This document shows, piece by piece, positions 1-64,000 of a DNA stretch of 64,000 nucleotides (positions within the stretch are counted from its first letter, which is position 1; each line of letters opens with the position of its first letter). The stretch is from Planctomycetota bacterium (GTDB taxonomy: Bacteria > Planctomycetota > Phycisphaerae > SM23-33). The notes under the pieces are model-generated. The model made no database searches. It was given only the letters and a program-made list of their open reading frames with translations, and was not told the DNA's origin. Position numbers and translations under genes: made by a program. The stretch covers positions 21,119 to 85,118 of the forward strand of contig DAOVZK010000002.1 of NCBI GenBank assembly GCA_030635145.1. The letters are read 5' to 3'.

Positions 1-3000
1 TACATGCACCGCGATGTTGAGCGAGCAGGTCTTTCAGTGCGTTTGCAAATTCGTCATCGCTGGCTGGGGGGAATGAAATTTCTAACATGCCGGTGTACAA
101 CTCGACGGCCTGATCGATGGGTACGACCTCGTCTATCTGAATGCTTGCGCGGTCGCGAGAGCGGTCGACGGTGCCGGTAATGAAAACCATTTTTTCGGGC
201 GCGAGTTGGTCGGCGTAGGTTTCGTAGGCGCGGGGGAAGATAACGGCTTCGCATTTTCCGGTGATATCTTCGAGCGTAAGCATCGCCATTTTGCGATTAT
301 CTTTCCGTGTAAACAGCGGGCGTATTTGAACGATCATACATCCGATGCGAACTCGCGAACCTTGCAGATACCTCCCCGGGTTTTGCTCGAAGGCACCGAT
401 GAAAACTCCGTCCGGCCCTGAGAGGCTCGCCATTTCGCGGGCGTATTTTACCAGCGGGTGCGACGAGACGTAAAAACCGAGCGTTTCTTTTTCGGCGGCG
501 AGAAGTTCACTTTCGCTCCACGGTTTGACGTTGGGGAACTGCGGTTTGACTTTCTCTTCGCTGCCGAACCCGCCCCCGCCTCCGAAGAAGCTCATCTGCC
601 CGCTACGACGATTGACCGCCGCCTCTTTACCCAGTGCGATTGCTTTTTCCATCGCGCTGACCATTGCTGCCCGCGACGCGCCAAGTGCGTCGAAGGCACC
701 GCACTTTATCAGTGCTTCAATCGCGCCTTTGTTCACGGCCCGCGGGTCGATGAGTTCGCAGAAGTTGTACAGGTCGGTGAATTTTCCGTGTTCTTCGCGG
801 GCTGCGACGATTGCCTCCACCGCGCTGTGTCCCACACCCTTGACAGCTGACAGCCCGAACCGAACCGCCTCGCCATCGACGGCAAACGCATCTCCGCAGG
901 TGTTGATGTCGGGTGGGAGGATTTTGATTTTCATGCGCCCGGCTTCGGACATGTATTGAACGACTTTGTCCGTGTCGCCGCATTCAAACGTAAGCGTAGC
1001 TGCGAGGAATTCTCGCGGGTAGTGCGTTTTGAAGTAGGCTGTCTGGTAAGCGACGATGGCGTATCGCGTGGAGTGCGACTTGTTGAAACCATAACCGGCG
1101 AACTTGAGGATCAGCTCGAAAAGATCTTCCGCCACTTTTTCGGTGATGCCGTTTTCGACCGCACCCTTGATAAAGTCAGGCCGGGCCGCGTCAATAACCT
1201 TGAGCTTCTTTTTCGAGATCGCCTTCTGCAGCGTAAGCGCGTGGTTGAGCGTCATCTTGCCCAGACGGTTCATCACGAGCATGACCTGTTCCTGGTACGC
1301 CATAATCCCGTAAGTTTCGGCGAGAATGTCATCCACAATCGGATGCAGCGAGGGAACCTGCTCCTTGCCGTTTTTGCGGCTGCAATATGCGGGAATCAGA
1401 TCCATCGGGCCGGGGCGATAGAGCGCATTGGCGGCGATAAGGTCGTTGATTTCCGTCGGCTGCATCTGGCGCAAAATCCCCTGCATACCTTCGGATTCAA
1501 ACTGGAACACGCCCGCGGTATTCCCGTGGCGGAACAGCTCGAAAACGTCGGGGTCGTCGAGTGGAATTTTTTCGGGGTCGACGTCCTTCCCAATTCGCTG
1601 CTTCACCAGCACGCGTGCCCGCTGGATAATCGTCAGCGTTCGCAGCCCGAGGAAGTCCATCTTCATAAGCCCGGCGGCTTCGCTGGTGGGCCCATCCCAT
1701 TGGGTAATCGCATCTTCGCTGTCGCTTTGTTTGTACAGCGGAACGATGTCTTCGAGTTTGCAGTCGGCGACGATGACTCCGGCGGCGTGGACACCGGCGT
1801 GGCGGGCGAGGCCTTCGAGTTTTTTCCCGTGCTCCATCATGAGCTTAATCTGCGGGTCAGACTCAATGAGTTTTTGCAGTTCGGGTTCGAGCTTGATGGC
1901 CTCTTCCAGCGAGTCGGATGTCACGAGCTTACAAATCTTGTCGACTTCCGGCAGCGGAATATCGAGAACGCGGCCGACGTCACGAATGACGGCCTTGGCC
2001 TTGAGCGTTCCGTAAGTGATGATCTGCGCGACGTGCCCGTATTTTTCGCGAACGTATTGGATGACCTTGGCTCGGCCTTCCTGGCAGATGTCGATGTCAA
2101 GGTCGGGCGCCTCGTCGCGTTCGGGGTCGGTGAATCGCTCGAACAGCAGCCCGTACTTCAGCGGGTCGACCTCGGCAATTCGCAGGGCGTATCCCAGCAG
2201 CGTGCCCACCCCGCTACCACGCGGTGCCGACGGAATATCGTTCTTCCGCGCGTACTCCACAAAATCGTTCACGATGAGAAAATAGCTGCTGTAGCGTTTG
2301 TCGGCGATGACCTTTAGCTCGTGGTTCAGGCGGTCGACGTATTCCTGCGGCGGGTCGGCGTCGTCGAAACGCTCGCGCAGGCCTTGCTCGGCAAGTGTGC
2401 GGAGAAAATCGTCGTCAGTCTGCCCCTTGGGAACAGGGAACACCGGGAGATACTGCTTGGTGAAATCCAGCTCGACGTTGCACATTTCCGCGATTTTGAG
2501 TGTGTTGTCGGCGGCACCGGGAAATTCGGAAAGCGCATCGCGCATTTCGGCAGCAGGCCGCAGGTAGAGACTTTCGGGATAATGCATCGCCCCGCCGTCG
2601 GCAAGGATTTTGCCCGTAGATATGCATGTAAGCACCTCGTGCGACGGTTTGTCGTCGGCCCGCAGAAAGTGCACGTCGTTCGTCCCGACAATACCCACGC
2701 CGAGGTCGTTGGCGATTTTCACGAGGTCGGGATTCGTGCGGGTCTGCTCGTCCATGCCGGCGTTTTGGATTTCGACGAAGAATCTATCCTTCCCGAAAAT
2801 GTCGCAGTATTCGCCCGCGATTTTCAGGGCCTTGTCGTAGTTGTTCCCCAGGAGGGCCGCGGGAATTTCGCCCCCGAGGCAGGCGGTGGTGCAGATGATC
2901 CCTTCGTGCAGCTCTGCGAGCAGTTCGCGGTCGATTCGCGGTTTATAGTAGAACCCTTCCATGTAGGAACGGCTGGAAAGACGCTTGAGATTCACCCAGC

Positions 3001-3297
3001 CGGTTTCGTTCATCGCCAGCAACACCATATGATAGCTCGCCGTCCGCTGATTATTCATCGACTTATCGAAACGAGTCGTCGGAGAGATGTAGGCCTCTAA
3101 TCCGAGGATGGGTTTGATTCCGGCGCGCTTGGCGGTATTATAAAAATCGACTGCCCCGAACAAGTTCCCATGATCCGTCAGCGCAAGAGACTTCATGCCG
3201 AGATCGGCAGCGGTTTTAACCAACCCTCCGATGCTGGCGGCTCCGTCCAGCAGCGAATAGTGCGAGTGCACGTGAAGATGTACAAAGTCGTCCATGA
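1..3297 (-). CDS. dnaE: DNA polymerase III alpha subunit (DnaE). The N-terminal PHP domain starts at 3297 and the C-terminus runs off the window edge.
   Basis: Reverse-strand translation from 3297 reads MDDFVHLHVHSHYSLLDGAASIGGLV...GTNDVHFL...FNKSHSTRYAIVAYQTAYFKTHYP, the PHP and polymerase core motifs of DnaE. The frame is open through position 1. The plus-strand ORFs listed in this interval are antisense artefacts. Confidence 0.9.
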
Positions 3298-3347
3298 ATG
3301 CGTCCTTACTCCGTGAATACGAAGCATCAATATACCATCTACTCATG

Positions 3348-3559
3348 TAAGCGTTCACACTCTTTTTCCTGTCAATCAAACTATTTTTTGACAGGATTAC
3401 AGGATTAACTATGAATTATTAAAAAGAAAACCAGAATAAAAGCGACTAGCTACAAACGACCTCGCAAAGAATACAAATTTCTATGTAAATTAATCCTGAT
3501 TAACAGGATTTTTAAGCCTATATTCCATCCTGTTATCCTGTCTAAAATTCTGTGAATGG
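3348..3559. repeat. AT-rich intergenic repeat element, copy A of a four-copy family
   Basis: GC ~30% against ~57% in the flanks. It shares its ends with copies at 7630, 9344 and 61946. The left end is aagcGTTCACactctttttCCTGTCAATC...tttttTTGACAGGATtACAGGATtaacta and the right end is AATCCTGATTAACAGGATttttaagcctatattccATCCTGTTATCCTGTCtaaaattctGTGAATgg. The GTTCAC/GTGAAT termini are inverted. Confidence 0.75.
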
Positions 3560-3614
3560 CTATCTACCCGTGAATCTCCCAAGCATCCAATTTAAAAAAT
3601 CTACAATTCCCGGT

Positions 3615-3835
3615 GGGTCGTAGCACTGGTGGTATTGTTGTCAGAAGCTGGGTGCCGTGGTTGCGGAGTTTGCAACCACGTTTAACCCTACCACTGGAAT
3701 CCAGGGGATGTAGAAACGACACGGAAAATCCTCTGGATCCCCGATCGGGGTCGGGGATGACACAGAGGCTGACGCCTATTGCCAAGTGCCTACATTTAGC
3801 CTCCGGTGCTACCGGTGCCTCCCTCGCAGAGGGTC
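3615..3835. repeat. REP-like palindromic element cluster (copy 1), containing the perfect hairpin CCGTGGTTGC-ggagttt-GCAACCACG
   Basis: The 42-bp block ctgggtgccgtggttgcggagtttgcaaccacgtttaac recurs at 52748-52790 with one substitution. The boxes GGGTCGTAGCAC and CCGGTGCTACCGG are shared with 52548-52672, partly in inverted orientation. Several further GC-rich hairpins (ccctcgcagaggg, ccccgatcgggg) are present. Confidence 0.4.
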
Positions 3836-4021
3836 GCATGAATACTTTGTTTGATAAACAGGCAAAAGGGCATGAATATTTAGATTTTTTATTCTACCTT
3901 CGTAATACCACGGGCGTAAGCCCGTAGTTATTTACTTTCTTAAAAAAGTGTTGTCTGGTATGCTCTGAACCGCAGTTATCGGAGGCTGTTAGAAGCCTCC
4001 ACGATTCTTCAGGAGATTTAC

Positions 4022-5284
4022 ATGACCGCACTAAACAGTATCGAATCCGTCCGCAACGCCGCCGTCAAGGCCGTCGCCGAAACCACCATCACCGACCTGC
4101 ACACGCATATTTTCCCGCCGTCTCACGAAAACCTGCTGCTGTGGGATATCAACGAGCTGCTGACGTACCACTATCTGGTGGCCGAGCTGTTTACCATGGC
4201 CCCCGCCGAAATTACGTATCAGGCGTTCTGGAAAATGTCGAAAACCCAGCAGGCCGACCTGGTTTGGGAAAACGTGTTCCTGAAGCACGGCCCGCTCTCG
4301 GAAGCCTGTCGCGGAGTGATGACGGTTATCAGCAAGCTTGGGCTGCAGGATGAGCTGGCCAAACGCGACCTCGGGGCCATCCGCAAATGGTTCGCCGCGC
4401 AGAAGGTCGAAGATTACGTCCAGAAGGTGTTCGATATCGCCGGGCTGGACTACGCGATTATGACAAACGATCCGTTCGTACCGCTTGAAGCTACGCAGTG
4501 GACCGAGGACAAACCCGGGCATCCGCTGATGAAGACGGCACTTCGCATCGACAAGCTGATAGTCAACTGGCCGCACGCCGTGGAGATAATGCGGTCGTAC
4601 GGGTACGACGTTCAGGTGCTCGACGATAGCAGCTATTCCGAGGCGAGGCGGTTTTTGAAGCATTGGGCCGAAAAGCTCAAGCCCGAATACATGGCTGCCT
4701 CGTTGCCGCCCGATTTTGAGTATCCCAAAGACGACGCCATGGGCCGAGCGATGCAAAACATCGTCTTACCAGTGGCCGAGGAGCTGAACCTTCCGCTGGC
4801 GATGATGATCGGTGTGCGAAATCGCGCTACGGTCAACCCCGCACTGGGTGATGCCGGTGACGCCGTCGGCGTGGCAAACGTCGAAGCTGTGCAAAACCTC
4901 TGCCGCGAGAATCCCAACATCAAATTCCTCGTGACGATGCTGTCACGCGTAAATCAGCACGAGCTGACCGTGCTTGGGCGAAAGTTCCGCAACCTGCATC
5001 TGTTTGGATGCTGGTGGTACTGCAACAATCCGAGCATTATCGACGAAATGACGCGGCAGCGATTCGAGCTGCTCGGCACCGCGTTTACGGCGAATCATTC
5101 CGACGCCCGCGTGCTGGACCAACTGATCTACAAGTGGACGCACACGCGAAAAATCGTCGGTGGCGTACTGGCCGACAAATACGCCGACCAATTTATCGCC
5201 GGATGGCGAGTCACCGAAGACGAAATCAAGCGCGACGCCCGCCACATCCTCGGCGGATCGTTCGAAGCATTTATGAAAAAATAA
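4022..5284 (+). CDS. uxaC: glucuronate isomerase-like amidohydrolase (UxaC family)
   Basis: The N-terminal DLHTHIFPP resembles the DYHCHLPP metal motif of UxaC. The C-terminal FGCWWYCNNPSIIDEMTRQRFELLGT...ANHSDAR parallels UxaC GSGWWFNDQKDGM...MLTDSRS. An AGGAGA RBS sits 6 nt upstream of the ATG. Confidence 0.55.
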   Translation: MTALNSIESVRNAAVKAVAETTITDLHTHIFPPSHENLLLWDINELLTYHYLVAELFTMAPAEITYQAFWKMSKTQQADLVWENVFLKHGPLSEACRGVMTVISKLGLQDELAKRDLGAIRKWFAAQKVEDYVQKVFDIAGLDYAIMTNDPFVPLEATQWTEDKPGHPLMKTALRIDKLIVNWPHAVEIMRSYGYDVQVLDDSSYSEARRFLKHWAEKLKPEYMAASLPPDFEYPKDDAMGRAMQNIVLPVAEELNLPLAMMIGVRNRATVNPALGDAGDAVGVANVEAVQNLCRENPNIKFLVTMLSRVNQHELTVLGRKFRNLHLFGCWWYCNNPSIIDEMTRQRFELLGTAFTANHSDARVLDQLIYKWTHTRKIVGGVLADKYADQFIAGWRVTEDEIKRDARHILGGSFEAFMKK

Positions 5285-5327
5285 TCTCGCTGTAAATAAA
5301 TCCAACGGCGCAAAAGGCGCAAAAAAA

Positions 5328-5358
5328 TACCCCGGTCGGCAAAACCCGGGGTATTTTT
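5328..5358. terminator. bidirectional rho-independent terminator between convergent genes
   Basis: The hairpin TACCCCGGtcggcaaaaCCCGGGGTA is flanked by an A-run on the left and TTTTTATTTTAT on the right. It can terminate uxaC-like (+) and the lipoprotein gene (-). Confidence 0.6.
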
Positions 5359-5370
5359 ATTTTATATCCT

Positions 5371-6102
5371 CTACCACTTGTAGAAAGTCACAACGCCGCG
5401 TTTGGAAACGTAAACGGCGAAGTGGTTTTTCCATGATCGCCGTCGCGGATTTTCGCGTTCAAACAGAATCCAGTAGTTCCCGTCGATTTTCTTGTCTTTG
5501 ATTTTATACTCACCCAGTTTGGCACCGTGGCGGCGGGCGAGTTTCTCGGCGAACCTGTAGGCCTCTTTCTTTTTAACCTTATCTTTCTCCATTTTTCGGC
5601 CGAAATCGCGCCGGTCCCCGTCCATGTACGTCGTAACGTGGGTTTTACCTCGCGGCCCGCGGGCTACGCGAATGGCGAAAAAGTCACGGCGGCGATCGCG
5701 GTTTTTATGCTTGTCACGCCGATGCGTAAACAGCATCCAATACACACCGTCGATTTCCTTGTCCTTGATCTTGAAATGGTCGACCTCCATCCCACGAGCT
5801 TCGACAAGTTCTTCGGCAATGTCGCGGGCCTCGTCTTTTTTCAGCTTCTTGTGTTTGCGGCGGCGATGCCTTCTGTCGTCGTCATCGTCGTCATCCCGGT
5901 CGCGGTCGTGGTCGCGATCTTCCCATCGATCGTCATCGTCGTCATAGCGAACATAACGATCATCATCGTCGTAGTAGTCGGGGATGTCGACGTTGCCCTG
6001 CACGCAGCCGACAGCTGAAATCACGACCCCAGCAGAAAGAAGAACTAAAACCACCCACGCCTTCGAAAACTTCGGAAATTTCGGTAAAAAACGTTCCGCC
6101 AT
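5371..6102 (-). CDS. lipoprotein with an Asp/Arg-rich low-complexity region and two tandem ~70-aa PepSY-like repeats
   Basis: Signal peptide plus lipobox (LLSAGVVISAVGC). A D-rich tract (DDDDRYVRYDDDDDRWEDRDHDRDRDDDDDDD) follows. The duplicated module is ...HFKIKDKEIDGVYWMLF... and ...EYKIKDKKIDGNYWILF... Confidence 0.7.
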   Translation of the reverse strand: MAERFLPKFPKFSKAWVVLVLLSAGVVISAVGCVQGNVDIPDYYDDDDRYVRYDDDDDRWEDRDHDRDRDDDDDDDRRHRRRKHKKLKKDEARDIAEELVEARGMEVDHFKIKDKEIDGVYWMLFTHRRDKHKNRDRRRDFFAIRVARGPRGKTHVTTYMDGDRRDFGRKMEKDKVKKKEAYRFAEKLARRHGAKLGEYKIKDKKIDGNYWILFERENPRRRSWKNHFAVYVSKRGVVTFYKW

Positions 6103-6260
6103 GATATGTCTCCCAAATTAGCGTTGATAACATCAAACAATTATCGCGACACCCTACGCCCCAGCTGACTCACCGCAGGCGACCCGTCAAACTATGTGCC
6201 TTTATTCTATCCCCGCCAACCCTGTCCATCAAACGAGAATGAAAAAATTCAACCCCGCGA

Positions 6261-7589
6261 TTAATACGCCCTTAGTATTTTGGCACCTGGGTAGTAGAAT
6301 TCGAGAATTTTCTCAGCGGACTGGCCGCTCTTGGCACGGTCCTCGGCGCCCCATTGGCTCATCCCGACACCATGCCCGTAACCGGTACCGGCGTAGAATT
6401 CGATAGCGTCGCCGATGTCGCGAATTTGGCAGTTCATAGAGTAGAGTTTCTTGGCGGCCTCGACTTTACTCCGCAGCATGCACAGGCGAAGATTCTCGGC
6501 ACGGACTTTTACGCTTTTTCCGTCGCGATTGACGACGTCAAAAAATATCGGGCGGCCGTAATCGGTCTTAGACTGAACCCGCAGCGTTTTCATATTCCCG
6601 AGCTTGCGGATACTCGAATACTGTTTTGCCAGCGCGTTATAGATGTCGGTTTTCCGCAGCCGAACCGGATGCCACGAATATCTCGGGGAATCCTTACCCA
6701 TTCCGTCATGCTGTCCGCCCTGCAGCGGCGGCCATTCGACATCCACACCGTCGCGAATGACATACGCCCCGTTAACATACCCGCCATTGCTCGCGGAAAA
6801 TTGCGACAGGAAGATTCGCTCTTCGCCTTCAGGGCCATACGCTAAGACCCATCCGTGCGTTTTGCGGACGGCGTCCCAGGCTTTGTCGGTTTCGTAGAGC
6901 ATACCCTGATAGACCTGCGATATCTGCGTGGCCCAAACGTCGAACGAGCTTTTCTTCCCGCGGGTGACCATCTCGTAAAGGGCATACGTGCGGGCAGCGA
7001 CGGCCTGGGCGCGGTAGGTCTCGGGATGGAAATACGCGTACAACTCTTTGGGAACGACCCCGGCGACGTAGCTTTCGAAGTTGACATTGTTGTGCACGTA
7101 AAAGTTGTTGTCCTTGGCGGGTATCAGTACGAGCTTACCGCGATACAACCGCTTGTCGAACCCCACGAGTCCGTTGTTTTTGTCGGTGGGTTCAATCGTG
7201 AGCGTTTTACCCGGTATCTTGTCGTCGCCGAGAATCCACAATCCGTTTTTACGACGCACGGTCGTCTTGGGCATTTTCTGATCGTTGCTGCCAACTTTGT
7301 TTCCGTCGACGAAAATCTTGTACGGCGACGACGTAGAAATCACCGCCTTGGACACCGAACTACTCGTCAGACGAACGCGAATTGTGGGCACACCCTGAAA
7401 GCACAGCGGTTGATGCTTTTCGTTGCGCAAGTTCGTCTTGTTGTCACCACAGCTGGAAAGTATCAGCGACGCTGCCCCGCACGCAACGAGCATCATCAGT
7501 ATCGGAATCAACGGAGCGTAACGATTAACCGTAGCTCGCCAGTTTATTTTCATGTTCGCATCTCGAACGATTTGTATGCCATATTTCAT
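6261..7589 (-). CDS. SpoIID/LytB domain protein (amidase enhancer family), probable lipoprotein
   Basis: AARTYAL, SQFSASNGG and GYGHGVGMSQWGA motifs with an N-terminal signal and a LILSSC lipobox. GGAGA RBS upstream. An alternative start at the internal Met (7553) is possible. Confidence 0.85.
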   Translation of the reverse strand: MKYGIQIVRDANMKINWRATVNRYAPLIPILMMLVACGAASLILSSCGDNKTNLRNEKHQPLCFQGVPTIRVRLTSSSVSKAVISTSSPYKIFVDGNKVGSNDQKMPKTTVRRKNGLWILGDDKIPGKTLTIEPTDKNNGLVGFDKRLYRGKLVLIPAKDNNFYVHNNVNFESYVAGVVPKELYAYFHPETYRAQAVAARTYALYEMVTRGKKSSFDVWATQISQVYQGMLYETDKAWDAVRKTHGWVLAYGPEGEERIFLSQFSASNGGYVNGAYVIRDGVDVEWPPLQGGQHDGMGKDSPRYSWHPVRLRKTDIYNALAKQYSSIRKLGNMKTLRVQSKTDYGRPIFFDVVNRDGKSVKVRAENLRLCMLRSKVEAAKKLYSMNCQIRDIGDAIEFYAGTGYGHGVGMSQWGAEDRAKSGQSAEKILEFYYPGAKILRAY

Positions 7590-7629
7590 AACGTCTCCGC
7601 CGTTTCAAAAATTTTCAGTTCCGTCTGAA

Positions 7630-7880
7630 AATCCTTTTCCTGTCAATCACACTAATTTTTTTGACAGGATTACAGGATAGTTGTTTATTTTAAGTTTTCA
7701 GTTATCAGCAAACAGGCTTCAGAAAGAGAAGATTAATCACCGTAAGAGATCGCAAAGAACGCGAAAGAAAAACATCTTTCTTTGTGGTCTATGTGTTCCT
7801 TGTGGTGAATCTTCTTTTTATATTGGATTAACATGATTTATTTTTGATCCTGTTATCCTGTCTCGAAATTCATCTGAATC
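7630..7880. repeat. AT-rich intergenic repeat element, copy B (most divergent)
   Basis: ttttCCTGTCAATCacactaattttttTTGACAGGATTACAGGATag...GATCCTGTTATCCTGTCtcgaaattcatctgaatc. It shares the internal tcgcaaagaa block with copy A and has the same orientation as the other copies. Confidence 0.65.
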
Positions 7881-7959
7881 AGTCTATCAAGAATTCAACC
7901 TCACGCCAAATTATTATCGGCATGATTGTGTCGCCCGCCGCAGCATAGTTGAGGAGCGC

Positions 7960-7991
7960 AAAAAAAACCCCGCAATCTTGCGATCACGGGG
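7960..7991 (-). terminator. rho-independent terminator (minus strand)
   Basis: The minus strand reads CCCCGtgatcgcaagattgCGGGG followed by TTTTTTTT. Confidence 0.55.
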
Positions 7992-7997
7992 CGGCGC

Positions 7998-8050
7998 TTG
8001 GCAAGCAAGAGATCGGGGAATCGAACCCCAACTGGGTCACCACGCTCTCC
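7998..8050 (-). other. tRNA-like 3'-half fragment (T-arm plus acceptor-like 3' strand), not a complete tRNA
   Basis: The minus strand reads GGAGAGCGTGGTGACCCAGT-TGGGG-TTCGATT-CCCCG-ATCTCTTGCTTGCCA. The T-arm is canonical but no D-arm or anticodon arm and no matching 5' acceptor strand can be found. Confidence 0.3.
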
Positions 8051-8168
8051 TGCGATTGCTGTATCTACAAATGTCATTGTAGCAGAGATTGCTTAGGTGT
8101 GGAGAGGAAAATCTAAAAAAATCAGGGATTTCCCTACTCGGCCTAATCATCGATTTTGACACACAAAC

Positions 8169-8201
8169 AAAAAAAAGCCCCAAAAACGTCGTTTAAGGGG
8201 C
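8169..8201 (-). terminator. rho-independent terminator downstream of tRNA-Gln (palindromic, could act bidirectionally)
   Basis: GCCCCaaaaacgtcgtttaaGGGGC hairpin flanked by an A8 run on one side and T5 on the other. Confidence 0.55.
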
Positions 8202-8208
8202 TTTTTCA

Positions 8209-8279
8209 CAGGGGATCAGGGATTTGAACCCCGACTAAGTGGTCCAGAACCACTCGTGCTACCATTACACTAATCCCCC
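8209..8279 (-). tRNA. tRNA-Gln (anticodon CUG)
   Basis: Hand-folded cloverleaf: acceptor GGGGGAT/ATCCCCT, D-arm GTGT-AATGGTA-GCAC, anticodon arm AGTGG-TTCTGGA-CCACT (U33, CUG, G37), T-arm CGGGG-TTCAAAT-CCCTG, discriminator G. CCA is not encoded. Confidence 0.85.
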
Positions 8280-8363
8280 GAATGGGGAATGCGGCAAATG
8301 TCACCGCTTCTGGAATTCCTACTGCAAATTTATCTGGTGCAAAAAATGTCAACCAAACAAAAC

Positions 8364-8449
8364 TGCCCGGGACTGGAGTCGAACCAGCACTTGGTATTAA
8401 CCAAACTAGGCCCTCAACCTAGCGCGTCTGCCTATTCCGCCACCCGGGC
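8364..8449 (-). tRNA. tRNA-Leu (anticodon GAG), long variable arm
   Basis: Acceptor GCCCGGG/CCCGGGC, 3-bp D-stem GCG-GAATAGGCAGA-CGC, anticodon arm CTAGG-TTGAGGG-CCTAG, variable arm TTGGTtaatACCAA, T-arm GCTGG-TTCGACT-CCAGT, discriminator A. Confidence 0.85.
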
Positions 8450-8663
8450 TTTTTCACCAGTTTCCGGCAAATCTCCATCGAAAAATCCATTACCGAAAAT
8501 TACCGAAAACAAGGACGGATAACATAGTCGCGAACCTCCAGAATGTCAAGAGCGAGCTGAAATTCTTGCTCAGGTATTTTTTATGCCCATGTTTGGGAAA
8601 CCAATGCATGAAAACCACCAGTGAGCTATTGCCCCGAGCCAAAAACGCCGGTATAAGAAGCAT

Positions 8664-9347
8664 ATGCTGAAACTATTCGTCAAAATTTGCGGTATCACCC
8701 AGCCAAAACAAGCCCAGCAAATCGCTGCACTCGGTGCCGATGCCATCGGGCTTGTATTCGCCAAATCTCCGCGCCAAATCACACCAGTGATGGCACGCGA
8801 AATTGTGGTGAGCTTACCCGACGAGTTTCCAACTGTGGGCGTGTTCGTAAATTCCTCCGCCGATGAGATCAACCCCATTGTCTCGCAAACCGGAATCAAA
8901 TACGTACAGCTACACGGAAACGAACCGGCATCGATTCTCGCCGACATCGACGCGCCCTGCATAAAGGTCTTTACTATGCGCGGGGAAGATTGGCTCACCG
9001 AGATCCGCGAATTCCTCGACACCGTCGACGGGAATGATGAAAAAAAATCCGATAACCTCGCAGCTATCCTTATCGACACGTATAATCCGAAGCTCGCCGG
9101 TGGGACGGGTGAATGTTTCGACTGGACTACCGTCGCCGCAGCACGCGATAACGGCGAGATGGACTTGATGCCCCCACTGCTGATGGCTGGTGGGTTGAAA
9201 TCCGAAAACGTCATCGAAGCCGTCAATCTCGTCAAGCCCTGGGGCGTCGATGCCTCCAGCGCTTTGGAAATCGAACCCGGGGTTAAGGACATGGACAAAG
9301 TCGAGGCGTTTATCGGCGAAGTTCGCCAAAACTGCGATAAATGTTAG
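8664..9347 (+). CDS. trpF: phosphoribosylanthranilate isomerase
   Basis: KICGIT...VQLHGNE...GGTGECFDW...PLLMAGGLKSENV matches TrpF signature segments. Confidence 0.85.
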   Translation: MLKLFVKICGITQPKQAQQIAALGADAIGLVFAKSPRQITPVMAREIVVSLPDEFPTVGVFVNSSADEINPIVSQTGIKYVQLHGNEPASILADIDAPCIKVFTMRGEDWLTEIREFLDTVDGNDEKKSDNLAAILIDTYNPKLAGGTGECFDWTTVAAARDNGEMDLMPPLLMAGGLKSENVIEAVNLVKPWGVDASSALEIEPGVKDMDKVEAFIGEVRQNCDKC

Positions 9348-9562
9348 CTGTTCACAATTTTTCCTGTCAATCTGCTAAAACATTTTTTTTGACAGGATCA
9401 CAGGATTAACTACAAATTATGGAGAAGAAAAAAAACGTTAACCCCATGGTATCGGGACTAATACTACCACAGGTACAAACATGCCGTCCTGAATTTTGAT
9501 CGACAGGATTTTTTAGCCCTATATCTTATCCTGTCATCCTGTCACAAATTTTGCATGAACGG
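9344..9562. repeat. AT-rich intergenic repeat element, copy C
   Basis: ctGTTCACaatttttCCTGTCAATCtgctaaaacatttttttTTGACAGGATCACAGGATTAACTAcaaat...cgACAGGATttttTagccctatatcttATCCTGTCATCCTGTCacaaattttgcatgaacgg. It starts 3 bp before the trpF stop codon and ends ~100 bp before the next start codon. Confidence 0.7.
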
Positions 9563-9665
9563 ATACGGTAAATGACCATCCCACATTTTCAATAGACTCT
9601 TGATTCTCGCTCGCAGGGGCGTATGATGCCTATCTCGATTTGTTCCCATAATTCAAGGAGCGTAA

Positions 9666-10343
9666 ATGGCCTCGTTTAAGATGAATCTTGCAACAATTGA
9701 AGGATGTCCCGACCCCAAGACCCTGTCCGATGCGATGGAAGAGTACGGGCTGCCCGACGACGAAGAGTTCGGTGTGCTTAACTGCTCACCGGGCGACCAG
9801 GCGTTGTACGGAACCATCATTCGCAAGACGAATCAGGCGATCCAGAGGCTCGACCCCGAAACCCACGACGTAGCCACGACAGCTGTCGAAAAAGTAACCG
9901 TCTATCCGTTGGGCGTGTTTACACAGCGTAAGGTTTTGGAAGTTTACGAGGGTTCGACCACCGGCATTGAGCAGGTTGGAGCGTTTTTCGCCAGTGCCCT
10001 CGCCTTACCGACCGTCGTTACTCCCATTGAGCTTGATATCGTTTCGACTATCGAGAAGCTGCAGAAAAATACCCAGCGGTTTCAGCTGCGAAGCGTGCGA
10101 ATTTCCGACTACGCACACAACTCGTACATGGCTGGGCCTTACGCGCCGAAATTCCTCGACAGCGACCACGGTGCCGACTTCCTCGCCGAATACGCAGACT
10201 TTGTCGCCTCGGCGTCGGTGCGATTTCATGGCCCGCACGGAAGAGTTACGCTGAACCTCACCCCAAAAGCTTGCTTTAGATATTCGCTTAGCAACGAGGA
10301 CGACAAACCCGCCGTCCAGGCAATACTGCGAAAGCTGATCTGA
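9666..10343 (+). CDS. hypothetical protein (no recognisable domain)
   Basis: 225-aa ORF with a strong AAGGAG RBS 6 nt upstream of the ATG, coding-like GC content, and a hairpin (ATGCTGcaagaCAGCAT) after the stop. Confidence 0.6.
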   Translation: MASFKMNLATIEGCPDPKTLSDAMEEYGLPDDEEFGVLNCSPGDQALYGTIIRKTNQAIQRLDPETHDVATTAVEKVTVYPLGVFTQRKVLEVYEGSTTGIEQVGAFFASALALPTVVTPIELDIVSTIEKLQKNTQRFQLRSVRISDYAHNSYMAGPYAPKFLDSDHGADFLAEYADFVASASVRFHGPHGRVTLNLTPKACFRYSLSNEDDKPAVQAILRKLI

Positions 10344-10528
10344 CGAAATGCTGCAAGACAGCATAAACTCGAAATACGAATATCGAAGCTCTAAATAAAT
10401 ACGAAATTCAAATCACCAAAATCTAAAACAATTGCGGATGAACAACCGGAACTTCTGTCTTTGTTTTGGAGATTAAGATTTGGGATATTCGAAATTGTTT
10501 CGCGTTTCGGATTTAGAATTTCGCAATT

Positions 10529-11451
10529 CTACCTTGGAACATCCAGCAGCGAGCTGACAGATGGATGCGATCCGTACTTTACGATCAGGGCTGACAGTAC
10601 CGCGAACGCAAGCATCACGATCCACATTCGCCTGTCGCGCAGCAACACCACGACCGGATCACCCTTCCCGCAACGCGATGTGATGAGGTAGTAGCGGAAC
10701 ATCCCGTAAACAACCAGCGGAATCGTCCAGATCATATGGGCAGAGCCGACACGCTCGATAGTCTGCGGGGCAAGGGTGTAGATACTGTAAGTGAGAATCG
10801 CCATCGACGCCGAAACGCCCAGCATATGCTCAATGAACGGCAGGTCGTAGGCGCGGAGAGCTTTTCGCGTCTGGTTCGACTCATCGGGTGAGAGGTCCTG
10901 GATTTCGCTGCGGCGTTTACCCAGCGCGATGAACAGGCAGATCGTAAATGTACAAACGACTAACCACGGGCTGATAGGAACGGTAATTGCAGCTGCCCCG
11001 GCAACGGCCCGGATGACAAAACCCAACGCCACGATGATAACGTCGAGAATTACTACCGACTTTAATCGCAACGAGTACAGCAGGTTCAGCACCAGATACG
11101 CAGCTGCCCAAACCAGCACCCCAACCCGCTGAAACATCACGTCACATCCATAATTCGCCCACGTAACCCAACCCGCCAATCCCAAACCGGCAGCGATGAG
11201 GAAAATTGCAGCGATAGCGGCGGTGATTGGTGACAATCGTCCTGATGCGATAGGTCTGCTGCATTTGGAGGGATGGGCGGCGTCGGCCTTTCGGTCGGCG
11301 ATATCGTTTATGAGGTATACGGCGCTGGACAGCAGGCAGAAACTCGCGAAGGCTGCGAGGCATCGCACCCAGGCCCAGGGGTAAATGAATTGTCCCGAAA
11401 ACAGAATCGGTGCGACGACGAAGGCGTTCTTGATCCAGTGCGGAATCCGCA
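10529..11451 (-). CDS. UbiA-family prenyltransferase, decaprenyl-phosphate phosphoribosyltransferase-like
   Basis: Start MRIPHWIKN (DPPR-synthase-like), the NDIADRKAD Asp-rich motif and ~8 TM helices. The ORF-track start at 11593 adds an unlikely 47-aa extension. Coordinates around the start are ±2 nt. Confidence 0.75.
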
Positions 11452-11715
11452 TCGTCTTAAGAATCGCCCCAAGTCCGGTGGGGCTGGGGGTTTCAGAGAT
11501 AATTTTGTCAGCCAATAGATTTTCCTTTCCGGTTTTCCGGCAGAATTTTCGGTAAAACACCTTCGCCAAAACCGACTCTATTCTTATCGTCATATTTGGG
11601 TAATTGTTTTAGCTGTGAAAATATAATTACGCTAATACAGAAAAATCACATCCAACAAGTTGCTTTTCTTAATCCAAATAAAATTAGGATTTGATGAAAA
11701 ATTTCCGAATTTCTA

Positions 11716-11744
11716 TTGACCTATTCTTCCTTTAGCCCTAATAT
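11716..11744 (+). promoter_or_regulatory. sigma70-like promoter (TTGACC-N17-TAATAT) directing a leaderless transcript
   Basis: -35 TTGACC at 11716-11721, 17-bp spacer, -10 TAATAT at 11739-11744. The ATG at 11752 lies ~7 nt downstream with no RBS, so the mRNA is leaderless. Confidence 0.45.
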
Positions 11745-11751
11745 ATGCAAC

Positions 11752-12123
11752 ATGAAGAAAACACTGATATCAAAACTGTGCCCGTCTTGCAATTTGCCGA
11801 TGCAAACGGCAGCCATGGCCTGCAGCTCCTGTCAGGTCAAAATTGAAGGTAGTTTTAGTGAGAATTTTTTTGATCGGCTCACTCCTGAAGATCAGCAATT
11901 CCTCGAAGAATATCTATTGGCTGGTTTTAGTATAAAAACTTTAGAGCAGACCAGTTCACTTGGATACGCAGCAATACGTTCACGATTAGATAAATTAATT
12001 ACTAACTACAAAAATCTCAAAAAGATGGATGCGCAGAAAAAAGCTATCCTGGAACAATTGCGCGAAAATCAAATTACCGTAATGCAGGCAAAAGGTAAAC
12101 TCGAAAAACTTTCAAGGGAGTAA
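11752..12123 (+). CDS. DUF2089-like protein (N-terminal zinc ribbon plus HTH)
   Basis: CPSCNLPMQ...CSSCQ zinc-ribbon followed by a helix-turn-helix-like segment. Low GC (~37%). The ORF-track TTG start at 11716 lies inside the -35 box and is rejected. Confidence 0.65.
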   Translation: MKKTLISKLCPSCNLPMQTAAMACSSCQVKIEGSFSENFFDRLTPEDQQFLEEYLLAGFSIKTLEQTSSLGYAAIRSRLDKLITNYKNLKKMDAQKKAILEQLRENQITVMQAKGKLEKLSRE

Positions 12124-12126
12124 AAT

Positions 12127-12540
12127 ATGGAAAATTTATCAGCAATTTCATCAGAAGAAGAATTAACGAAACTTCGTGAGGAAGGAAAAGTCAGTCAGGC
12201 TGAATACGAAGAACTTCATGCGGCTATGGCTAAACAGTCAGATGAAAAAATACCTTTAGAAGCCGATAAACCCAAATCAAAAGACAAGCTTGGCAAGTTG
12301 GCACTAATATTGATGCTGACAGGATTTGTTTTGCACGCAGTTTTATGGTGGTTCGTAGATTCTGCCGCTCAAGGCCGTAGTCCAAACCTTGCGGCCCCTA
12401 AACCTTGGTTTTTTCTCGGTGTTGCTTTTGAAATATCGGCATTTGTATTAGGCATTATTGCATGGTCAAGTGCATTTGGAAAAGCGGTAGTAGTTACTAT
12501 TGCATTTATCCTTGTTCTTCTTGTTCTTTTTACTTCATGA
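12127..12540 (+). CDS. membrane protein with an N-terminal SHOCT-like motif and 3 TM helices
   Basis: EEELTKLREEGKVSQAEYEEL (SHOCT-like) then hydrophobic helices. It starts 4 nt after the DUF2089 gene, has low GC, and DUF2089 genes are typically paired with a downstream membrane partner. Confidence 0.6.
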   Translation: MENLSAISSEEELTKLREEGKVSQAEYEELHAAMAKQSDEKIPLEADKPKSKDKLGKLALILMLTGFVLHAVLWWFVDSAAQGRSPNLAAPKPWFFLGVAFEISAFVLGIIAWSSAFGKAVVVTIAFILVLLVLFTS

Positions 12541-12670
12541 ATATTATAGGGAACCGCGGACGACTATTTTGTTTGTTGCCTCAGCCGACGCATTTGTTTA
12601 CAATTTGAGCACAATCAAGGTTTTATGTAGGTTGAGGGGCTTAGCTGGGCGGGCCTGACGCGGGAAAAAT

Positions 12671-12686
12671 ATCGACACCTGTCGAT
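12671..12686. promoter_or_regulatory. perfect 7-2-7 palindrome ATCGACAccTGTCGAT, candidate operator ~100 bp upstream of the giant gene
   Basis: Dyad symmetry read directly in the sequence. Its position is consistent with a repressor or activator site. Confidence 0.3.
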
Positions 12687-12787
12687 CAAAAATGGGTTGT
12701 ATTCGTAATGATTGGAAAAGGACGTAATTTTGTGCGAACTATTTGCAATGTGGAGTGTCCAAGGGAGGAGTTAAACGAATAATTCCA

Positions 12788-15700
12788 GTGAAACAGATCA
12801 ACAAAGGACAATTTCGTAACCGCCTGGGGTTTACTCTGGGATTTTTTACCATTGCTGCGATAGTTCTGCAGTATGCGGGTTCTGCTGCGCTGGGCGCCCC
12901 TGTAAAAATCTCGCGATCCGGAAAATCTACAACCAACGGCCCGGCGGCGTTGGTACGGTGCGACTACGAACTATGCGATTTTCTCAAGAAGGCCCAAAAG
13001 CACATCACCAAAAAGGAATATCCCCAAGCCGTCAAAATTCTCCAGGCCCTGATCGAAAAACCAGACTCCGGATTCGCACCCCGTAAAGATGGAAACAACC
13101 AGCGATTCGTCTCCCTGCGATCCGAGGCCGTCCGATTACTCGGAACAATTCCGCCCGAGCACCTCGAAGGTTACCGCCGCCTCTACGACTCCAAGGCCCG
13201 CAGCAAATTCAAAAAAGCCCTGCAAACCGGAAACATCCCCGCACTGAAGCAAGTCGCCGAAATCTACGCTCTTACAAGCGTCGGGCCGATAGCTATCGAG
13301 CGGCTTGGCGAGATGGAATTCGACCGTGGGGGGTTCACCCAGTCAGCTGCATACTGGATGCAACTCTTGGAAATTACCAGCGGCACCGAAAAACCCCCGC
13401 TGTTGCTGCTGAAAATCGCAGTCGCCAGCCATCTCGCCGGGCTTGACTCCCAAAGTAAAACCTTCGCCGACAAACTCCGCAAAAATCATCCCGACGCCAC
13501 AGCTGTTCTCGGTGGGCGACAGCAGAAGCTTGTGGAGTTTCTCGATGCGATGTTGAAAATTCCGGCCAAGTCGGCCTCGACAGTACCCTCCCTCAGCAAT
13601 TCGTATCCCGGTTGGGGCGGCATTCCTAACGGGTTGGGCACGATGAATGACTGCAGCGTGTTGATGCTGCCAAAGTGGAAATACCCCGCGGGGCAACCCA
13701 AGGGGAAAAACATCTACAACAAGCTCATTCCGCAGTTTGGGTTATCATCTCTCGACAGCAGTGGTTACCACGGGCGTGGAGATTCAAACGACATGCGGGC
13801 CGAGCTGATTGGCGGGAATATCCTCCTCGGGTTCGGTAAAAAACGTGTCAGCAGGAAAAAATCAATAATTCTTCCCGCGATTCTCAAACCCGTATTAGTT
13901 GACGACGCCATCATTTACCGTGATGACAATCGCGTGGTTGCACTGGACATCTTCACCGGGGAGTTGCAGTGGAAGTCGCCCAAACTGCCAATGGAAGCAA
14001 CCATCGAAGGCGACTCGAATAACTACTATTATTACGGGGGAAACTTCACGGAAACGGGTCGGTATGCATTAACTGCAGGCGGGGGTAAGGTTTTTACCAT
14101 CTACGGATTCGCTCCGCAGGTTTTTTCTCACAACCGCGGACAGAAAATCGAGAATTCGTCATCGCTGGCGGCCGTCTCGACGAAAGCTCAGGGCAAGCTG
14201 CTTTGGCAGATCGGACGAGGCGGACCTAAGGGCAACGAGCTTGCGGGGTTTACCTTCGTGTCTTTACCCAGATATGTCGCAGCTGGCAAAAACAACGACG
14301 AGAAGCTGTATACAGTCGCGGCAAACTCCGAGGCCTTCTACCTGATCGCACTGAACGCGAATACGGGTAAGGTTATATGGAAAACCGTCATCTCGCAAAT
14401 ACCCGTAAATTCGGGTGGGCATTTCCGCGGCCCGTGGGGCAGAGGCGGCCAGCAAACGTTCGCCGGAACCCCGCCGGTTTACCACGACAACCAAGTGCTG
14501 GTCGCCACTAACGCCGGAATCATCGCAGCTGTCGACGCTGCCACCGGACAACCAGTATGGGCATACCAATACGAAAAAAAATCTCCAAACATTCGGCGCC
14601 ATGGAGGCCGAAATCGCTCCACTTCCATCCATTCGCAGTTAAACCCGCTGATCGTAACGCATGGACAGGTCATCGCGCTCCCAGCTGACCATTCTGACGT
14701 GATATCCCTGTCAGTCATCGACGGTTCACCAATCTGGAAAGCACCCAGCGTAGGAATGTCGCAGCTGACCGCCATCGATGCCGGCCGCATTTGCCTCAGC
14801 GGAAAAAAACTCAAAATTCTCAACGCCAAAGACGGAAAAGAACTTTTTAAAAGCGACACCATCAAAAGCCCCGCGGCGCATCCTCTTGTAACGCCCACGC
14901 AAATCATCACCTGCGGGGAAGGGACGCTGACGAGTGTCTCGCTGAAAGATTATAGCACTGCGGTGATGGGCACGGTCGAGGGCGACGGTTTACTGGGAAC
15001 GCTGATAAGCACGGGGCAAACACTGATCGCGGCAAACGCGTCGGGTGTTTGCGGGTATTTCGGTTTCGACAGCGGATTCGCCGAACTCTCCAAACGCATG
15101 AAAAACGCCACGCCTCTCGAACAAATCAAACTGCTGATGCAGCGAGCATCACTTTGCGATTCAGCAAAAATGCACGACAAAGCTTTGGGCAACCTGCTTG
15201 AGGCGCAAAAACTCATCGCAACCATTCCCGATGAAGAGCCAAAGGAAAAACTCGACGCGAAACTGCTCCGCCGATTGATGAACGCGTATATCAGCAACGC
15301 CAACCGCGCCGCGGGACCAAACGCCGTGGAAGAAATGCTGGAGAATTTCAAAACCGCAGAAAAATTTGCCGCCACCCCCGAAGAAAAAGCAACCATGCAG
15401 CTGCGAATAGCAAAGTACTACGAGTGGATCGGCAATCTCGAAAAATCAATCGATGCGGCGAATCTGTTGATTAAAAATTATCCGACCGTTAAGGTTGCAG
15501 ATGTACCTATCGGGCAGAAGGGGGTGGGATTTCGCGCGGCGTCGGGAATATCCAAAACCGGGGAACAAATGGGCAATGCATTTATCGAGAGGTTGCTGCA
15601 GATTCACGGGCAGGAAATTTATACGACCTTCAACGAGCAGGCGAAAAAGGCGATGGACGCAGCGGCGGCGGAAAAAGACATCGCTGCCCTCGAAGCCGTC

Positions 15701-17434
15701 AAGACCAGCTTCCCGCACAGCAAGTGGGGCAACGAATCCATATTCCTCGCTGCCGAAATCGCCTACCGCGCCAACAACATTCCCAAGTCGACCTCGCTGC
15801 TGTGCGTTTTGGCGGGGCAGAACGATAATTCGCATCGAGTGTCGGCGGGGGTGGCGCTGGTGGCAATATACACGCAGCAGAAATGGACTCAGGCTGCCGA
15901 ACTTACTCGCGGCGAACTGGAGAACATTCCGGCCGACACGCCCGTGAAGTTTGCGAACATCAGCGGAACACTTGGCGAGGTGCTAAAGCAAATCGACGGT
16001 GGAAACGTCACACGCCCAACCACCAACCCGACAACGAAACCAGCGGACACCACCGGCGTAATTCCTCCATCGATATACACCCCGCTTAAACCGATCTTCA
16101 CACTGAAAGGTAAAAACGCCTTCATCCTCACAGATACGGACGACAAGGCGATAGAAATCGGAACGAATATCCTGATTCAAAGCGGCGACCAGACGATTCT
16201 TTTCAACCCGACAGCGGGCGATTCAAAGTCAGCTGTTGTGAAAAAGATATCCACACCCGCCACTATCGGCCAGCGTCACATCAGGGAAACCCGTTTTTAT
16301 GCCCCGCAGTTTTTGGCGCGAAAAACCGGAGGCCCCGACGACCCCCGCCAATGCAGTGTGGGTTACACCAACAAAATTCTCCTTACCAGCCATGAGGATA
16401 TCGTTCTGTTCAATGGCGCAACAGGCAAAGTTATCTGGACGAAAACAGCAAAGGAATTCGGCCTGAAAGAGTTTCGGGCCCTCCAAAGCAACTATCGCCT
16501 CTTCGTTACCGCAAACGCAGGCGAACTTATCGCAGTCAAATCAGCCGACGGGAAAATTGCGTGGAAAGCCTCGCTGGGCATCCGTATATCAAAAATCACC
16601 ATGCGCGCCGGATTTGTCATGGTTACTGGTGCATCCCGATCCGGAAGAACTCGCAAAGTATTCACAAAGGTATTTAACGGCAAAAACGGCAAGTTAGTTT
16701 ACAAGCACGAGCAAGACCACAACTCCGCTGCTTACCACGAAATAAGCAAGCAAGGTTATCTGTTCTGCAACTCCGGTGAAGGCAAACTTGAAGTGCGAGA
16801 CTTGTCGAAAAAGGGCGCACCAGTTATATGCGAAACAACTTTCAAACCAAAAACTCAGGCGTTTGGCATACGACTAACCAAGCATGACCTTGAGATATAC
16901 CCCCAGTCCAGGCGGCAGGGAGGATGCCCGAATAATTTTACGGTGTTGTTGGCTGTACCAAAATTCAGGACATTTGAGATTCCCGTCAAGCAAGACTCTG
17001 GCGTAGCAACGCCCACAAAAGTGCTGTTCGACGGTAAACACTACTTCTCGCTGAATTACACCATGCCCTCCAACCACGGCGACAAACTGAAAGTAACCAT
17101 TTGCAAATTTTCCCCGAAAAAAACCAAACCGATAATCCAAGCAGTGCTGCTACCAGAAAAACCACTGGCCAAGCAAGAGCGAATTCGATCCTGCTTTATG
17201 TCGAAGGACAGAATTTTTGTAATTGCGCGAAACTATAACGTCAAAAATGCGTCTAACTGTTACGTGATTGATAAGTCTACATGCAAGGTATTGCAAAAAA
17301 TTCCGGTGTTTCCCGCAAAACAGAAGCTTAACAAAGAGGAAAACCGGCGGCGTAGGCTTATCGGTAAAGCGGTGTGGGCAAACGGGCGATTGCTTATCGA
17401 AACTCCCGAGGGTATAACTGTTTACGGGAATTAG
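12788..17434 (+). CDS. giant secreted TPR plus PQQ-like beta-propeller repeat protein (~1548 aa)
   Basis: GTG start 17 nt downstream of a GGGAGGAG RBS gives the signal peptide KQINKGQFRNRLGFTLGFFTIAAIVLQYAGSAALGAP. PQQ/BamB-like blades repeat through the protein (ALDIFTGELQWKS, ALNANTGKVIWKT, AVDAATGQPVWAY, NAKDGKELFKS, NGATGKVIWTK, VKSADGKIAWKA) with TPR-like helical stretches between them. Confidence 0.8.
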   Translation: MKQINKGQFRNRLGFTLGFFTIAAIVLQYAGSAALGAPVKISRSGKSTTNGPAALVRCDYELCDFLKKAQKHITKKEYPQAVKILQALIEKPDSGFAPRKDGNNQRFVSLRSEAVRLLGTIPPEHLEGYRRLYDSKARSKFKKALQTGNIPALKQVAEIYALTSVGPIAIERLGEMEFDRGGFTQSAAYWMQLLEITSGTEKPPLLLLKIAVASHLAGLDSQSKTFADKLRKNHPDATAVLGGRQQKLVEFLDAMLKIPAKSASTVPSLSNSYPGWGGIPNGLGTMNDCSVLMLPKWKYPAGQPKGKNIYNKLIPQFGLSSLDSSGYHGRGDSNDMRAELIGGNILLGFGKKRVSRKKSIILPAILKPVLVDDAIIYRDDNRVVALDIFTGELQWKSPKLPMEATIEGDSNNYYYYGGNFTETGRYALTAGGGKVFTIYGFAPQVFSHNRGQKIENSSSLAAVSTKAQGKLLWQIGRGGPKGNELAGFTFVSLPRYVAAGKNNDEKLYTVAANSEAFYLIALNANTGKVIWKTVISQIPVNSGGHFRGPWGRGGQQTFAGTPPVYHDNQVLVATNAGIIAAVDAATGQPVWAYQYEKKSPNIRRHGGRNRSTSIHSQLNPLIVTHGQVIALPADHSDVISLSVIDGSPIWKAPSVGMSQLTAIDAGRICLSGKKLKILNAKDGKELFKSDTIKSPAAHPLVTPTQIITCGEGTLTSVSLKDYSTAVMGTVEGDGLLGTLISTGQTLIAANASGVCGYFGFDSGFAELSKRMKNATPLEQIKLLMQRASLCDSAKMHDKALGNLLEAQKLIATIPDEEPKEKLDAKLLRRLMNAYISNANRAAGPNAVEEMLENFKTAEKFAATPEEKATMQLRIAKYYEWIGNLEKSIDAANLLIKNYPTVKVADVPIGQKGVGFRAASGISKTGEQMGNAFIERLLQIHGQEIYTTFNEQAKKAMDAAAAEKDIAALEAVKTSFPHSKWGNESIFLAAEIAYRANNIPKSTSLLCVLAGQNDNSHRVSAGVALVAIYTQQKWTQAAELTRGELENIPADTPVKFANISGTLGEVLKQIDGGNVTRPTTNPTTKPADTTGVIPPSIYTPLKPIFTLKGKNAFILTDTDDKAIEIGTNILIQSGDQTILFNPTAGDSKSAVVKKISTPATIGQRHIRETRFYAPQFLARKTGGPDDPRQCSVGYTNKILLTSHEDIVLFNGATGKVIWTKTAKEFGLKEFRALQSNYRLFVTANAGELIAVKSADGKIAWKASLGIRISKITMRAGFVMVTGASRSGRTRKVFTKVFNGKNGKLVYKHEQDHNSAAYHEISKQGYLFCNSGEGKLEVRDLSKKGAPVICETTFKPKTQAFGIRLTKHDLEIYPQSRRQGGCPNNFTVLLAVPKFRTFEIPVKQDSGVATPTKVLFDGKHYFSLNYTMPSNHGDKLKVTICKFSPKKTKPIIQAVLLPEKPLAKQERIRSCFMSKDRIFVIARNYNVKNASNCYVIDKSTCKVLQKIPVFPAKQKLNKEENRRRRLIGKAVWANGRLLIETPEGITVYGN

Positions 17435-17438
17435 AACC

Positions 17439-18611
17439 ATGAAACAAATTGACATATCGAGATGTCTGTGCGGAGGTATTACCGTTGCGGTCGCAGCTGC
17501 GATTGTGCTGTACAGTTTACCACTGAACTACGTCTCAGCTGCCCCCACGACGATTCTCCCAAACATGGTCACTAAGAAAACCGACCAGCAGATCGAGCGC
17601 GGGTTGAAATATCTCGTGCGAACCCAGCGGCACGACGGTAGTTGGCTAAACGCGGGGGGGTACGGGTCGTATCCTGTCGTGATGACATCGTTGGCAGGGC
17701 TGGCGTTGATGGCTGGTGGGTCTACGCCCGAATCCGGACCCTACTCCAAAAACGTCGCCCGCGCACTGAACTACATTCTAAACGCCGCCGAAGGTTACGC
17801 CCAAAAAAAACCCACCAAGGACGAACAAATTCTAATCAACGCCGGTTCTTCCGGCGGGGGCGGACGCAGCATGTACGGGCACGGTTTCGGAATGCTGTTT
17901 CTCGCACAGTGCTACGGTATGGAGGGCGACAAATCCACAGATCGGAGCAAACGCCTCAAGCGAATCCTCGACGGTGCCGTCCGACTCACCGCCGCCGCGC
18001 AGTCCGACCTGGGCGCCGCTGTCAAGCACGCCGGGGGTTGGACATACTCTCCCAACGCCAAAAGCGACGAAGGATCGGTTACAGTAACGCAGCTGCAAGC
18101 TCTGCGGGCGTGTAGAAACGTCGGAATTAAAGTTCCAAAGCAGACCATCGACCGTGCGGTTTTGTACCTCAAGGCCTGCCAGCAAGACGACGGAGGCATC
18201 GCATATCAGTACAGCCGCCGCAGAGGTGGCTATAGCAGAAGCCAATCCGCCATCTCAGCCGCCGCGATTGCGTGTTTCTACTCGGCAGGGATCTACGACC
18301 GAAGAACCGGCGGGGCAGGGGCCGAAGCGAAAATGGTCGAACGCCTCGTGGACTACTGCAAAGCGAACATCACCCCCGACTCGCATAACGGGCACTACTT
18401 CTACACGCATCTTTACATGTCGCAGGGAATGTATCAACGCGGCGGGAAAGACTGGAAAAACTATTACCCCGATATTCGCGACAGGTTTCTGGAAATGCAA
18501 AGTCCCGACGGCAGCTGGAACGGCGACGGCATCGGGCCGGTATACGGCACTGCTATCGCCACGATAATTCTTCAGCTGCCCTACGGATACTTACCCATAA
18601 TGCAACGATAA
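17439..18611 (+). CDS. secreted prenyltransferase/squalene-oxidase-repeat (alpha/alpha toroid) protein
   Basis: Signal peptide. Repeated QxxDGSW/DGG motifs typical of terpenoid-cyclase/prenyltransferase alpha-alpha barrels (QRHDGSWLNAGGYGSYP, QQDDGGIAYQY, QSPDGSWNGDG). It starts 4 nt after the giant gene. Confidence 0.7.
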   Translation: MKQIDISRCLCGGITVAVAAAIVLYSLPLNYVSAAPTTILPNMVTKKTDQQIERGLKYLVRTQRHDGSWLNAGGYGSYPVVMTSLAGLALMAGGSTPESGPYSKNVARALNYILNAAEGYAQKKPTKDEQILINAGSSGGGGRSMYGHGFGMLFLAQCYGMEGDKSTDRSKRLKRILDGAVRLTAAAQSDLGAAVKHAGGWTYSPNAKSDEGSVTVTQLQALRACRNVGIKVPKQTIDRAVLYLKACQQDDGGIAYQYSRRRGGYSRSQSAISAAAIACFYSAGIYDRRTGGAGAEAKMVERLVDYCKANITPDSHNGHYFYTHLYMSQGMYQRGGKDWKNYYPDIRDRFLEMQSPDGSWNGDGIGPVYGTAIATIILQLPYGYLPIMQR

Positions 18612-18737
18612 CGAATATTTTTTTGAGGCCGCCGCGCCTCTGCAGAACAAAAGGAGATTTTTCAAATTTTGTATTAGCCGACAGCTAACATAAAATCTTT
18701 ACAACTTTGGAGTAGAAGTTTAACACAGGAGATAAAT

Positions 18738-19853
18738 GTGACATATCCCATAGACAACAGTAAATTACCCGCCGATCAGTCCACAACCACCGACGCCTCG
18801 CAGCAACCCAGCGGTGGCGACATCGCGGCCGTCGAAAAACTCACAGACGCCTACAAGAAAATTCGCGACGAAATGTCTCGGGTTATTGTCGGGCAAGACG
18901 CAGTCGTCGAACAGCTGCTGACTTGCGTGTTTGCTCGCGGGCATGCGATTTTGGAAGGTGTACCGGGATTGGCGAAAACGCTTATGGTTTCGTCGCTGGC
19001 GAAGTGCCTCGATCTGGGATTCTCGCGAATTCAGTTTACTCCCGACCTCATGCCGTCGGACATCACCGGCACCGAAGTCATCCAGGAAGACAAGTCCACC
19101 GGGCATCGCGAATTCAAATTCTTAAAAGGCCCGATCTTCCAGAACATCATCCTCGCCGACGAAATTAACCGCACGCCCCCGAAAACGCAGGCTGCACTTT
19201 TAGAGGCCATGCAGGAACGCCAAGTTTCCGTCGGTGGTAAGCAGCTGCCGATGAGCGATCCGTTCTTCGTACTGGCGACGCAAAACCCGATCGAGCAGGA
19301 AGGAACCTATCCCTTACCCGAGGCACAGCAGGACAGGTTCATGTACAAGATTTTCGTTTCGTATCCAAACTGGGACGACGAATTCGAGGTCATCCGCCAA
19401 ACAACCACGACCGAGCAAACGCAGCTGAAACCCGTGCTCGACGGTGAGACGATTCTCCAGGCCCAGCACACGATCCGCCGCGTACCCGTAGCCGACAGCG
19501 TTATCCAGTACGCCATGCGACTTGTGCGTGCGACGCGAATAAATGAATCCGACGGGCAAGGCGTACCAGAAATCGTGCGCGAGTACATCAGCTGGGGTGC
19601 AGGCCCGCGGGCGTGCCAATATCTCATACTCGGTGGAAAAGTCCGCGCGGTTCTTAACGGCCGCTTCCATGTCAGCACCGACGACATCGCCGCCGTCGCC
19701 AAACCCGTGCTGCGGCACCGCATCGTCACAAACTTCAATGCCGACGCAGAAGGCTTCGACCCCGACAAAATCATCGCCGCCCTGCTGGAATCCATCCCCG
19801 CACACGAAAGCAACATCGCGACAAATCCGCGAACGTCGAAGGCAGTGGAGTAG
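18738..19853 (+). CDS. MoxR-family AAA+ ATPase
   Basis: Walker A GVPGLAKT, Walker B ILADEINR, ~320-aa core, GTG start with an AGGAGA RBS. Confidence 0.9.
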
Positions 19854-19922
19854 TTACGGGTGAAAAGTGATACAAGATAGCACAATGGTTAGTTATAGAT
19901 TGGCTTAAAGGCTGGTGTCATT

Positions 19923-21275
19923 ATGAAAAAGAGTTATTTGATTTGTATAACGAGCATGTTTTTATTGGCTTCAATGGCTTGTGGCGAGGAAATAAAACTC
20001 ACATATGAGCTAGTCAAAACGGTAGAAAAAGGGTACCTTCAAGGCAGCCCTCCACTACCAAAAAAAACTGAAAAATCAATAACCGTTGGCTTGAATAAAA
20101 ATGCCTTATTCCTGAAAACAAACGAGACCAAAACGATTTTTGATTTTACACAAAAACGCATAACAAGATTACGATTGAAAGAGAAACGCTATGAATCTGT
20201 TCCGCTTATTTCTATCGTAGACTTCAACGTTTGTGAACTTACAAATTGCATGGCAATGAAAAAAGCAGTGGCTGCTTTTGGTTTAGAACCAGGTAAGATG
20301 TTGGACAGTCAATTTAATATGGAAAATGTTTTTTGTGTTGAGTCTCCCAATAAGGAAATTAGGGACGAGGTGGGGAAAGTAAAAAAAGTTCAAAAGGGCA
20401 AAGAAATCCTGTTTGAGTATGACGGAAAAACAATTGTCAAATTTGTGCCGTCCAGTCATTCGGTACCCAAGGACTTTAGAGCATCTTTTAGACGAATGCT
20501 GATCTATGTAATGCCCATGCACCCTCAAATAAGACATGAAATCCAACAGATTAACGTATTTCCAGAAACATTGTATGTTCGGGCCTCGCATGGAACGATA
20601 ATTGTTTCAGAATGGAAATTAAAATCCTTCTCCAAACATAATGAAAACAGTTGCGTAATACCTAAAACATTTACGCCATACATTGACAAAGACGATTCTC
20701 TAAGAAGCGTTTTGCTGATGTCTAAAAACACAAAACCTCAGAGTAAAATGCAGGTCGTGCAACTTGTGGATGAGTTTGTTGAAGATAAACAATATCTTGA
20801 CGCGATTTTAGCTATTATAGAATACGGCTTCTATGCAGACGATTTTTCTCGCGAAAAATATTCTGCTGTTTTTAAGCAAACAGAGAATGATGAACACGTC
20901 AGGCAACTCATGCAATATGTTTCGCTTTGTTCAAAAAACAAACCTTCTCCACAAGCCGCCATTAAAATTTTAGATAAACTTCGAAAGCACAAGTTGAAGA
21001 AGGGATATGTTCTCGATATATGGAAAGCGAATTGGTTGACCGACTTAAAGAAATCTGAGCAGGCCAAGCAAATATTTTTAAGTGTTCTTAAAAAAAACCC
21101 GCATTTGGTAGGAGTATATCATGATTTGGGGAATTTATATCGAAGACAATATGATATGCCGTCAGCATGGCTGTGTTGGGATATGGCTTTGCAAATCACC
21201 CCAAACCATTCGATGCTTTTTCGAATCAAAATGCTAAAAAAGAAATTGGCCGAAAATTTTCCAGACTTTTTCTAA
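19923..21275 (+). CDS. low-GC hypothetical lipoprotein with a TPR-like C-terminus, inserted between moxR and DUF58
   Basis: GC ~35% against ~58% in both neighbours. Signal peptide plus Cys (LLASMAC). The C-terminus GVYHDLGNLYRRQYDMPSAWLCWDMALQITPNHSMLF is TPR-like. No other domain recognised. Confidence 0.65.
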   Translation: MKKSYLICITSMFLLASMACGEEIKLTYELVKTVEKGYLQGSPPLPKKTEKSITVGLNKNALFLKTNETKTIFDFTQKRITRLRLKEKRYESVPLISIVDFNVCELTNCMAMKKAVAAFGLEPGKMLDSQFNMENVFCVESPNKEIRDEVGKVKKVQKGKEILFEYDGKTIVKFVPSSHSVPKDFRASFRRMLIYVMPMHPQIRHEIQQINVFPETLYVRASHGTIIVSEWKLKSFSKHNENSCVIPKTFTPYIDKDDSLRSVLLMSKNTKPQSKMQVVQLVDEFVEDKQYLDAILAIIEYGFYADDFSREKYSAVFKQTENDEHVRQLMQYVSLCSKNKPSPQAAIKILDKLRKHKLKKGYVLDIWKANWLTDLKKSEQAKQIFLSVLKKNPHLVGVYHDLGNLYRRQYDMPSAWLCWDMALQITPNHSMLFRIKMLKKKLAENFPDFF

Positions 21276-21301
21276 CAACAAACTATTAGTCAAACATAAA
21301 T

Positions 21302-22252
21302 ATGCCAAAAACAAAAAACGAACTGCTGGAATTTCTCGACCCGAAAGTCTTAAGCAAGATTTCGCGTTTGGATCTTCGCGCGCGATCCGTGGTAGAAGGA
21401 TTCGTCAGCGGAATGCATCGCAGCCCGTTTAATGGGTTCTCCGTCGAATTTGCCGCCCACCGCGAGTACGTTCCCGGTGATGACATCAAACACATCGACT
21501 GGAAAGTTCAGGCCCGCACCGACCGCTTCTACATAAAGCAGTACGAGGAAGAAACCAACCTCAAGGCAACGTTTTTGCTGGACGCATCGGAATCGATGCA
21601 CTACCCGGCGAAAAAACCGGGGCTTCCCAAGGCTGGGCGACTGACGAAATACGAATACGCCGCCACTACAGCGGCAAGCTTGGCGTTTATGCTGCAACAA
21701 CAGCAGGACAGCGTGGGGCTTGGGATTTTCGACGAGGATTTGAAAACATACCTACCGGCCGCTGGGCATATGTCGCAAATAAAAGCGATGGTACACGCTA
21801 TGAGCATCACCGAAGCCAAGGGTAAAACCTCGCTCGAAGATATCTGCCACACCGTCGCCGAAAAAATCTCACGCCGCGGATTAGTCTGCATCATCAGCGA
21901 CTTATTCGTCGACATCGACGGACTAATGCGAGCTTTGGAACATTTCCGCCACTACGAACACGAAGTGCTGGTCATGCACATCATGGACAGTGACGAACTG
22001 GAGTTCGACTTTCAGGGCACGACGCAATTTCGCGGGCTTGAGGCGATGGGCAACCTCACGGTTCAGCCTCGCGCGCTACGCGACGCATACCTGCGGGAAG
22101 TCGAAGAATTTCACCACCAACTCCGCAGCAAATGCGCAGCTGGACGGATCGACTACAAACTAATTTCGACCGGCGACCACCTCGACGCAGCCTTGTGTTC
22201 ATTCTTAGCAGCCAGGGCGGCGGCGGTTCGCAAAGCCTCAGCGAAACGATAA
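21302..22252 (+). CDS. DUF58 protein (MoxR-associated vWA-like)
   Basis: GMHRSPFNGFSVEFAAHREYVPGDDIKHIDWKVQARTDRFYIKQY is the DUF58 signature segment. Confidence 0.85.
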   Translation: MPKTKNELLEFLDPKVLSKISRLDLRARSVVEGFVSGMHRSPFNGFSVEFAAHREYVPGDDIKHIDWKVQARTDRFYIKQYEEETNLKATFLLDASESMHYPAKKPGLPKAGRLTKYEYAATTAASLAFMLQQQQDSVGLGIFDEDLKTYLPAAGHMSQIKAMVHAMSITEAKGKTSLEDICHTVAEKISRRGLVCIISDLFVDIDGLMRALEHFRHYEHEVLVMHIMDSDELEFDFQGTTQFRGLEAMGNLTVQPRALRDAYLREVEEFHHQLRSKCAAGRIDYKLISTGDHLDAALCSFLAARAAAVRKASAKR

Positions 22253-22341
22253 TTTTTAAATAACGTCCTTACAAACTGCATACGACTGGAATAATTTTCA
22301 CTAACGACTTTACAATGACAAGTAACTGGAATAAATAACGA

Positions 22342-24648
22342 ATGCCATTTTTGCATCCTTTAATATTTTGGATGGGCCTCGGGGCCGTCTCGATCCCGAT
22401 TATCATCTACATACTCAATCGCCGGCGATTCAAGATGATCGACTGGGCAGCGATGAGGTTTCTGCTCGACGCGCTTCGCAAAAATCGGCGACGCCTGCGA
22501 TTAGAAGAACTCATCCTGCTGCTGATCCGCTGCTTGATCGTTATGCTGCTGGGGTTGGGGTTGTCGCGATTTATCGGATGCGGGGACGACGACTCGCTCG
22601 GAAACGGCAACGGTGGGCGGTCGGTTGTGTTCGTGCTGGACGACAGCATTTCCATGGGCCAAAAACGTGGTGGTAGCGCAACAGCCTTCACCCTCGCCAG
22701 AAAAGACCTCGCCGACCGCATCGCAAAACTTTCCAGCAAAGACCACGCCGCCATCATCCTGACGTCTCGCCCGTCGGCGGGCGATGCGTTTTTACGGATG
22801 GGTCCCGTCGGTGACCCGCAAGGCCTGGCCAGCAGAATTAAAACTCTCGAACCTCGCGACACCCGCACGCATCTTGCAGAAGCGATGGCCGCAGCAAACG
22901 AGCTGCTCCGCGACACTGACGGAAAAAAGCATTTGTATATCCTGAGCGACTTCCGAAAAATCGACATTACCGGCGCAGCTGCGACGGGGCCGCTGCAAAA
23001 AGCGTTCGCCAATTTAGGAAACAGCAGCGTAAAAACGCTCGTGATGAATTTCGGCTTGGATTCCAAGCGAAACCTTACTGTAGAGTCGCTTGAACTAAAC
23101 GGAAAGTTCGCGACGGCTCGGGGAGAATCGCGAATTACCGTCAGTGTTCGCAACAACGGTTCGATGCGCGTGGAAAACGTACCCGTGAGCATTTGGGTTT
23201 CACTGCCAAACGGCGAAAAGCTTCGCAACGTCAAACTCCCAGAGATGACGATAAAGTCTCTCGATCCCGAAAAAATATGGAAGAAGGACATCTTCTTCAC
23301 GCCCGAAAAACCGGGCTTCGCCGTCATCAACGCCACCCTCCCAGCCGACGATTTACCGGGCGACAATTCCGGTTGGTTGTCGCTGGACGTGCAAAAAGCA
23401 ACGAAGGTGCTGCTCGTCGACGGGCACCCGAATATGGAGATCCCGGAAGAATCCGAGTCGTATTTCTTGCGGTTAGCGTTAGACCCGACCGGCCGGGCCG
23501 ATCACGGATACGATGTGGAAGTAATCAAACGCAACGACCTACCGGCCACGCGGTTTGAGAATTACGACGCGGTGTTTTTGCTGAACGTATCGGGTTTTCC
23601 GCTCGACCCGCAACCCGTGATAACGCCCGACAAAAAAGAAACCATCGAAAATTATCCGTCGCTGCTGGGGCTTGAGCAATACGTCTCCGCCGGTGGTGGG
23701 TTGGTGATTTTCACGGGCGACAGAATTGACACGAATTTTTATAACGGCCGACTGTTTAAGAAAGGTCGCGGGCTAAACCCCTTGCCGCTACGGGCCAAAG
23801 TCGGCGACCCGGAAAATCGTGACGTATACTTCGAGTTCGCCCCCGGAAGCATTCGCCCCGACGGTGTGATGCAGTTTTTCTCCGGCGAGGCATCGGTACT
23901 TGTTAAGCTGATTCGCTTTTTCGCATTCAACCCCGCCGACGTCAGCGGAAAGGTGCTGTCAGGCAGCGGCGACGAAATCGCATCGCCGATAATCGAAGCA
24001 ACGTACAACGATCCGAATTCGAGCCCCGCGGTTATCTCGCGGCGATTCGGAAAAGGCAGAGTCGTGATGTTCACCACAACATCCTCGCTCGACTGGAACG
24101 ACTGGGCGATGGACTCTGTCGATCAGGTGCGTGGTTTGTACGTGCTGTACATGGCCGAACTCGTCGATCGCGTGGCACGCAAAAAGGCCAACGCCTTCAC
24201 CGCCGACGTCGAACAAAGCATCACCTACCCAATCTCCGACGACCTCCGCGACACAAAGGTAACAATTCGCAACACGGAAACCGGCAGCGACATAACCACG
24301 CTTGTTCCGCAGGCAGGCCCCGCGGGCCAGCAGGTAACGCACAACAAAATTCTCGACGCCGGAATATATCGACTGATTTTCAGGTCGCCCGACTCGTCCA
24401 CAAGCGAGAAACTCTTCGCCCGAAATCCCGACGGGCTAGAAGGCCTACTGGACGTCGGCGACAAGAAAAATATCTCAGCCGCCCTTGGCAGCAGCGATTA
24501 CTCGTACATTGACAGATCGAAAATCCAGGCCGGTAGCAAACGTGACCGGCTTGGCGACAAGCAGTATTGGGTGTGGATCATTATTGGGCTTTGCGTTTTG
24601 CTGGGCGTGGAAACTTTCCTGGCACAACGCTTCGGGCATTGGAAATAG
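22342..24648 (+). CDS. BatA-like protein: N-terminal double-TM anchor (aerotolerance-regulator N-terminal domain) plus vWA plus large extension, C-terminal TM
   Basis: MPFLHPLIFWMGLGAVSIPIIIYILNRRRFKMIDWAAMRFLL...RRRLRLEELILLLIRCLIVMLLGLGLSRF matches the BatA double-TM domain, then VVFVLDDSISMG (vWA MIDAS-like). The C-terminus YWVWIIIGLCVLLGV is a TM helix. Confidence 0.8.
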   Translation: MPFLHPLIFWMGLGAVSIPIIIYILNRRRFKMIDWAAMRFLLDALRKNRRRLRLEELILLLIRCLIVMLLGLGLSRFIGCGDDDSLGNGNGGRSVVFVLDDSISMGQKRGGSATAFTLARKDLADRIAKLSSKDHAAIILTSRPSAGDAFLRMGPVGDPQGLASRIKTLEPRDTRTHLAEAMAAANELLRDTDGKKHLYILSDFRKIDITGAAATGPLQKAFANLGNSSVKTLVMNFGLDSKRNLTVESLELNGKFATARGESRITVSVRNNGSMRVENVPVSIWVSLPNGEKLRNVKLPEMTIKSLDPEKIWKKDIFFTPEKPGFAVINATLPADDLPGDNSGWLSLDVQKATKVLLVDGHPNMEIPEESESYFLRLALDPTGRADHGYDVEVIKRNDLPATRFENYDAVFLLNVSGFPLDPQPVITPDKKETIENYPSLLGLEQYVSAGGGLVIFTGDRIDTNFYNGRLFKKGRGLNPLPLRAKVGDPENRDVYFEFAPGSIRPDGVMQFFSGEASVLVKLIRFFAFNPADVSGKVLSGSGDEIASPIIEATYNDPNSSPAVISRRFGKGRVVMFTTTSSLDWNDWAMDSVDQVRGLYVLYMAELVDRVARKKANAFTADVEQSITYPISDDLRDTKVTIRNTETGSDITTLVPQAGPAGQQVTHNKILDAGIYRLIFRSPDSSTSEKLFARNPDGLEGLLDVGDKKNISAALGSSDYSYIDRSKIQAGSKRDRLGDKQYWVWIIIGLCVLLGVETFLAQRFGHWK

Positions 24649-24666
24649 AAATGGTAAATAGCACAC

Positions 24667-27342
24667 ATGGGTAGCATACTGGAATGGATTTTGAATCTCC
24701 CCTCGGGCAAGCTGGGTGGTGGTGATTGGCGGTTCGCGCTGACGTCGGAGCTCGGCAACTACGTCAAGCTCAGTCTGTTCGCAGCGGCCGTCGGGCTTAT
24801 CTGGTTAACCGTGCATTGCTACCGCCGCGAAGGCCTCGGTTCGCGCCGCACGAAAATCGTCCTCGCCGCCATTCGCATCACCGTAATTCTGCTGGTGCTC
24901 GGAATCCTGCTGCAACCGGCCGTCGTCCTGAAAATTTCGCAAACGCTCTACAGCACCGTGCTGGTAATTACCGACAACTCCCGCTCGATGTCCTTTAAAG
25001 ACCGCTACGCCTCGCCGGAAGAATCGGCCAATCGCGCCGCGCTTTGCAAATCGCTTGACGTCTCGCCGCAACAGCTCGCAGAAATGTCGCGATTGGATAT
25101 CATCAGGGCACAGCTGCAAAAATCGGGTTCGGTGCTGGGCGGGCTTAGCGAAGATCACCCGATCGAGATCATTTCGTTTTCGACCAACGCCCCGGACAAA
25201 GACCCGTACACCAGCGTGATCGATTCACTCGCTCGCGGTTCGGTCGCAAAAAACACCGACGACGCCAATGTACAAAAAACCCTCGCCTTGCTGCAGGGTA
25301 ACGGTTACGAAACAAACCTCGCGGCGGCGATTCGCGATTCGCTCGATCGTTTTCAAGGCAGGCGGTTGGGGGGAATCGTGATTCTTAGCGACGGGCAACC
25401 CGCCGGCAACGCCGCCGACCCCGACGAACGCCTCGCAGCTGCCATCGAATACGCCAAGCAGCGATCCGTTCCGCGATACGCCGTGCTGGTCGGGGATCCA
25501 ACCCCACCGCGAAACCTCAGCGTTTTGGCGCTGCGTACGCCGCGCGAAATTCGCACAAAAGTTCGCACCACCTTCACCGTCATGCTTGGGCATCGCAATA
25601 TGGAAAACAAAACGGTCGACGTCCGCATTTATCGGCGCAAGGCTGAGGAGCGTTGGCCGACCGATTTCGCAAAGCGAAAACCAATCGCGTCGCAAACCGT
25701 TAAACTCATCGACCCCAAAACCCAGGCCCCCGGAGACTCGCCCGGTGTGCAATCGGTGAAAATCAACCTCAAACCCACGAAGGACGACCTTGGGGAATAC
25801 GTCTACCGCGCGATGGTCGTAAAGCAAGACGACGAGCGAACCGGCGAAGACAACCACGCCGACGCGGTCGTGAAATTAACCGACAACAAGATTCGTATCC
25901 TGCTGGTCAGCGGTGACGCCGGGTGGGAATTCCAGTACATTCGCAACTATTTTCTGCGGCAGCCCGACCTGTACCGCCTGAGCGTCTGGCAGCAAAATGC
26001 CGACGCGGAAATCAACCAGTCCGCCTCTACGGGAATGAAACTCACGCGGCTGCCAAAGTCGCTCAAGGAACTCATCGACACCAGCAAAGACGGCGACGAG
26101 TCCACCACTCGGCCGACAACAAAACCTACCGCAACCACCAAACCGTCATCCACATCAAAACCCACAACCACCAGTGTAACCGGCAAAGATGAAACCATCC
26201 CGCCCGGTTACGATGTGGTTATCCTCTACGACCCAAGCCCCACGAAGGACGGGTTCGACAAAAACTTCATCAAGCTGCTGCACGAATACGTTACCGTTCA
26301 TCGCGGTGGGCTTTGCTACATTGCCTCCAACAAGCACACGTTCGACGTGCTGCGCGACCCCGCCGCCAAGGGGCTTTCCGACCTGCTGCCGGTTGTCGTC
26401 GCACGAAACGACATCGACGTGGCACGCATAATTCGTGAAAGCCAACCGAAGGGATGGCCGGTAAAACTCACCAGCTACGGATACAACCATCCGCTGACAT
26501 CGCTCGGGGGTTCCGACGACCGCAACAAGCGAATCTGGTCGCTATTACCGGGGATCTACTGGTCGCATGCCGTGGCCCGAAAAAAACCGCTCGCCCGCGT
26601 GCTGGTTGAGCATTCGGACCCGAACAAAAAAATGAAGTCGCAGCACGGAAGCGTTCCGTTGGTTGCGGTGCACTCGGCGGGGTCGGGGAGGGTTGCGTAT
26701 GTGGGTTTTGACGAAACGTGGCGGTGGCGGTTCGTGGACGACGGATTTTATCATCGCCGGTTCTGGGGGAACATGGCGCGATATTTGGCACCGTCGAGTC
26801 CGCGGCAGGTAATCATCGCGACGGGCGGGGATAAGTTCTCGGCCGGTGCGCGAATCCCCGTCGAAATCGAAGCCTACGATCGCGACTACCGACCGCTGGA
26901 CGATAAGACTTTCACGATAGTGATGATCGACACGAAAACTGGCAAGAAAACGCAGCACATCGCCAAAAACGTCGCCGGCAAGCCCGGCCGCTACAAAACG
27001 TCCATCCTCGCGGCCCACACCGGATCGTACACGATTACCTGCGACAAAAAAATCGCCGACAGCAAACGCGTAGCCTCTAAGCAGATCGAAATTACGCTAC
27101 CGCAGGCAGAGTCGAAACGCACCGAGGCAAACGAGCGAACGATGCAAACCATCGCATCGAAAAAAACTCACTATCTACCCGTAAGCAAAATCGATCAGCT
27201 CGCAGAGCTTATCCCGGCCGGTCGGCTGCAAACGGTCGAAGACGAAAAATACACCCTCTGGGATACCAGCACAATGCTGTGGATAATTATCGCACTGCTG
27301 AGTATCGAATGGTTCCTGCGTAAAAGAAAGAACATGGCGTGA
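24667..27342 (+). CDS. double-TM-anchored vWA-like protein (BatB-like) with a Pro/Thr-rich linker and a C-terminal TM
   Basis: N-terminal TM hairpin, VLVITDNSRSM vWA-like start, the linker TTRPTTKPTATTKPSSTSKPTTTS (26101-26170), C-terminal MLWIIIALLSIEWFLRKRK. Confidence 0.7.
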   Translation: MGSILEWILNLPSGKLGGGDWRFALTSELGNYVKLSLFAAAVGLIWLTVHCYRREGLGSRRTKIVLAAIRITVILLVLGILLQPAVVLKISQTLYSTVLVITDNSRSMSFKDRYASPEESANRAALCKSLDVSPQQLAEMSRLDIIRAQLQKSGSVLGGLSEDHPIEIISFSTNAPDKDPYTSVIDSLARGSVAKNTDDANVQKTLALLQGNGYETNLAAAIRDSLDRFQGRRLGGIVILSDGQPAGNAADPDERLAAAIEYAKQRSVPRYAVLVGDPTPPRNLSVLALRTPREIRTKVRTTFTVMLGHRNMENKTVDVRIYRRKAEERWPTDFAKRKPIASQTVKLIDPKTQAPGDSPGVQSVKINLKPTKDDLGEYVYRAMVVKQDDERTGEDNHADAVVKLTDNKIRILLVSGDAGWEFQYIRNYFLRQPDLYRLSVWQQNADAEINQSASTGMKLTRLPKSLKELIDTSKDGDESTTRPTTKPTATTKPSSTSKPTTTSVTGKDETIPPGYDVVILYDPSPTKDGFDKNFIKLLHEYVTVHRGGLCYIASNKHTFDVLRDPAAKGLSDLLPVVVARNDIDVARIIRESQPKGWPVKLTSYGYNHPLTSLGGSDDRNKRIWSLLPGIYWSHAVARKKPLARVLVEHSDPNKKMKSQHGSVPLVAVHSAGSGRVAYVGFDETWRWRFVDDGFYHRRFWGNMARYLAPSSPRQVIIATGGDKFSAGARIPVEIEAYDRDYRPLDDKTFTIVMIDTKTGKKTQHIAKNVAGKPGRYKTSILAAHTGSYTITCDKKIADSKRVASKQIEITLPQAESKRTEANERTMQTIASKKTHYLPVSKIDQLAELIPAGRLQTVEDEKYTLWDTSTMLWIIIALLSIEWFLRKRKNMA

Positions 27343-29639
27343 GTGATCAATTGTTACAATCCTGTGTACTGGGAAAATTGCGGTCGCTGCGAATGCTACT
27401 GCGCGGGCGACTGCTGCTCGAGGGAGTTGGATGGTTTGTCCTGGGGATTATCGCCTTGATACTCGTGACGCTGGCGTTCGACTACACGCTGCATCTCAAC
27501 CGCGAACAACGAATCATGATCACCGCCTTGTGCTGCGTGGGAATTCTTGTGATTGTTTGGAAAACGCTCCTCGCCCCGCAAACCGTTGCCATGAAAAACT
27601 CCGACCTTGCCCTGCTCGTCGAGCGGCATTACGGACAGCTGGACGACAGACTTATCAGTACACTGGAGCTAACCGACCGAGAAATGATCATCGCCTGCGG
27701 GGCAAGCGAAGAAATGGTCGCCCAGATGTCGCGCGAGGCGAACGACATTGCATCGCAGCTGAAATTTTCAAAGATCGTGGAAATGCGGCGAATGGGAAAA
27801 GTGTGGATTCTCACGGGAATTGCACTGCTGATGATGGGAAGTTTCACGGTTCTTAAAAGCGATGTCATGTCGCTATGGTTTCAGCGAAACGTACTCATGT
27901 CCAATATCGATTGGCCGCAAGACACGTACCTGTGCGTGTACTACGTTAACTACGACGGGCAGCTGGCACCGCTGATGGAAGTGGCACCCGACGGAACCAT
28001 CACCAATACCGTCGACAAATTCGACGTGCTGCGCGGTGAGGACATGAAAATCGTCACCATTACCACGGACGGGAGTGAAACGCCCGATCAGGTAAAGCTG
28101 CACGCGTGGTACCCTTCGGTGGGTGATACCGAAGGATTGGCGGGCAAACTTTCGGGTCAACAGGCTACGAAATATCTTGCGAAGCTTCCGGGCCAGAGTT
28201 CTCGCGGAGTATACGTGCAGAAAATTTCTGGCGTGTCGGAGGAGTTTCGATTTTACGTTACCGGCGGCGACGACAAACGCGATAAACGTAATCCTCACAA
28301 CGTCTGCCTCGTCGATCCACCAGCCGTCAAGCAAATACTGTTTCCCGTGGAATTCCCCGCGTACATGCGAAAAACACAATCCGAACCCGTCGACGGATCG
28401 CGCGGTGTGCTTTCCATTCCGCTGGGGTCAACCGTATACATTCAGGCAATGGTGAACAAAGACCTGATGTCCGGCGAGCTGATCGTAAATGAAAAATCGG
28501 CGAGCAAGCTCGAAATACTCAACGATTCCAAAAACCGCCCGCGCGAGTTGCGAGGGTCGTTCACCGTAGACGGAAAAAACGTACCACGCAGCGACACGCT
28601 GAGATTCACCCTCAAAGACACCAGCGGATATTCCAATCGCCGCGGAGAGCAAATTATTCTGCAGGTTATCCCCGACGCTGCACCGAGCATAAAGCTACAA
28701 TTTCGCGGAGTGCGAAATGTCATTTGCCCGACGGCAATGATTCCGCTGATCGTATCCGGGAAGGATGACAACGGCATTGAGCGGATTGATGTTTCTTACA
28801 TCTGCACACCCCCGGAAAAAGAATCCGCCGACGCACCGGCCTCGCCAACCCGTCGGGCCCTTGAGCCGATCTTAAGCGGGCCTGAAATCAAAAAGCAGTT
28901 GGTTGCAAATCGCACGCTGGACATTCAGCCGCTGAAGCTCATCCCCGGTTCGAAGGTGCGAGTAAAAGCCCGCGGGCTTGATCTGCTACCGAAAAATCTG
29001 CAGGGCCCGAATGCGGCAGATTCCAACGAACTGACGTTTAGTGTGATTACGACCGAAGAGCTTCTCGCTCAGCTCGTGGGCAAGCAGAAAGAAGTTCAGC
29101 TGGAATTCTTCATGGCGATGGGGCAGCAGGCGCTTTCGCAAGGCCGATGCGATGCCGTCAGCAAACAGCTGGCCAGCGGTAAGATCGGCCCCACCGTTCC
29201 ACAGCGTCTCACCGACGCCATCGGCCGACAACTTGCCGTCACGAACGAATCAATCAAAGCCGCCGACACCCTCCACGCCGTCGCCGACGAAATGGAATTC
29301 AACCGCATAGGAAAACCGCAAGACCATCAGGCGATACGCACGAATATCGTGCTACCGTTGCGGCATCTGGTGACCCAAATGCGTGAAGTGTTGCAGCAAC
29401 TCCAAGCTGCCAGCAAAATAAATGACCCCGCGCAGCTGCGGGAAAAACTCGAGAAAATTGTCGCAGAGCAAACTGTGATTTATGAGGAAATGGAAAAAAT
29501 TCTCAAGCATATGCGAAAGCTGGAGAATCGGTTGGAGATAGCACGGCGGTTAGAACAAATTTTGATAATGTCACGCGAACTTGAGGAGATTCTCAGGCAA
29601 CGGGCAGACGAAAGTACATCCGAAACGTTTGAAGACTAA
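27339..29639 (+). CDS. double-TM-anchored large extracytoplasmic protein (third consecutive double-TM protein of the cluster)
   Basis: GTG start overlapping the previous stop (GTGA). N-terminal hairpin FVLGIIALILVTLAFDY...IMITALCCVGILVIVW and a helical C-terminal region. Confidence 0.65.
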   Translation: MSDQLLQSCVLGKLRSLRMLLRGRLLLEGVGWFVLGIIALILVTLAFDYTLHLNREQRIMITALCCVGILVIVWKTLLAPQTVAMKNSDLALLVERHYGQLDDRLISTLELTDREMIIACGASEEMVAQMSREANDIASQLKFSKIVEMRRMGKVWILTGIALLMMGSFTVLKSDVMSLWFQRNVLMSNIDWPQDTYLCVYYVNYDGQLAPLMEVAPDGTITNTVDKFDVLRGEDMKIVTITTDGSETPDQVKLHAWYPSVGDTEGLAGKLSGQQATKYLAKLPGQSSRGVYVQKISGVSEEFRFYVTGGDDKRDKRNPHNVCLVDPPAVKQILFPVEFPAYMRKTQSEPVDGSRGVLSIPLGSTVYIQAMVNKDLMSGELIVNEKSASKLEILNDSKNRPRELRGSFTVDGKNVPRSDTLRFTLKDTSGYSNRRGEQIILQVIPDAAPSIKLQFRGVRNVICPTAMIPLIVSGKDDNGIERIDVSYICTPPEKESADAPASPTRRALEPILSGPEIKKQLVANRTLDIQPLKLIPGSKVRVKARGLDLLPKNLQGPNAADSNELTFSVITTEELLAQLVGKQKEVQLEFFMAMGQQALSQGRCDAVSKQLASGKIGPTVPQRLTDAIGRQLAVTNESIKAADTLHAVADEMEFNRIGKPQDHQAIRTNIVLPLRHLVTQMREVLQQLQAASKINDPAQLREKLEKIVAEQTVIYEEMEKILKHMRKLENRLEIARRLEQILIMSRELEEILRQRADESTSETFED

Positions 29640-29667
29640 ACTAAAAAGTTTGCAACAGGAAATTAAA

Positions 29668-31869
29668 ATGATCGACAAAACGAAATCAAAATCACGATTG
29701 CTTATTCTAGTTGTGTGCGCGTTGGGAATTCTTGCGGGCCCTGCGGTGCTTCATGCGCAGGACTCCACCCCCAAGGACAAAGAAAGCAAAGATCTGGTGC
29801 ACTCGGCGGCGTTTATAAAGAAGAGGCTTAACGAGCTTTTAGTGGCGATGTCGGATGTGGCGACGCTGCTGGAAAAAACTGAGCCTGAGGTGGCGAAAAT
29901 TTTGCGTCGGGCGGTGGATTATGCTCAGTCCGAGGACGTTTCCGATAAGCTGGAAGACGTGATTAATGCGTTGCGGGGCGGGTTAGACGAGGCTGCCCAA
30001 GTCAGCCACAGTGAAGTTATCGCCGACCTTACTACCATGCTTCGAATCATCGAGGGCGGAGTAAATGAAGATTCCGATATGGACAAACGTATCGCCGAGT
30101 TGCGGGCGGTGCGTAATCGGCTCGACAAGACAATCAAAAAGCAAACCGTCGAGGAAAAGAAAACACGCCCCGCCGCCAACGAAAAAGATATCGACGACCA
30201 AACGAAAAAGCTCATCGAATATCTGGAAAATATCGTCAAACAGCAGCAGGAACTGATGGGCAAAACCGGCAAACTCAAACCCGCCACCCCGGATGTTAAA
30301 AATCTTAGCGAACTTCGTAATACCATTCGCGAGCTTATCAAGCAGCAGGAAAAAATCAGCAAGGCCTCCGACACCTCTGCCCTGGCGAAGATTCCGGTTC
30401 TCGGTGAGGCTCAGGCGAAACTGTCGAAAAAAACCCAAGCCGCCATCAAGGCCATCAAAAAATCGAACATCGATCCCAAAACTCGCGACAAAACCGCAGC
30501 ATTCACCAAAGACGCCGCAGACGAAATGACCCACGCCGCCAAGTCGCTAAGTGAGTCGAACCCCAACTCTGCATCGCCGTCGCAAAAGCGAGCGATGGAG
30601 CGACTAAAGGCAGCCGAGAAAAAACTCTCCGAGGCGATAGCGAAAAAAACCGCGGGGCAGCCCAGCAGCGAACTTTCGCAGAAACAGGGCAAGCTCGCCG
30701 AGCAGACGGATGGGCTTAAGGACGAGTTAAAAAATATCGCCGACAAGGCGGGCATGGAAACGAAGAAAACCGGCGATCTCGGCAAGGCTGCCAAGTGTAT
30801 GAAAAAGGCTGAAGATAAACTCTCGTCGCAAGAATCATCTCCCGCGGTAAAGCAGCAGGAGATGGCGTTAAAAGAGTTGAAACGTGCCGTCGACGACGCC
30901 AAAAAACTTCGCCGGCTGGCTGCCGAAAAAGCGAAAACGAAAGTACCCGCCGAGCCGCAAAACGAAATCGCCGAAGAAACCAAAAAACTCGCCGAAGATA
31001 TGAAAAACACCGAATCCAAAAAGCCAATGGCTGGGCAGCCTTCGGTTTCCAAGGCAAGCAAATCAGCGGGGGCGGCGGGGAAGAAACTTTCCAGCGGTAA
31101 GTGCGGCGGGGCAAACAGCGACCAGAAAAAAACCATCGAAGAGCTGAAAAAAGCTATGTCACAACTCGACGAAGAAATCGAAGAGCTTGAACGTCTTTCA
31201 AAAATGGAAAAACTCGCCAGCATTGAAGAACAGCTGGAGAAAGTTCTCACTGACCAGAAGGAATGTACGCAAAAAACGCAGCGGGTGTATACGCTTCGTG
31301 CGAAAACAAAACCGCACTATAACCGCCAAGCCACCCAGACGATTTTGGAAGTTTCCAAACAGGAGAATTCGCTCAGCAAAGACGTTGGTGCGATCCGCCG
31401 CCTGCTTGTTAAGGAAGGAACAACGGTGGTTTTCCCCGAAGTTCTCGACGACATCGTCAAGGATATGCAGAGCGTTTCCAAACGTCTGGAGGCGACAGAT
31501 CCGGGTAAGTTGACGCAGGCGATGCAAAAGGATATCGAAGAAACGATTCAGGAGCTGCTCGACGCCGTCCGTAAGGAGTTGTCGAAAGGACCCGGGCGGA
31601 AGAAAGGCGGAGGAGCATGCAAGGGTGGCGGCAAATCTCCCCTCGTTCCCCCGCTGGCGGAGTTGCGTATGCTGCGTTTGAAAATGAAGCGGGTTAATCG
31701 GGGAACGAAACGGCTTGAGAAAATGAAAACGAGCAAGATGATAACCGAACCCGAGGCTAAAATCCAACACGCCAAGCTCGCCGAACGTCACAAAAAAGTT
31801 CTAGAGCTGGCAGGAAAAATCAAAAGCAAACTTGACAGCTCCCAGCCAAAACTGAAAAATCAGGAGTAA
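29668..31869 (+). CDS. secreted 733-aa K/E/A-rich coiled-coil protein
   Basis: ATG with an AGGAAA RBS. Signal peptide LLILVVCALGILAGPAVLHAQ. The rest is almost entirely charged heptad-like sequence. The ORF-track start at 29581 overlaps the upstream gene and is rejected. Confidence 0.7.
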   Translation: MIDKTKSKSRLLILVVCALGILAGPAVLHAQDSTPKDKESKDLVHSAAFIKKRLNELLVAMSDVATLLEKTEPEVAKILRRAVDYAQSEDVSDKLEDVINALRGGLDEAAQVSHSEVIADLTTMLRIIEGGVNEDSDMDKRIAELRAVRNRLDKTIKKQTVEEKKTRPAANEKDIDDQTKKLIEYLENIVKQQQELMGKTGKLKPATPDVKNLSELRNTIRELIKQQEKISKASDTSALAKIPVLGEAQAKLSKKTQAAIKAIKKSNIDPKTRDKTAAFTKDAADEMTHAAKSLSESNPNSASPSQKRAMERLKAAEKKLSEAIAKKTAGQPSSELSQKQGKLAEQTDGLKDELKNIADKAGMETKKTGDLGKAAKCMKKAEDKLSSQESSPAVKQQEMALKELKRAVDDAKKLRRLAAEKAKTKVPAEPQNEIAEETKKLAEDMKNTESKKPMAGQPSVSKASKSAGAAGKKLSSGKCGGANSDQKKTIEELKKAMSQLDEEIEELERLSKMEKLASIEEQLEKVLTDQKECTQKTQRVYTLRAKTKPHYNRQATQTILEVSKQENSLSKDVGAIRRLLVKEGTTVVFPEVLDDIVKDMQSVSKRLEATDPGKLTQAMQKDIEETIQELLDAVRKELSKGPGRKKGGGACKGGGKSPLVPPLAELRMLRLKMKRVNRGTKRLEKMKTSKMITEPEAKIQHAKLAERHKKVLELAGKIKSKLDSSQPKLKNQE

Positions 31870-31872
31870 GAC

Positions 31873-33096
31873 ATGACCGCAAAACGACTCATAATCGCAA
31901 TAGTTCTGGTTTTCTCGCTGGGAATTCTCACGAGTTCGCCGGTTCGAGCGCAATTCGTCGACGAAAAATACTCCTCCGTCACCTCACAGGATCAGATCGA
32001 CGACATTCTCGCGGATCTGTCCAACGAGGAGCTTGAAGCGATGGTTCAGGCTGCCATTCGGCGGCGTCTGGAAGTAGAGCGGCTGCAGACGGCGGCGGAA
32101 ATTTCGCAGAATATTCTCTACGAACCCGAGCGCATCGAAAAGGCCCTTACCCTGCTGGAGAACGTGGAGAAATCCTCGCAAAGCGACAACATCTCGCGAA
32201 TTTGCAAGGCCTACGCCATTACCGACGCGCGGTTTGCCGAGCCATATGAACTCTACACCAAAGGCAACTACCAAGCCGCCGCCGCCCTCCTGAAACCCAT
32301 GCTCAACCCCGAAGAGGAAACGTATCTCAGCGCGGCGATGCATTATGTGTACGGGGTGTCGCTGATTAAGACGGATAAAATTTGGAAAGGCACCGAAGCA
32401 TTGACGGAAATTCTCGTCAATCTTCCTGACCGCATAAGTTTTGCGTCGGAGGCAGCGTTTCAGGCGGCAGCGGCGTACGAAAAAATGGGCAGAAAAATAT
32501 ACGCCATGCAAATGTACAGCTACGCCATGCAAAATTATTCGCTTACGATGGACAAAAAACTGCTCGACGAAACGACGACAAAGCTTGCGAAATATGAGAC
32601 GATTTACAAGAACCCCATGAAGACGATCACCGAAATGCTTGGCGAGATCAAAGGACGGTTAGACAAAGATGACACGGGCAAAAAAACGCAGCTCAAGCAG
32701 CAAGAAACCCTCGATGTGCTGGATGACTGGATAAAGACGCTCGAAGAAAAAAACCGCCAGAAGGATAATCAAAACCAGAAAAACCAGCAGCGAGAAAAAC
32801 GCAAGCAGGAAAGAAAGAAGACTGAGGAGGAGAAAAAATCCGCAGGAAAAAAACAGGGCAATCCGTCCGGGAGCAAGCGGTCTAAAACCGGCGCGAGGGC
32901 ATCAGTGTTGGTACCAGGCCCGGTGAGTACGCCGAACAATATGGCGAAAAAATTTGGGGCAGGATCGTCGGACAAATGGTCAGAAATGCCCGCCAAGCAG
33001 CGTGAGCTTATCGAAAATCTAATGCGCCAGCGCACCGCCCAGCGGCGAAGCGGATTGGTTAGCGACTACCATAAAAAAATTGCTGAGGGTGAATAA
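31873..33096 (+). CDS. secreted TPR-like protein with a K/E/Q-rich C-terminal tail (BatC/BatE-like position)
   Basis: Signal peptide LIIAIVLVFSLGILTSSPVRAQ, TPR-like helices, and the tail KDNQNQKNQQREKRKQERKKTEEEKK. Confidence 0.65.
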   Translation: MTAKRLIIAIVLVFSLGILTSSPVRAQFVDEKYSSVTSQDQIDDILADLSNEELEAMVQAAIRRRLEVERLQTAAEISQNILYEPERIEKALTLLENVEKSSQSDNISRICKAYAITDARFAEPYELYTKGNYQAAAALLKPMLNPEEETYLSAAMHYVYGVSLIKTDKIWKGTEALTEILVNLPDRISFASEAAFQAAAAYEKMGRKIYAMQMYSYAMQNYSLTMDKKLLDETTTKLAKYETIYKNPMKTITEMLGEIKGRLDKDDTGKKTQLKQQETLDVLDDWIKTLEEKNRQKDNQNQKNQQREKRKQERKKTEEEKKSAGKKQGNPSGSKRSKTGARASVLVPGPVSTPNNMAKKFGAGSSDKWSEMPAKQRELIENLMRQRTAQRRSGLVSDYHKKIAEGE

Positions 33097-34340
33097 TGCC
33101 GATGAAAGCTCCGAAAATCCTGAATATCCTGAAACTTCGGGGGAATTATGCCGCGGCGGCGAGCTTCGTTGTAATGCTGTTCGCGATGATTACGACGAGC
33201 GCTGCGGAGACGGTGGAAACGCTCGACATGCAGCAAATCGAAGGGGCAATTGGCACCTTCGACGGAAAAACGCTGACGATCAAAATCGGTGATGGGGTAA
33301 AGAAAATTTCGGTCAAAGACCTCGCCGAACTCGTATTGCAAAAACCCAAAAACGCCAAATCCGCCCCCGGCACTATTGTGCTGCAAACAGTATGCGGGGA
33401 TATCATCCCCGTGAAAAATCTCACGCTGGACAAAGATCAATTCACGCTGCAAAATCCGCTACTGGGAAAAGTCGCCCTGAAAATGGACAAGGTCAAGGTG
33501 ATTTTCACCCCCGCCGAAAACGAAACTCCGCAGGACGTAATTGACAGCTGCACCGCCAACAAATATAAGCAAGGTTTGCGGGATATGCTGGTGATCGTTC
33601 GCAAAAATGGCGTCTTGCAGTCGGCACGCGGGGTGCTAAAGAGTGTCGGGCGGGAAAAAATCGGCTTCCAGCTCAAAGGGAAAGATCGCAGAATTTCCCG
33701 GGCATCGGTGCGTGCCATTTGGCTTTCGGAAACGCCCCAAAAACCCGCAGCCCCGCGCGGTGTGCTTATCGCAACCGACGGAACGCGGATTAAATTTACA
33801 GCCCTGAAGTTTGACGGAAAAACCGTCGAGGCCGAATCGTGGGTATTCGGAAAGTTGAAGTTCAACCGCCAGATGCTTAGTGGTGTGCGGTTCGTTTCGG
33901 ATCGCGTCGTGACACTCAGCGAACTGAAACCGACCGATGTTAAGGAACATGGATTCTTCGACAGCAAGACCTATCCCTACCGCATAGACCTTTCGACGAC
34001 GGGTAAGCCCATAACCCTGGGGGGTAAGGTTTACATTACTGGTTTGGGGCTTCACAGCTATTCGCAAATAACCTATGCGATCGACAAAAAGTATCGCACG
34101 TTTTTTGCGATTGTCGGAATCGACGACAATGCAAATTCCGACGGCGAGGCTAGCATCACGATTTTGGGTGACGGCAAAAAGCTGCTGCCCGAGACACAGC
34201 TGACAGCTGCGGGCAAGCCCGTCGCGGTTCGCTTAAATGTCACGGGCGTAAAGGAGCTGACGATCATCGTCGACAGCGGATCCGACAAACTTCCCGTCGG
34301 TGACCATGTGGATATCGTCGGTGCGCGACTGATAAAATGA
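33096..34340 (+). CDS. membrane-anchored protein with a C-terminal NPCBM-like carbohydrate-binding-module domain
   Basis: The C-terminus GLGLHSYSQITYAIDKKYRTFFAIVGIDDNANSDGEASITILGDGKKLL...LNVTGVKELTIIVDSGSDKLPVGDHVDIVGARL follows the NPCBM/NEW2 pattern (GlgvHa...F.a.vGvDD...v.F.v..DGk...v.vtGak.L.L.v.d.gd...DhadW). 1-nt overlap with the upstream gene (TAATG). Confidence 0.65.
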   Translation: MPMKAPKILNILKLRGNYAAAASFVVMLFAMITTSAAETVETLDMQQIEGAIGTFDGKTLTIKIGDGVKKISVKDLAELVLQKPKNAKSAPGTIVLQTVCGDIIPVKNLTLDKDQFTLQNPLLGKVALKMDKVKVIFTPAENETPQDVIDSCTANKYKQGLRDMLVIVRKNGVLQSARGVLKSVGREKIGFQLKGKDRRISRASVRAIWLSETPQKPAAPRGVLIATDGTRIKFTALKFDGKTVEAESWVFGKLKFNRQMLSGVRFVSDRVVTLSELKPTDVKEHGFFDSKTYPYRIDLSTTGKPITLGGKVYITGLGLHSYSQITYAIDKKYRTFFAIVGIDDNANSDGEASITILGDGKKLLPETQLTAAGKPVAVRLNVTGVKELTIIVDSGSDKLPVGDHVDIVGARLIK

Positions 34341-34352
34341 CCAGGCATCGAT

Positions 34353-34541
34353 GTGATACTCGATAATCTTGGCGCCCACAAACGACAAGCCGCGATTGAT
34401 GCCATTGAATACGCCAAACCCGCTGCCTACAAAACAATGCGTCGATTACGCGAACGCGGAATGTGGGAAGATGTCGGCATGGCCGTTATCAGAAAAAAGT
34501 GTGAACGCAAATTTGTCAACGTCCGGCAGGTTGAAATCTGA
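34353..34541 (+). pseudogene. possible IS630/Tc1-family transposase C-terminal fragment
   Basis: ILDNLGAHKRQAAIDAIE resembles the DDE_3 segment (lvLDNlsaHKtkaVrewl) of IS630 transposases. The rest does not match and no upstream N-terminal part exists. Confidence 0.35.
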
Positions 34542-34736
34542 TAACTAAGTCATGTAGGCTCGGGCGGTGCGACCGCAGCGACCGCTAGCAGCGGGGGCAT
34601 AATAAAAGAGCTTGGGACTTTGAGATTGGTTGGGGCGTCGGGTATCATCGTCAACCCTTGGGGTTGCCTGCTTGGCCTTCATTTCCAAGCTCGTCCTAAA
34701 CTGCGCATCAAGATGCGATGGCAATTTTAACCCACT

Positions 34737-36050
34737 CTAATTTTCCACAGGTTCTTTTCCGAGTACTTCCGAAACAGAAACAGCCTCGCCGCTATCTACG
34801 CTCTTGTATGCCGCGATGCCGACCATGATGGAATAGGCTCCATCGCGATGCCCAGCCTTGCGTTTCAGCGGGTCAGCCGGGGCGTTTTCCGCATCAAAAA
34901 TCTCAGCCTGAATAATCGGGTCGCCCCCGCCATGCCCGCCCTCGCTGATTTCAACCTCGATTTCCCGAGGTTCTTCAAATTCGGGAATCAGTGTGATTGT
35001 TGTCTTGTCTTTCACTATATCACCTTGGACGGTCTCGTCGCCTGACATGTAGCTGTTTTCGCAACAGGCGTGTTCCAATCTGCCCTTTGTGCCGTTAAAG
35101 GCAATACGGTAGCCTTCATACGGCGAGTAATTGTGCAGCATGTAGCTGAGAATCGCGCCATTTCGATATCTTACGGAAACAGATTCGTTGTCCCAGATTT
35201 CGATATCGTCGGCAAAGACACATTTGTCACGGATGTAGTGCGGGGGATATTTTTCGCAATCAAGGTATAGTTCGCGAAGTCTATCTCCATCAGTAATATC
35301 AATGTAGAACTGGCACTTGTCCTTTACGGGACAGCCCAAACAACGCTCGCCGTGATCCTGCAGCCCTCGCTCAACAGCCTGCTGCGGTGTGTAAAATTTT
35401 CGCGAAGCATGACAGAAAACATTTTCCGGAATATCGTCCAGCCACCAGTTTACGAGGTCGAAATGATGAGTTGACTTATGAACCAGCAGCGACCCGGAAT
35501 TATCACGATAGCGATGCCATCTCCTGAAGTAATCCGCACCGTGTCGGGTGTCCAGCATCCATTTGAAATCTACGCTCAGGATTTCGCCGATCGCGCCTTC
35601 CATCAGAATTCTTTTGACCTGACTACGCGGCAAGGCATAACGATAGTTGAATGTTACCTGCAGGTCTCGCCCGGTTTTCTCAACCGTTTCAAGTATCTCC
35701 CTGCAGCTGACTTCATCTGTTGTCATAGGCTTTTCGGTCACAACGTCGCAGCCCAGTTCCATAGCCCGGCAGATATACTCGCTGTGCGTTGCGTCCGGGC
35801 CGGTGGTGACGATAACCGTATCGGGCTTTTTCTCCGCGATCATCCGGTCGAAATCCTCAGCTAAGTAAGTTGGAACTTCACCATAGCCTTTTTTCTTAAA
35901 CTCGCGATTCCAGTAATCCATTCGGCCCTGATTCAGATCGCATATGCCGACAAAATCAACGGTGTCTTTATATTTATCCGTCATTGGATCGCAGAACATA
36001 CCCGCTCTTCCCCCCATCCCTACCTGAACAAAACGCTTCATGGACATCAC
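34737..36050 (-). CDS. Gfo/Idh/MocA-family NAD(P)-dependent oxidoreductase
   Basis: N-terminal Rossmann fold VQVGMGGRAGMF...DFVGICDL...VIVTTGPDATHSEY...VVTEKPM typical of Gfo/Idh/MocA. Flanked on both sides by transposase remnants. Confidence 0.85.
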   Translation of the reverse strand: MMSMKRFVQVGMGGRAGMFCDPMTDKYKDTVDFVGICDLNQGRMDYWNREFKKKGYGEVPTYLAEDFDRMIAEKKPDTVIVTTGPDATHSEYICRAMELGCDVVTEKPMTTDEVSCREILETVEKTGRDLQVTFNYRYALPRSQVKRILMEGAIGEILSVDFKWMLDTRHGADYFRRWHRYRDNSGSLLVHKSTHHFDLVNWWLDDIPENVFCHASRKFYTPQQAVERGLQDHGERCLGCPVKDKCQFYIDITDGDRLRELYLDCEKYPPHYIRDKCVFADDIEIWDNESVSVRYRNGAILSYMLHNYSPYEGYRIAFNGTKGRLEHACCENSYMSGDETVQGDIVKDKTTITLIPEFEEPREIEVEISEGGHGGGDPIIQAEIFDAENAPADPLKRKAGHRDGAYSIMVGIAAYKSVDSGEAVSVSEVLGKEPVEN

Positions 36051-36419
36051 TTTACTCCCGTTTTTTTACTAATTATAACCTGCCGGCACTCTGTTAATTT
36101 TCATACCACAGGGCCGTATCATAGACAAAAATGTATAGCTTTTCCTTAATTCAAGATTTGCGGCGATTTTGATATGGTATTCCGAGAACCTTAAACCAGA
36201 CGCATATTATCCGAGTGATTGTACTCTGCCAATCCGGGAAAGCCAGACCTTTTTTGCTTCTACCGGGACTTTATGAGGCCTGAGGCTCCTAAAGTCACAT
36301 TCACATAACTAATGTTTTAATATAGAGATAAGCTTCATTATTTTTCTAGTACTACAGCTGCGTATTTGATTTTACTGATAGAATCTTAAGGAAACGGGTG
36401 TTTCCTTGAGGAGAATCGG

Positions 36420-36917
36420 CATGAATAACGTGAAAGAATCGCAAGTGTATAAATGGGCTGATGAGTTTGAGGTTTTGTCTCCCTTCACAGAAAACTTGTA
36501 ACTTTTTACAAATTTTCTGTGAAGGGAGACCCTGGCGGCCATGTTCACGAATCGACAATGCTGGATGTCTTGTTGATTTCGGCCGATGAACATTTGGTGT
36601 CGAATGACGGTACAAAAATTCCTTGGCCGAAAGCTTTGGCTGGCGACAAAGGCTATCGTGCAGATTGGATTGATGAGTATTTGCTGGAGCTGGAGATTCG
36701 GCCGGTGATACCTTCAAAGGAAAATGAAAACCGTGGGTCGCGGCCGGTAGAATTTGACAAGGAACAATATCGCAAACGAAACATAGTGGAGAGGTTAATC
36801 GGCTGGCTGAAAGAAAACCGTAGAGTGCTTAGCCGTTTTGAGAAAACTGCAAAAAATTTCATTGGAATGATCAAGATGGCCTTCATCTACCGATACCTGA
36901 GATTGGCAACAAAATGA
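36420..36917 (+). pseudogene. IS5/IS4-family (DDE_Tnp_1) transposase remnant. The orfA-like stub is truncated and the orfB C-terminal half is retained.
   Basis: GDKGYRADWIDEYLLELEIRPVIPSKENENRGSRPVEFDKEQYRKRNIVERLIGWLKENRRVLSRFEKTAKNFIGMIKMAFIYRYL matches the IS5-family C-terminal consensus (aDKGYds...ie.vIP.k.n......d...Yk.RniVErlfgrlK.frRiatRyeK...nflamv.la). The upstream 26-aa stub MNNVKESQVYKWADEFEVLSPFTENL ends at a hairpin. Confidence 0.65.
36479..36527. repeat. 21-bp inverted repeat CCCTTCACAGAAAACTTGTAA / TTACAAATTTTCTGTGAAGGG (1 mismatch, 6-bp spacer)
   Basis: Read directly. It sits at the junction between the orfA stub and the orfB-like segment of the IS5 remnant. Confidence 0.5.
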
Positions 36918-37124
36918 CTTTTCAGACAGAACCTAGTATTTTTCCACATATTGTAGTAGAATGAGTCTTAGGAATTTGGGATTGAATAGCTGTACGGTTG
37001 AGGTACTGTACGGTTGGTGTGCAAAAATTCCGGAGGTAAGAGCATCGCAAAAAGCGAACTGGCAACTTTGAGATGCTCTAAGTGAGGTTATCCCGGCGTA
37101 AAGCCAGCTGTTAGAGGTTAGTGC

Positions 37125-38717
37125 GTGGACATCGGCAAGGAACAACAAGGCGCCCAATCTATTTACTCGGATGATTTGCGCAGTTTCGGCGCGGCTGATG
37201 TAACCCGCGACGAGGGATACTACACGTCGCTATTTAGCGATCTACCACACGGCATCGTCGAAACCGATCTAAGCGGAAACATTGTGTTCAGCAATCCGGC
37301 GCACCACAAAATGCTCGGGTTTCGCGACGGGGCAATTATCGGCCGACATGTTTGCGAATTGATGCCCGACGAATCGCAGCAGCTGAGGTTCCGCGCGTTT
37401 CTGCAGGACATACTCGCGAACCAGCCCGCCCCCACACCCTACCGGTCGCAGAACGTCAAAGGCAACGGACAAATTATCGACACACTTGCCGACTGGATCT
37501 ACAAACGCAACGACAACGGCGAGGTCGTGGGATTTGTGGCGATCATAACGGACATCACCGCGCGAGTGCGTGCCGAAAACAGCCTCCGCGAAAGCGAAGA
37601 ACGCTACCGGCTGCTGGCGGAAAACGCAAACGATATCATTTCGCGATGTTCACCCGAGGGGTGCTACACTTACGTCTCGCGGGCCTGCAATACGATCCTT
37701 GGGTATCGGCCTGAAGAACTGCTCGGGCGAAACATGCAGGATTTCTGCGGCGGCGATCACGTCGAAAAAATTCGTCAGGTAATCGAAAGCAAAAACACCT
37801 CGCACCCCGATCGCGCCAACGTCATCGAGTACCCCTTCCGCAAGCACGATGGGGCATACGTATGGCTGGAATCGACGTTTCGGATCATTCGCGGGTTGAA
37901 GACCGGGCATATCATAGAACTGATCGTAATCTCGCGGGATATTTCGCATCGTAAGGAAGACGAAGCAAAACGCCACAAACTTCAGTCGCGAATCCAGCAG
38001 CTGCAAAAGCTCGAAAGTCTGGGGGTACTGGCTGGGGGTATCGCGCACGACTTCAACAATCTACTGGTGGGCATTTTAGGTAACGCAGACCTGGCGCTGA
38101 TGGATATTAAACCGTCGGATCCGGCGCACGAACTTATGCAAAACGTAAAAGAGTCGGCCCTGAGGGCGTCGGATTTGACGAACCAGATGCTGGCGTATTC
38201 GGGTAAGGGAAAATTCGTCATCAGCAAAATCGACTTAGGCGAACTCATCGGCGAGACGGCGGGGTTGTTGGCCGAGTCGGAAAACGACGACGCAACGCTG
38301 CACTGTCAGCTCACCGAAAAATTACCGCCGATCGAAGGCGACGTTTCGCAAATTCAGCAGGTCGTAACGAACATTCTGACCAACGCCATCGAGGCCGTCG
38401 CGGAAAACTCCGGAACAGTGACCGTCTTTACCCAGCAAGTCGAGGCCGACGACGATTACATCTCACATTTCTATCTCGGTGAAGACCTCAAGGCGGGGCC
38501 GTACGTCAGCCTGAAGGTTGTCGACTCTGGTGAGGGGATGGACGCAGAAACCCGCAAGCGAATATTTGAGCCGTTTTTCTCGACCAAATTCCCCGGCCGC
38601 GGATTGGGCCTCGCCGCCGTGCTGGGAATCGTTCGCGGACACCACGGGGGCATATCCGTAACCAGCAAACCGGGTGTGGGTACGACCGTTGAGGTTCTGC
38701 TACCGGCGGCTGAGTGA
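37125..38717 (+). CDS. PAS-domain sensor histidine kinase (two PAS, HisKA, HATPase_c), cytoplasmic
   Basis: PAS segments (LFSDLPHGIVETDLSGNIVFSNPAHHKMLGF..., LLAENANDIISRCSPEGCYTYVS...). H-box ESLGVLAGGIAHDFNNLL. N, G1, G2 boxes (NAIEA, DSGEGMD, GRGLGLA). GTG start with a GAGGT RBS. Confidence 0.85.
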   Translation: MDIGKEQQGAQSIYSDDLRSFGAADVTRDEGYYTSLFSDLPHGIVETDLSGNIVFSNPAHHKMLGFRDGAIIGRHVCELMPDESQQLRFRAFLQDILANQPAPTPYRSQNVKGNGQIIDTLADWIYKRNDNGEVVGFVAIITDITARVRAENSLRESEERYRLLAENANDIISRCSPEGCYTYVSRACNTILGYRPEELLGRNMQDFCGGDHVEKIRQVIESKNTSHPDRANVIEYPFRKHDGAYVWLESTFRIIRGLKTGHIIELIVISRDISHRKEDEAKRHKLQSRIQQLQKLESLGVLAGGIAHDFNNLLVGILGNADLALMDIKPSDPAHELMQNVKESALRASDLTNQMLAYSGKGKFVISKIDLGELIGETAGLLAESENDDATLHCQLTEKLPPIEGDVSQIQQVVTNILTNAIEAVAENSGTVTVFTQQVEADDDYISHFYLGEDLKAGPYVSLKVVDSGEGMDAETRKRIFEPFFSTKFPGRGLGLAAVLGIVRGHHGGISVTSKPGVGTTVEVLLPAAE

Positions 38718-38765
38718 TCGGGATAGCAGCAACCCGACACAGACAAAACGCCAGTTCCAAAAACG

Positions 38766-39422
38766 CTATTTGAGCTTTATCGTTATCCAGTCGCGTTGAG
38801 TTTCGACGAGCTGCCCTTCGGGGTTTCGCTTGACTCTGAAAAACACCAGGTAAAGCCTATTTGCCGGGCACTTCTGAATCTTCACGTTTTGCCCGTCGAG
38901 GCAGAAGCCCTTAACGCTGCGGGTGCAAAGATACCCACCACCCTTAGTGAGGGAAACTTGCGTAACACCGTCGGTGTCGTAGCGATGCGAGTCTTTACCC
39001 AGGTACGCCCAGTTGTGATACCGCTGGTTGTTGTCGCTGTAAGCATAGAGCAGCCCCTCGGGGTTCTGGAAATTCTCGCTGATCTGCGAGGAAGCATCGA
39101 TAATTTTGTCCATCCGCACCCCTGCTTTTGCCATCTGCAAAGCGTTGGGGTTGAAAGATGCCTGCACCAGTATCGTATCGAGCTTGTCGAAGTAGAAAAT
39201 CATCTCAAACGGTTTCCTGGTGAGGGTTGCTTCGTGATCGGAAACCGAAATTTTCCTTTCGCCCTGCTGAATGCCGACTGCAAAGCTGGTAGATTTTTCG
39301 GGAATGAATTTGTCAAGCTTGGGTTTGCTCCACATGGGAAGGCATCCTGCACACTGCAAAAAGAGGCCCAAAACCCCGCACACGGTGATGCATCGAACCA
39401 GACTGTTTTTCACGATAGACAT
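38766..39422 (-). CDS. hypothetical lipoprotein (218 aa)
   Basis: Start MSIVKNSLVRCITVCGVLGLFLQCAGC (signal plus lipobox) with GGAG 8 nt upstream. The ORF-track extension to 39917 has no signal or RBS logic and is rejected. Confidence 0.6.
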   Translation of the reverse strand: MSIVKNSLVRCITVCGVLGLFLQCAGCLPMWSKPKLDKFIPEKSTSFAVGIQQGERKISVSDHEATLTRKPFEMIFYFDKLDTILVQASFNPNALQMAKAGVRMDKIIDASSQISENFQNPEGLLYAYSDNNQRYHNWAYLGKDSHRYDTDGVTQVSLTKGGGYLCTRSVKGFCLDGQNVKIQKCPANRLYLVFFRVKRNPEGQLVETQRDWITIKLK

Positions 39423-39759
39423 TATATATGCTCCTGTAATACGTAGCGGCACCGCTAAGGTGGCACCTATCTGTGTGATATCGGCCAAAACAGGCGTTTT
39501 TCTTGGACGCAAATAGATCGTAAAACATTTCTGGTGAAAAAAAACTGACCTGTTTGCAGAAGTACTTGCATTATCTGTGGGGTTCTGTCGATAGTTTGTT
39601 AAACGCACATGCCTGTCCGCACCCGTTGCGGGCTGGGTACAGCTGATTTTTAACGACAAGTCGGGTTGATACCTGCTGCGGTGTGACTTAGAATACATCT
39701 TGCGTGTTTGGCCTTTCGCGTAGAAAGGGCCCGCGGATTCAAGAAAGGATATATAGATA

Positions 39760-41076
39760 ATGATTAAGGCGTTGCTGGAAAAAATTAAAACGAAAAAAGC
39801 ACTCATCGGAGTTGTAGGTCTTGGGTATGTCGGTTTGCCACTCACGCGGGAATTCACCACCGGAGGGGCAAAGGTTCTTGGATTCGACGTCGACGAGACA
39901 AAGATCAAAAAACTCAACGCCGGTAAAAGCTATATCGAGCATATCCCTTCCAGCATGGTCAAGAATATGGTCAAGAGCGGTTTGTTCTCGGCTACGAGCG
40001 ATTTTAAACAGCTGCGCAAGGCCGACTGCATTCTGATCGCCGTTCCTACCCCGCTGAGCAAAATGCGCGAGCCTGACCTTTCATACGTCGAAGCCACCGC
40101 CAACGCCATCGCCAAAACACTCCGCCCCGGACAGCTCGTAGTTTTAGAATCGACAACCTACCCCGGAACCACCACAGAAGTGCTGCTGCCGATACTCGAA
40201 AAGTCGGGACTAAAGGCAGGTAAGGATTTCTTCCTGGCGTTCTCACCAGAACGCGAAGATCCCGGGCGAAAAGACTACACCACCAAAACCATCCCCAAGG
40301 TTGTTGGTGGTAACGACAAAAACTCGCTCGATGCTTCGGTGGCTTGCTACGAAATCGCAATCGATACCATCGTACCCGTCAGCAGCTGCGAAGCCGCCGA
40401 GGCCTGCAAGATTCTCGAAAACACCTACCGCAGTGTGAACATTGCGCTGGTCAATGAACTCAAGATGCTCTACGACAAAATGGGCATCGACGTGTGGGAA
40501 GTTATACGAGCGGCGTCGACGAAACCGTTCGGGTTCACCGCGTTTTATCCCGGCCCGGGCTTGGGTGGGCACTGTATCCCGATCGACCCGTTCTATCTCT
40601 CATGGAAGGCACGCGAGTACAACATGGCTACGCGGTTTATCGAGCTGGCCGGTGAAATCAACGTCGCCATGCCCGAGTATGTCATCCAGAGATTGATGGA
40701 CGCATTAAACGACCGCAAAAAATCGCTGAACGGTTCCAAGGTGCTCGTGCTCGGACTATCGTACAAACAAGATATCGACGACGTTCGCGAAAGCCCGTCA
40801 CTGGAACTCATCAAACTTATGCAAGAACGCGGTGCCAAAGTTGACTACAACGATCCACACTGCCCCCGAACCCACAAAATGCGTGAGTACGATCTGAAGA
40901 TGACGTCAAAACCGCTTACGGCAAAAATGCTCAAAAGCTACGATGTCGTCGTCATCAGCACCGCTCACAGTAAATACGATTACAAGTTCATCGTCAAAAA
41001 TTCGCAGCTGGTTATCGACACCCGCAACGCGACGGTAAACGTTAAGGTCGGGAGAAAGAAAATCGTCAAGGCCTGA
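39760..41076 (+). CDS. UDP-sugar 6-dehydrogenase family (UDP-N-acetyl-D-mannosamine/glucosamine dehydrogenase-like, WecC/WbpA/TviB type)
   Basis: IGVVGLGYVGLPL NAD fold, catalytic GPGLGGHCIPIDP, C-terminal UDP-binding domain. Confidence 0.85.
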   Translation: MIKALLEKIKTKKALIGVVGLGYVGLPLTREFTTGGAKVLGFDVDETKIKKLNAGKSYIEHIPSSMVKNMVKSGLFSATSDFKQLRKADCILIAVPTPLSKMREPDLSYVEATANAIAKTLRPGQLVVLESTTYPGTTTEVLLPILEKSGLKAGKDFFLAFSPEREDPGRKDYTTKTIPKVVGGNDKNSLDASVACYEIAIDTIVPVSSCEAAEACKILENTYRSVNIALVNELKMLYDKMGIDVWEVIRAASTKPFGFTAFYPGPGLGGHCIPIDPFYLSWKAREYNMATRFIELAGEINVAMPEYVIQRLMDALNDRKKSLNGSKVLVLGLSYKQDIDDVRESPSLELIKLMQERGAKVDYNDPHCPRTHKMREYDLKMTSKPLTAKMLKSYDVVVISTAHSKYDYKFIVKNSQLVIDTRNATVNVKVGRKKIVKA

Positions 41077-41112
41077 TGCAATAACGCAGTATCAACAATA
41101 GGGAGATGATAC

Positions 41113-41790
41113 ATGTCCCAGCAGCAGAGCAAAAACGCAAACAGTTCCAGCATTGATGAGGATACGGCCCCGAAGAAAAAATCGAAGCTGCGAAAACTGA
41201 TGTGGTGCGTTCAGTGGGTAATAAATCTGTGCGTGCTGTGCGCGTTGCTGATAGTTTTCACACCGGCCGGTAAGTGGGCGGAAGAAAAACTGATTTCCGT
41301 CGACAAACTCGAAAAGGGCGAAACGGCTGACTATATCGTGGTGCTTGGTGGAAATTTTGACCGCACCGTGGAGGCAGCGCGTTTGTATCGCGAAGGCTGG
41401 GCGCCGAAAATCATCGTAACGTCCACCGGAGCAAATGCCGACGACATGGCCGACCTCGCCATGGAATTCGGAGTCCCGCGAGCCGACATCATCGTCGAAC
41501 CAAACTCCACACGAACCGCCGAGCATCCCGCCGCCATCGCCGCCCTGCCCGGTGTCGATAAAGACACGCAAAAATTCATTATCCTGACTTCTGCCCTGCA
41601 CACTTCGCGGGCACGAGGATGTTTCGACCACAATGGGTTTAAGAACATCATCATGACAAGCCCGGCGTGGCGGTACGGGGGCGAAATGGGATTAGAAGCA
41701 GACTCGCCGTACTTACGGTTCGTTAATCTACCAGCCATGTCTCGCGAAGCCGCCGGCTGGGGACTGTATAAAACGATGGGATGGTTATGA
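41113..41790 (+). CDS. DUF218 (YdcF/ElyC/SanA-like) membrane-anchored protein
   Basis: N-terminal TM then DYIVVLGGNFDRTVEAARLYREGWAPKIIVTSTG, the DUF218 core. Confidence 0.7.
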   Translation: MSQQQSKNANSSSIDEDTAPKKKSKLRKLMWCVQWVINLCVLCALLIVFTPAGKWAEEKLISVDKLEKGETADYIVVLGGNFDRTVEAARLYREGWAPKIIVTSTGANADDMADLAMEFGVPRADIIVEPNSTRTAEHPAAIAALPGVDKDTQKFIILTSALHTSRARGCFDHNGFKNIIMTSPAWRYGGEMGLEADSPYLRFVNLPAMSREAAGWGLYKTMGWL

Positions 41791-42623
41791 ACGAACTGCT
41801 GCCCGCGCCGGTGGTTTTATTCAGCGACCTGCACCTGTGCTCAAAATCGCACCACCATTGGCAAGGCGAGCTTGAACGCTTGCGAGGACTTTGGGCTGAT
41901 GCGAAAACCGTTATCTTCAACGGCGACAGTATCTCGTGGAAAATCGCAAGGCATCACGACCAGTGTGAAAAAATCCGGGACGAGATCACCGACTATTTCC
42001 GCAGCCACGGTCTGGAAACCGTTTTCATCGCCGGAAACTCCGACCAGGAAGTTTGCAGCCGCGATTACCAGTTCATCCGCGACGAAAAAATACTCGTGCT
42101 GCACGGACATGCGATTTTCAAGAGCGTTTCGCCCTGGAATTACCACGCTGCAAAAATAAAACAACTTCGCCATGAGTTTCTCGAATCGATACCGCAAACT
42201 TCACGTAACACCCTGGATGTTGCCACACAAAGCGCCCGCACAGCTACGGTTGAAATCCAGCGACAGTGCATGAACAATCGTTGCAAAACGGGATTGAGTT
42301 CGTACATCTTTCTAAAGAGGCATAATTTTCGCACGCTGATGCGAATCAGCAAAATTTTGAAAAGCTGGAAAACCGCCCCGAAGCTGGGGGCAGATTTTAT
42401 GGAACGATACGCCCCGCAAGCGAAATTTTTGATTATGGGGCATACGCATCGCAGCGGGGTATGGAAAATTGGCGAGCGGATCATCATCAACACCGGCAGC
42501 ATCAAAAAACCGCGTACCGCCCTTTACATAAGGATTGAAAACGACGTGCTAAAAGTGTTCCGCATCCGGCGCGACAAAAAGCAACTCATCTGCGGGCAGC
42601 TCGTGGAAGAATTTGAAGTCTAG
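41781..42623 (+). CDS. calcineurin-like metallophosphoesterase
   Basis: LFSDLHL, GNSD...GHAIF, GHTHR motifs. Overlaps the upstream gene by 10 nt. Confidence 0.75.
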   Translation: MVMNELLPAPVVLFSDLHLCSKSHHHWQGELERLRGLWADAKTVIFNGDSISWKIARHHDQCEKIRDEITDYFRSHGLETVFIAGNSDQEVCSRDYQFIRDEKILVLHGHAIFKSVSPWNYHAAKIKQLRHEFLESIPQTSRNTLDVATQSARTATVEIQRQCMNNRCKTGLSSYIFLKRHNFRTLMRISKILKSWKTAPKLGADFMERYAPQAKFLIMGHTHRSGVWKIGERIIINTGSIKKPRTALYIRIENDVLKVFRIRRDKKQLICGQLVEEFEV

Positions 42624-42639
42624 CCGTACGAGCTTCGAT

Positions 42640-44148
42640 TTAGTCGGCCTTCGTATCAGGTTTTGCCGCCGGTAATTCTTTCGCAGCAACCACCTTCAAT
42701 TTCAGTCGATTCGGCGAGAACCCCGTAATTTTGACTTTGATTGTTTTCAGTTCGGCGAGATTATCCGCAAAATTCTGCGTTGAGAATTCGTAGTCCACAT
42801 CCACGTTGGCCAGTGACTTTGTAATCTCTCGCAGCCGCAGGGCCTTAACCCCGCGAAGTTTTTCAACCTCTGTCTCGAAGATTTTCCAGTCGGCGTAGGT
42901 CATGTTTTCGATTTGCAGATTTATGTCGCGGGTAACATTGACCTGCTTGCGCCATGCCTCCACGACAGCTCCCAGCAACTTAGGCCCTGCCTTTTTCGCG
43001 AGCTTGTCCAACGCCTTACTCTCCCCGCCGGTTTTCTTGAGCGAGTTAACCGTTATCGGGCCAAAAACTTTCGACACTATCAGCTGTGCCGAATCGGTGC
43101 GGATCACACGCACCACCAGCTTCGCCGAGTACTGATGCATCTTGACGTCGCCGACAGTGATATCACCCGCGTACTCCGCCCCAGCTGTGCCGATGATGAT
43201 TACGTCGGCGTTGAACTTTTTCCCGATCGCCGCGGCATCGACCAGATCGTCCTTCCCCGCCGCCAGCATAATGTCACGCTGATTAAGCGCCGTCGCCGTG
43301 CTCTGATCTATCAGCTTGATTCCCTTGTCGATGAAAAATTCTTCCAAACGCCCCTGCGCCACGCCCTTGTCTTTCAGCTCGGTGGCGACGCGTTTCCAGA
43401 CCTTAAAATTGTCGCGGGACCGGGCCGAATCTGTTCGCGATGCTTGTGCGACGCGAATTTCTTCAGCGGCGGTATTTTCTATCCAGCGAGAACGATCTCG
43501 ACGAGTCATGGACGCCCAGTTGCGAGGCCGTTGTCGCCCTGACCACCAGCTGAAATTTCCACGGACTGTATCAACATCGGTACGCCGCTCAGCCGCGGCC
43601 GCCCGGGCAGATTCCCGGCGCATTTGCGAAATCAGCGTCGCCGTCCTGGTACGCTCAGATGCCGACTTGGCGTCAAGCTCCAACTCGTTAACCATTTTCA
43701 CCGTCGACTCACCAATAACCATGATAACCCGCGGATTGTTCTCCTGATGGTACGTGTGGGCGATGGCGGCCCAGTTTTGCTCGAATTTCTGCGTAGACAC
43801 CAACGCTCGCACGCGGGCGTGGTACATTCCGTCTTCGATCCAGCATTTGGGGGTGTCGTGCTTTTTTACATATCCGACGGCGTCGGCGAAGACTTTATCG
43901 TATATCCCCTGATAGTTCTTGGTTTTAGAGCGAGACTTGATAAACACACCGCACCCTTGCTCGACAGCCTTTCGCAGCGCTTTTGCGACGGCTTCATCGC
44001 GGGCCTTTGGGGTCGTCCCCGCGGCCGACTCGGTAACCGTCACCCAAGTGTCGCGAGATTTTTCTCTTATTTTCTGCGCGGCGGCTGGTAGAGCAAGCGA
44101 AAGTAAAACACCAAACAAAACCGTGATTATTGCAGGATATCGAAGCAT
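42640..44148 (-). CDS. secreted protein: N-terminal LPP20/FlgT-N-like domain, Arg-rich linker, C-terminal domain paralogous to the product of 47179-48309
   Basis: Signal peptide MLRYPAIITVLFGVLLSLALPAAAQ (start 44148, GGAGA RBS). VTVTESAAG...ARDEAVAKALRKAVEQGCGVF aligns to VTVTVVGMGESEKDAIKDGKRKAVEQVAGTLV of the 47179 protein. FNADVIIIGTAGAEYAGDITVGDVKMHQYSAKLVVRVIRTDSAQLI aligns to FGAQIFITGVAQATTSGARNINGRRLHIYEADANVKVFRSDTAQLL. Confidence 0.7.
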   Translation of the reverse strand: MLRYPAIITVLFGVLLSLALPAAAQKIREKSRDTWVTVTESAAGTTPKARDEAVAKALRKAVEQGCGVFIKSRSKTKNYQGIYDKVFADAVGYVKKHDTPKCWIEDGMYHARVRALVSTQKFEQNWAAIAHTYHQENNPRVIMVIGESTVKMVNELELDAKSASERTRTATLISQMRRESARAAAAERRTDVDTVRGNFSWWSGRQRPRNWASMTRRDRSRWIENTAAEEIRVAQASRTDSARSRDNFKVWKRVATELKDKGVAQGRLEEFFIDKGIKLIDQSTATALNQRDIMLAAGKDDLVDAAAIGKKFNADVIIIGTAGAEYAGDITVGDVKMHQYSAKLVVRVIRTDSAQLIVSKVFGPITVNSLKKTGGESKALDKLAKKAGPKLLGAVVEAWRKQVNVTRDINLQIENMTYADWKIFETEVEKLRGVKALRLREITKSLANVDVDYEFSTQNFADNLAELKTIKVKITGFSPNRLKLKVVAAKELPAAKPDTKAD

Positions 44149-44467
44149 TTTGTGAATCTCCAATGAGTTAGAGGCTGTTTTAGGACAGCAGTAATTATTC
44201 TTCGGTGTGCAGCAGTGTCATGTGAACAGGAAAATGTTGGTCAGTCAAATTATTTTTTCACTAAGTGCTTGATTTTTGCCCTACCTTTGCCGAATCATAC
44301 AGGGTAAAGTACAGGGTACTTCTAATTATTTGACAATCTGCTAAACCGCTTCCCGCGATAGCCAATAAACATTGGACCCTAAGGCGGGTTGCGTAGTGAA
44401 GAACTAATTTTAGAGTTTATCTACAGTTCACATAGACCATTGGCGACGGGGTAGAGGAGATTTAAAT

Positions 44468-45445
44468 ATGGTGCGGACGTTTCGTAAGTGTACAGTTTTG
44501 CTGCTTTGTGGTGTTGGTGCGTTTTTTGCGGCCGGGTGTGAGACCAAACCCATCGCGATTAGCTATTATCGCCCGGCACAGTATAAAATTCCGTCAAGCG
44601 TAAAGAAGCTGGCGATTGTGCGGTTCGGCGGTAAAGGCAGAACCGAACGAAAATACGGCGAGATCGCCTCGGATAAGCTCGCCTCGACATTAAACGCTTA
44701 CAATCAGAGGTACAAGCGCTTCGAACTCTACGACCGCAAACGCGTTTCAGCCATCATGGACGAACGTGACTTTCAGCTGTCGATCACCGACACAGATGAG
44801 GCCGTCAAGCTAGGTAAGATCGCTAAAGTCGATGCCATGATCTACGGAACAGTCTATGTTGTTGCCAAAGACGAAAGGCTCACCAAACAATATTACGATT
44901 GGAAAAGCGAAACAACCAAAACCCGCTCCTACATTCGCAGATATGCCTCGGCGGCGGTTACCTTCACTATGGATGATATCCATACGACCAAGACGCTCTG
45001 TACGGTAACGATCACAAACAATTATGACTCCGACAAGGGGCAAAGCAGCTGGATGGGTACTGATCCAAAACTGCTTCCCACTGATCAGGTCGTCGACCGC
45101 CTTATCCAGATGTGTGTCGACCAGTTCATCCCAAAAATCAGCCCGCACCAGGTATTTGTGAATTTGCGGTTTGAAAAAGGCAAGAGCAAGGCAGTCAAGG
45201 AAGGTAACAAATTCGCACTGGAACGCGAGTTTGGCGATGCTCTTGAGTATTACCGCATGGGTCTGGTAGAAAAACCCGAAGACCACGGAGCGATGTTCAA
45301 CATCGGAGCATGTTACGAGGGGATGGGAAACTTGAAAAAAGCCCGCGAATACTACAACAAGGCCATCAAGATGAAGCCGGAAAAAAAATACATCAAAGCC
45401 AGGCGTCGCGTAAGGCTTGAGGGGCAACGAATAGGGAATCGGTAA
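44468..45445 (+). CDS. CsgG/LpoB-like (TolB-N-like fold) lipoprotein with a C-terminal TPR
   Basis: Lipobox FFAAGC. KKLAIVRFGGKGRTERKYGEIASDKLASTLNAYNQRYKRFELYDRKRVSAIMDERDFQLS...AVKLGKIAKVDAMIYGTV follows the CsgG/LpoB pattern (lAVlpF.n.s.....g..l.d.l...L...g.f.vvER..l..vl.E..lq.sg......a..lGk..GAd.vv.G.v). The C-terminus ALEYYRMGLVEKPEDHGAMFNIGACYEGMGNLKKAREYYNKAIKM is TPR. Confidence 0.7.
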   Translation: MVRTFRKCTVLLLCGVGAFFAAGCETKPIAISYYRPAQYKIPSSVKKLAIVRFGGKGRTERKYGEIASDKLASTLNAYNQRYKRFELYDRKRVSAIMDERDFQLSITDTDEAVKLGKIAKVDAMIYGTVYVVAKDERLTKQYYDWKSETTKTRSYIRRYASAAVTFTMDDIHTTKTLCTVTITNNYDSDKGQSSWMGTDPKLLPTDQVVDRLIQMCVDQFIPKISPHQVFVNLRFEKGKSKAVKEGNKFALEREFGDALEYYRMGLVEKPEDHGAMFNIGACYEGMGNLKKAREYYNKAIKMKPEKKYIKARRRVRLEGQRIGNR

Positions 45446-45522
45446 AAAACATCAGTTAGTTACCACGCAGAAACAAAATCATGCCCGGTAGCGGGCAAGG
45501 CAATCAATTTAGGAGAAACGAA

Positions 45523-46878
45523 ATGAGTAAATTACAAAAATGTCTATGGGTTGCACTGGGCGTTGCTGTTTTAATGTGCAGCTTGACCCCGGTTTTGGCC
45601 GAAGACGCCGTAACCGCACAGCGGGATGCCCAGCGTAAGCTGCTGGCCCAGCGGGCTGCCCGTGCCGACGCCATGAGAAAATTGGCCGAACGCATCAAAG
45701 GCCTCCGAATCACGTCCAGCACCACCGTGCAGGATTTCGTCACAGAAGACGACACCATCGACACTGCCCTTCGCGCCTGGCTGCTGGGAATGAAGGAAGA
45801 AGGAAAGTACAAGCACAACAACGACGGCACATGCGAAATTACGATGTCCGTTACGCTGCTGACGGTTGAGGATGAACTCACGCGGCTGCACAAGGCCTAC
45901 TACAAGGGCAAAAAGTACAAGATCAAAGACATTCAGAGTATGCGGCGGATCAATAAGCTTAGCAAGATCACCGAAACCGGCATGGGTGCCATGCCCGAAG
46001 AACTCGACGAAAACCCGCTGTCACCGACCGACGCATCAGGCCGAAACCCCGCCAAAGTTCCCGACTACTGGACCAAGCATTGTACCGGTCAGGGTAGACT
46101 GATGGCAGTGAAAGCCGCTCGCGTCGATGCCATGCGAAGACTCGCCGAACGCATCAAGGGCACGCGAATTACATCCGACACGACCGTGCAGGATTTCGTC
46201 ACCGAATCTGACGACATCAACATGGACATGCGTGCATTCCTCAAGGGCGCAAAGGAAGTCGGCGTACGATACCATCGTAAAGAGCTTATCGTCGAAGTGG
46301 AAATGGAAGTTACGCTGAAAACCGTTGTCGCCACCGTTCGCCGTCTGGTAAACGAACGCTACAAAGGCAAGAAGCAAAAACTCAAATATATCGACGAGTA
46401 CATCGAAAAAGTTCGCTACGACAAGATCGTCGAAACCGGCATGGGTGTGCCTCCGAAAAGGTTCCTCAAGGGTTACACTGAAGTGCAGATCGCCGTTTTG
46501 ACAACCGCCGCCGCTGCCCCGCCATGGGCCACCGACACGCTGCGTGCCAAAGGCCAGGCTGCCGTCGATACCGAAAATCCGAATCAGGCCCAGGCGAAAC
46601 TGATGGCCTACCGCGCTGCCGAACTCGACGCCAGACGAAAACTCGCCGAAGAACTAAACGGGCTGATGATCCGTTCCGACACGTCGGTCAAGGATTTCGT
46701 CGCACAGGACGACACCATCGACACCCGCATGACGGCCTTCCAGCTGGGAGCGAAAGTCGTTAAGAATTCGCAGAAACTAAACGCCGACGGAACTGCAGAA
46801 GTGACAGTCGAAATCGAACTCAAGCCTCTGTGGAACATCATTCTGTACGGCCAGAAACGTGGGCTGAGACTTAAGTAA
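45523..46878 (+). CDS. secreted protein with three tandem LPP20/FlgP-like domains
   Basis: Three ~110-aa repeats each begin [AQ]xxK[LM][ML]AxRAAxxDAxR[KR]LAExIxGxxI[TR]SxT[TS]VxDFV[TA]xxDxIxT. Examples: QRKLLAQRAARADAMRKLAERIKGLRITSSTTVQDFVTEDDTIDT, GRLMAVKAARVDAMRRLAERIKGTRITSDTTVQDFVTESDDINM, AQAKLMAYRAAELDARRKLAEELNGLMIRSDTSVKDFVAQDDTIDT. Start 45523 with an AGGAGA RBS. Confidence 0.75.
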   Translation: MSKLQKCLWVALGVAVLMCSLTPVLAEDAVTAQRDAQRKLLAQRAARADAMRKLAERIKGLRITSSTTVQDFVTEDDTIDTALRAWLLGMKEEGKYKHNNDGTCEITMSVTLLTVEDELTRLHKAYYKGKKYKIKDIQSMRRINKLSKITETGMGAMPEELDENPLSPTDASGRNPAKVPDYWTKHCTGQGRLMAVKAARVDAMRRLAERIKGTRITSDTTVQDFVTESDDINMDMRAFLKGAKEVGVRYHRKELIVEVEMEVTLKTVVATVRRLVNERYKGKKQKLKYIDEYIEKVRYDKIVETGMGVPPKRFLKGYTEVQIAVLTTAAAAPPWATDTLRAKGQAAVDTENPNQAQAKLMAYRAAELDARRKLAEELNGLMIRSDTSVKDFVAQDDTIDTRMTAFQLGAKVVKNSQKLNADGTAEVTVEIELKPLWNIILYGQKRGLRLK

Positions 46879-46931
46879 ACCAGGGAAACATCACGCTATT
46901 GAATCGAACAAAATCTAGATAGGAGAATACT

Positions 46932-47078
46932 ATGAAACGTTTTATATTTGGAATGCTTGCTATGGTTGCACTTGCTGGTTTTTGCCTCTCGGCCGGCTGC
47001 GAAAAAAATGAAATGGAAGTTCAACGCACCGAAGAACGCACAGAGGTCATCTCGCAGGAACCAATAGTTACACCATAG
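46932..47078 (+). CDS. 48-aa lipoprotein (missed by the ≥60-aa ORF track)
   Basis: AGGAGA RBS 5 nt upstream. MKRFIFGMLAMVALAGFCLSAGCEKNEMEVQRTEERTEVISQEPIVTP has a signal peptide and LSAGC lipobox. A hairpin-terminator-like sequence (AAAAACCCCC...GGGGGTTTTT) follows. Confidence 0.45.
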   Translation: MKRFIFGMLAMVALAGFCLSAGCEKNEMEVQRTEERTEVISQEPIVTP

Positions 47079-47178
47079 AACTAAATGGTTTTTAAAAACC
47101 CCCAGGCTTCGTGACAACGGGGTCTAGGGGGTTTTTAATTTTCGATATTTCAGAATCGAATCAGAAGGGATGTGAATC

Positions 47179-48309
47179 ATGCGTAGCTTTTTCCTTTTAA
47201 TGCTTGCGGTGGTGCTTGTGCTGGGCTGTTTTGCGACCCCGGTAGTTGCCGCCAACAAAAATCTCGTAACCGTTACCGTCGTCGGGATGGGCGAGTCTGA
47301 GAAAGACGCCATTAAGGATGGCAAGCGCAAGGCCGTCGAGCAAGTCGCCGGGACGCTGGTATATTCCGCCTCCAAAACGAAAGATTTCACACTCATTCGC
47401 GACACCGTGCTTACCCGTTCGGCCGGTTTCGTGCAGTCGCATGAGGTGCTGTCTAAAAGAATAACGACGGACGGAATTTACGAAGTCAAAATGCGCGTCA
47501 CGGTTTCCAAGAAAGGAATCGTGGATCGATGGGGCGTGGTGACGAATCTGCTGAAGGACATGGGGCGGCCGAAAATCATGGTCTTCATCCGCGAAAAAGT
47601 CGGAAACGATTGGCAGGAATCTTCTACGGTGCAGACGCGTGTGGAAAATAGGCTGTTGAAAAACGGATTTCTGCTGGTTGACCGCGATCAGTTAAAAGCC
47701 ATCGATAAAAAGGATATCCAGGCCGCCATCGCGGAGGACAAGCCCGAAAAAATCCAGGCCATCGCGAAGAAATTCGGTGCCCAGATTTTCATTACCGGCG
47801 TGGCACAGGCGACGACTTCCGGCGCACGCAACATTAACGGCCGACGCCTCCATATCTACGAGGCCGACGCGAATGTCAAAGTTTTCCGTTCGGATACGGC
47901 CCAGTTGCTGGGTTCCATTCCCGGCCGCGCCACCCGAGGTGTACAAGGCGTCGCACGATCCGCCGCCAAACAAGCACTCGACGGGCAGGGCCGGATGCTG
48001 GCACCGATGATTACGAACGACATCCTGCGATTCTGGATGGACGTCATGGACGGCCGCGGCGAAGTGCAGCTGAAAATCGACGGGATCAGTTTCGGCCAAT
48101 ACGCCAAGCTGAAAAAGGCTCTGGGGAAGGTCAAGGGCGTAAACGACATCAACGCGAAGTACAGCAACAAGGTTGCCGATATTTCTATCGAGTCGGATAT
48201 GCAAGCTGAGAAGCTCGCCGAAAAACTCGCTGAGGATTTCGAGGACATACTCGAAATTACGGACGTTTCGCAGAACGTCATCAAGGCCGACTACAAAAAG
48301 GCTGAATAG
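47179..48309 (+). CDS. secreted LPP20/FlgT-N-like protein, paralogue of the 42640-44148 product
   Basis: Signal peptide FFLLMLAVVLVLGCFATPVVAANK. Domain VTVTVVGMGESEKDAIKDGKRKAVEQVAGTLVYSASKTKDFTLIRDTVLTRSAGFVQSHEV...DGIYEVKMRVTV. The C-terminal domain is homologous to the 42640 protein. Confidence 0.75.
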   Translation: MRSFFLLMLAVVLVLGCFATPVVAANKNLVTVTVVGMGESEKDAIKDGKRKAVEQVAGTLVYSASKTKDFTLIRDTVLTRSAGFVQSHEVLSKRITTDGIYEVKMRVTVSKKGIVDRWGVVTNLLKDMGRPKIMVFIREKVGNDWQESSTVQTRVENRLLKNGFLLVDRDQLKAIDKKDIQAAIAEDKPEKIQAIAKKFGAQIFITGVAQATTSGARNINGRRLHIYEADANVKVFRSDTAQLLGSIPGRATRGVQGVARSAAKQALDGQGRMLAPMITNDILRFWMDVMDGRGEVQLKIDGISFGQYAKLKKALGKVKGVNDINAKYSNKVADISIESDMQAEKLAEKLAEDFEDILEITDVSQNVIKADYKKAE

Positions 48310-48343
48310 ATAGAGCAGTTAACGATTAACCCCGCCAAACGAA

Positions 48344-48370
48344 GCCCGGTCTGTCGGCCGGGCTTTTTTA
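48344..48370 (+). terminator. rho-independent terminator
   Basis: GCCCGGtctgtcggCCGGGC hairpin followed by TTTTTT. Confidence 0.6.
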
Positions 48371-48403
48371 CGCGCTAATTTTATCCGCAAATAAAATACC
48401 CCA

Positions 48404-48476
48404 AAACCACAAACAGCCGATGGTGAGAATCGAACTCGCAACCCCAGCTTTACGAAAGCTGTGCTCTACCGTTGAG
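48404..48476 (-). tRNA. tRNA-Thr (anticodon CGU)
   Basis: Acceptor GCCGATG/CATCGGC (7/7), D-arm GCTC-AACGGTA-GAGC, anticodon arm CAGCT-TTCGTAA-AGCTG (U33, CGU, A37), T-arm GCGAG-TTCGATT-CTCAC (one C·A mismatch), discriminator U. Confidence 0.8.
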
Positions 48477-48587
48477 CTACATCGGCCTATCCGCCGCATC
48501 GCGACGGGTGCGATATTGTAGAAAATAATCCCAAAAATGACAAGAGGTTTACCTCAGAATCGTGAATATTGCTCACTTGAAATTTGG

Positions 48588-49754
48588 TTATTCTATGAGC
48601 ATCGCGCCGGGGGCAGGATGAGTGGCAAAAATTGGTGGGCGGCGATGGTATTGTTTTTTAAAACCGTCGGAGATCACTTGCGTAACTGACTCCGCGTGGT
48701 TTTCCTCGACCAGCACAATTGCGCACCCCCCAAACCCACCACCGGTCATTCTCGCTCCGAATACTCCGGATCGCGGAATCGCAAGATCAACGATTGTGTC
48801 GAGTTCGGGGCAACTGACTTCAAAGTCATCCCGAAGCGATGCGTGTGAGGCGTACATCAACTCGCCGAATTTTTGCAGGTATCCATCTGCTTTAAAGGTA
48901 AGCAGGTCGGCGGCGGCGAGGGTTCGTGCGATTTCGGTAACCACATGCCGTGAGCGTCGCATTTGCAGGTCGCTGATCTTACTGGCTGCGACGGCTTGGG
49001 CGATCATTTCTTCTGTCGCGTCACGAAGGGCGGGAATCCCGAGAATCTCCGCCGCCGCCTCACACTGCTTTCGGCGAGCGGGATAACCACCATCACCAAT
49101 ATCGTGCGACACCTGCGTATCAACAACAAGCAAAACTGTGTTTGGTGCATCGAAGGGTATCTGACGCGTTTGGCCAGAGCGGCAGTCCAAAAGCAGGGCA
49201 TGATTGGCTTGCCCCATGACGGAAATGGACTGATCCATAATTCCACACGGTGCGCCTGCGAAGGTGTTTTCGGCATGCTGACAGATTTTCGCGAGGAGAT
49301 GCGGTTTGACACTGGATTCGCTACCACAAACCGCCAGAAGAGCAACGCCAGTGGCGACTTCCAGCGAGGCAGAGCTGCTAAGCCCGGCGTTGAGAGGAAC
49401 GTTGCTGTCGAAAAGTATATTGCATCCAGCAAGCTCGATTCCGTTTTCGATAAGCCCTGCTGCAACACCGCGACAATAATTTCCCCATGCGTGCTGCCCC
49501 GTTTCAATCGCAGTACACAGGTCGATTTCGTCGCACTTGTTCGGTTGCTGGAGCGAGGCGAAGACTACTCGTCCATCGTCGCGTGGTGCCCAGGCGGCGA
49601 GGGTTCGTTGCTCGATTGCTATGGGTAAAACGAATCCGTCGTTATAGTCGGTATGTTCACCGATGAGATTGACTCGGCCTGGTGCGGCGACGATGCCTTT
49701 TGGGGTTACCCCAAACGCTTTGCGAAATTCGTCTTTTATCTTTTGGGTACTCAT
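48588..49754 (-). CDS. galK: galactokinase
   Basis: PGRVNLIGEHTDYNDGFVLPIAI galactokinase signature and the GHMP kinase motif GLSSSASLE. Confidence 0.9.
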   Translation of the reverse strand: MSTQKIKDEFRKAFGVTPKGIVAAPGRVNLIGEHTDYNDGFVLPIAIEQRTLAAWAPRDDGRVVFASLQQPNKCDEIDLCTAIETGQHAWGNYCRGVAAGLIENGIELAGCNILFDSNVPLNAGLSSSASLEVATGVALLAVCGSESSVKPHLLAKICQHAENTFAGAPCGIMDQSISVMGQANHALLLDCRSGQTRQIPFDAPNTVLLVVDTQVSHDIGDGGYPARRKQCEAAAEILGIPALRDATEEMIAQAVAASKISDLQMRRSRHVVTEIARTLAAADLLTFKADGYLQKFGELMYASHASLRDDFEVSCPELDTIVDLAIPRSGVFGARMTGGGFGGCAIVLVEENHAESVTQVISDGFKKQYHRRPPIFATHPAPGAMLIE

Positions 49755-52390
49755 AGTTCTTCTTTAAGTTTTCGCAGCAGATCGAGTGCCTGCATCGGGG
49801 TCATGTTTTCGATATCGGCGTGCTTGATTTCTGAGGCCACCCGGGCGGACGGATCGGCGAAGAGATTCATTTGCGCAGCGGCCGCCTTGGCACGCTGGGC
49901 GAGTTCCGGCATATCAAGGCCTTGCGCGAGATGCGCCTGCAGCTGTGGCAGCAATTCTTTCGCGCGATTCACAACGTCGCGTGGCACACCGGCCAGCCGG
50001 GCCACATGCACACCGTAGCTCTGGTCGGTTCCGCCTTTGACGATTTTGTGCAGGAAGATTACTTCGTCGGCCCATTCGCGGACGGCGACGTTAAGATTCG
50101 TCGTTCCGTCGAGGAGCGTTTCCAGCTCGGTAAGTTCGTGGTAGTGCGTGGCGAAAAGCGTGCGGGCCTTGACATGCAACGCGATGAATTCGCAAATCGC
50201 CCACGCCAGAGCGAGTCCGTCGCAGGTGCTTGTTCCTCGCCCGACCTCGTCGAGAATCACCAGCGAACGCGGCGTGGCGTTGTTGAGGATGTTCGCGGTT
50301 TCGACCATCTCGAGCATAAACGTGCTCAACCCGCGCGAAAGTTCGTCGGCGGCCCCGACACGAGTGAAGATGCGGTCCGTCAAACCAATCGTTGCCGACT
50401 CGGCCGGGATAAACGACCCAGCTTGGGCCATCAGCACCAGCAACGCCGTCTGGCGAATGTATGTACTTTTGCCCGCCATGTTCGGCCCGGTAATAATCAG
50501 CAGGCGATCATCTTTCGCGCCCATTTTTACGTCGTTGGGGACAAACTGATCTCGCAGCTGCTGGGCTACGACCGGATGTTTTCCGCCCGTGATATCCAGC
50601 ATGTTTTCCTGCGTAATTGTCGGCCGAATATACCCGCGTTCGACAGCTACCTGCGCCAACCCGCACAAAACGTCCAACGTCGCCAACGCTTCAGCTGCCC
50701 GCTGAAACGCCTCGGTATACGATGCCAACTCGCACCGCAACTCCTCGAAAAGTCGATGCTCCAAATCGCGCCCGCGTTGGGCAGCGGTGAGAACTTCCGA
50801 CTCGTACTTCTTGAGTTCGTCGGTAATGTATCGCTCGGCGTTTTTGAGCGTCTGCTTGCGAACGTAGTCGGGGGGCACCTTCTCGGAATAGGCGTGCGAC
50901 ACCTCTATGTAGTATCCGAAAACGCGATTGAATCCGACCTTCAGCGGAATTCCCGCCTGCTCGGTTTGCGTCTGCTGGTAATTCGCCAGCCACGTTTTCC
51001 CGTCCTGCCCGATGCTTCGCAAATGATCGAGCTGTTCGTCGAATCCCGACGCGAGAACCCCACCGTCGCGCAAAACGTTCGGGCAGTCGGGGTCGATAGC
51101 GTTTGCGATCAGCTCGGCGGGGCGCTCTAATCCGAGCAACGCGGGTTGATGCTGCGCGACGATATCCGAAGCAGCGACGGCCGCGGAAAGTTGCTCGGCC
51201 AGTGCCGGTAAAATCGCAAGCGTTTGCCCCAACCCCACAAGCTCGCGAGGCCGAACGCGCGACATCGCAATGTTCGTCGAAATTCGGTCGATCTGCGCAC
51301 AGTTGGCGAGAAAATCGCGAATGCTTTCGAGCATGTCACGCTGATCAGCGAAAAACTCAACCGCGTCCTGCCGGGCCGTAATCCCAGAATAACTCACCAG
51401 CGGAAACGTCAACCAACGCTCCAACAATCGTGCACCCATCCCGCTACAGGTTTTGTCGATGCAACCCAGCAAGCTACCGGCGCGTTTGTTGCTGCGCAGG
51501 GTTCGGTGAACTTCGAGGCAGCGTAGCGTGTTACCGTCGATGGCCATGAAGTCGGTAGGCTCAAATTTTTTCAGCGTACAAATGTGGTCGAGCGCAGCCT
51601 TCTGCGTATCACGAAGATACTCAATCACGCCACCCGCCGCCGACACACTTTCGTCCCATCCGTCAATACCGAACCCCTCGAGAGTTTTGGTTTTGAAATG
51701 TTCGTTGAGCGTTTTTTCCGAGGCGTGGGCGTCGAAACTCCACGGCGGCCGCGAGGTACCCGGTGCATCGAGCGCAAGACGCAAATTATCGCGCCATTGC
51801 GGAGTGTCAAATTCGCTGCCTTCGGGATAGATAACCTCGGCCGGGCCGATGCGGACGAGTTCGTCCATGGCGTGATGCTTCGGAACGTTCATCGTCCAGA
51901 ACGATCCGCTGGAAAGCTCAACCCATGCAAGCCCGACCATTGACTCGCCGTTAGAGTCGGCGGATTTTGATTTTGACGGCACAGCAAAAACGCCCGCGAG
52001 ATAATTCCCCACCCGCTGATCGAGCAGAGTTTCGTCGGTGAGCGTTCCGGGCGTCACGAGGCGAACAACGTCGCGTTTAACCACACCCTTTGCCTGCTTG
52101 GGATCCTCAACCTGCTCGCAGATCGCCACCCTCTGGTCGGCCTGTATGAGTCTCCCGAGATAATTGTCGAGCGCGTGATACGGAATCCCCGCCAGCGGCA
52201 CAGCTGTCGGGCCTTTCGAGCGGGCCGTCAGCGTGATGCCCAAAATTCGCGACGCGGTCTTGGCGTCCTCGTAAAACATCTCGTAAAAGTCGCCCATCCG
52301 AAACAGCAGAATATAGTCCGGGTACTGCTCCTTGAAGGAGTGGTACTGCCGCATCGCAGGAGTATCGAGTTTTACTGTTTGCTCCGTCAT
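49751..52390 (-). CDS. mutS: DNA mismatch repair protein MutS
   Basis: The N-terminus TPAMRQYHSFKEQYPDYILLFRMGDFYEMFYEDA and the Walker A ITGPNMAGKSTYIRQ. The start is taken at MTEQTV (52390) rather than the ORF-track Met at 52414. The 3' end overlaps the galK start by 4 nt. Confidence 0.9.
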   Translation of the reverse strand: MTEQTVKLDTPAMRQYHSFKEQYPDYILLFRMGDFYEMFYEDAKTASRILGITLTARSKGPTAVPLAGIPYHALDNYLGRLIQADQRVAICEQVEDPKQAKGVVKRDVVRLVTPGTLTDETLLDQRVGNYLAGVFAVPSKSKSADSNGESMVGLAWVELSSGSFWTMNVPKHHAMDELVRIGPAEVIYPEGSEFDTPQWRDNLRLALDAPGTSRPPWSFDAHASEKTLNEHFKTKTLEGFGIDGWDESVSAAGGVIEYLRDTQKAALDHICTLKKFEPTDFMAIDGNTLRCLEVHRTLRSNKRAGSLLGCIDKTCSGMGARLLERWLTFPLVSYSGITARQDAVEFFADQRDMLESIRDFLANCAQIDRISTNIAMSRVRPRELVGLGQTLAILPALAEQLSAAVAASDIVAQHQPALLGLERPAELIANAIDPDCPNVLRDGGVLASGFDEQLDHLRSIGQDGKTWLANYQQTQTEQAGIPLKVGFNRVFGYYIEVSHAYSEKVPPDYVRKQTLKNAERYITDELKKYESEVLTAAQRGRDLEHRLFEELRCELASYTEAFQRAAEALATLDVLCGLAQVAVERGYIRPTITQENMLDITGGKHPVVAQQLRDQFVPNDVKMGAKDDRLLIITGPNMAGKSTYIRQTALLVLMAQAGSFIPAESATIGLTDRIFTRVGAADELSRGLSTFMLEMVETANILNNATPRSLVILDEVGRGTSTCDGLALAWAICEFIALHVKARTLFATHYHELTELETLLDGTTNLNVAVREWADEVIFLHKIVKGGTDQSYGVHVARLAGVPRDVVNRAKELLPQLQAHLAQGLDMPELAQRAKAAAAQMNLFADPSARVASEIKHADIENMTPMQALDLLRKLKEEL

Positions 52391-52544
52391 AGTGAAGGGG
52401 AAATGATAATCCATAGGGCGAGGTTTTTCACGAGAATTCTTATCTGGGTGATGTGTTGGGTGCCATACTTCTATTCAATAGAAGCATGTCTTGATCTTGG
52501 TAAACACGGATTTTGTTCTGTCATGCTCGGCCACGACCGGGCAT

Positions 52545-52800
52545 CCAGGGGGTCGTAGCACAACAGGTAATAAAAAACCCGCGAGAATCGTAAGAGTGGA
52601 ATATCCAACACCCAACACTCAATGTCCAATTTTCAAGGTAAGAGAACCACAGCCCGGTAGCACCGGTGGCGATAAAAGACACAGATAGACACAGATTTTT
52701 TTGTCACCCTCGCGAAAGCGGGGGTCCAGTATTTTCTGGGTGGCTGGGTGCCGTGGTTGCGGTGTTTGCAACCACGTTTAACAAAAATTCCGATTCCCGT
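52545..52800. repeat. REP-like palindromic element cluster (copy 2)
   Basis: Contains GGGGGTCGTAGCAC, CCCGGTAGCACCGGTGG, the GNRA-capped hairpin CCCTCGCgaaaGCGGGGG, the shared 42-bp block ctgggtgccgtggttgcggtgtttgcaaccacgtttaac, and a second hairpin CGTGGTTAtcccgcgaaacgcggtgTAACCACG reusing the same arms. Confidence 0.4.
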
Positions 52801-52844
52801 GGTTATCCCGCGAAACGCGGTGTAACCACGCCACCCGTCGTAAC

Positions 52845-53262
52845 ATTGTAGACTTACATTACGGCATTGCAGGCTTACATCGTGACATTGTAAGGTTACA
52901 TTACGGCATTGCAGGCTTACATCGTGGCATTGTAAGGTTACATTACGGCATTGCAGGCTTACATCGTGGCATTGCACGCTTACATTGAGGCATTGTAGAC
53001 TTACATTACGGCATTGTAAGGTTACATTACGACATTGTAAGTTTACATTGAGGCATTGCACGCTTACATTACGGCATTGCACGCTTACATTGAGGCATTG
53101 TAAGCTTACTCCGAGGCAAAGTAAGTTAACTCTACGGTAAAGTCAGCTTACTCTGTGGCAAAGTCAGTCAACTCTACGGCAAAGTCAGTCAACTCTACGG
53201 CAAAGTCAGCTTACTCCGAGGCAAAGTAAGTTAACTCTATGACAAAGTAAACGATCAAAATA
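52845..53262. repeat. tandem array of ~20 direct 21-bp repeats in two subfamilies, each unit with a dyad core GTAAnnTTAC
   Basis: Units 1-13 fit CATTG-YARGN-TTACAT-YRNGG (for example cattgcaggcttacatcgtgg / cattgtaaggttacattacgg alternating). Units 14-19 fit CAAAG-TMAGY-TWACTC-YRNGG. There are no spacers, so this is not CRISPR. The minus-strand ORF 52633..53082 (LQCRNVT heptads) is a translation artefact of the repeat. Confidence 0.8.
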
Positions 53263-53634
53263 ACGCATAAAGCGTTGATATTAAGGATGTTAAGCTAAAA
53301 ATCGCAAAAAGGACCCATTTCCAAGCCGAAATCCCCCGCCGGTGGGAGTGATGCTGATGGTGGCGCCGCTGGCGACGGGGATCCAGTTCTTTCTGGGTGC
53401 CATGCTTATCTCAGCATAGCGGGTAAGCATGTGGGAAACGAGCGAATACAAAACATGCTTCTGCGAGCAGAAGCATGGCACCCGGCTTTTTTAAAGTGGT
53501 TCCAAGGAAAACCTGTAAACAAGAACGAATAGATTACTTTACAATACGAATGTTGGATGTTATTTTACATTGGTCGCCAATAAATGGAGATTTTGTGTCG
53601 AATGGGAAGTTATGCGTCACAAATGGGAGATGTT

Positions 53635-53799
53635 ATGCCACTCAATATTAATTGTCCAAATTGCGGACAGCCAGCCGTAGTCCCTGATGCAGCGATTAAC
53701 AAACAGGGACGATGGATGGAAAACAAATCAACAAGGAAATGCGTTTGTTGGGCTGGGCGAATTATTCTCCCAAATCCCGATAAACCGGAAAGGGTATAA
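53635..53799 (+). CDS. small zinc-ribbon protein (54 aa), tentative
   Basis: MPLNINCPNCGQ...(25 aa)...CVCWAG gives a CxxC...CxC arrangement. Low GC. It ends 3 nt before the next gene. No RBS was checked, so this is tentative. Confidence 0.35.
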   Translation: MPLNINCPNCGQPAVVPDAAINKQGRWMENKSTRKCVCWAGRIILPNPDKPERV

Positions 53800-53801
53800 T
53801 T

Positions 53802-54518
53802 ATGAAAAATTCATTGTATCTAGCAGTTGTGATTGCAACCTTATTTTTTGGAACGAACACTGTATTTGCGGATGAATCTACTGAGCAGGAAATCAGAACG
53901 CTCCGGGCTGAAAATAAACTACTCAGGTCCACTATAAAAAGGCAAAAGAAGAAAATCGCAGAGCTTGAGAATAAAGTAAAAGCTATGGATTCGGGAACAA
54001 AAAAGGATGCACCAACCAAAACCGAAATAAAGAAGACTCAAAAAAATAAGGCTGCCAAGCTAATAACTCGAACCAAGCTGATATCTATCGCGAAAGAATA
54101 TCTGCACACTCCTGAAAAATTAACCCAAGTAAAACGTAAAAGATATCGAGATAAAGTTGAAACTGAAACTAAAAGCAAATTAATCGACCAGCATATAAAG
54201 ATACAAGGCACGCTTACAGATGTCAGTGCCACAAATACGGGAAAGTTTCGCGTCAGCGTAGTATATAAAAAAAGAGTAAGACACAGGGGGGGAGGACACG
54301 CTAAGCGAACAAGAAGTATCCAGCCCAGTAACTATATATATATTGACTTCATTACTGGAGACAAAAGAGTAATAGACCTTGAACCTGGAAGTGACGTAAC
54401 GGTTGAAGGTGTTATAGATAGTTATAGCATTGGTAGCGGATCTTTATTTAAATCCGGTAGCGACACCATAATCCGCCTAGAGCTTAAAAACGGGGCAATT
54501 ATAAAGAAGGGCGAGTGA
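53802..54518 (+). CDS. low-GC secreted coiled-coil protein, hypothetical
   Basis: Signal peptide LYLAVVIATLFFGTNTVFA, then the coiled coil EQEIRTLRAENKLLRSTIKRQKKKIAELENKVKAM, then a β-rich C-terminal half. Confidence 0.6.
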   Translation: MKNSLYLAVVIATLFFGTNTVFADESTEQEIRTLRAENKLLRSTIKRQKKKIAELENKVKAMDSGTKKDAPTKTEIKKTQKNKAAKLITRTKLISIAKEYLHTPEKLTQVKRKRYRDKVETETKSKLIDQHIKIQGTLTDVSATNTGKFRVSVVYKKRVRHRGGGHAKRTRSIQPSNYIYIDFITGDKRVIDLEPGSDVTVEGVIDSYSIGSGSLFKSGSDTIIRLELKNGAIIKKGE

Positions 54519-54675
54519 CTCTGCTGGGAAAAGAATTTATAGCCTTTATCAGCGAACCACAATCCCCCATGGCTACCCCTTCGGTGTTGCCACGCCACCC
54601 GCCATGATTTAACAGTTGCTCCCAACTTTTGTCAATTGCTAATACTTGATCTCGTCAACGCGGCAAATCTCGTGA

Positions 54676-55251
54676 TTAGTTTCTCCTCGTTAGCATTTTC
54701 ATTCGTTCGTGGAATGGATGAGAGGTATTGTGTTCAGCATTCAGCGGAAGGTTTAAGTGCTTCTGAATGATAAGCTTCTCAATGTCACCAATATCCCCTT
54801 GACTAAAATCGTGAGGCACAATGCCCCCGCCCTTAACAACCCAACAGACAAAGGCGTTTTTCGCCATCCAATCTGACAATTGCTTTTCGTCGAAATCTAG
54901 CAACAGTTTCAGCTTTTTTCTGAGAGTGGAAACGGATTCAGAATTTCCACAGTGGAATTGGCGTATCCTACGGTCAAGATTGTTTGAGATTCCAACATAT
55001 ATCAGCACCTTCTTGGAAAACATTCCGCCAGCTTTTACGCAGCCTCTCGTTGGCACTCCATGTGGAACCTCCTTGAAGTACCACCCATAGATACCTGGAT
55101 CAGGCGGAATACACGGGGACTGAGTGATAATCTTCGTTACACCAGCAAGAAATGAGGGTTTTCTAAACGTCTTGGCGACCTTCTTGGCTACACGTTTCAA
55201 TTGTTTCAAATCTGCCATTAATGCGATCCTCTTACTACAGAAAATTCCCAT
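54676..55251 (-). CDS. GIY-YIG-like nuclease-domain protein with an unknown C-terminal domain
   Basis: PGIYGWYFKE ... VLIYVGISNNLDRRIRQFH resembles GIY ... YVG ... R..H of GIY-YIG with an unusually long (~30 aa) spacer. Low GC. Confidence 0.55.
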   Translation of the reverse strand: MGIFCSKRIALMADLKQLKRVAKKVAKTFRKPSFLAGVTKIITQSPCIPPDPGIYGWYFKEVPHGVPTRGCVKAGGMFSKKVLIYVGISNNLDRRIRQFHCGNSESVSTLRKKLKLLLDFDEKQLSDWMAKNAFVCWVVKGGGIVPHDFSQGDIGDIEKLIIQKHLNLPLNAEHNTSHPFHERMKMLTRRN

Positions 55252-55431
55252 CAGCCATGGGCCGGGTTTTAACCCGGCGTTGTTTTGGTAGCCGCAACTT
55301 TACATAATGCCGGGTCGAGACCCGGCCTACAAGCAAAAAAATCCGTGTCTATCAGTGTTAATCCGTGGTTCTCTTTCTTCTCTTCTCTGCAATTCCGAAA
55401 TCCGAATTCCACAATCCGAAATAGGCCCACG

Positions 55432-56346
55432 CTAGTGGGCAGCGAGCATCACGAGGAATGCAAAAGCGATTGGGGCAGCGAGGAGCGGTGAGTCGAGAAT
55501 ATCCAACACTCCGCCGAATTCCGGCACGACAGCACCGGAGTCTTTGACCCCGGCCGAGCGTTTCATCAGCGATTCGCACAAATCTCCGAACTGCCCGAAA
55601 ACCCCGACGATTACCGCGAATAAAATCGCCACCGAGCTGCCCAAAACCGGCGCGGCTGTCCACTTTAGCAGCCACCACCCCAACAGCCCGACGATAGCGG
55701 CGGCGGCGAGGCCACCGGCGAGGCCTTCCCATGTTTTACCGGGGCTTAACCACGGAATCAGCTTATGCTTGCCGAAAAACGATCCGGTAAAGTACGCTCC
55801 GATATCGGTGCACTTGACAGCTGCGAGGAAAAGTATCAGAACCTCGAGGCCGTAAAACATTCGGATTTCGAGTATGCATCCGGCACAGGCCCCGATGTAG
55901 GCGATGCCCAAAAACGTGCACGCCACCGAACGCAAAGCATCTTTTAATCGCGCGACAATCATCTGCTCTAAAAACGCCAATCCCAGCACCAGCAGAATTC
56001 CGCTACGCGTGCCGAACAGGAAAAGTATCTCCTGCAGCCATCGCGGAAATCCGCCCAGCTCGCCATGCCGCTCCAAACCCGTAATCCACGACCCAACGAC
56101 CAGCAGCACAATCCCCACGATTCCGCTGACCCACAACACCCGCACGCCGGTAGTTTTGACCATCCGCGCAAATTCGATGAAGCCCAAAATCATGATCGGA
56201 AAAAACACGATCACCAGCGGTAATCCACGCAGCGACATTTCCCCGCAATGTTTTCCTTCGAGGAACCAGTCCAGAAGAAATATGCCCACCAGCAGAGCGA
56301 TCATCGAGCCGCCAAACGTGATGCGGGTTATCATTGTTTTTTTCAT
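55432..56346 (-). CDS. cdsA: phosphatidate cytidylyltransferase (CDP-diglyceride synthase)
   Basis: The C-terminal LMKRSAGVKDSGAVVPEFGGVLDILDS is the CdsA signature. Multiple TM helices. The start is taken at MKKTMITR. Confidence 0.8.
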   Translation of the reverse strand: MKKTMITRITFGGSMIALLVGIFLLDWFLEGKHCGEMSLRGLPLVIVFFPIMILGFIEFARMVKTTGVRVLWVSGIVGIVLLVVGSWITGLERHGELGGFPRWLQEILFLFGTRSGILLVLGLAFLEQMIVARLKDALRSVACTFLGIAYIGACAGCILEIRMFYGLEVLILFLAAVKCTDIGAYFTGSFFGKHKLIPWLSPGKTWEGLAGGLAAAAIVGLLGWWLLKWTAAPVLGSSVAILFAVIVGVFGQFGDLCESLMKRSAGVKDSGAVVPEFGGVLDILDSPLLAAPIAFAFLVMLAAH

Positions 56347-56508
56347 AATATCAGCCTTCCTGTAATTGTCAGCCCAATGGGATCTTCGTACAATGAGTAT
56401 TAAACGCAATTTTGTCCATTCAACCAAGATGAAAATTTTCCAAAATCCCATAGGCATTGCAAAAACGCTTGATATACTGAGGAATTCGTTTGCCATCATT
56501 GAAGGAGC

Positions 56509-56970
56509 TTGGAGTTACGTATGGAACTTAAACAGTATCTGAAAGAAGAAAGCGTTTTTGTCGCTGAAGGGACCACGAAGCAACAAGTCCTGGAAGAGTC
56601 GGCGGATGTATGCGCAGCTGCGACGCACATCGACCGCAAGACGTTGCTGGAAGCGATTAACCATCGCGAAAGTTTGATGAGCACGGGTATCGGGCAAGGG
56701 TTGGCCGTGCCGCATGTGCGACTGGCCGAAGCAAAACGCCCTGCCCTGGCGGTTGCGATTTGCCCCGACGGTATCGCCGACTACGCCGCCATCGACAATA
56801 AACCCATAACCATCGTCGTGCTGATCGTTGCGCCTCGGGGCCGGCACGAAACATATATACGCTTGCTCGCCGAGGTCGTCGAAGTTCTCAAGCAACCCGA
56901 ACTGCGCGAAAAAATCATTACCGCCGACACGCCAACGCGGGCGTACCAAAATCTGATCGGAGAAAACTAA
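56509..56970 (+). CDS. ptsN: PTS EIIA type-2 domain protein (PtsN/EIIA-Ntr-like regulator)
   Basis: HRESLMSTGIGQGLAVPHVRL contains the phosphorylatable His region of EIIA-2. Confidence 0.75.
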   Translation: MELRMELKQYLKEESVFVAEGTTKQQVLEESADVCAAATHIDRKTLLEAINHRESLMSTGIGQGLAVPHVRLAEAKRPALAVAICPDGIADYAAIDNKPITIVVLIVAPRGRHETYIRLLAEVVEVLKQPELREKIITADTPTRAYQNLIGEN

Positions 56971-58748
56971 TGGCTACCATCCCATTGGGGGTAATTGAAA
57001 CCGGACACTTGTCCATCTTGCTGCTGTTGGGTTTTGCGTTGTTCGGCGGATCGATGGGGGCGAGGTTATTCCAGAAAATGCGAATTCCGCAGGTCGTCGG
57101 ATACATTGCCATCGGTTTGCTGATAGGTGAGAGCGGGTTCAAACTCATAGCGTCAGCCGACGTCGAAAATTTTCGGCAGTTCAATTATTTCGCGCTGGGC
57201 ATCATCGGATTTCTCGTCGGCGGTGAGCTTAAGGGCGCGATCTTCAAAAAGTACGGCAAGCAGTTCATGGCGATTCTGCTGGGCGAAGGCTTGGGGGCCT
57301 TTCTGCTGGTTGGAATTTCGACGGGTTTGTTCCTGTACTTTCTGATCGACAATCCCACCATCGCGTTGGCTGGTGGCATCGTGTTTGGCGCAATCGCGTC
57401 GGCCACCGACCCAGCGTCGACCATCGACGTTTTGTGGGAGTATCGCAGCAAGGGCGTGCTGACGACGGGATTAGTCGCGATCGTTGCCCTCGACGACGCA
57501 TTGGCGATGACGTTGTACGGTTTGGGAACCGCAGCTGCGGGAATGCTGATGGGCGGGTCGGATTCGTTTGCCGTCGCCATCGGAAAAGTCTGCATCGAAC
57601 TCTTCGGTGCAATCGGCGTTGGGGCAGCAGCCGGTTTGATACTGAACTTCATCATCCGCCACCTCCATCAACCCGACAAAACTCTCACCGTCGCCATCGG
57701 ATCTATCCTGATTGTGATCGCCGCGTCCGTAATTTGGGAGATGGACGTAATCCTGGCGACCATGACCATGGGCGTTGTGCTAATCAACATCGCGCCGCGC
57801 CGCTCAAAAGACCTTTTCAAAATCGTCCGCAGTTTCTCTCCGCCGATATACGTAATCTTCTTCGTGCTCGTGGGGGCAAGGCTTGGCATCGGGTCAATGC
57901 CTGGTTGGATGTGGGGCATCGTGGGATTGTACGTGTTTTTTCGCACGCTTGGCAAAATGGTCGGAACGTATGTTGGTGCCAAAATCACCAAGGCCCCGGC
58001 CGTAATCCAAAAATACGCGGGAATGGGCCTGTTCGCTCAGGGCGGAGTGGCGGTGGGTCTTTCGATTATGGCTGGGCAGCATCTTGGGGACTACGAAGTC
58101 ACCGGTGGCATGATGCTCGGTGATATGATCATCTTCGGTGTGACAGCAACAACGCTAATCGTGCAAATTCTCGGCCCGCCGATGGTTAAGTTGGCGATTC
58201 GGCTGGCGGGTGAATCCGGGATGAACATCACGCGCGAGGATCTCCTGAAATCTTACAGCGTCGCGGATATAATGGTAGCTGACCCGGCGACGTTATCCGA
58301 GGGCGACTCGTTCCACAAAATCATGCAGACGCTCAGCACCACCGACGCGATGACGTATCCGGTCGTCGACGAAAACAAAACGCTGCTGGGTATCATCACG
58401 GTGGAGGGGCTAAAAACGTCGCTGGGCCAGCAGAGTCTCTCGCAGCTATTGGTAGCCTACGACCTTATGCAATCTCCACCGGACACCGCCTCGCCCGACA
58501 TGCCGCTCGAAACAGCAATGACACTTATGCGCGAACAGAACCTGGAATACTTAACGGTTACGTCACCGTCGCAAGATGGCGACGGTAAGCAGCTGGAAGG
58601 TTTGCTGGAATATCGAAGAGTCGAACGGAAACTCGATCACGAACTTCTCCGCCGCCAGGAAGCCGCCTCCGATTGCGAACAATCGATGCTGCTGAAGGCT
58701 GCGATTCAAAAACATCGTAAAAATACTGGTCTGACGAGCGAGAAATGA
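56970..58748 (+). CDS. CPA2-type monovalent cation/proton antiporter with a C-terminal CBS pair
   Basis: ~12 TM helices with GIIGFLVGGELK-like cation/H+ exchanger segments. C-terminal CBS motifs (SVADIMVADPATLSEGDSFHKIMQTL..., TYPVVDENKTLLGIITVEGL). The start overlaps the ptsN-like stop (TAATG). Confidence 0.8.
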   Translation: MATIPLGVIETGHLSILLLLGFALFGGSMGARLFQKMRIPQVVGYIAIGLLIGESGFKLIASADVENFRQFNYFALGIIGFLVGGELKGAIFKKYGKQFMAILLGEGLGAFLLVGISTGLFLYFLIDNPTIALAGGIVFGAIASATDPASTIDVLWEYRSKGVLTTGLVAIVALDDALAMTLYGLGTAAAGMLMGGSDSFAVAIGKVCIELFGAIGVGAAAGLILNFIIRHLHQPDKTLTVAIGSILIVIAASVIWEMDVILATMTMGVVLINIAPRRSKDLFKIVRSFSPPIYVIFFVLVGARLGIGSMPGWMWGIVGLYVFFRTLGKMVGTYVGAKITKAPAVIQKYAGMGLFAQGGVAVGLSIMAGQHLGDYEVTGGMMLGDMIIFGVTATTLIVQILGPPMVKLAIRLAGESGMNITREDLLKSYSVADIMVADPATLSEGDSFHKIMQTLSTTDAMTYPVVDENKTLLGIITVEGLKTSLGQQSLSQLLVAYDLMQSPPDTASPDMPLETAMTLMREQNLEYLTVTSPSQDGDGKQLEGLLEYRRVERKLDHELLRRQEAASDCEQSMLLKAAIQKHRKNTGLTSEK

Positions 58749-58838
58749 CGATTATTTATTAGAGGCTGTTTCAGTGGGATGTGTATGCATTGTGCGAAAC
58801 GCAACCGCTGCGGTAACCTCGGTAGAAGGAGCTTTGCG

Positions 58839-59366
58839 ATGAAAACATTGGGTATCATTTTTTCAGTTTTAGTATGCGTTGCAGTTGCCGGTTGCATGGT
58901 GCCGAAAGACGACTACGAAAAAGTCTCAGCCGAGCTTACCAACGCACAACAACTTACCAAAGAAGCCAACGACGCCCATCTGAAAGTCGCCGAGGAAAAC
59001 CGGCAACTCCAAACCACTCTGAGAGAAACGCAGACGAAGCTCAACCCGGTACAAAAAGAACTCGACGAGGTCAAAGCACAACTCGCCGACTCCAAGGCCA
59101 CACACAAAAAAGATGTCTCTACGCTTGAAGCAGAAAACGAAAAGCTCCAAACCGAGTGCGACGATGCCGCAGCCAAAACGAAAAAGACTAAAAATCAGCT
59201 CACCACCTGCCAGTCAGAACTGGAGGTTGCAAAGAAAAAGAATCAAGGTCTGCTGGAAATGATCGATCGGCAGAAGCTGATAATCAAGGATCTGGAGAAA
59301 AGCAACGCCGCCGCGAGCAAAAATATCGACCCCAAAACCGGCCCCTCTTCCACGCCACAGAAATAA
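58839..59366 (+). CDS. coiled-coil lipoprotein
   Basis: MKTLGIIFSVLVCVAVAGC lipobox then the coiled coil LQTTLRETQTKLNPVQKELDEVKAQLADSKATHKKDVSTLEAENEKLQTE. Confidence 0.6.
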   Translation: MKTLGIIFSVLVCVAVAGCMVPKDDYEKVSAELTNAQQLTKEANDAHLKVAEENRQLQTTLRETQTKLNPVQKELDEVKAQLADSKATHKKDVSTLEAENEKLQTECDDAAAKTKKTKNQLTTCQSELEVAKKKNQGLLEMIDRQKLIIKDLEKSNAAASKNIDPKTGPSSTPQK

Positions 59367-59983
59367 GCGGCTGGAATCATGCTAGACATTTTTCAGTTTT
59401 TTGTCCCGAAATGCCGCGCATCGGCCTCGAAATGTATAAATCCACGAAAAAACTTTTCGCGACAATGTCGGCCTCTCGAAAAAAAAGAATCCCCTCAAAA
59501 CTCTACCTCCCCAGCTTAGGATTACGAAATCTATCGGAAATAAATTCCAGTGGCATATTCGGCGACATTTCAAAAACAGCCCCTTTTTTCACGTTTTTTT
59601 TGGCGTTTTAAATATTTTCACCCAATAGCAGGGCACAATAAAACGCCTTGTAACCTCAAAAATCGATCGGCCTGGCCGAAGCAGATGTTTTTTTCGTGTC
59701 ATTTATTCCTGGATTTTATGAAAACCCCTTGCAATTTTGCCGAACAATCATAATATTTTCCACTTCATTCAATTCCATAAGGCCGGTACAATACATGTGG
59801 TCTCGGGTTGTTTGGGTTTTTTTCAGCTGTGTAAAGAACCGGTGTGTTTGTGATGTAACTGGTTGTATACGCGGGAAAGTCCGAGTCTTGGAGACCGACG
59901 GGGCTTTCTTGGTTTTGTATTTGGTATAACATCGCTTACATACGTCCTCATAACTGCGTGCGAAGTACTCAGGAGTGTGTCAG

Positions 59984-60580
59984 ATGGCTATAGGACGAGT
60001 GAAGTGGTATGACAAGGGTAAGGGGTATGGTTTCATTGAGAGTCCTGAAGGGGATGTGTTTTTCCACTTCAGCGACATCCACATGGATGGTTTTAAGGCG
60101 CTCGCCGAAGACCAACGCGTTTCCTATCGTGTAACTCACAGTGAGCAGGGTTTAAAGGCTCGCGAAATTCGGCCGTTGGACAACCGCGCTACGGTTCGCC
60201 ACGCCGCAAGATATCGCACAGTAATCCTGATGAAACTCAAATCCGGGTGTGAACAGGCATTCGACAATGTCTTTACGGACATTCCCGCATGGTTCGACTC
60301 GTTCGAGCAGGATATCGGGGTTCGCCGAATCGGCACGTGGCGAAACGATACCGCCGCCGTGCATCTTATCGAATCCGATCGCCCTTACGACCAGTCGCTA
60401 AAGTCGGCTGAGACTACCCCTAATTGGGAACACTTCACCCAGTGGCAAGGCGAACTTGATGCACTGCTCGAAAGCGAATCCATCGAAATGAACCCCGTCC
60501 AACCTGACGAGGTTGAAGAAGACGTCGAATCGGATGAGACGCAAGAGCAGGTGGAAGAAGTTTCTACCGAAGAAGCTTAG
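59984..60580 (+). CDS. cold-shock domain protein with a long acidic C-terminal extension
   Basis: [32 protein letters not shown] (CSD RNP motifs). AGGAG RBS. A ~600-bp AT-richer 5' leader/intergenic region lies upstream. Confidence 0.75.
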
Positions 60581-60646
60581 GGTAATGCGGCACAACGGCG
60601 GGCTTTCCGCTGGATATCGGCGTCTGCTGGCGTGTATACTTCTGCT

Positions 60647-61012
60647 ATGCTGATACGAATCAAAGAGCTTCGACTCAACACCATTATCGGTACGAACCCG
60701 TGGGAGCGGGAAACTCCGCAGCAAATCGTCGTTAACATCGAAATGACCGTCGACGGAAAAACTTCCGCTGCAAGCGATGACCTCAACGACGCCGTCGACT
60801 ACGCCAATATCACCGAGCAAATCATTCAACGCGCCGCCGAGTGGAAATTCTTCCTGCTCGAAAAGCTAGCTACCGAAATTCTCAAAATCATCATCAACGA
60901 CGAACGCGTACTCACCGCCAGCGTCGAAACCGAAAAGCCCGCAGCTGTCCCCGACGCGAATGGTGTGTCGATTACCGTCAAATACGATCGCGAATCCGGG
61001 GTCATCGAATAG
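60647..61012 (+). CDS. folB: dihydroneopterin aldolase
   Basis: MLIRIKELRLNTIIGTNPWERETPQQIVVNIEMTVD...DDLNDAVDYANITEQI fits the FolB pattern. Confidence 0.75.
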   Translation: MLIRIKELRLNTIIGTNPWERETPQQIVVNIEMTVDGKTSAASDDLNDAVDYANITEQIIQRAAEWKFFLLEKLATEILKIIINDERVLTASVETEKPAAVPDANGVSITVKYDRESGVIE

Positions 61013-61023
61013 CATCTGAAACT

Positions 61024-61932
61024 ATGGAACAGCAGGTAAAAAAACCAGAGCGGCTGACACCGCGCAGGGTTACCTTCCTCGGGTTGGTGATGAACCTTAC
61101 GCTTGCCGGTGCCAAAATCGCAGCTGGGTTCGCTTTCTCCAGCAAAACCATCCTCGCCGATGGTGTCCACTCGCTGACCGATCTCGTCACGGACTTCGCC
61201 GTGCTCATCGGGCTGAAATACGGCGATGCCCCCCCGGACGAGTCGCATCCATACGGGCATCGGCGGGTGCATACGCTGGTGGCGCTTTTCGTGGGAATCG
61301 TCCTGCTGGTCACCGCAGGTTGGATCGGGCTTTCGGCGATCATGCAGCTGCACGGGCATACAGCAAAAACCATTGATGGACCAATACCGCTGATTCTGGC
61401 GTTGCTGACGATACCTGCAAAGGAACTGCTGTTTCGCCTTACGCGGCGAGTCAGTCGGCGAGACGGCAACCCCGCGTTGCTGGCAAATGCGTGGCACCAC
61501 CGAAGCGATGCGGTGACTTCGATAGTGGCGGCGGTAGGTATCGCAGGAGCAATGTTCCTGGGGCCGAAATGGGCGATACTCGACGACATCACAGCTGCGG
61601 TTTTGGCGGCGTTTATTCTGGCGGCCGCGGCGAAAATGATCCTCACCTCGGTTCTCGAACTGACCGACCACGCCCCACGCCCCGAACTGATCTCACGCAT
61701 CGAAAAAATCGTAGCCGATACCCCCGGTGTCGAGTGTTACCATCAGCTGCGAGCACGCAAACTCGGCGGGCAGGTTGACATGGACATTCACGTACTGGTC
61801 GATCCGAACCTGACCGTCGAGCAAGGGCACGGCGTTGCCAAGGCTGTTCGCGTGGGAATTCTAAACGCCGACCTCAGTGTGCAGCAGGTAATCGTACACA
61901 TCGAACCATACCACCCCGCCGAAAAACCGTAA
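61024..61932 (+). CDS. cation diffusion facilitator (CDF) family metal efflux transporter
   Basis: HSLTDLVTD, HPYGHRRVHTL, six TM helices and a C-terminal cytoplasmic domain. The ORF-track start at 60841 overlaps folB and is rejected in favour of ATG 61024. Confidence 0.85.
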   Translation: MEQQVKKPERLTPRRVTFLGLVMNLTLAGAKIAAGFAFSSKTILADGVHSLTDLVTDFAVLIGLKYGDAPPDESHPYGHRRVHTLVALFVGIVLLVTAGWIGLSAIMQLHGHTAKTIDGPIPLILALLTIPAKELLFRLTRRVSRRDGNPALLANAWHHRSDAVTSIVAAVGIAGAMFLGPKWAILDDITAAVLAAFILAAAAKMILTSVLELTDHAPRPELISRIEKIVADTPGVECYHQLRARKLGGQVDMDIHVLVDPNLTVEQGHGVAKAVRVGILNADLSVQQVIVHIEPYHPAEKP

Positions 61933-61945
61933 CCAATGACGCAAG

Positions 61946-62196
61946 TAAGCGTTCACGCTCTTATTCCTGTTAATCAAATATTTTTACCGAAGTTTTTCTT
62001 AAACATTCTTTTTTTGACAGGATCACAGGATTAACTATAAATTATTGAAAAAGAAAACAAAAACTATTAACGGTAAACCCCGTTGCAACGGTGCAGGGTT
62101 GAATTCTATCAGACGTACAACCTTTTAAATTATGATTAACAGGATTTTTAACCTATATCCTATCCTGTTATCCTGTCAAAATTTTCGCGTGAATGG
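61946..62196. repeat. AT-rich intergenic repeat element, copy D
   Basis: taaGCGTTCACgctcttaTTCCTGTTAATC...tttttTTGACAGGATCACAGGATTAACTATAAAttattgaaaaagaaaac...GATTAACAGGATTTTTAAcctatatcctATCCTGTTATCCTGTCaaaattttcgcGTGAATgg. It is near-identical to copy A over the central block and ends ~95 bp upstream of argG. Confidence 0.75.
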
Positions 62197-62291
62197 TTAC
62201 TGACGCAACCAAGCAGATTTCACTGGAAGCAAATCCTCAAAATGATACAATCCCTCCTTCGTTGTTAATGAATAATTTCAGGAGAAGTCTC

Positions 62292-63506
62292 ATGGCGAAG
62301 CAGAAGATTAAAAAAATCAAGAAAATCGTGTTGGCATATTCCGGCGGATTGGATACGTCAGTCATTCTTCCATGGCTGAAGGACAAGTACGAGTGCGAAG
62401 TCATCGCATACGTCGCAGACGTCGGGCAGGATCGCAGCGAGCTTGTGGGCATTGAGAAAAAGGCTCTGGCCAGCGGTGCGTGCAAGTGCATCATCGACGA
62501 CCTGCGGAAGGAATTCGCCGAGAAGTACTGCTTCCCCATGCTGGCTGCCGAGGCGGTCTACGAAAACGTGTACCTGCTCGGCACTTCAATCGCTCGCCCG
62601 ATAATTGCCAAGGGACAGGTCGACTGCGCCAAAAAACACAACGCCGACGCCGTCGCGCACGGTGCTACGGGTAAAGGCAACGACCAGGTTCGATTCGAGC
62701 TGACGTTCATGGCACTTGGCCCGAAACTCAAAATCATCGCGCCGTGGAAAGATCCCTCATTCGAGCTGACCTCCCGAGAGGCCGCCATCGAATACGCCAA
62801 GGAAAAAGGCGTGCCGATCTTCCAGACGAAAAAAAAGATCTACTCGCGGGATGCGAACTTGTGGCATATCTCGCACGAAGGTGCCGACCTCGAAGACCCC
62901 ACAAATGAACCGCAGGATTCGCTCTGGACGATGAGCGTTCCGCTGAGCAAGGCTCCGGCGAAACCCGGATACGTGCAGATCGATTTCGTCAAGGGCGTTC
63001 CCGTTGCGATTGACGGTGTACGGCTGGCAGGGCATGACCTGATCCAGAAGCTAAACATCATCGGCGGAAAGCATGCCGTCGGGCAAACCGACCTCGTCGA
63101 GAACCGATTAGTCGGAATCAAGTCGCGGGGTTGCTACGAGACACCCGGTGGAACGATTCTGTACGAAGCCCATCGGGCACTGGAGAGCATCACGCTCGAC
63201 AAGGAAACGCTGCACTACAAGCAGCAGGTCGGTTTGAAATACGCAGAGATGATTTACAACGGGCAATGGTTCTGCCAGCTGCGACACGCAATCGATGCGT
63301 TCATTAAGTCGACGCAGCAGAACGTCACGGGTTCGGTGCGGATCAAATGCTTTAAGGGCCACGCCCTACCGGCTGGGATCGAGTCGAAAAAGACTCTCTA
63401 CTCGCACGACCTTGCGAGCTTTACCATGGGCGAGGAATATACACCCTCCGACGCCACGGGATTCATCAAGCTGTTCGGGTTGCAGATGAAAGGCCGTGGT
63501 AAATAG
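62292..63506 (+). CDS. argG: argininosuccinate synthase
   Basis: VLAYSGGLDTS PP-loop and the ...GATGKGNDQVRFE... motif. AGGAGAAG RBS. The ORF-track start at 62193 is rejected. Confidence 0.9.
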   Translation: MAKQKIKKIKKIVLAYSGGLDTSVILPWLKDKYECEVIAYVADVGQDRSELVGIEKKALASGACKCIIDDLRKEFAEKYCFPMLAAEAVYENVYLLGTSIARPIIAKGQVDCAKKHNADAVAHGATGKGNDQVRFELTFMALGPKLKIIAPWKDPSFELTSREAAIEYAKEKGVPIFQTKKKIYSRDANLWHISHEGADLEDPTNEPQDSLWTMSVPLSKAPAKPGYVQIDFVKGVPVAIDGVRLAGHDLIQKLNIIGGKHAVGQTDLVENRLVGIKSRGCYETPGGTILYEAHRALESITLDKETLHYKQQVGLKYAEMIYNGQWFCQLRHAIDAFIKSTQQNVTGSVRIKCFKGHALPAGIESKKTLYSHDLASFTMGEEYTPSDATGFIKLFGLQMKGRGK

Positions 63507-63768
63507 CAACGGGAAGTAGGGTCGGCCATTGCCGACCAATTTCCGCGCTGTCATTGCGAGGAGCGTAGCGACGCGGCAATCCCTAGCAGGGGCGGCAATC
63601 GGCAATGCCAGAGTTAAGGGCGGTGTGACCGTAGCGATTATTATTGCCTCCGCTGCTAGCGGCGAGATTGCTTCGCTTCGCTCGCAATGACAATGTTAAT
63701 ATTACCTCCAGCGTTGCCGATGGTCGGGGATGGCCGACACTACGAGACTTACCCATCAACATAGCCGG

Positions 63769-64000
63769 CTACCACGGGTTTGATTGCACGATACGCGCGG
63801 TGCTTCGGAATTCGTCGGGAATTTTTCCGACAACGTCGGCAGCCTCGGATTCGCTGTCGCAAAGTACGAACAACGTACTGCCACTGCCGCTCATGCACAG
63901 CGGAAGCTCCACGCACGATGCTATCGCCTGGTAAATTTCGGCTAGTTGCGTAAACAATCCCATCGCCGGTCGAGTCAAATCGTTCACCATCAAGTCTCGC
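63769..64000 (-). CDS. GHMP-kinase C-terminal fragment, IspE-like (4-diphosphocytidyl-2-C-methyl-D-erythritol kinase). The N-terminus lies beyond the window.
   Basis: The C-terminus ...CMSGSGSTLFVLCDSESEAADVVGKIPDEF resembles the IspE GHMP motif-3 region (SGSGPTVFAL). Confidence 0.5.
   Translation of the reverse strand, partial: RDLMVNDLTRPAMGLFTQLAEIYQAIASCVELPLCMSGSGSTLFVLCDSESEAADVVGKIPDEFRSTARIVQSNPW

Follow-up and report, generated by a model that had tools for sequence, protein, structure and literature searches.

Four AT-rich intergenic elements in a Planctomycetota contig are probably MITE-type relics of a GxxExxY gene cassette

The Four Elements and Their Organization

Contig DAOVZK010000002.1 of a Planctomycetota bacterium (assembly GCA_030635145.1) carries four AT-rich repeats built around the heptamer ACAGGAT, which raises the question of what these elements are and how they came to lie between genes. 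The window analyzed here is the whole stretch of 64,000 nt from this contig. The original prediction proposed a miniature inverted-repeat transposable element (MITE), a small-RNA gene family or a mobile promoter/operator cassette as possible identities. MITEs, such as the Correia/NEMIS elements of Neisseria, are internal-deletion derivatives that may bring promoter-like and hairpin-forming sequence near genes.

The four repeats, named copies A to D, are real, lie where they had been predicted and share the same orientation. They measure 217-261 bp, with a GC content of 0.32-0.37 versus 0.50-0.56 in their 2-kb flanks. The background, at 0.517 for the whole window, is lower than the 0.57 previously given. 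In the list below, the strand of an element follows the direction in which the ancestral GxxExxY gene reads, component features are unstranded, TIR denotes terminal inverted repeat, and words are short heptamer-type motifs.

3347..3563, minus strand: copy A, whole element, 217 bp, GC 0.32
3339..3346: copy A left target-site duplication CTACTCAT, agreeing with 3564-3571 at 6/8 positions
3347..3358: copy A TIR GTAAGCGTTCAC, representing the ancestral cassette's 3' end
3366..3405: copy A left module, TTCCTGT at 3366-3372, gap, tandem ACAGGAT at 3391-3397 and 3399-3405
3417..3491: copy A core, with no relation to the other three cores
3493..3541: copy A right module, ATCCTGA, ACAGGAT at 3503-3509, gap, tandem ATCCTGT at 3527-3533 and 3535-3541
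3552..3563: copy A TIR GTGAATGGCTAT
3564..3571: copy A right target-site duplication CTACCCGT
7625..7885, minus strand: copy B, about 261 bp, GC 0.33, ends approximate because the termini are degenerate
Copy B words: TTCCTGT at 7637-7643; ACAGGAT at 7664-7670 and 7672-7678; ACATGAT at 7831-7837; ATCCTGT at 7847-7853 and 7855-7861
9344..9566, minus strand: copy C, whole element, 223 bp, GC 0.37
9336..9343: copy C left target-site duplication GATAAATG, including the last trpF codons
Copy C TIRs: TTAGCTGTTCAC at 9344-9355 and ATGAACGGATAC at 9555-9566
Copy C words: TTCCTGT at 9361-9367; ACAGGAT at 9392-9398, 9400-9406 and 9503-9509; ATCCTGT at 9528-9534 and 9536-9542
9567..9574: copy C right target-site duplication GGTAAATG, 7/8
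61945..62200, minus strand: copy D, whole element, 256 bp, GC 0.32
61937..61944: copy D left target-site duplication TGACGCAA, identical to 62201-62208 at 8/8 positions
Copy D TIRs: GTAAGCGTTCAC at 61945-61956 and GTGAATGGTTAC at 62189-62200
Copy D words: TTCCTGT at 61964-61970; ACAGGAT at 62017-62023, 62025-62031 and 62139-62145; ATCCTGT at 62162-62168 and 62170-62176
62201..62208: copy D right target-site duplication TGACGCAA

The elements adjoin dnaE, a SpoIID-like gene, trpF and argG, which form no obvious common regulon, at distances of 36-100 bp from gene starts; copy B lies upstream of the SpoIID-like gene, a minus-strand gene starting at 7589, and begins about 36 bp from that start. 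Only one open reading frame of at least 50 aa lies inside the elements, a 51-aa frame in copy B (7681-7836). On both strands of the window ACAGGAT occurs 24 times versus 4.61 +/- 2.21 expected (100 shuffles, maximum 10), and 19 of these 24 heptamers fall inside the four elements. The exact heptamers number 5, 4, 5 and 5 in copies A, B, C and D, respectively, copy B being without the third one; the 5-6 per element counted before are reached only if one-mismatch copies are included. As had been proposed, all four copies share a left module (TTCCTGTyAATC, a gap of 10-38 nt, and TTGACAGGATyACAGGAT) and a right module (ATCCTGTyATCCTGTC). Homology between the copies is limited to the ends, over about 70-100 bp with an identity of 0.73-0.93, whereas the cores (about 75-130 nt) are pairwise identical only at the level of shuffled sequences and match nothing else.

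Terminal Repeats, Target-Site Duplications and the trpF Insertion

The GTTCAC...GTGAAT outer termini described earlier for copies A, C and D are present as part of longer structures, namely 12-bp TIRs directly flanked by 8-bp direct repeats. Counted by eye, the TIRs are complementary at 8/12 positions in A, 8/12 in C and 10/12 in D, and those of copy B are degenerate; in four related elements from other loci (L018, L106, L189, and L191) the complementarity reaches 11-12/12. The 8-bp target-site duplications agree at 8/8 positions in D, 7/8 in C and 6/8 in A, as compared with a background of loosely matching spurious pairs that score 0-5/8, nearly all of them 4 or less; copy B has no recognizable duplication. 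Among the relatives with the same terminal repeats, L018 and L191 have duplications of 8/8 and L197 of 7/8. The 8/8 duplication of L106 lies inside a tandem repeat and is ambiguous, and L189 has perfect terminal repeats yet no duplication (4/8).

The clearest trace of an insertion is found at trpF. This gene now ends in ...GAT AAA TGT TAG, with the stop codon TAG (9345-9347) inside copy C. Excision of copy C together with one copy of the duplication restores an end of ...GAT AAA TGA, and the right duplication plus A9575 keep this presumed original stop (...AAA TGA). As read from these sequences, copy C is inserted into the trpF stop codon. At about 70% identity, orthologous trpF loci were found, and in one of them the same 225-aa downstream gene follows after just 127 bp; the heptamer is absent from the three contigs readable at this locus. 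Among close strains no exact empty site turned up, the unoccupied relatives being only about 70% identical, and a look-up of the gene upstream of copy D gave no record. The elements are multicopy, with four in the 64 kb of the window and at least three (L018, L037, and L106) in the metagenome-assembled genome VRUI01.

Gene-Bearing Relatives Encode a GxxExxY Protein

In related Planctomycetota, the same ends enclose a gene for a 122-aa GxxExxY protein, forming a full cassette of 0.53-0.6 kb. Locus L197 (Planctomycetota GCA_023143375.1) has an intact 122-aa gene between these ends, and L193 a full-length but frameshifted one, whereas L189, L191, L018, and L106 each have a different internal deletion of the gene. 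The 16 relatives closest to the fragment in L106 are all truncated as well, to 47-88 aa. More than 60 clusters of intact 122-aa proteins were identified, with 84-97% identity to the reconstructed protein and mostly on contigs of 0.5-2.4 kb. The GxxExxY gene is the sole open reading frame of every full-length element with these ends.

The cassette protein matches the profiles TIGR04256 (E 9e-44) and PF13366, PDDEXK_3 (E 1e-41), its residues E27, D66, E76, and K78 are invariant, and its structure model has an alpha-alpha-beta-beta-beta-alpha-beta topology; it is a clear member of the GxxExxY family with a PD-(D/E)XK nuclease fold. A previous survey listed this family as "function unknown" with "multiple transfers" between divisions (PMC3424549). 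The GxxExxY HMM finds no match in the window; the window copies are gene-less and not members at the protein level, having lost the gene and kept the ends. Aligned with the gene-bearing elements, they show homology at both ends only, each of about 80 nt.

Inverted Tandem-Word Arrays at GxxExxY Loci

An independent sample of 80 GxxExxY loci, fetched separately, shows that the association of gene and heptamers extends beyond the window lineage. ACAGGAT/ATCCTGT occurs within 250 bp of the gene in 55 of the 80 loci, with a density of 8.8 per kb in the flanks versus 0.4 per kb further away, and the top 7-mers are ACAGGAT upstream and ATCCTGT downstream. In the remaining 25 loci, other words (ACAGAAT, ACACGGAT, and others) are arranged in the same layout. 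A strict test for inverted tandem arrays was positive for 30/69 and 55/69 GxxExxY loci versus 0/136 and 1/136 controls. In more than 10 phyla the gene is accompanied by its arms, the words of which are specific to the lineage. Most likely, the ACAGGAT arrays are conserved arms of the GxxExxY cassette and putative multimeric binding sites for its nuclease, which would make this nuclease a concrete candidate for the ACAGGAT-binding protein postulated in the original prediction. Cassettes from outside the window lineage lack a duplication beyond the arrays (0-4/8), and in several relatives some cassettes are stable at one orthologous site, flanked by a conserved upstream gene and a downstream gene that read as cdsA-like and dxr.

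Origin and Mobilization of the Elements

We consider it probable that the four elements are non-autonomous, MITE-type, gene-less relics of the 0.53-0.6-kb GxxExxY cassette, most likely moved by an IS66-type transposase acting in trans. Each window copy retains about 80 nt of the cassette 5' end (the TIR, GACAGGATnACAGGAT, and a degenerate inverted heptamer) and about 85 nt of its 3' end (ATCCTGTnATCCTGTC, GATTnACAGGAA, and the TIR), the gene having been replaced by 75-130 bp of unrelated sequence, and its integration duplicated 8 bp of the target. The MITE option is supported by the TIRs, the 8-bp duplications, the trpF stop codon hit by copy C, and the existence of relatives that share these ends and either bear the gene or derive from it by deletion. 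Like MITEs, the window elements are short intergenic sequences of about 220-260 bp without coding capacity that occur in several copies and have TIRs and target-site duplications. Unlike typical MITEs, they have a longer partner of only about 0.6 kb that encodes a 122-aa PD-(D/E)XK protein and no recognized transposase, their ends hold tandem and inverted heptamer arrays, and their cores are mutually unrelated.

The hallmarks of the IS66 family include inverted repeats starting with GTAAGCG and 8-bp direct repeats (PMC11946415); an IS66 inverted repeat begins with GTAAGCGTCCGG, and tIS66 elements with passenger genes have been mentioned (PMC12888890). The left ends of copies A and D (GTAAGCGTTCAC) start with GTAAGCG as well and are likewise accompanied by an 8-bp duplication; the other ends and the relatives have GTAACCG/A, with one mismatch, and the consensus of the element family is GTAACCG rather than GTAAGCG. 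In contrast to the typical IS66 TIR of 20-30 bp, the complementarity extends over only 12 bp, and about 8-10 unrelated bases separate it from the heptamer modules. Neither the 10 window ORFs tested nor the annotated neighbors in the fetched loci include a tnpA, tnpB or tnpC gene or an IS66-family transposase with such termini, and no parent IS sharing the termini was identified. Based on the termini and the 8-bp duplication, the mobilizer is most likely an IS66-family transposase acting in trans, and the GxxExxY cassette would be its passenger, that is, a mobile insertion cassette accompanied by its own MITEs. The copies in the window have probably become inert, but read-through transcripts of their long inverted repeats can still fold into strong hairpins.

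All elements recovered with these termini contain GxxExxY or what is left of it, an observation that would also fit a nuclease needed for mobility.

Alternative Explanations

A different division of labor, which we regard as unlikely, would make the 0.6-kb cassette autonomous: the GxxExxY nuclease would bind the ACAGGAT arms, cut the termini and drive insertion, and the window copies would be its MITEs. MITEs normally come from an element encoding their mobilizing enzyme, and here GxxExxY is the only ORF in all full-length elements with these ends, its catalytic residues are invariant, gene and arms travel together with their lineage-specific words, and no transposase was seen among the 10 window ORFs or the annotated neighbors. 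However, PD-(D/E)XK enzymes are hydrolytic nucleases for which, to our knowledge, no strand-transfer activity is known, the outer termini bear the IS66 signature, and some cassettes remain at the cdsA-like/dxr site in several relatives. Moreover, since the duplication is missing outside the window lineage, it tracks the extra outer termini and not the nuclease.

Far less probable is an origin as host regulatory cassettes, each with a sigma-70 promoter, an operator and a terminator for an ACAGGAT-binding regulator, placed near genes by selection and not by transposition. TTGACA opens the tandem heptamers in all copies, D contains TTGACA-18-TAAATT and C an outward-facing TTGACA-18-TAACAT, and the copies lie close (36-100 bp) to gene starts. 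The near-consensus sigma70 promoter of the original prediction is nevertheless a weak reading, because its -10 boxes (TATAAA, TATGAA, and TACAAA) have no T at position 6 and the promoter scan calls none of them. The actual calls vary by copy; on the plus strand only D is called, with another -10 box and spacing. The TATAAA box corresponds, on the complementary strand, to the sequence surrounding the ancestral gene's stop codon. Similarly, the hairpin in the right module, taken for an intrinsic terminator, is called in no copy. The regulatory explanation accounts neither for the TIRs and target duplications nor for the insertion at the trpF stop or the relatives derived by deletion, and no regulon obviously unites dnaE, the SpoIID-like gene, trpF and argG.

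Small-RNA genes with transcripts of about 130 nt are a very improbable reading: the sequences fold more favorably than their shuffled versions (z -5.1 for D, -3.7 for A), but the predicted folds consist only of pairing between the inverted repeats and differ from copy to copy, the cores are at shuffle-level identity, Rfam has no match to the four elements at the gathering threshold or at E<=1, and homologous elements carry a protein gene where the core lies.

Implications for the GxxExxY Family

The statement that the repeats correspond to no described element holds within the literature searched, where we found no description of GxxExxY genes with flanking inverted tandem-word arrays, terminal repeats, duplications or MITE derivatives. 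The large GxxExxY family is located between inverted arrays of short tandem words in many bacterial phyla. This layout can be compared with the REPIN-RAYT system, in which the transposases (RAYTs) are of the HUH/Y1 type and the REPs, GC-rich palindromes, insert without duplications. In both cases a small single gene lies between inverted short motifs, and the same motif also occurs gene-less and intergenic in the same genomes; the GxxExxY cassettes differ by their PD-(D/E)XK fold (PF13366), AT-rich tandem heptamers, multicopy gene and, in the window lineage, 8-bp duplications. More speculatively, and with a fairly low probability, the GxxExxY cassettes might constitute an unrecognized class of minimal selfish elements without a DDE, HUH or recombinase partner, in which a nuclease of about 120 aa with the PD-(D/E)XK fold would recognize its own lineage-specific tandem-word arms and spread or maintain both the gene-bearing cassettes and thousands of gene-less arrays. 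If so, these cassettes would amount to a REPIN-RAYT analogue based on another enzyme fold, and the four copies in the window would be its MITEs.

Sequence elements in the window

In the window, which belongs to a MAG of the Phycisphaerae (Planctomycetota), four AT-rich stretches carrying ACAGGAT words lie where the original prediction had placed them, and its left and right modules were recovered by a repeat finder and by alignment. The window contains 24 copies of ACAGGAT compared with 4.61 +/- 2.21 in shuffles, 19 of them inside the four elements, and no further clusters of the word or its one-mismatch variants occur elsewhere in the window. The G+C content of the elements is 32-37% versus 50-56% in their 2-kb flanks; for the window overall it is 51.7%, lower than the background of ~57% first given. 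Each element consists of one inverted word, a gap, two tandem words, a core, one word, a gap, and two inverted words. The left module reads TTCCTGTyAATC, a 10-38-nt gap, and TTTTTTGACAGGATyACAGGAT; the right module reads ATCCTGTyATCCTGTC and is preceded by a third ACAGGAT ~17 nt ahead of it in copies A, C, and D. All four copies do share a single orientation, which is uninformative because its chance for four copies is 1 in 8. Pairwise identity of the left and right ends is 0.73-0.93 (maximum in shuffled controls, 0.80), and the cores score 0.62-0.77, the level of shuffled sequence, with no core matches elsewhere in the window or among ~200 fetched loci. The family relationship is confined to the element ends and excludes the cores.

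The window holds further repeats. The hairpin-containing 40-nt sequence GCTGGGTGCCGTGGTTGCGGwGTTTGCAACCACGTTTAAC occurs twice with 98% identity, just right of copy A (window 3647-3686) and just before a tandem array (window 52743-52782), and gggtcgtagcac is likewise common to the surroundings of both. The 40-nt sequence represents a second family of small repeats that has no relation to ACAGGAT. The tandem array itself (window 52844-53250) lies in a gene-poor stretch and has a 21-bp period and ~19 units of GGCATTGTAAGGTTACATTAC-like and GGCAAAGTCAGTCAACTCTAC-like sub-types.

Termini, target-site duplications, and the trpF insertion

Outward from GTTCAC...GTGAAT, the elements have 12-bp terminal inverted repeats abutted by 8-bp direct repeats.

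Termini and flanking 8-mers of the four window elements
Copy A, 3347-3563: left terminus GTAAGCGTTCAC, right terminus GTGAATGGCTAT; flanks CTACTCAT / CTACCCGT, 6/8 matching
Copy B, ~7625-7885: termini degenerate only; no recognisable duplication
Copy C, 9344-9566: left terminus TTAGCTGTTCAC, right terminus ATGAACGGATAC; flanks GATAAATG / GGTAAATG, 7/8 matching
Copy D, 61945-62200: left terminus GTAAGCGTTCAC (61945-61956), right terminus GTGAATGGTTAC (62189-62200); flanks TGACGCAA / TGACGCAA, 8/8 matching

Copy C hit the stop codon of trpF (window 9336-9347, 9567-9575). The gene now ends ...GAT AAA TGT TAG, where the element contributes the final T of TGT as well as the stop codon, so that the protein is longer by one C-terminal Cys; excision in silico of copy C together with one copy of the duplication gives back ...GAT AAA TGA. 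In an orthologous locus, trpF (~70% identity) is separated from the same 225-aa downstream gene by only 127 bp, which is too short to hold the element, and the heptamer is absent from all three readable related trpF contigs. These orthologues speak for an originally empty site and, although they do not represent an exact empty site, are consistent with copy C being a lineage-specific insertion. Look-ups of exact proteins for an empty site returned only element-carrying contigs or no record. Directly left of the duplication of copy D, GTAACCAATGAC (window 61929-61940) is similar to the terminal repeat (2 mismatches); it could be left over from an older end or have arisen by chance.

ACAGGAT arrays in other genomes

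The pattern TCCTGT-N12-42-GACAGGATNACAGGAT was scanned over one genome per species, where by our arithmetic, based on 21 fixed bases, 31 gap lengths, and 1.2e12 positions, chance alone should give ~8 matches. At least 106 stretches match, many of them several times, and all listed matches are in MAGs, including those of Acidobacteriota, Planctomycetota, Verrucomicrobiota, Spirochaetota, Desulfobacterota, Bacteroidota, Firmicutes, Gemmatimonadota, KSB1, Hydrogenedentota, and others. The words in the matched loci form inverted pairs of tandem arrays; some arrays are long, composed of 112-250-bp units, and the arrays often recur in several consecutive intergenic regions. Clustering of ORFs from the listed loci revealed one small family beside or between large arrays in five phyla, identified as the TIGR04256 'GxxExxY protein' (E 9e-44) and PF13366 PDDEXK_3 (E 1e-41). 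It is the only recurrent neighbour, and no transposase is a conserved neighbour among the 106 matches listed. The same pattern has 0 matches among 2.9 million viral contigs, which likewise contain no GxxExxY relatives; thus, a phage vector is not supported.

Gene-less whole units also occur in head-to-tail arrays (L004 1-640, L006 1-750, L050 180-1950, and L066 7388-7923; unit sizes 112, 187, ~247, and ~100 bp), of which those in L050 and L066 adjoin an intact GxxExxY gene; this arrangement suggests insertion beside existing ends, or unequal crossing-over. Other 8-9-bp tandem words (aatccgcgt in three copies, aatccgtga, acacggat/acgcggat, gtgacggg in three copies, and aaaatgc in three copies) adjoin ACAGGAT arrays in L056 (3556-3585), L029 (~50-80), L008, L062, and L072 (3600-3690), the last with nested mirror-image layers. 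Among them, ATCCGTG/ACACGGAT flanks GxxExxY genes elsewhere too.

Parent cassette and its decay series

The HMM of five GxxExxY proteins also matches a fragment within L106, a 415-bp element from a Planctomycetota MAG that has terminal repeats GTAACCGTTCAC / GTGAACGGTTAC and left and right modules of the window type; its flanking 8-mers match 8/8, a match that is ambiguous because it lies within a tandem repeat. A 219-bp element from the same MAG (L018) has perfect terminal repeats, a perfect duplication CAATAAAC, and a core in which the N- and C-terminal parts of the GxxExxY gene persist in frame. The 16 nearest relatives of this fragment in the database are without exception shortened to 47-88 aa, several by various internal deletions. 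Perfect terminal repeats are also found in L191, with an 8/8 duplication TGATTTTC, and in L189 and L190, where the duplication is absent, and L193 has a full-length gene bearing a 1-nt deletion. A 122-aa protein reconstructed from truncated and frameshifted loci was used as a search query and retrieved over 60 clusters of intact proteins of 122 aa, 84-97% identical to it, whose genes are mostly on contigs of 0.5-2.4 kb, as expected for assembly-breaking repeats. One such locus, L197 from a Planctomycetota MAG, combines an intact gene with terminal repeats and a 7/8 duplication; in L200-L203, an intact gene is accompanied by the right terminus.

Alignment of these relatives with the reverse-complemented window copies shows that ~80 nt at the 5' end and ~85 nt at the 3' end are common, and that between them the elements contain the gene, contain only part of it, or have other sequence in its place; the ancestral gene sense corresponds to the window minus strand. 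GxxExxY gene remnants were not found in the window cores. The window copies are shown to be non-autonomous derivatives of a unit of 0.53-0.6 kb that has terminal repeats at its ends and GxxExxY as its sole gene, and whose insertion duplicates 8 bp. Of the identities originally proposed, the MITE is supported by the terminal repeats, the 8-bp duplications, and the gene-bearing relatives sharing the same ends: this is a MITE-type family whose parent is undescribed in the searched literature. The intact element in L203 (~940-990, 1440-1470), with a normal right and a degenerate left terminus, has on its flanks, in place of the 8-bp duplication, a direct repeat of 20 bp, GAAAAGTTTAAACCAC(G/A)ACG, which could reflect insertion beside an older end, or rearrangement.

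The feature is real, and it is not a small-RNA gene family or a promoter cassette, as had also been suggested. A conserved ~130-nt transcript is argued against by cores at shuffle-level identity; the elements have no Rfam match at the gathering threshold or at E<=1, and their strong predicted RNA folds (z -5.1 and -3.7) represent pairing of the inverted repeats and differ between copies. The proposed promoter is not called by a consensus scan because its -10 hexamers are without T at position 6; the scan calls another -10 in D only and an outward-facing promoter in C, and the TATAAA box is complementary to the stop-codon region of the ancestral gene. No terminator is called at the hairpin assigned that role. 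A CsrA-sponge RNA (CAGGAUG-like words), pho boxes, MetJ-type 8-bp boxes, DnaA boxes, and ARG boxes were considered and dropped on misfits of period, sequence, or taxonomy.

Association of GxxExxY genes with word arrays

We collected 80 metagenomic GxxExxY loci, selected solely on protein similarity (46-73% identity to the query); the query alignment was built from heptamer-associated genes, so the sample may favour that branch of the family. Exact ACAGGAT/ATCCTGT occurs within 250 bp of the gene at least once in 55 and at least twice in 50 of the 80 loci, with 8.8 words per kb in the flanks versus 0.4 per kb farther out. The commonest 7-mers are ACAGGAT upstream (48 loci) and ATCCTGT downstream (39 loci), mostly with a 9-bp period, compared with 8 bp in the window lineage. 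The 25 word-less loci have the same layout with other words, such as ACAGAAT, ACAAAAT, ACACGGAT, ACACAGAT, ACGCAGAT, CGCTGAT, CACCGAT, GTAACAT, and ACAGAAG. In a word-blind test with positions shifted by at least 1.2 kb as controls, inverted tandem 6-mer arrays with an 8-10-bp period were found on both sides of the gene in 30/69 loci (controls, 0/136), and a tandem array on one side with an inverted copy on the other in 55/69 (controls, 1/136). This arm layout around GxxExxY genes across many phyla is the wider finding.

A crude ORF-based count places the GxxExxY gene in the same orientation as the gene upstream of it in 53/60 loci. In several related genomes (metagenome loci L124, L131, L132, L143, L154, L156, and L158), an intact ACAGAAT-armed cassette occupies one common site, no more than ~10 nt from the stop of the conserved upstream gene and from the start of the downstream gene, which we read off the end sequences as putative cdsA-like and dxr genes. 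This looks like long-term residence in an operon rather than recent mobility. When the inverted repeat was extended past the arrays outside the window lineage, 0-4 of 8 flanking positions matched, the level expected by chance.

The GxxExxY protein

In both alignments, residues E27, D66, E76, and K78 of the GFLExxY ... D ... ExK motif do not vary. The AlphaFold model, whose confidence is moderate (pLDDT 69.5), shows the alpha-alpha-beta-beta-beta-alpha-beta core of PD-(D/E)XK nucleases. A PDB sequence search gave no relative; PADLOC and PHROGs gave only marginal matches, to Cas4 (PADLOC) and endonucleases. A search of 1.84 billion representatives (E<=1e-3) recovered 13,785 clusters at 50% identity. 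A survey listing the family describes its function as unknown, with multiple transfers between divisions (PMC3424549); flanking arrays or mobility of GxxExxY or the heptamer are undescribed in the searched literature. Some called products of 250-270 aa (P0257-P0261, P0297, and others) match over two stretches and so contain two GxxExxY domains.

Mobilisation and the role of the arms

The IS66 family is marked by inverted repeats starting GTAAGCG and an 8-bp duplication (PMC11946415), one example being GTAAGCGTCCGG... (PMC12888890). Copies A and D start GTAAGCGTTCAC, the relatives start GTAACCGTTCAC, and the duplication is likewise 8 bp. On the strength of these termini and duplications we favour a scenario in which an IS66-type transposase would mobilise the unit in trans, with the GxxExxY cassette as a passenger; cassettes of other lineages that are without duplications are also without these outer termini, which would fit such a step. 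However, the terminal repeat here is 12 bp only, and GxxExxY or its remnants occur in every element with these termini; no IS66-type transposase was found among the 10 window ORFs tested or the annotated neighbours of the fetched loci.

The tandem, periodic, and lineage-specific words on both arms look like multimeric binding sites for a protein, for which we infer the nuclease of the cassette itself to be the obvious candidate. Alternatively, the arms may pair in RNA or in cruciform DNA; however, pairing alone would not demand tandem periodicity.

A large family without assigned function (PF13366/TIGR04256) thus gains a concrete and testable context, in which its genes are bracketed by inverted arrays whose tandem 8-9-bp words vary by lineage. 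The same arrays are also found gene-less, as dispersed intergenic repeats in many phyla, in MAGs only. For at least one lineage of Planctomycetota, the unit ends in terminal repeats and duplicates 8 bp on insertion. Assemblies appear to break at these elements, which can also change gene ends, as at the trpF stop codon, and put strong hairpins and promoter-like sequence beside housekeeping genes.

Follow-up and report, generated by a model that had tools for sequence, protein, structure and literature searches.

A low-GC gene between moxR and DUF58 in a Bat-type operon

The stretch of DNA analysed here (64,000 nt, referred to below as the window; overall GC 0.5175) carries a Phycisphaerae operon of the Bat type, in which genes for MoxR, DUF58 and a BatA-N plus VWA protein follow each other in the canonical order (Table 1). 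The order of the remaining Bat-like operon genes (24667..31869) recurs in the MAG contig JAGLOU010000034.1. An open reading frame encoding 450 aa, with an ATG start, lies between moxR and DUF58 on the + strand, at positions 19923-21275. This gene, hereafter ORF450, shares the strand of the operon and is separated from its neighbours by spacers of 69 bp (5′ side) and 26 bp (3′ side). A first-pass annotation of the window had placed a gene on the same strand between moxR and DUF58; its coordinates proved exact, and Pfam confirmed the identity of both neighbours. The C-terminus of MoxR aligns with those of relatives through the stop codon and the N-terminus of DUF58 aligns from residue 1, showing that both genes are intact and have kept their native ends. 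Scans for simple consensus sequences, a method possibly ill-suited to Planctomycetota, predicted no + strand terminator between moxR and DUF58.

Table 1. Features of the operon, of ORF450 and of its flanks (window coordinates).
Feature	Position	Strand	Evidence and remarks
PQQ-type beta-propeller / TPR protein, 1563 aa	12743..17434	+	Pfam PQQ_2 7e-27, TPR_6; native GC.521
Prenyltransferase / squalene-cyclase-like repeat protein, 390 aa, signal peptide	17439..18611	+	SQHop_cyclase_C 2.5e-10; GC.565
moxR, AAA+ ATPase, 371 aa	18738..19853	+	Pfam AAA_3 2.2e-63, AAA_lid_2; GC.568, GC3.688
Left spacer	19854..19922	none	69 bp, AT-rich; left edge of the low-GC insert
ORF450, predicted signal peptide (residues 1-19) and Cys20	19923..19982	+	Lipobox regular expression; hydrophobic N-terminus, KD 2.23
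ORF450, N-terminal beta-rich domain (residues ~21-240)	19983..20642	+	Open beta-sheet with helices; AF2 pLDDT mostly >90
ORF450, C-terminal TPR-like helical repeat domain (residues ~256-445)	20688..21257	+	AF2 paired helices 259-445
Segment in common with contig L171	20898..21271	+	blastn 92.2% over 374 bp; match stops with the final codon of ORF450
ORF450, C-terminal motif FPDFF and stop codon	21258..21275	+	Family consensus [FYH]P[DE][FY]F
Right spacer	21276..21301	none	26 bp, AT-rich; right edge of the insert, abuts the DUF58 start codon
DUF58 (vWA-like), 316 aa	21302..22252	+	Pfam DUF58 1.6e-43; GC.538
BatA-N and VWA membrane protein, 768 aa, next operon gene	22342..24648	+	BatA 1.2e-14, VWA_2 1.4e-8
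Remaining Bat-like operon: 891-aa and 766-aa proteins (no Pfam match), 762-aa DUF4175 protein	24667..31869	+	

The exact GC content of ORF450 is 0.366 (GC1.432, GC2.299, GC3 about.367), and the moxR-DUF58 spacer is low in GC over its entire 1,448 bp (.364), whereas the neighbouring genes have a GC of.54-.57 and a GC3 of.64-.69. The earlier estimate of about 35% against about 58% was therefore close for the gene (36.6%) and slightly high for moxR and DUF58 (56.8% and 53.8%, respectively). The same holds at the level of codons: in a set of 40 long ORFs from the window, ORF450 ranks third for deviant codon usage and its GC3 is 3.8 standard deviations lower than the average of the remaining ORFs (.622 +/-.068; z = -3.8), with only one other gene, at 53802-54518, equally low in GC3. 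Amino-acid usage is skewed as well, with 12.2% Lys against a mean of 7.1% in the protein family described below, and 4.4% Ala against 9.1%. The composition of ORF450 is thus foreign to its host, all three codon positions and amino-acid usage being strongly atypical. That GC1 and GC2 are depressed along with GC3, and that Lys and Ala are skewed, points to a long stay of the gene in an AT-rich genome. The 69-bp left spacer presumably came along with ORF450 as its own 5′ region.

ORF450 is a real coding sequence under selective constraint: comparison with a 92%-identical copy in the metagenome contig L171 gives a dN/dS of 0.23. In L171 the common segment has a GC of.35 within flanks of.50-.58, and sits between a thymidine kinase gene, whose nearest named relative belongs to a Gammaproteobacteria MAG (77%), and an AMP-binding gene. 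This contig may be a chimera since it is only 1.9 kb long, with 1.5x coverage. We have therefore set it aside as a second insertion site, and used it only for the dN/dS estimate and to show that a close variant of ORF450 exists elsewhere.

ORF450 belongs to a widespread family of predicted exported proteins

When 5.8 billion proteins were searched with a word-indexed method, ORF450 gave a single match and a 55-sequence profile gave two, suggesting that the gene was an orphan. This view was overturned by an exhaustive HMMER profile search of 1.84 billion representatives, which produced 4159 matches with a cut-off of E<=1e-3 and 346 with one of E<=1e-30, most of them over the full length. In an alignment with 54 members of the family, ORF450 shows 22-31% identity, the nearest full-length homologue reaching only ~31%, and retains P201, P393, D401 and W416, which are invariant in the family; F450 is nearly invariant in the same alignment. 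One member of the family is named and comes from an Oculatellaceae cyanobacterium MAG. Judging from their sequences, these are widespread, unnamed proteins of ~450 aa that are predicted to be secreted, with a signal peptide, a beta-rich N-domain, TPR and a terminal [FYH]P[DE][FY]F motif.

The search for homologues and their contexts that had been proposed at the outset yielded eight independent family loci (L001, L165, L166, L168/L173, L170, L172, L174 and L175). MoxR, DUF58 or VWA genes were found in none of these eight, and no neighbours are common to them. The GC content of the family gene was within about 3 points of that of its own contig at all five loci measured. Family members elsewhere span 41% to 61% GC, tracking their hosts, which indicates that a low GC is no inherent trait of these genes.

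The N-terminus of ORF450, MKKSYLICITSMFLLASMAC, satisfies a PROSITE-style lipobox pattern. When written as a regular expression, the PS51257-style pattern fits MKKSYLICITSMFLLASMA followed by C, with the invariant Cys at +1. The motif itself, LASMA followed by Cys, is only lipobox-like; SPase I cleavage after SMA is equally compatible with it, of the 152 full-length members of the family, just 12 have such a motif and most have plain signal peptides, and the AF2 model leaves only three residues between Cys20 and its first beta-strand. The first-pass description of ORF450 as a signal-peptide/Cys lipoprotein thus stands as far as the lipobox pattern is concerned, and lipidation at Cys20 is plausible but unproven.

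The structure of ORF450 was predicted with AF2. A run from a 2-sequence alignment was unusable (pLDDT 43.6) and was replaced by a run from a 55-sequence alignment (pLDDT 93.4, pTM.90). Foldseek matched the N-domain of this model to LolA structures 4ki3, 8cgm and 7z6w (E 3e-4 to 8e-4, TM(target).41-.48), the best PDB matches being LolA of Yersinia, Porphyromonas, E. coli, Francisella and Pseudomonas (E 3e-4 to 7e-3). The superposition is weak (TM.41-.48, rmsd about 10-13 Å, identity 8-12%), and searches of Pfam and the PDB with ORF450, family members and the family profile found no sequence-level match for this domain. The C-domain was matched by Foldseek to MamA, OGT-TPR and PilF. The family profile matches PDB consensus TPR structures with E=1.8e-29 over positions ~346-454, and a single Pfam TPR model matches up to 9 of 55 family members. 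For the ORF450 sequence taken alone, Pfam TPR stays below threshold; nothing else in Pfam or NCBIfam reaches threshold either, NCBIfam giving weak generic TPR matches (PrsT, LapB) far under their cut-offs. The TPR-like C-terminus proposed from the first reading is nevertheless clear at the family level, and the AF2 model shows the corresponding helical repeats.

The moxR-DUF58 junction in related genomes

We fetched 160 loci around DUF58 homologues, about 130 of which contain a moxR-DUF58 junction. No homologue of ORF450 was detected by tblastn in the 160 loci. Across the ~70 related Phycisphaerae/Planctomycetota junctions, those of the other five members of its subclade among them, the gene is missing throughout. 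Presence of the low-GC gene in relatives had been set beforehand as a possible refutation of a foreign origin, and the relatives do not carry it. The closest relatives compared show 72-79% protein identity, and scans of genomes and metagenomes peak at 72-76% for DUF58. The spacers of the two nearest, L005 and L007, measure 3 and 76 bp, and those of unoccupied sister genomes 3-76 bp.

The moxR-DUF58 junction is usually taken as an invariant gene pair, and the first-pass annotation described the two genes as almost always adjacent, obligate partners. This is true of distant relatives but not of the present clade, where the genes lie at least 300 bp apart in 24 of 58 unique loci (38-41% of loci). 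Gaps of 800 bp or more are present at 17 of 71 moxR-DUF58 junctions, as against 3 of 66 DUF58-BatA junctions (Fisher p=.0014) and 0 of 54 prenyl-moxR junctions. In this clade, no other junction of the operon tolerates insertions as well as moxR-DUF58, which is a recurrent landing site for extra genes.

The occupants of this slot belong to at least ten unrelated families, all lie on the + strand, co-oriented with the operon, and nearly all encode exported proteins. Besides C25 peptidases, present at five loci spread over the tree, they include ankyrin, LRR, HEAT, DUF1287 and SecDF-P1-head proteins and small lipoproteins; transposases, PIN toxins and Uma2-like genes are found as well. According to a crude predictor, a signal peptide, lipobox or TM segment is present at the N-terminus in all ten non-transposase families, the roughly estimated background among genes of the window being 42-50% (binomial p about 3e-4 to 1e-3, for events that are not phylogenetically independent). 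Decayed remnants of occupants were seen in L112, L026 and L106, and the slot is free of any occupant in 59-62% of clade loci and in almost all distant relatives.

Within the subclade of the window, the slot is filled by Y1_Tnp genes (IS200-like, of the REP-associated tyrosine transposase or RAYT type) with flanking REP hairpins in three of the five closest relatives (L010, L011 and L012), which singles out the spacer as a site targeted by mobile or repetitive DNA. In L010, the transposase has a TM-protein gene of low GC next to it. The window differs from these genomes in that neither a Y1_Tnp gene nor REP-like hairpins were found at the junction or elsewhere in it, and we put forward a RAYT/REP-mediated origin of ORF450 only as a hypothesis. 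The search for target site duplications, inverted repeats and direct repeats around ORF450 revealed only short repeats of chance level. There is no tRNA, Rfam feature or ncRNA near the insert and no integrase flanking it, and ORF450 has no match in phage, plasmid and viral collections.

Origin of ORF450

We consider it likely that ORF450 was acquired horizontally from an unsampled low-GC donor, by insertion into a tolerant spacer, and that it is probably read through with the operon. The idea that a foreign gene had entered without disrupting the operon was already present in the first-pass annotation, and is supported by the atypical composition, the ~70 empty junctions, the homologues of native GC that are not linked to MoxR, the intact ends of both neighbours and the lack of a predicted + strand terminator. 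A low-GC cassette of ~1.45 kb, comprising ORF450 with 69 bp on its 5′ side and 26 bp on its 3′ side, would have come from a donor of roughly 35% GC and entered the short moxR-DUF58 spacer. Transcription from moxR would then continue through ORF450 into DUF58 and preserve the function of the operon; such read-through is suggested by the co-orientation of ORF450, its position only 26 bp ahead of DUF58 and the absence of a predicted terminator. The transfer may be recent, as the GC3 of ORF450 shows no amelioration, the relatives compared (72-79% protein identity) setting no bound on its age. No donor genome was identified and the closest homologue is only ~31% identical, so that a long-diverged resident gene is formally possible. 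The product would be exported to the periplasm, possibly lipid-anchored at Cys20, where the open beta-domain would bind a hydrophobic ligand or a lipoprotein and the TPR domain a partner protein. Its activity would not depend on MoxR.

Functional recruitment into the MoxR system, the second possibility raised in the first-pass annotation, appears unlikely and finds no direct support. The slot would be an accessory site for exported proteins co-expressed with MoxR, DUF58 and VWA proteins as their clients or adaptors, and ORF450, although foreign in origin, would now be an envelope component of the system, like the TPR proteins BatC and BatE of classical Bat operons. The export or membrane signals of all ten non-transposase families fit this proposal, as do the orientation that every occupant shares with the operon, the C25 peptidases recurring over the tree, the purifying selection on ORF450 and the protein-interaction repeats of several occupants (Ank, LRR and HEAT, with TPR in the window). 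The GC of most occupants other than ORF450 matches that of the host, which suggests long residence. Classical Bat operons contain TPR envelope proteins, and SH3 envelope proteins have also been reported in Bat-type operons (PMC5700661). However, the occupants are mutually unrelated, patchy and in part decayed, suggesting turnover rather than a conserved role, and most clade loci do without any. Some occupants, moreover, are transposases, PIN toxins or Uma2-like genes. The co-orientation of every occupant would equally be expected of neutral insertions that avoid polarity, and the export bias comes from a crude predictor applied to phylogenetically non-independent events. Finally, the family is near MoxR at none of its eight other loci and ORF450 has no positional orthologue in the 160 loci fetched; neither result favours a dedicated component of the MoxR-DUF58/VWA system. 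The broader view that the spacer is a swappable cargo slot, whose unrelated exported proteins would be co-transcribed and served by MoxR, DUF58 and VWA proteins as clients or adaptors, is in our opinion doubtful.

Three further explanations were rejected. ORF450 could be an ancestral, conserved component of the MoxR operon of this lineage, with a low GC imposed, for example, by constraints on protein composition. It is indeed intact, confidently folded and constrained, and bears no signature of mobility, but its absence from every related junction, those of its own subclade included, and the host-like GC of its family elsewhere make this very improbable. An assembly or binning artefact, in which a chimeric join would have set a low-GC fragment of another organism between Phycisphaerae genes, had to be considered because the window derives from a metagenome-assembled genome and because the sole near-identical sequence, the possibly chimeric L171, is flanked by gammaproteobacterial-looking genes. 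It is highly unlikely as well: the same arrangement is present in GCA_023138805.1 and in the Logan assembly of SRR13892605, and two precise breakpoints would be needed to place one complete gene exactly in the spacer between intact neighbours in register. That ORF450 is no gene but a reading frame that arose by chance in an AT-rich spacer, as the lack of Pfam or NCBIfam matches at threshold and the single match of the word-indexed search could have suggested, has a negligible probability in view of the 346 family representatives, the well-folded model, the dN/dS value and the rarity of 450-codon frames in stop-rich, AT-rich DNA.

Comparison with known systems

ORF450 resembles a genomic islet in its deviant composition, limited to one gene and short flanks, and in its patchy spread, being absent from relatives and having homologues in unrelated genomes, where their composition is native. 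The same junction, moreover, holds other cargo in related genomes, including transposases. In contrast to islets, ORF450 has no integrase, tRNA or direct repeats, neither a mobility signature nor a donor was identified, and the gene lies within an operon, flanked by two functionally coupled genes, and not at its edge.

The host operon is of the Bat type, but ORF450 precedes DUF58 instead of following downstream among the Bat genes. Unlike Bat proteins, it receives no NCBIfam or Pfam Bat assignment and carries an additional beta-rich N-domain. LolA gives the best, though weak, structural matches to the N-domain of ORF450, which is predicted to be exported as LolA is; ORF450 differs from carriers of the LolA/LolB type in being fused to TPR, in its size (about 2.5 times that of LolA), and in having no sequence relation to these proteins and no lol genes in its context. 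The C-domain matches the structures of both PilF and MamA, and the N-terminal signal recalls PilF-type pilotins. However, genes for a secretin, a pilus or a magnetosome are lacking around ORF450, and PilF and MamA possess neither the [FYH]P[DE][FY]F motif nor the N-domain.

Implications

Taken as a single event, the arrival of ORF450 is a routine, fairly ordinary horizontal acquisition that carries little weight by itself. It exposes an unannotated family of hundreds of clusters, almost wholly missed by word-indexed search, with an N-domain for which Pfam has no model. It also draws attention to the moxR-DUF58 junction as a gene-turnover hotspot within a single clade of Phycisphaerae, strongly favouring co-oriented genes for exported proteins. 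To our knowledge, the substrates of MoxR/VWA systems are largely unknown. If the export bias reflects function, the occupants of the slot are candidate clients or adaptors of these systems; and if the reading of the spacer as a cargo slot is true, they would form a natural catalogue of MoxR substrates, which has so far been missing for MoxR chaperones.

A low-GC gene between moxR and DUF58

The low-GC gene reported between moxR and DUF58 by the first-pass annotation is borne out by exact GC values (see table). In a set of 40 long window ORFs that do not overlap, the GC3 of this gene, here ORF450, lies 3.8 SD under that of the others, and the whole moxR-DUF58 spacer (1,448 bp, including 69-bp and 26-bp non-coding flanks) has 36.4% GC. 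A BatA-N/VWA gene and then more large genes follow DUF58 on the same strand. The GC shift affects all codon positions as well as amino-acid composition, with 12.2% Lys and 4.4% Ala in ORF450 versus family means of 7.1% and 9.1%. Low GC is not intrinsic to the ORF450 family, since family genes in five other loci stay within about 3 points of their own contig over a range of 41–61%; the gap is 18 points in the window. Such a composition would suit a gene that evolved for a long time in an AT-rich genome before being transferred recently.

Two other low-GC stretches occur in the window, one just upstream of the large operon and the other, probably another foreign or mobile islet, farther downstream. 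MoxR itself weakly matches Pfam bpMoxR (1.8e-9), the model for MoxR-vWA-beta-propeller ternary systems, an architecture to which the window operon may belong.

Features of the window and of compared loci
Feature	Coordinates	Strand	GC	Remarks
Whole window			0.5175	
Low-GC stretch	11100-12700		minimum.377	just upstream of the large operon
DUF2089 zinc-ribbon/HTH protein	11716-12123	+		within the 11100-12700 stretch
137-aa ORF	12127-12540	+		unannotated; within the 11100-12700 stretch
1563-aa PQQ beta-propeller/TPR protein and 390-aa prenyltransferase/squalene-cyclase-like secreted protein	12743-18611			immediately 5' of moxR
moxR (MoxR AAA+ ATPase)	18738-19853		0.568; GC3.688	Pfam AAA_3 2.2e-63, AAA_lid_2
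ORF450	19923-21275	+	0.366; GC1.432, GC2.299, GC3.366	ATG start, 450 aa
DUF58 gene	21302-22252		0.538; GC3.640	Pfam DUF58 1.6e-43
Second low-GC island	52800-55300		1-kb GC down to.39	
238-aa ORF	53802-54518	+	GC3.353	no real Pfam match
GIY-YIG nuclease-domain protein, 191 aa	54676-55251	-	GC3.48	
IS200-like Y1 transposase genes in slot	L010:5255-6916, L011:6195-6967, L012:6170-7000			Pfam Y1_Tnp 7e-25
Fragment matching ORF450	L171:1083-1456		.35	374 bp; metagenome ERZ24794553

ORF450 belongs to a large secreted family

ORF450 has no Pfam or NCBIfam match at threshold, and a word-indexed search of 5.8 billion proteins returned a single homologue, P0001 (30% identity). When these two sequences were made into a profile and searched exhaustively with HMMER, 4159 representatives passed E≤1e-3 and 346 passed E≤1e-30, mostly full length (440–490 aa). 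The indexed search had found only one or two members of a family with 346 representatives at the stricter threshold; 'orphan' calls from indexed search alone are unreliable for divergent, compositionally biased proteins. ORF450 is 22–31% identical to 54 aligned members, in which P201, P393, D401 and W416 are invariant, the C-terminal F450 is nearly so and the C-terminus reads [FYH]P[DE][FY]F. ORF450 is a real gene of a large unnamed family.

The AF2 model computed on the family alignment (pLDDT 93.4, pTM 0.90) begins with a signal helix, followed by a beta-rich, helix-containing domain (~21–240) and a helical repeat domain (~256–445). In Foldseek searches of the PDB, the N-domain weakly matches LolA lipoprotein carriers (E 3e-4, TM to target.41–.48) and the C-domain matches TPR proteins such as MamA, OGT and PilF. 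Consensus TPR structures (1.8e-29) are all that the family profile matches in the PDB. The product had been described as a lipoprotein, and its N-terminus does fit the lipobox pattern; since only 12 of 152 members carry this pattern and SPase I could cleave here just as well, secretion is a firm prediction and lipid anchoring a tentative one.

Part of the gene (20898-21271, 374 bp) is 92% identical to metagenome contig L171 with a dN/dS of 0.23, which indicates a constrained coding gene. The L171 fragment corresponds to the 3' third of ORF450, begins mid-gene and stops at its last codon. It is flanked on one side by a thymidine kinase gene, whose nearest named relative (77%) comes from a Gammaproteobacteria MAG, and on the other by the 3' end of an AMP-binding enzyme gene on the opposite strand. 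Either it is the scar of a recombination event in an unrelated host, or the contig, covered at 1.5x, is chimeric.

The moxR-DUF58 junction is a hotspot

DUF58 homologues in GTDB species genomes and in JGI metagenomes served to collect 160 loci; the closest relatives in these collections are Phycisphaerae MAGs with 72–76% (DUF58) and 77–79% (MoxR) protein identity, none of the same genus. No ORF450 homologue was found in these loci. In eight independent genomic contexts where family members do occur, MoxR, DUF58 and VWA genes are absent and no neighbours are shared; one member lies downstream of gap-pgk-tpiA and another adjoins an M28 peptidase gene.

Distant relatives, whose DUF58 is below 56% identical, have moxR and DUF58 either overlapping or separated by less than 100 bp; now and then a PIN, Uma2-like or unknown small gene is inserted. 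In the closer clade, 24 of 58 unique loci have a slot of 300 bp or more, so that the obligate adjacency assumed by the first-pass annotation is overstated there. Clade occupants are all encoded on the same strand as the operon and come from families that are unrelated to one another: Peptidase_C25 (five loci), an unknown TM family (several loci, plus decayed remnants), a DUF1287 lipoprotein, a SecDF_P1_head secreted protein, an ankyrin lipoprotein, three unrelated small lipoproteins, a 255-aa TM protein and IS200-like Y1 transposases. Gaps of at least 800 bp occur at 17 of 71 moxR-DUF58 junctions, against 3 of 66 DUF58-BatA controls (Fisher p=.0014) and none of 54 upstream of moxR. Gaps of 300–966 bp are present at the DUF58-BatA junction in 14 of 66 clade loci.

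The secreted Peptidase_C25 (gingipain-family) genes (L034, L091, L093, L096/L097, L113), one fused to HEAT repeats, are scattered over the clade tree with empty-slot genomes between them, implying either an old occupant that was lost repeatedly or a gene that was gained several times. The TM family is intact in L015, L030 and L104; in L112, L026, L102 and L106, 312–481 bp gaps hold tblastn-detectable remnants with short tandem repeats (translation 'RIADCGL...') that look like decaying occupants.

In an NJ tree of MoxR and DUF58, the window clusters with L012, L005, L011, L007 and L010. Three of these neighbours have in the slot a Y1 transposase with GC-rich hairpin arrays on both sides (e.g. 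GCCCCGAAGGGGCG, AGCCGGGGGCG...CCCCCGG), of RAYT/REP type, and in L010 a low-GC 255-aa TM-protein gene adjoins the transposase; the other two have empty slots with 3-bp and 76-bp spacers. Against these relatives, the window MoxR aligns through its last residue and the window DUF58 from its first, hence the insertion is cleanly intergenic. No repeats, tRNA or REP elements were found at its boundaries.

Origin and possible role of ORF450

The proposal of a foreign gene inserted without disrupting the operon is supported by composition, absence from relatives and intact native flanking-gene ends. Most likely, a low-GC cassette of about 1.45 kb was acquired horizontally and retained in a spacer that would tolerate co-oriented insertions because they are non-polar for DUF58 and the genes after it. 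The DUF58 start lies only 26 bp beyond the ORF450 stop, and no + strand terminator-like site is predicted from the end of moxR to DUF58, from which we infer read-through. The search for a donor gave none (the best full-length relative is ~31% identical), and phage, plasmid and viral collections gave no match for a vector.

Functional recruitment of ORF450 into the MoxR system is a less likely alternative. TPR envelope proteins are part of classical Bat operons (PMC5700661), MoxR is thought to chaperone VWA partners (PMC3557215), several occupants are repeat-type interaction modules, and all 10 non-transposase occupant families carry an N-terminal signal peptide, lipobox or TM segment, against 42–50% of window genes when hydrophobicity is scored in the same crude way (binomial p 3e-4 to 1e-3). 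However, occupants are unrelated, patchy and in some cases decaying, most loci have none, the slot also receives transposases and toxins, and ORF450 relatives are never MoxR-linked. An ancestral component (the gene is missing from every compared locus), a spurious ORF (the coding sequence is constrained) and an assembly artefact are each highly improbable.

Once exported, the product could bind a hydrophobic ligand or acyl chain in its open beta-domain and a partner protein through its TPR, as its weak structural similarity to two fold classes may suggest. The horizontally acquired cassette is a single-gene islet at an intergenic hotspot, an already known class; the variable slot seen across the clade and the uncharacterised protein family add somewhat to its significance.

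Follow-up and report, generated by a model that had tools for sequence, protein, structure and literature searches.

The conserved block and its genes

Seven genes, here lettered E to K, occupy positions 21302 to 34340 of the window, by which we mean the whole 64,000-nucleotide stretch of Planctomycetota DNA that was analyzed. All seven open reading frames lie on the plus strand where an earlier note on this DNA had placed them, including those for DUF58, a 768-residue BatA, two further hairpin proteins, a 733-residue protein and an NPCBM protein. Intergenic gaps range from -4 to 89 bp. The same note had read the junctions as implying obligate co-translation, which cannot be deduced from them: only G/H (4 bp, GTGA) and J/K (1 bp, TAATG) overlap, the spacing elsewhere being 89 bp (E-F), 18 bp (F-G), 28 bp (H-I) and 3 bp (I-J), and promoter and terminator scans of the cluster did no better than on shuffled sequence.

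The cluster is real, but its conserved unit is larger than the block first delimited. It comprises ten genes and starts at about position 12743, so that a start at 21302 omits the conserved members A, B and C (12743 to 19853). Among the 30 related loci with at least 9 kb of flank on both sides, which we treated as fully covered, 23 have the order A-B-C-E-F-G-H-I-J-K and all 30 keep G-H-I-(J)-K. The block is conserved across planctomycetes and verrucomicrobia, and because an identical gene set and order is found in dozens of genomes, it is not a product of chance. Rearranged forms occur in Verrucomicrobiales (C-E-F-A-B-G-H-I-K), on the SH-PL62 plasmid of a cultured planctomycete (A-like-B-C-E-F-G-H-K) and in three variant loci, L083 (MoxR-DUF58-BatA-VWA-H), L084 (fused HI-x-B-K...PQQ) and L085 (PQQ-MoxR-DUF58-BatA-VWA-fused HI). 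Identity across loci is highest for C (56-78%), followed by E (42-73%) and B (33-72%), and is 18-49% for A, H, I, J and K, a gradient that sets the predicted cytoplasmic proteins C and E above the predicted periplasmic proteins A, H, I, J and K. The ordered cluster spans the phylum and its identity drops steadily with lineage distance, unlike that of patchy defense islands. A literature search found no paper describing this cluster type in PVC bacteria.

The block opens with A (1563 residues; 12743..17434, plus strand), a protein with a predicted N-terminal hydrophobic segment, probably exported or anchored, that joins a BamB-like PQQ beta-propeller (PQQ_2, 7.1e-27) to TPR/helical repeats (TPR_6, 1.4e-6). 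A lies upstream of G in 40 of the 46 loci with enough flank, and a PQQ propeller protein adjoins the module in L084, L085 and the SH-PL62 plasmid. B (390 residues; 17439..18611, plus strand) is a predicted exported protein of squalene-hopene-cyclase/prenyltransferase-type alpha/alpha repeats (SQHop_cyclase_C, 2.5e-10), found in 44 of 46 loci and still present where the cluster has been rearranged (L084, Verrucomicrobiales, SH-PL62). The best conserved member, present in 45 of 46 loci, is C (18738..19853, plus strand), an MRP-type MoxR AAA+ ATPase (AAA_3, 2.2e-63; AAA_lid_2, 4.4e-15) with a predicted cytoplasmic location.

Between moxR and the DUF58 gene sits D (450 residues, lipoprotein-like; 19923..21275, plus strand), which is not a conserved member. 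Its GC content is 0.366 against 0.51-0.57 in neighboring genes, none of 80 related loci holds a homolog, and C and E are directly adjacent in 40 of 54 related loci. D is a foreign, low-GC insertion unique to this genome. The earlier note had passed over the foreign nature of D, as well as the ATPase C and genes A and B.

DUF58 and two paralogous VWA membrane proteins

E (21302..22252, plus strand) matches DUF58 (PF01882, 1.6e-43) and is predicted to be a cytoplasmic VWA-like adaptor. Its MIDAS motif is intact (D94-x-S96-x-S98), and DxSxS is present in 100% of 60 family members.

F (768 residues; 22342..24648, plus strand) combines a BatA_N double-TM hairpin, a VWA domain, a CARDB-type beta-sandwich, a class-I-glutamine-amidotransferase-like region and a C-terminal TM segment. 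It matches BatA_N (1.2e-14), TIGR02226 (2.7e-15; 56.4 bits against a cut-off of 23.05) and VWA_2 (1.4e-8), and its orthologs additionally match CARDB and, weakly, Glyco_hydro_42M. TM segments are predicted at residues 7-25, 57-75 and 743-761, the MIDAS residues are D100/S102/S104, and the best-conserved stretch is the arginine-rich loop (26-56) between TM1 and TM2. G (891 residues; 24667..27342, plus strand) has a similar plan of two N-terminal TM helices, a VWA domain with MIDAS residues D103/S105/S107, beta-sandwiches, a GATase1-like domain and a C-terminal TM helix. Among 24 G homologs, VWA_2 is matched by 13 and GATase1_like (PF07090) by three, with Filamin and MG2 matches as well; relatives of G occur in 362 genome stretches. 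F and G align over residues 57-764 and 64-888, respectively, with an hhalign probability of 99.6, and they are by this measure paralogs. A glutamate within the last TM helix is conserved in both, and DxSxS conservation in the E, F and G families is 93-100%. These BatA/BatB-like proteins are two to three times the length of BatA and BatB.

DUF4175-type proteins and their secreted neighbors

H (766 residues; 27339..29639, plus strand) is predicted to comprise a TM hairpin, a cytoplasmic helical domain of about 75 residues, a third TM segment, four periplasmic beta-sandwiches and a C-terminal helical bundle. An AF2 model of H has a pLDDT of 88.9, and its Foldseek matches are tandem Ig/MG-domain proteins. 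Conserved positions cluster in the cytoplasmic domain, where E95 is invariant. A profile search with the H family found 20,259 cluster representatives, and six of 31 H homologs match DUF4175 profile positions ~190-390; H corresponds to the N-terminal part of DUF4175.

I (733 residues; 29668..31869, plus strand) is a K/E-rich, segmented helical protein with a signal peptide, predicted to be secreted. It matches DUF4175 (PF13779) at profile positions 508-750 (2.2e-17; 62.8 bits, cut-off 27.3) and corresponds to the C-terminal part of that family. Against the alphaproteobacterial TIGR02302 it scores 19.4 bits, below the cut-off of 394.3, and is not an equivalog. An earlier description of I as almost pure charged heptads was overstated: charged residues make up 36% (K 15.6%, E 9.5%), 25 residues are proline, and in 37% of windows along the protein the amphipathic 3.5-residue periodicity lies above the 95th percentile of shuffled sequences. 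H and I are fused elsewhere: in two long H homologs, P0215 and P0216, the C-terminal half is matched by the HMM of the I family. Their loci (L084 and L085) carry further cluster genes: B-like, NPCBM and PQQ genes in L084, and PQQ-MoxR-DUF58-BatA-VWA in L085.

J (407 residues; 31873..33096, plus strand) is predicted to be secreted and to consist of a TPR-fold domain (residues ~85-245) followed by a long helix, then a linker that is basic and disordered, and a helix at the end. Its earlier designation as a TPR protein holds at the level of fold, since the top Foldseek PDB matches of its AF2 model (pLDDT 79.1) are all TPR proteins and two J homologs match TPR_16, but not at the level of sequence profiles, the J of the window having no Pfam TPR match at E<=5. 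A module of about 56 residues is common to I (585-640) and J (241-296; hhalign probability 92.5). J occurs in 33 of 42 loci and was not detected in Verrucomicrobiales.

K (414 residues; 33096..34340, plus strand), found in 41 of 42 loci, is a predicted secreted protein with an N-terminal beta-rich region. Residues 272-412 match NPCBM (PF08305) at 1.6e-30 over profile positions 3-136 of 137, and PDB relatives of the module are of CBM51 type (7js4, 8pvs, 2vmg/2vmh). K thus carries a predicted carbohydrate-binding module of NPCBM/CBM51 type; this assignment and that of BatA_N in F, on which the earlier note had staked its reading, were both confirmed. Some variants (L085, L083) lack J and K, which are therefore accessory. 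NPCBM modules are usually found with glycoside hydrolases acting on foreign glycans, and given this usual company, nutrient capture fits K equally well as wall binding.

Operon class and predicted topology

In a broad sense the cluster is Bat-like, as proposed earlier, with MoxR, DUF58 and BatA_N-VWA proteins in a block much larger than the Bacteroides operon. In the strict sense that identity fails. BatD (PF13584) and DUF4381 have no match in any of the ten conserved proteins at E<=0.01, while both are annotated in L087, a Rhizobium plasmid locus with a genuine Bat-type operon, and a Pfam-type domain search found no SH3 domain in the ten. Because BatD and DUF4381 are absent, this is not a classical Bat operon; the DUF4175 type of H and I points instead to operons of MoxR, DUF58, a double-TM protein and DUF4175, the class to which we assign the cluster core from its domain content. 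Two features of the cmd-type operons of this class are present: a long (600-1000 residues) TIGR02226 double-TM protein, here F, and a DUF4175 protein with N-terminal TM segments and a long C-terminal region of low complexity or helical character, here encoded by two genes, H and I.

We derived a topology from the positive-inside rule and the H model. F, G and H start with two hydrophobic helices; F and G also end in a TM segment, whereas H contains a third one. The MoxR protein C and the DUF58 protein E would be cytoplasmic and I, J, K, A and B exported. Of F and G, only a tail and the short loop of conserved, arginine-rich sequence would face the cytoplasm, and their VWA, beta-sandwich and GATase1-like domains would be periplasmic, with an inner-membrane tether at either end; in BB0173, a BatA_N protein, the VWA domain does face the periplasm (PMC5700661; PMC3893208). 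H would place its conserved domain of ~75 residues in the cytoplasm, with four beta-sandwiches and a helical bundle reaching into the periplasm. The TM and signal-peptide predictions support the earlier view that the products are membrane-anchored or exported. An envelope-spanning assembly, also proposed, goes further than the inner-membrane and periplasmic locations predicted here: neither an outer-membrane component nor a peptidoglycan-binding domain was found among the cluster proteins.

Proposed mechanism and alternatives

MoxR proteins are remodeling chaperones that work with VWA partners (PMC3893208, PMC9976466). Our leading reading, to which we give a probability of about 45%, is that the block encodes a glycan-binding periplasmic scaffold assembled or remodeled by MoxR and DUF58, a PVC expansion of MoxR-DUF58-double-TM-VWA-DUF4175 operons. 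In its favor we counted the domains, synteny maintained through rearrangement, the Rosetta-stone fusion of H and I, F/G paralogy, the I/J module, MIDAS conservation, the conservation gradient, the clustered conserved positions, the H model and the published work on BB0173, the Rhizobium cmd operon and MoxR-VWA chaperones. The MoxR ATPase would be the motor: its hexamer, which DUF58 would recruit by way of its MIDAS site, would engage those conserved parts of F, G and H that face the cytoplasm and spend ATP on assembly or remodeling of the complex. With MoxR and DUF58 in the cytoplasm and nearly all partner mass in the periplasm, this coupling step is conjecture. In the periplasm, the MIDAS sites of F and G would then hold the helical DUF4175 proteins H and I and the TPR protein J in an extended scaffold. 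The CBM51-like lectin module of K, the propeller/TPR protein A and the alpha/alpha-repeat protein B would fasten this scaffold to a glycan, most likely a cell-wall or envelope polysaccharide. The expected role would be to keep the envelope intact and maintain its architecture, a role reported for the Rhizobium cmd operon (RL3499-RL3502), and not aerotolerance as such. Counting against this reading are the lack of a phenotype in Bat-type mutants of Leptospira (PMC3557215), the absence from the cluster of outer-membrane and peptidoglycan-binding components, the usual company of NPCBM modules and the loss of J and K from some variants.

A bolder version, which we think improbable, makes the scaffold a hitherto unrecognized skeleton of the periplasm, assembled with ATP and specific to Planctomycetota and Verrucomicrobiota, that stands in for the Lpp- or Tol-Pal-type envelope tethers of other Gram-negative bacteria. 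If so, the PVC periplasm, which is unusually large, would have its geometry set or held by the membrane-tethered VWA proteins together with the long helical proteins of DUF4175 type, and the lectin module would anchor this framework either to the wall or to polysaccharide that the cell has captured.

The same genes invite other readings. The glycans could be external, bound by K, A and B for periplasmic capture or adhesion, with the membrane scaffold, powered or assembled by MoxR, holding or moving them within the enlarged PVC periplasm. The relation of K's CBM51-type NPCBM to modules of glycan-degrading enzymes, the persistent linkage of A, B and K to the core through rearrangements and the build-up of periplasmic polysaccharides by PVC bacteria (PMC13174399 and references therein) all fit; yet the conserved block encodes neither a glycoside hydrolase, lyase or sulfatase nor a transporter, TonB-dependent or otherwise, K is absent from L083 and L085, and the mucin-utilization loci of Akkermansia, known for such uptake, differ in composition. 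We consider this use unlikely. A membrane-proximal quality-control or export-assist system, in which F, G and H are receptors through which MoxR and DUF58 unfold or pass on I, J, K, A and B as clients and no stable scaffold forms, is in our estimate unlikely. MoxR-VWA pairs do serve as maturation or unfolding chaperones (PMC3893208, PMC9976466, PMC3495828), mycobacterial MoxR1 is reported to aid RipA export (PMC4810496), and signal peptides are predicted for five of the ten conserved proteins. However, the domain search revealed no peptidase or translocon component in the block, the H-I fusion and the common I/J module speak for a stable structural partnership and against a client role, and the F/G MIDAS sites are predicted to be periplasmic, beyond reach of any MoxR ATPase.

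Decidedly unlikely, in our judgment, is a classical Bat system that protects the periplasm from oxidative damage or, as proposed for B. fragilis, supplies reducing power. MoxR, DUF58, BatA_N+VWA, a second VWA membrane protein and a TPR-fold protein are all there, and bat mutants of B. fragilis, Francisella and Riemerella have stress phenotypes (PMC3557215, PMC11834572). Against it stand the lack of BatD and DUF4381 noted above, the lack of any redox domain in the conserved block by domain search, and the DUF4175 components H and I, which are foreign to Bat operons; moreover, Leptospira Bat-type mutants had no phenotype, the bat deletions showing no oxidative-stress defect (PMC3557215). A MoxR-vWA-beta-propeller conflict system for anti-phage defense or programmed death, of the ternary kind described in multicellular bacteria (PMC7159879), is largely refuted and highly improbable. 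The propeller protein A is linked to MoxR and VWA proteins and C matches the bpMoxR profile (1.8e-9), but AAA_3 suits C far better (2.2e-63), the propeller is BamB-like and predicted to be exported rather than cytoplasmic, VMAP and effector domains are lacking, PADLOC gave no match except one coiled-coil artifact, and the phylum-wide order with its steady decay of identity is not that of defense islands.

Comparison with known systems

Like the membrane-coat-like proteins of PVC bacteria (PMC2799638), A joins a beta-propeller and TPR/helical repeats in one very large protein, but A is marked for export at its N-terminus and its propeller is of BamB/PQQ type, and the likeness is one of architecture only. 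The pairing of an AAA+ MoxR with VWA/MIDAS partners recalls RavA-ViaA, NorQ-NorD and CbbQ-CbbO, whose logic is ATP-driven remodeling of a MIDAS-bound target (PMC3893208, PMC9976466, PMC13036017). The targets of those pairs are cytoplasmically accessed enzymes, either soluble or in the membrane, whereas here the sole cytoplasmic VWA-like protein would be DUF58 and most of the partner mass periplasmic.

With Bat operons (Bacteroides fragilis BatI and its spirochaete, Francisella and Riemerella homologs) the cluster shares an MRP-type MoxR gene heading the set, DUF58, BatA_N+VWA proteins and, at the level of fold, a TPR component; for the Bat products, a complex in the membrane or periplasm has been proposed (PMC3557215, PMC5700661, PMC11834572). 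Unlike those operons it is without BatD, DUF4381 and SH3/BatE, its BatA-like proteins F and G run to 768-891 residues, gain beta-sandwich and GATase1-like domains and close with a TM helix, and it adds DUF4175, NPCBM, propeller and alpha/alpha-repeat proteins.

The Rhizobium leguminosarum operon RL3499-RL3502 (cmdA-D) likewise has an MRP-type MoxR, DUF58, a long BatA_N/TIGR02226 hairpin protein and DUF4175/TIGR02302, the last two domains presumably carried by RL3501 and RL3502. This operon is reported to affect envelope integrity and cell shape (cited in PMC5700661 and PMC3893208). Unlike it, the present cluster has a duplicated double-TM VWA protein (F, G), a DUF4175 protein split into H and I, and four more conserved exported proteins (A, B, J, K).

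Gene content and conservation of the cluster

Eleven long open reading frames, A to K, run in tandem along the + strand at 12743-34340, and the window's genes have identical copies on contig JAGLOU010000034 of GCA_023138805.1. By Pfam, A (12743-17434, 1563 aa) combines a BamB-like PQQ propeller with TPRs, and B (17439-18611, 390 aa) carries repeats of the squalene-cyclase/prenyltransferase type; they are followed by the MoxR gene C (18738-19853, 371 aa) and by D (19923-21275, 450 aa). An earlier note on this DNA took in E to K only and described an extended, closely spaced Bat-like cluster. Pfam and NCBIfam searches bore out its calls of DUF58 for E (21302-22252, 316 aa; 1.6e-43) and of BatA_N (1.2e-14; TIGR02226, 2.7e-15) with a VWA domain for F (22342-24648, 768 aa). 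G (24667-27342, 891 aa), H (27339-29639, 766 aa), I (29668-31869, 733 aa) and J (31873-33096, 407 aa) follow, and K (33096-34340, 414 aa) contains the NPCBM domain that had been proposed (1.6e-30, residues 272-412), whose PDB relatives are CBM51-type modules. Spacing is as tight as described, with E-K junctions of 89, 18, -4 (GTGA), 28, 3 and -1 (TAATG) bp. A promoter and terminator scan gave results no better than shuffled sequences and is thus uninformative about co-transcription.

Scanning a G alignment against one genome per GTDB species, we found 362 stretches encoding relatives and compared the best 80 with all window proteins. Among loci from these best 80 of 362 that extend at least 9 kb either side of G, the exact order A-B-C-E-F-G-H-I-J-K was present in 23 of 30, and G-H-I-(J)-K in all 30. 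The ten genes are kept together across at least two phyla, and several arrangements occur. In Verrucomicrobiales the order is C-E-F-A-B-G-H-I-K; one locus (L085) reads PQQ-MoxR-DUF58-BatA-VWA-fused HI, another (L083) MoxR-DUF58-BatA-VWA-H, and a third (L084) has a fused HI gene, a 261-aa gene, a B-like gene and an NPCBM gene, with a PQQ gene nearby. The chief argument that the products of A to K, D excepted, cooperate functionally is that the same genes are retained despite these rearrangements. Judged by this comparison, the real unit opens with A, or no later than C, and the start previously placed at 21302 lies too far downstream.

Order is also kept on the 81-kb plasmid pPL62-3 (NZ_CP011276.1; L086/L088) of the cultured Planctomyces sp. 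SH-PL62, which carries an A-like gene, B, C, E, F, G, H and an NPCBM gene, with moxR (C) spanning the plasmid origin. The alignments of B, C and E there are each broken into two parts, suggestive of frameshifts or decay. This was the sole plasmid matched in a tblastn search with F, and because its host is a cultured planctomycete, genetics may be feasible there.

Some loci depart from a single complete copy. Two MAGs each carry two separate copies (L040 and L061 in CAYWTX01; L057 and L068 in JBEKCP01), which shows that the whole system also exists as paralogous duplicates. On a 2.4-Mb contig (L005, CAXXMC010000004.1), G-H-I-J-K stand alone, the 10 kb upstream containing none of A-F, indicating that the second half of the cluster is separable from the MoxR half. 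Five Verrucomicrobiales loci (L070, L071, L072, L075 and L080) have a second, divergent MoxR gene after the NPCBM gene at the cluster end, its product 31-32% identical to C.

D stands apart from this pattern. Its GC content is 0.366, against 0.51-0.57 in all neighbors; no homologue was found among the related loci (best 80 of 362 compared), and C and E directly adjoin in 40 of 54 loci. D is lipoprotein-like, is weakly TPR-like at its C-terminus, and has the appearance of foreign DNA that entered recently between moxR and the DUF58 gene. The 3' boundary of the cluster is K, because neither the GFO/IDH/MocA oxidoreductase gene just downstream (34737-36050, - strand) nor the DDE transposase fragment beyond it (36519-36917, + strand) is kept at related loci. 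Directly 5' of A, on the same strand, lie genes for a small DUF2089 zinc-ribbon/HTH protein and a 137-aa product (11716-12540, +), which may be a regulator.

Two paralogous VWA proteins

As the earlier note had it, two hydrophobic helices open each of F, G and H; F and G have a further TM helix at the C-terminal end. G itself gave no Pfam match, and PDB sequence searches with F, G, H and J returned nothing useful. Among 24 G homologues, 13 matched VWA_2, three matched GATase1_like (PF07090) and some matched Filamin, MG2 or YtkA beta-sandwich families. When family alignments from the related loci were compared profile to profile, G aligned with F over nearly its full length (probability 99.6), identifying it at the sequence level as a paralogue of F. 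F orthologues additionally match CARDB and, weakly, Glyco_hydro_42M, which we take to have a GATase-like fold. Together with the paralogy, these matches point to a common layout of TM hairpin, VWA, beta-sandwich, GATase1-like domain, beta-sandwich and TM helix. A nearly invariant cysteine in the GATase1-like region of G, Cys550, was considered as a catalytic nucleophile and rejected, because its counterpart in F, on the strand following the GGG motif, is Val.

Conservation of the MIDAS motif DxSxS is 93-100% across the families of E, F and G. The best-conserved stretch of F is the loop between TM1 and TM2 (residues 26-56), which has eleven Arg/Lys residues; by the positive-inside rule the loop would be cytoplasmic and the body from VWA to GATase1-like domain periplasmic. 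Experimental topology of the BatA_N protein BB0173 agrees with this orientation (PMC5700661), and G is probably arranged likewise. A Glu inside the last TM helix is kept in both paralogues (F E757 and G E881, aligned by hhalign), and H has invariant D48 and R58 in its TM1-TM2 loop region, which hints at an intramembrane contact.

A divided DUF4175 protein and its exported neighbors

The AlphaFold model of H (pLDDT 88.9) comprises the TM hairpin, a helical segment (85-146), a third TM helix (154-172), four beta-sandwiches (198-569) and a helical bundle (572-765); Foldseek matched generic tandem Ig/macroglobulin arrays only. The basic N-terminus and a basic stretch ahead of TM3 suggest that residues ~78-153 of this model, including invariant E95, are cytoplasmic and the remainder periplasmic. 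Six of 31 H homologues match DUF4175 at profile positions ~190-390, while I matches positions 508-750 (2.2e-17). In two long homologues of H, P0215 (1216 aa, 5.7e-36) and P0216 (1023 aa, 1.5e-21), the C-terminal half is matched by an I-family HMM. These Pfam matches and fusions identify H and I as the two halves of what elsewhere is one DUF4175-type protein; the link does not derive from profile-profile similarity, since hhalign found none of significance between H and I, nor between H and J. The H-family profile matched 20,259 cluster representatives in a library of 1.84 billion proteins, making H a very common type of protein. One distant H-like protein (850 aa; L082, 10001-12553) is encoded directly 3' of an ECF sigma factor gene and a 434-aa gene, at a site lacking nearby MoxR and DUF58 genes, so the H fold serves in another context too.

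Predicted N-terminal export signals are present on A, B, I, J and K, that of I appearing cleavable. I had been described as almost pure charged heptads. It is K/E-rich (15.6% K, 9.5% E) and helically periodic, with an amphipathic 3.5-residue periodicity that in 37% of windows clearly exceeds that of shuffled sequence, but its 25 prolines imply segmented helices rather than one long heptad array. The description of J as a TPR protein holds at the level of fold only: J has no Pfam TPR match even at E<=5, two homologues match TPR_16, and the all-helical AlphaFold model (pLDDT 79) retrieves TPR proteins as all of its top PDB matches by Foldseek, including YbgF and MamA, with consensus TPRs at 2.3-3.2 A. 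I (585-640) and J (241-296) have in common a ~56-residue helical module (hhalign probability 92.5), after which each protein has a low-complexity basic linker and the motif LVPxP; the module may be a docking element common to the two.

A possible role in envelope architecture

MoxR ATPases are known to use ATP to remodel targets gripped by a VWA/MIDAS partner (PMC3893208, PMC9976466). C and E lack hydrophobic segments. We propose that cytoplasmic MoxR and DUF58 would work on F, G and H through their conserved cytoplasmic segments, so that a complex is assembled or reset; that F and G would hold the helical H, I and J proteins by their periplasmic MIDAS sites; and that K, A and B would join this scaffold to a glycan. 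Contacts, direction of coupling and ligand are all predictions. Mutation of the nearest studied relative, the Rhizobium leguminosarum operon RL3499-RL3502 (cmd), causes envelope and cell-shape defects, according to work cited in PMC5700661 and PMC3893208. By analogy, we favor a role in envelope architecture and integrity, at a probability of about 0.45.

Other readings were weighed against this one. The observation of an extended cluster was confirmed, and its interpretation as Bat-like stands in part: the MoxR/DUF58/BatA core is there, but a true aerotolerance system of the Bacteroides type is unlikely given that BatD and DUF4381, present in a genuine Bat-type operon, are absent, that the block has no redox domain, and that Leptospira bat mutants lack the phenotype (PMC3557215). 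An apparatus for capturing or adhering to polysaccharides would suit the NPCBM module of K and the biology of the PVC superphylum; we consider it less probable than an envelope role, as some variants do without K and the block contains no conserved hydrolase or transporter. The cluster might instead be a chaperone or export-assist system that forms no stable scaffold, a reading against which the H-I fusion and the shared modules point to structural partners. A MoxR-vWA-propeller conflict system was rejected, and with it a defense function, on the PADLOC result (no match besides one coiled-coil artefact); effector domains are lacking, the propeller is exported, and conservation tracks vertical inheritance.

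Relation to known systems

Few bacterial gene clusters that lack a known mechanism are as widespread as the MoxR/DUF58/BatA-type operons. The cluster described here is conserved, widespread and uncharacterized, with parts from recognized families and a mechanism that we infer; we found no description of the extended form in the literature searched. Two published candidates were rejected: what Kamneva et al. (2012) described as a "conserved PVC genetic module" is an unrelated DUF1501/PSCyt module, and MUL1 and MUL2, the mucin-utilisation loci of Akkermansia, are of pilus or Sus-like type. Fusions and paralogue pairs in the PVC version indicate which products work together, and it brings a recognizable sugar-binding module; with ten kept genes, it thus gives more entry points than the versions of four to eight genes studied so far. 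Should the system shape or stabilize the PVC envelope, it would bear on the old debate over how these cells are built.

With MoxR, DUF58, a long TIGR02226-type protein and DUF4175, the core corresponds to the cmd-type operon and not to the Bat operon of Bacteroides. Because I falls well short of the TIGR02302 cut-off, the cluster's proteins do not count as equivalogs of their alphaproteobacterial counterparts. Acinetobacter AdvA is a DUF4175 protein too, but acts in cell division in another context. Unlike the cmd-type operon, the cluster has the duplicated pair F and G, a DUF4175 protein split into H and I, and four more conserved exported proteins.
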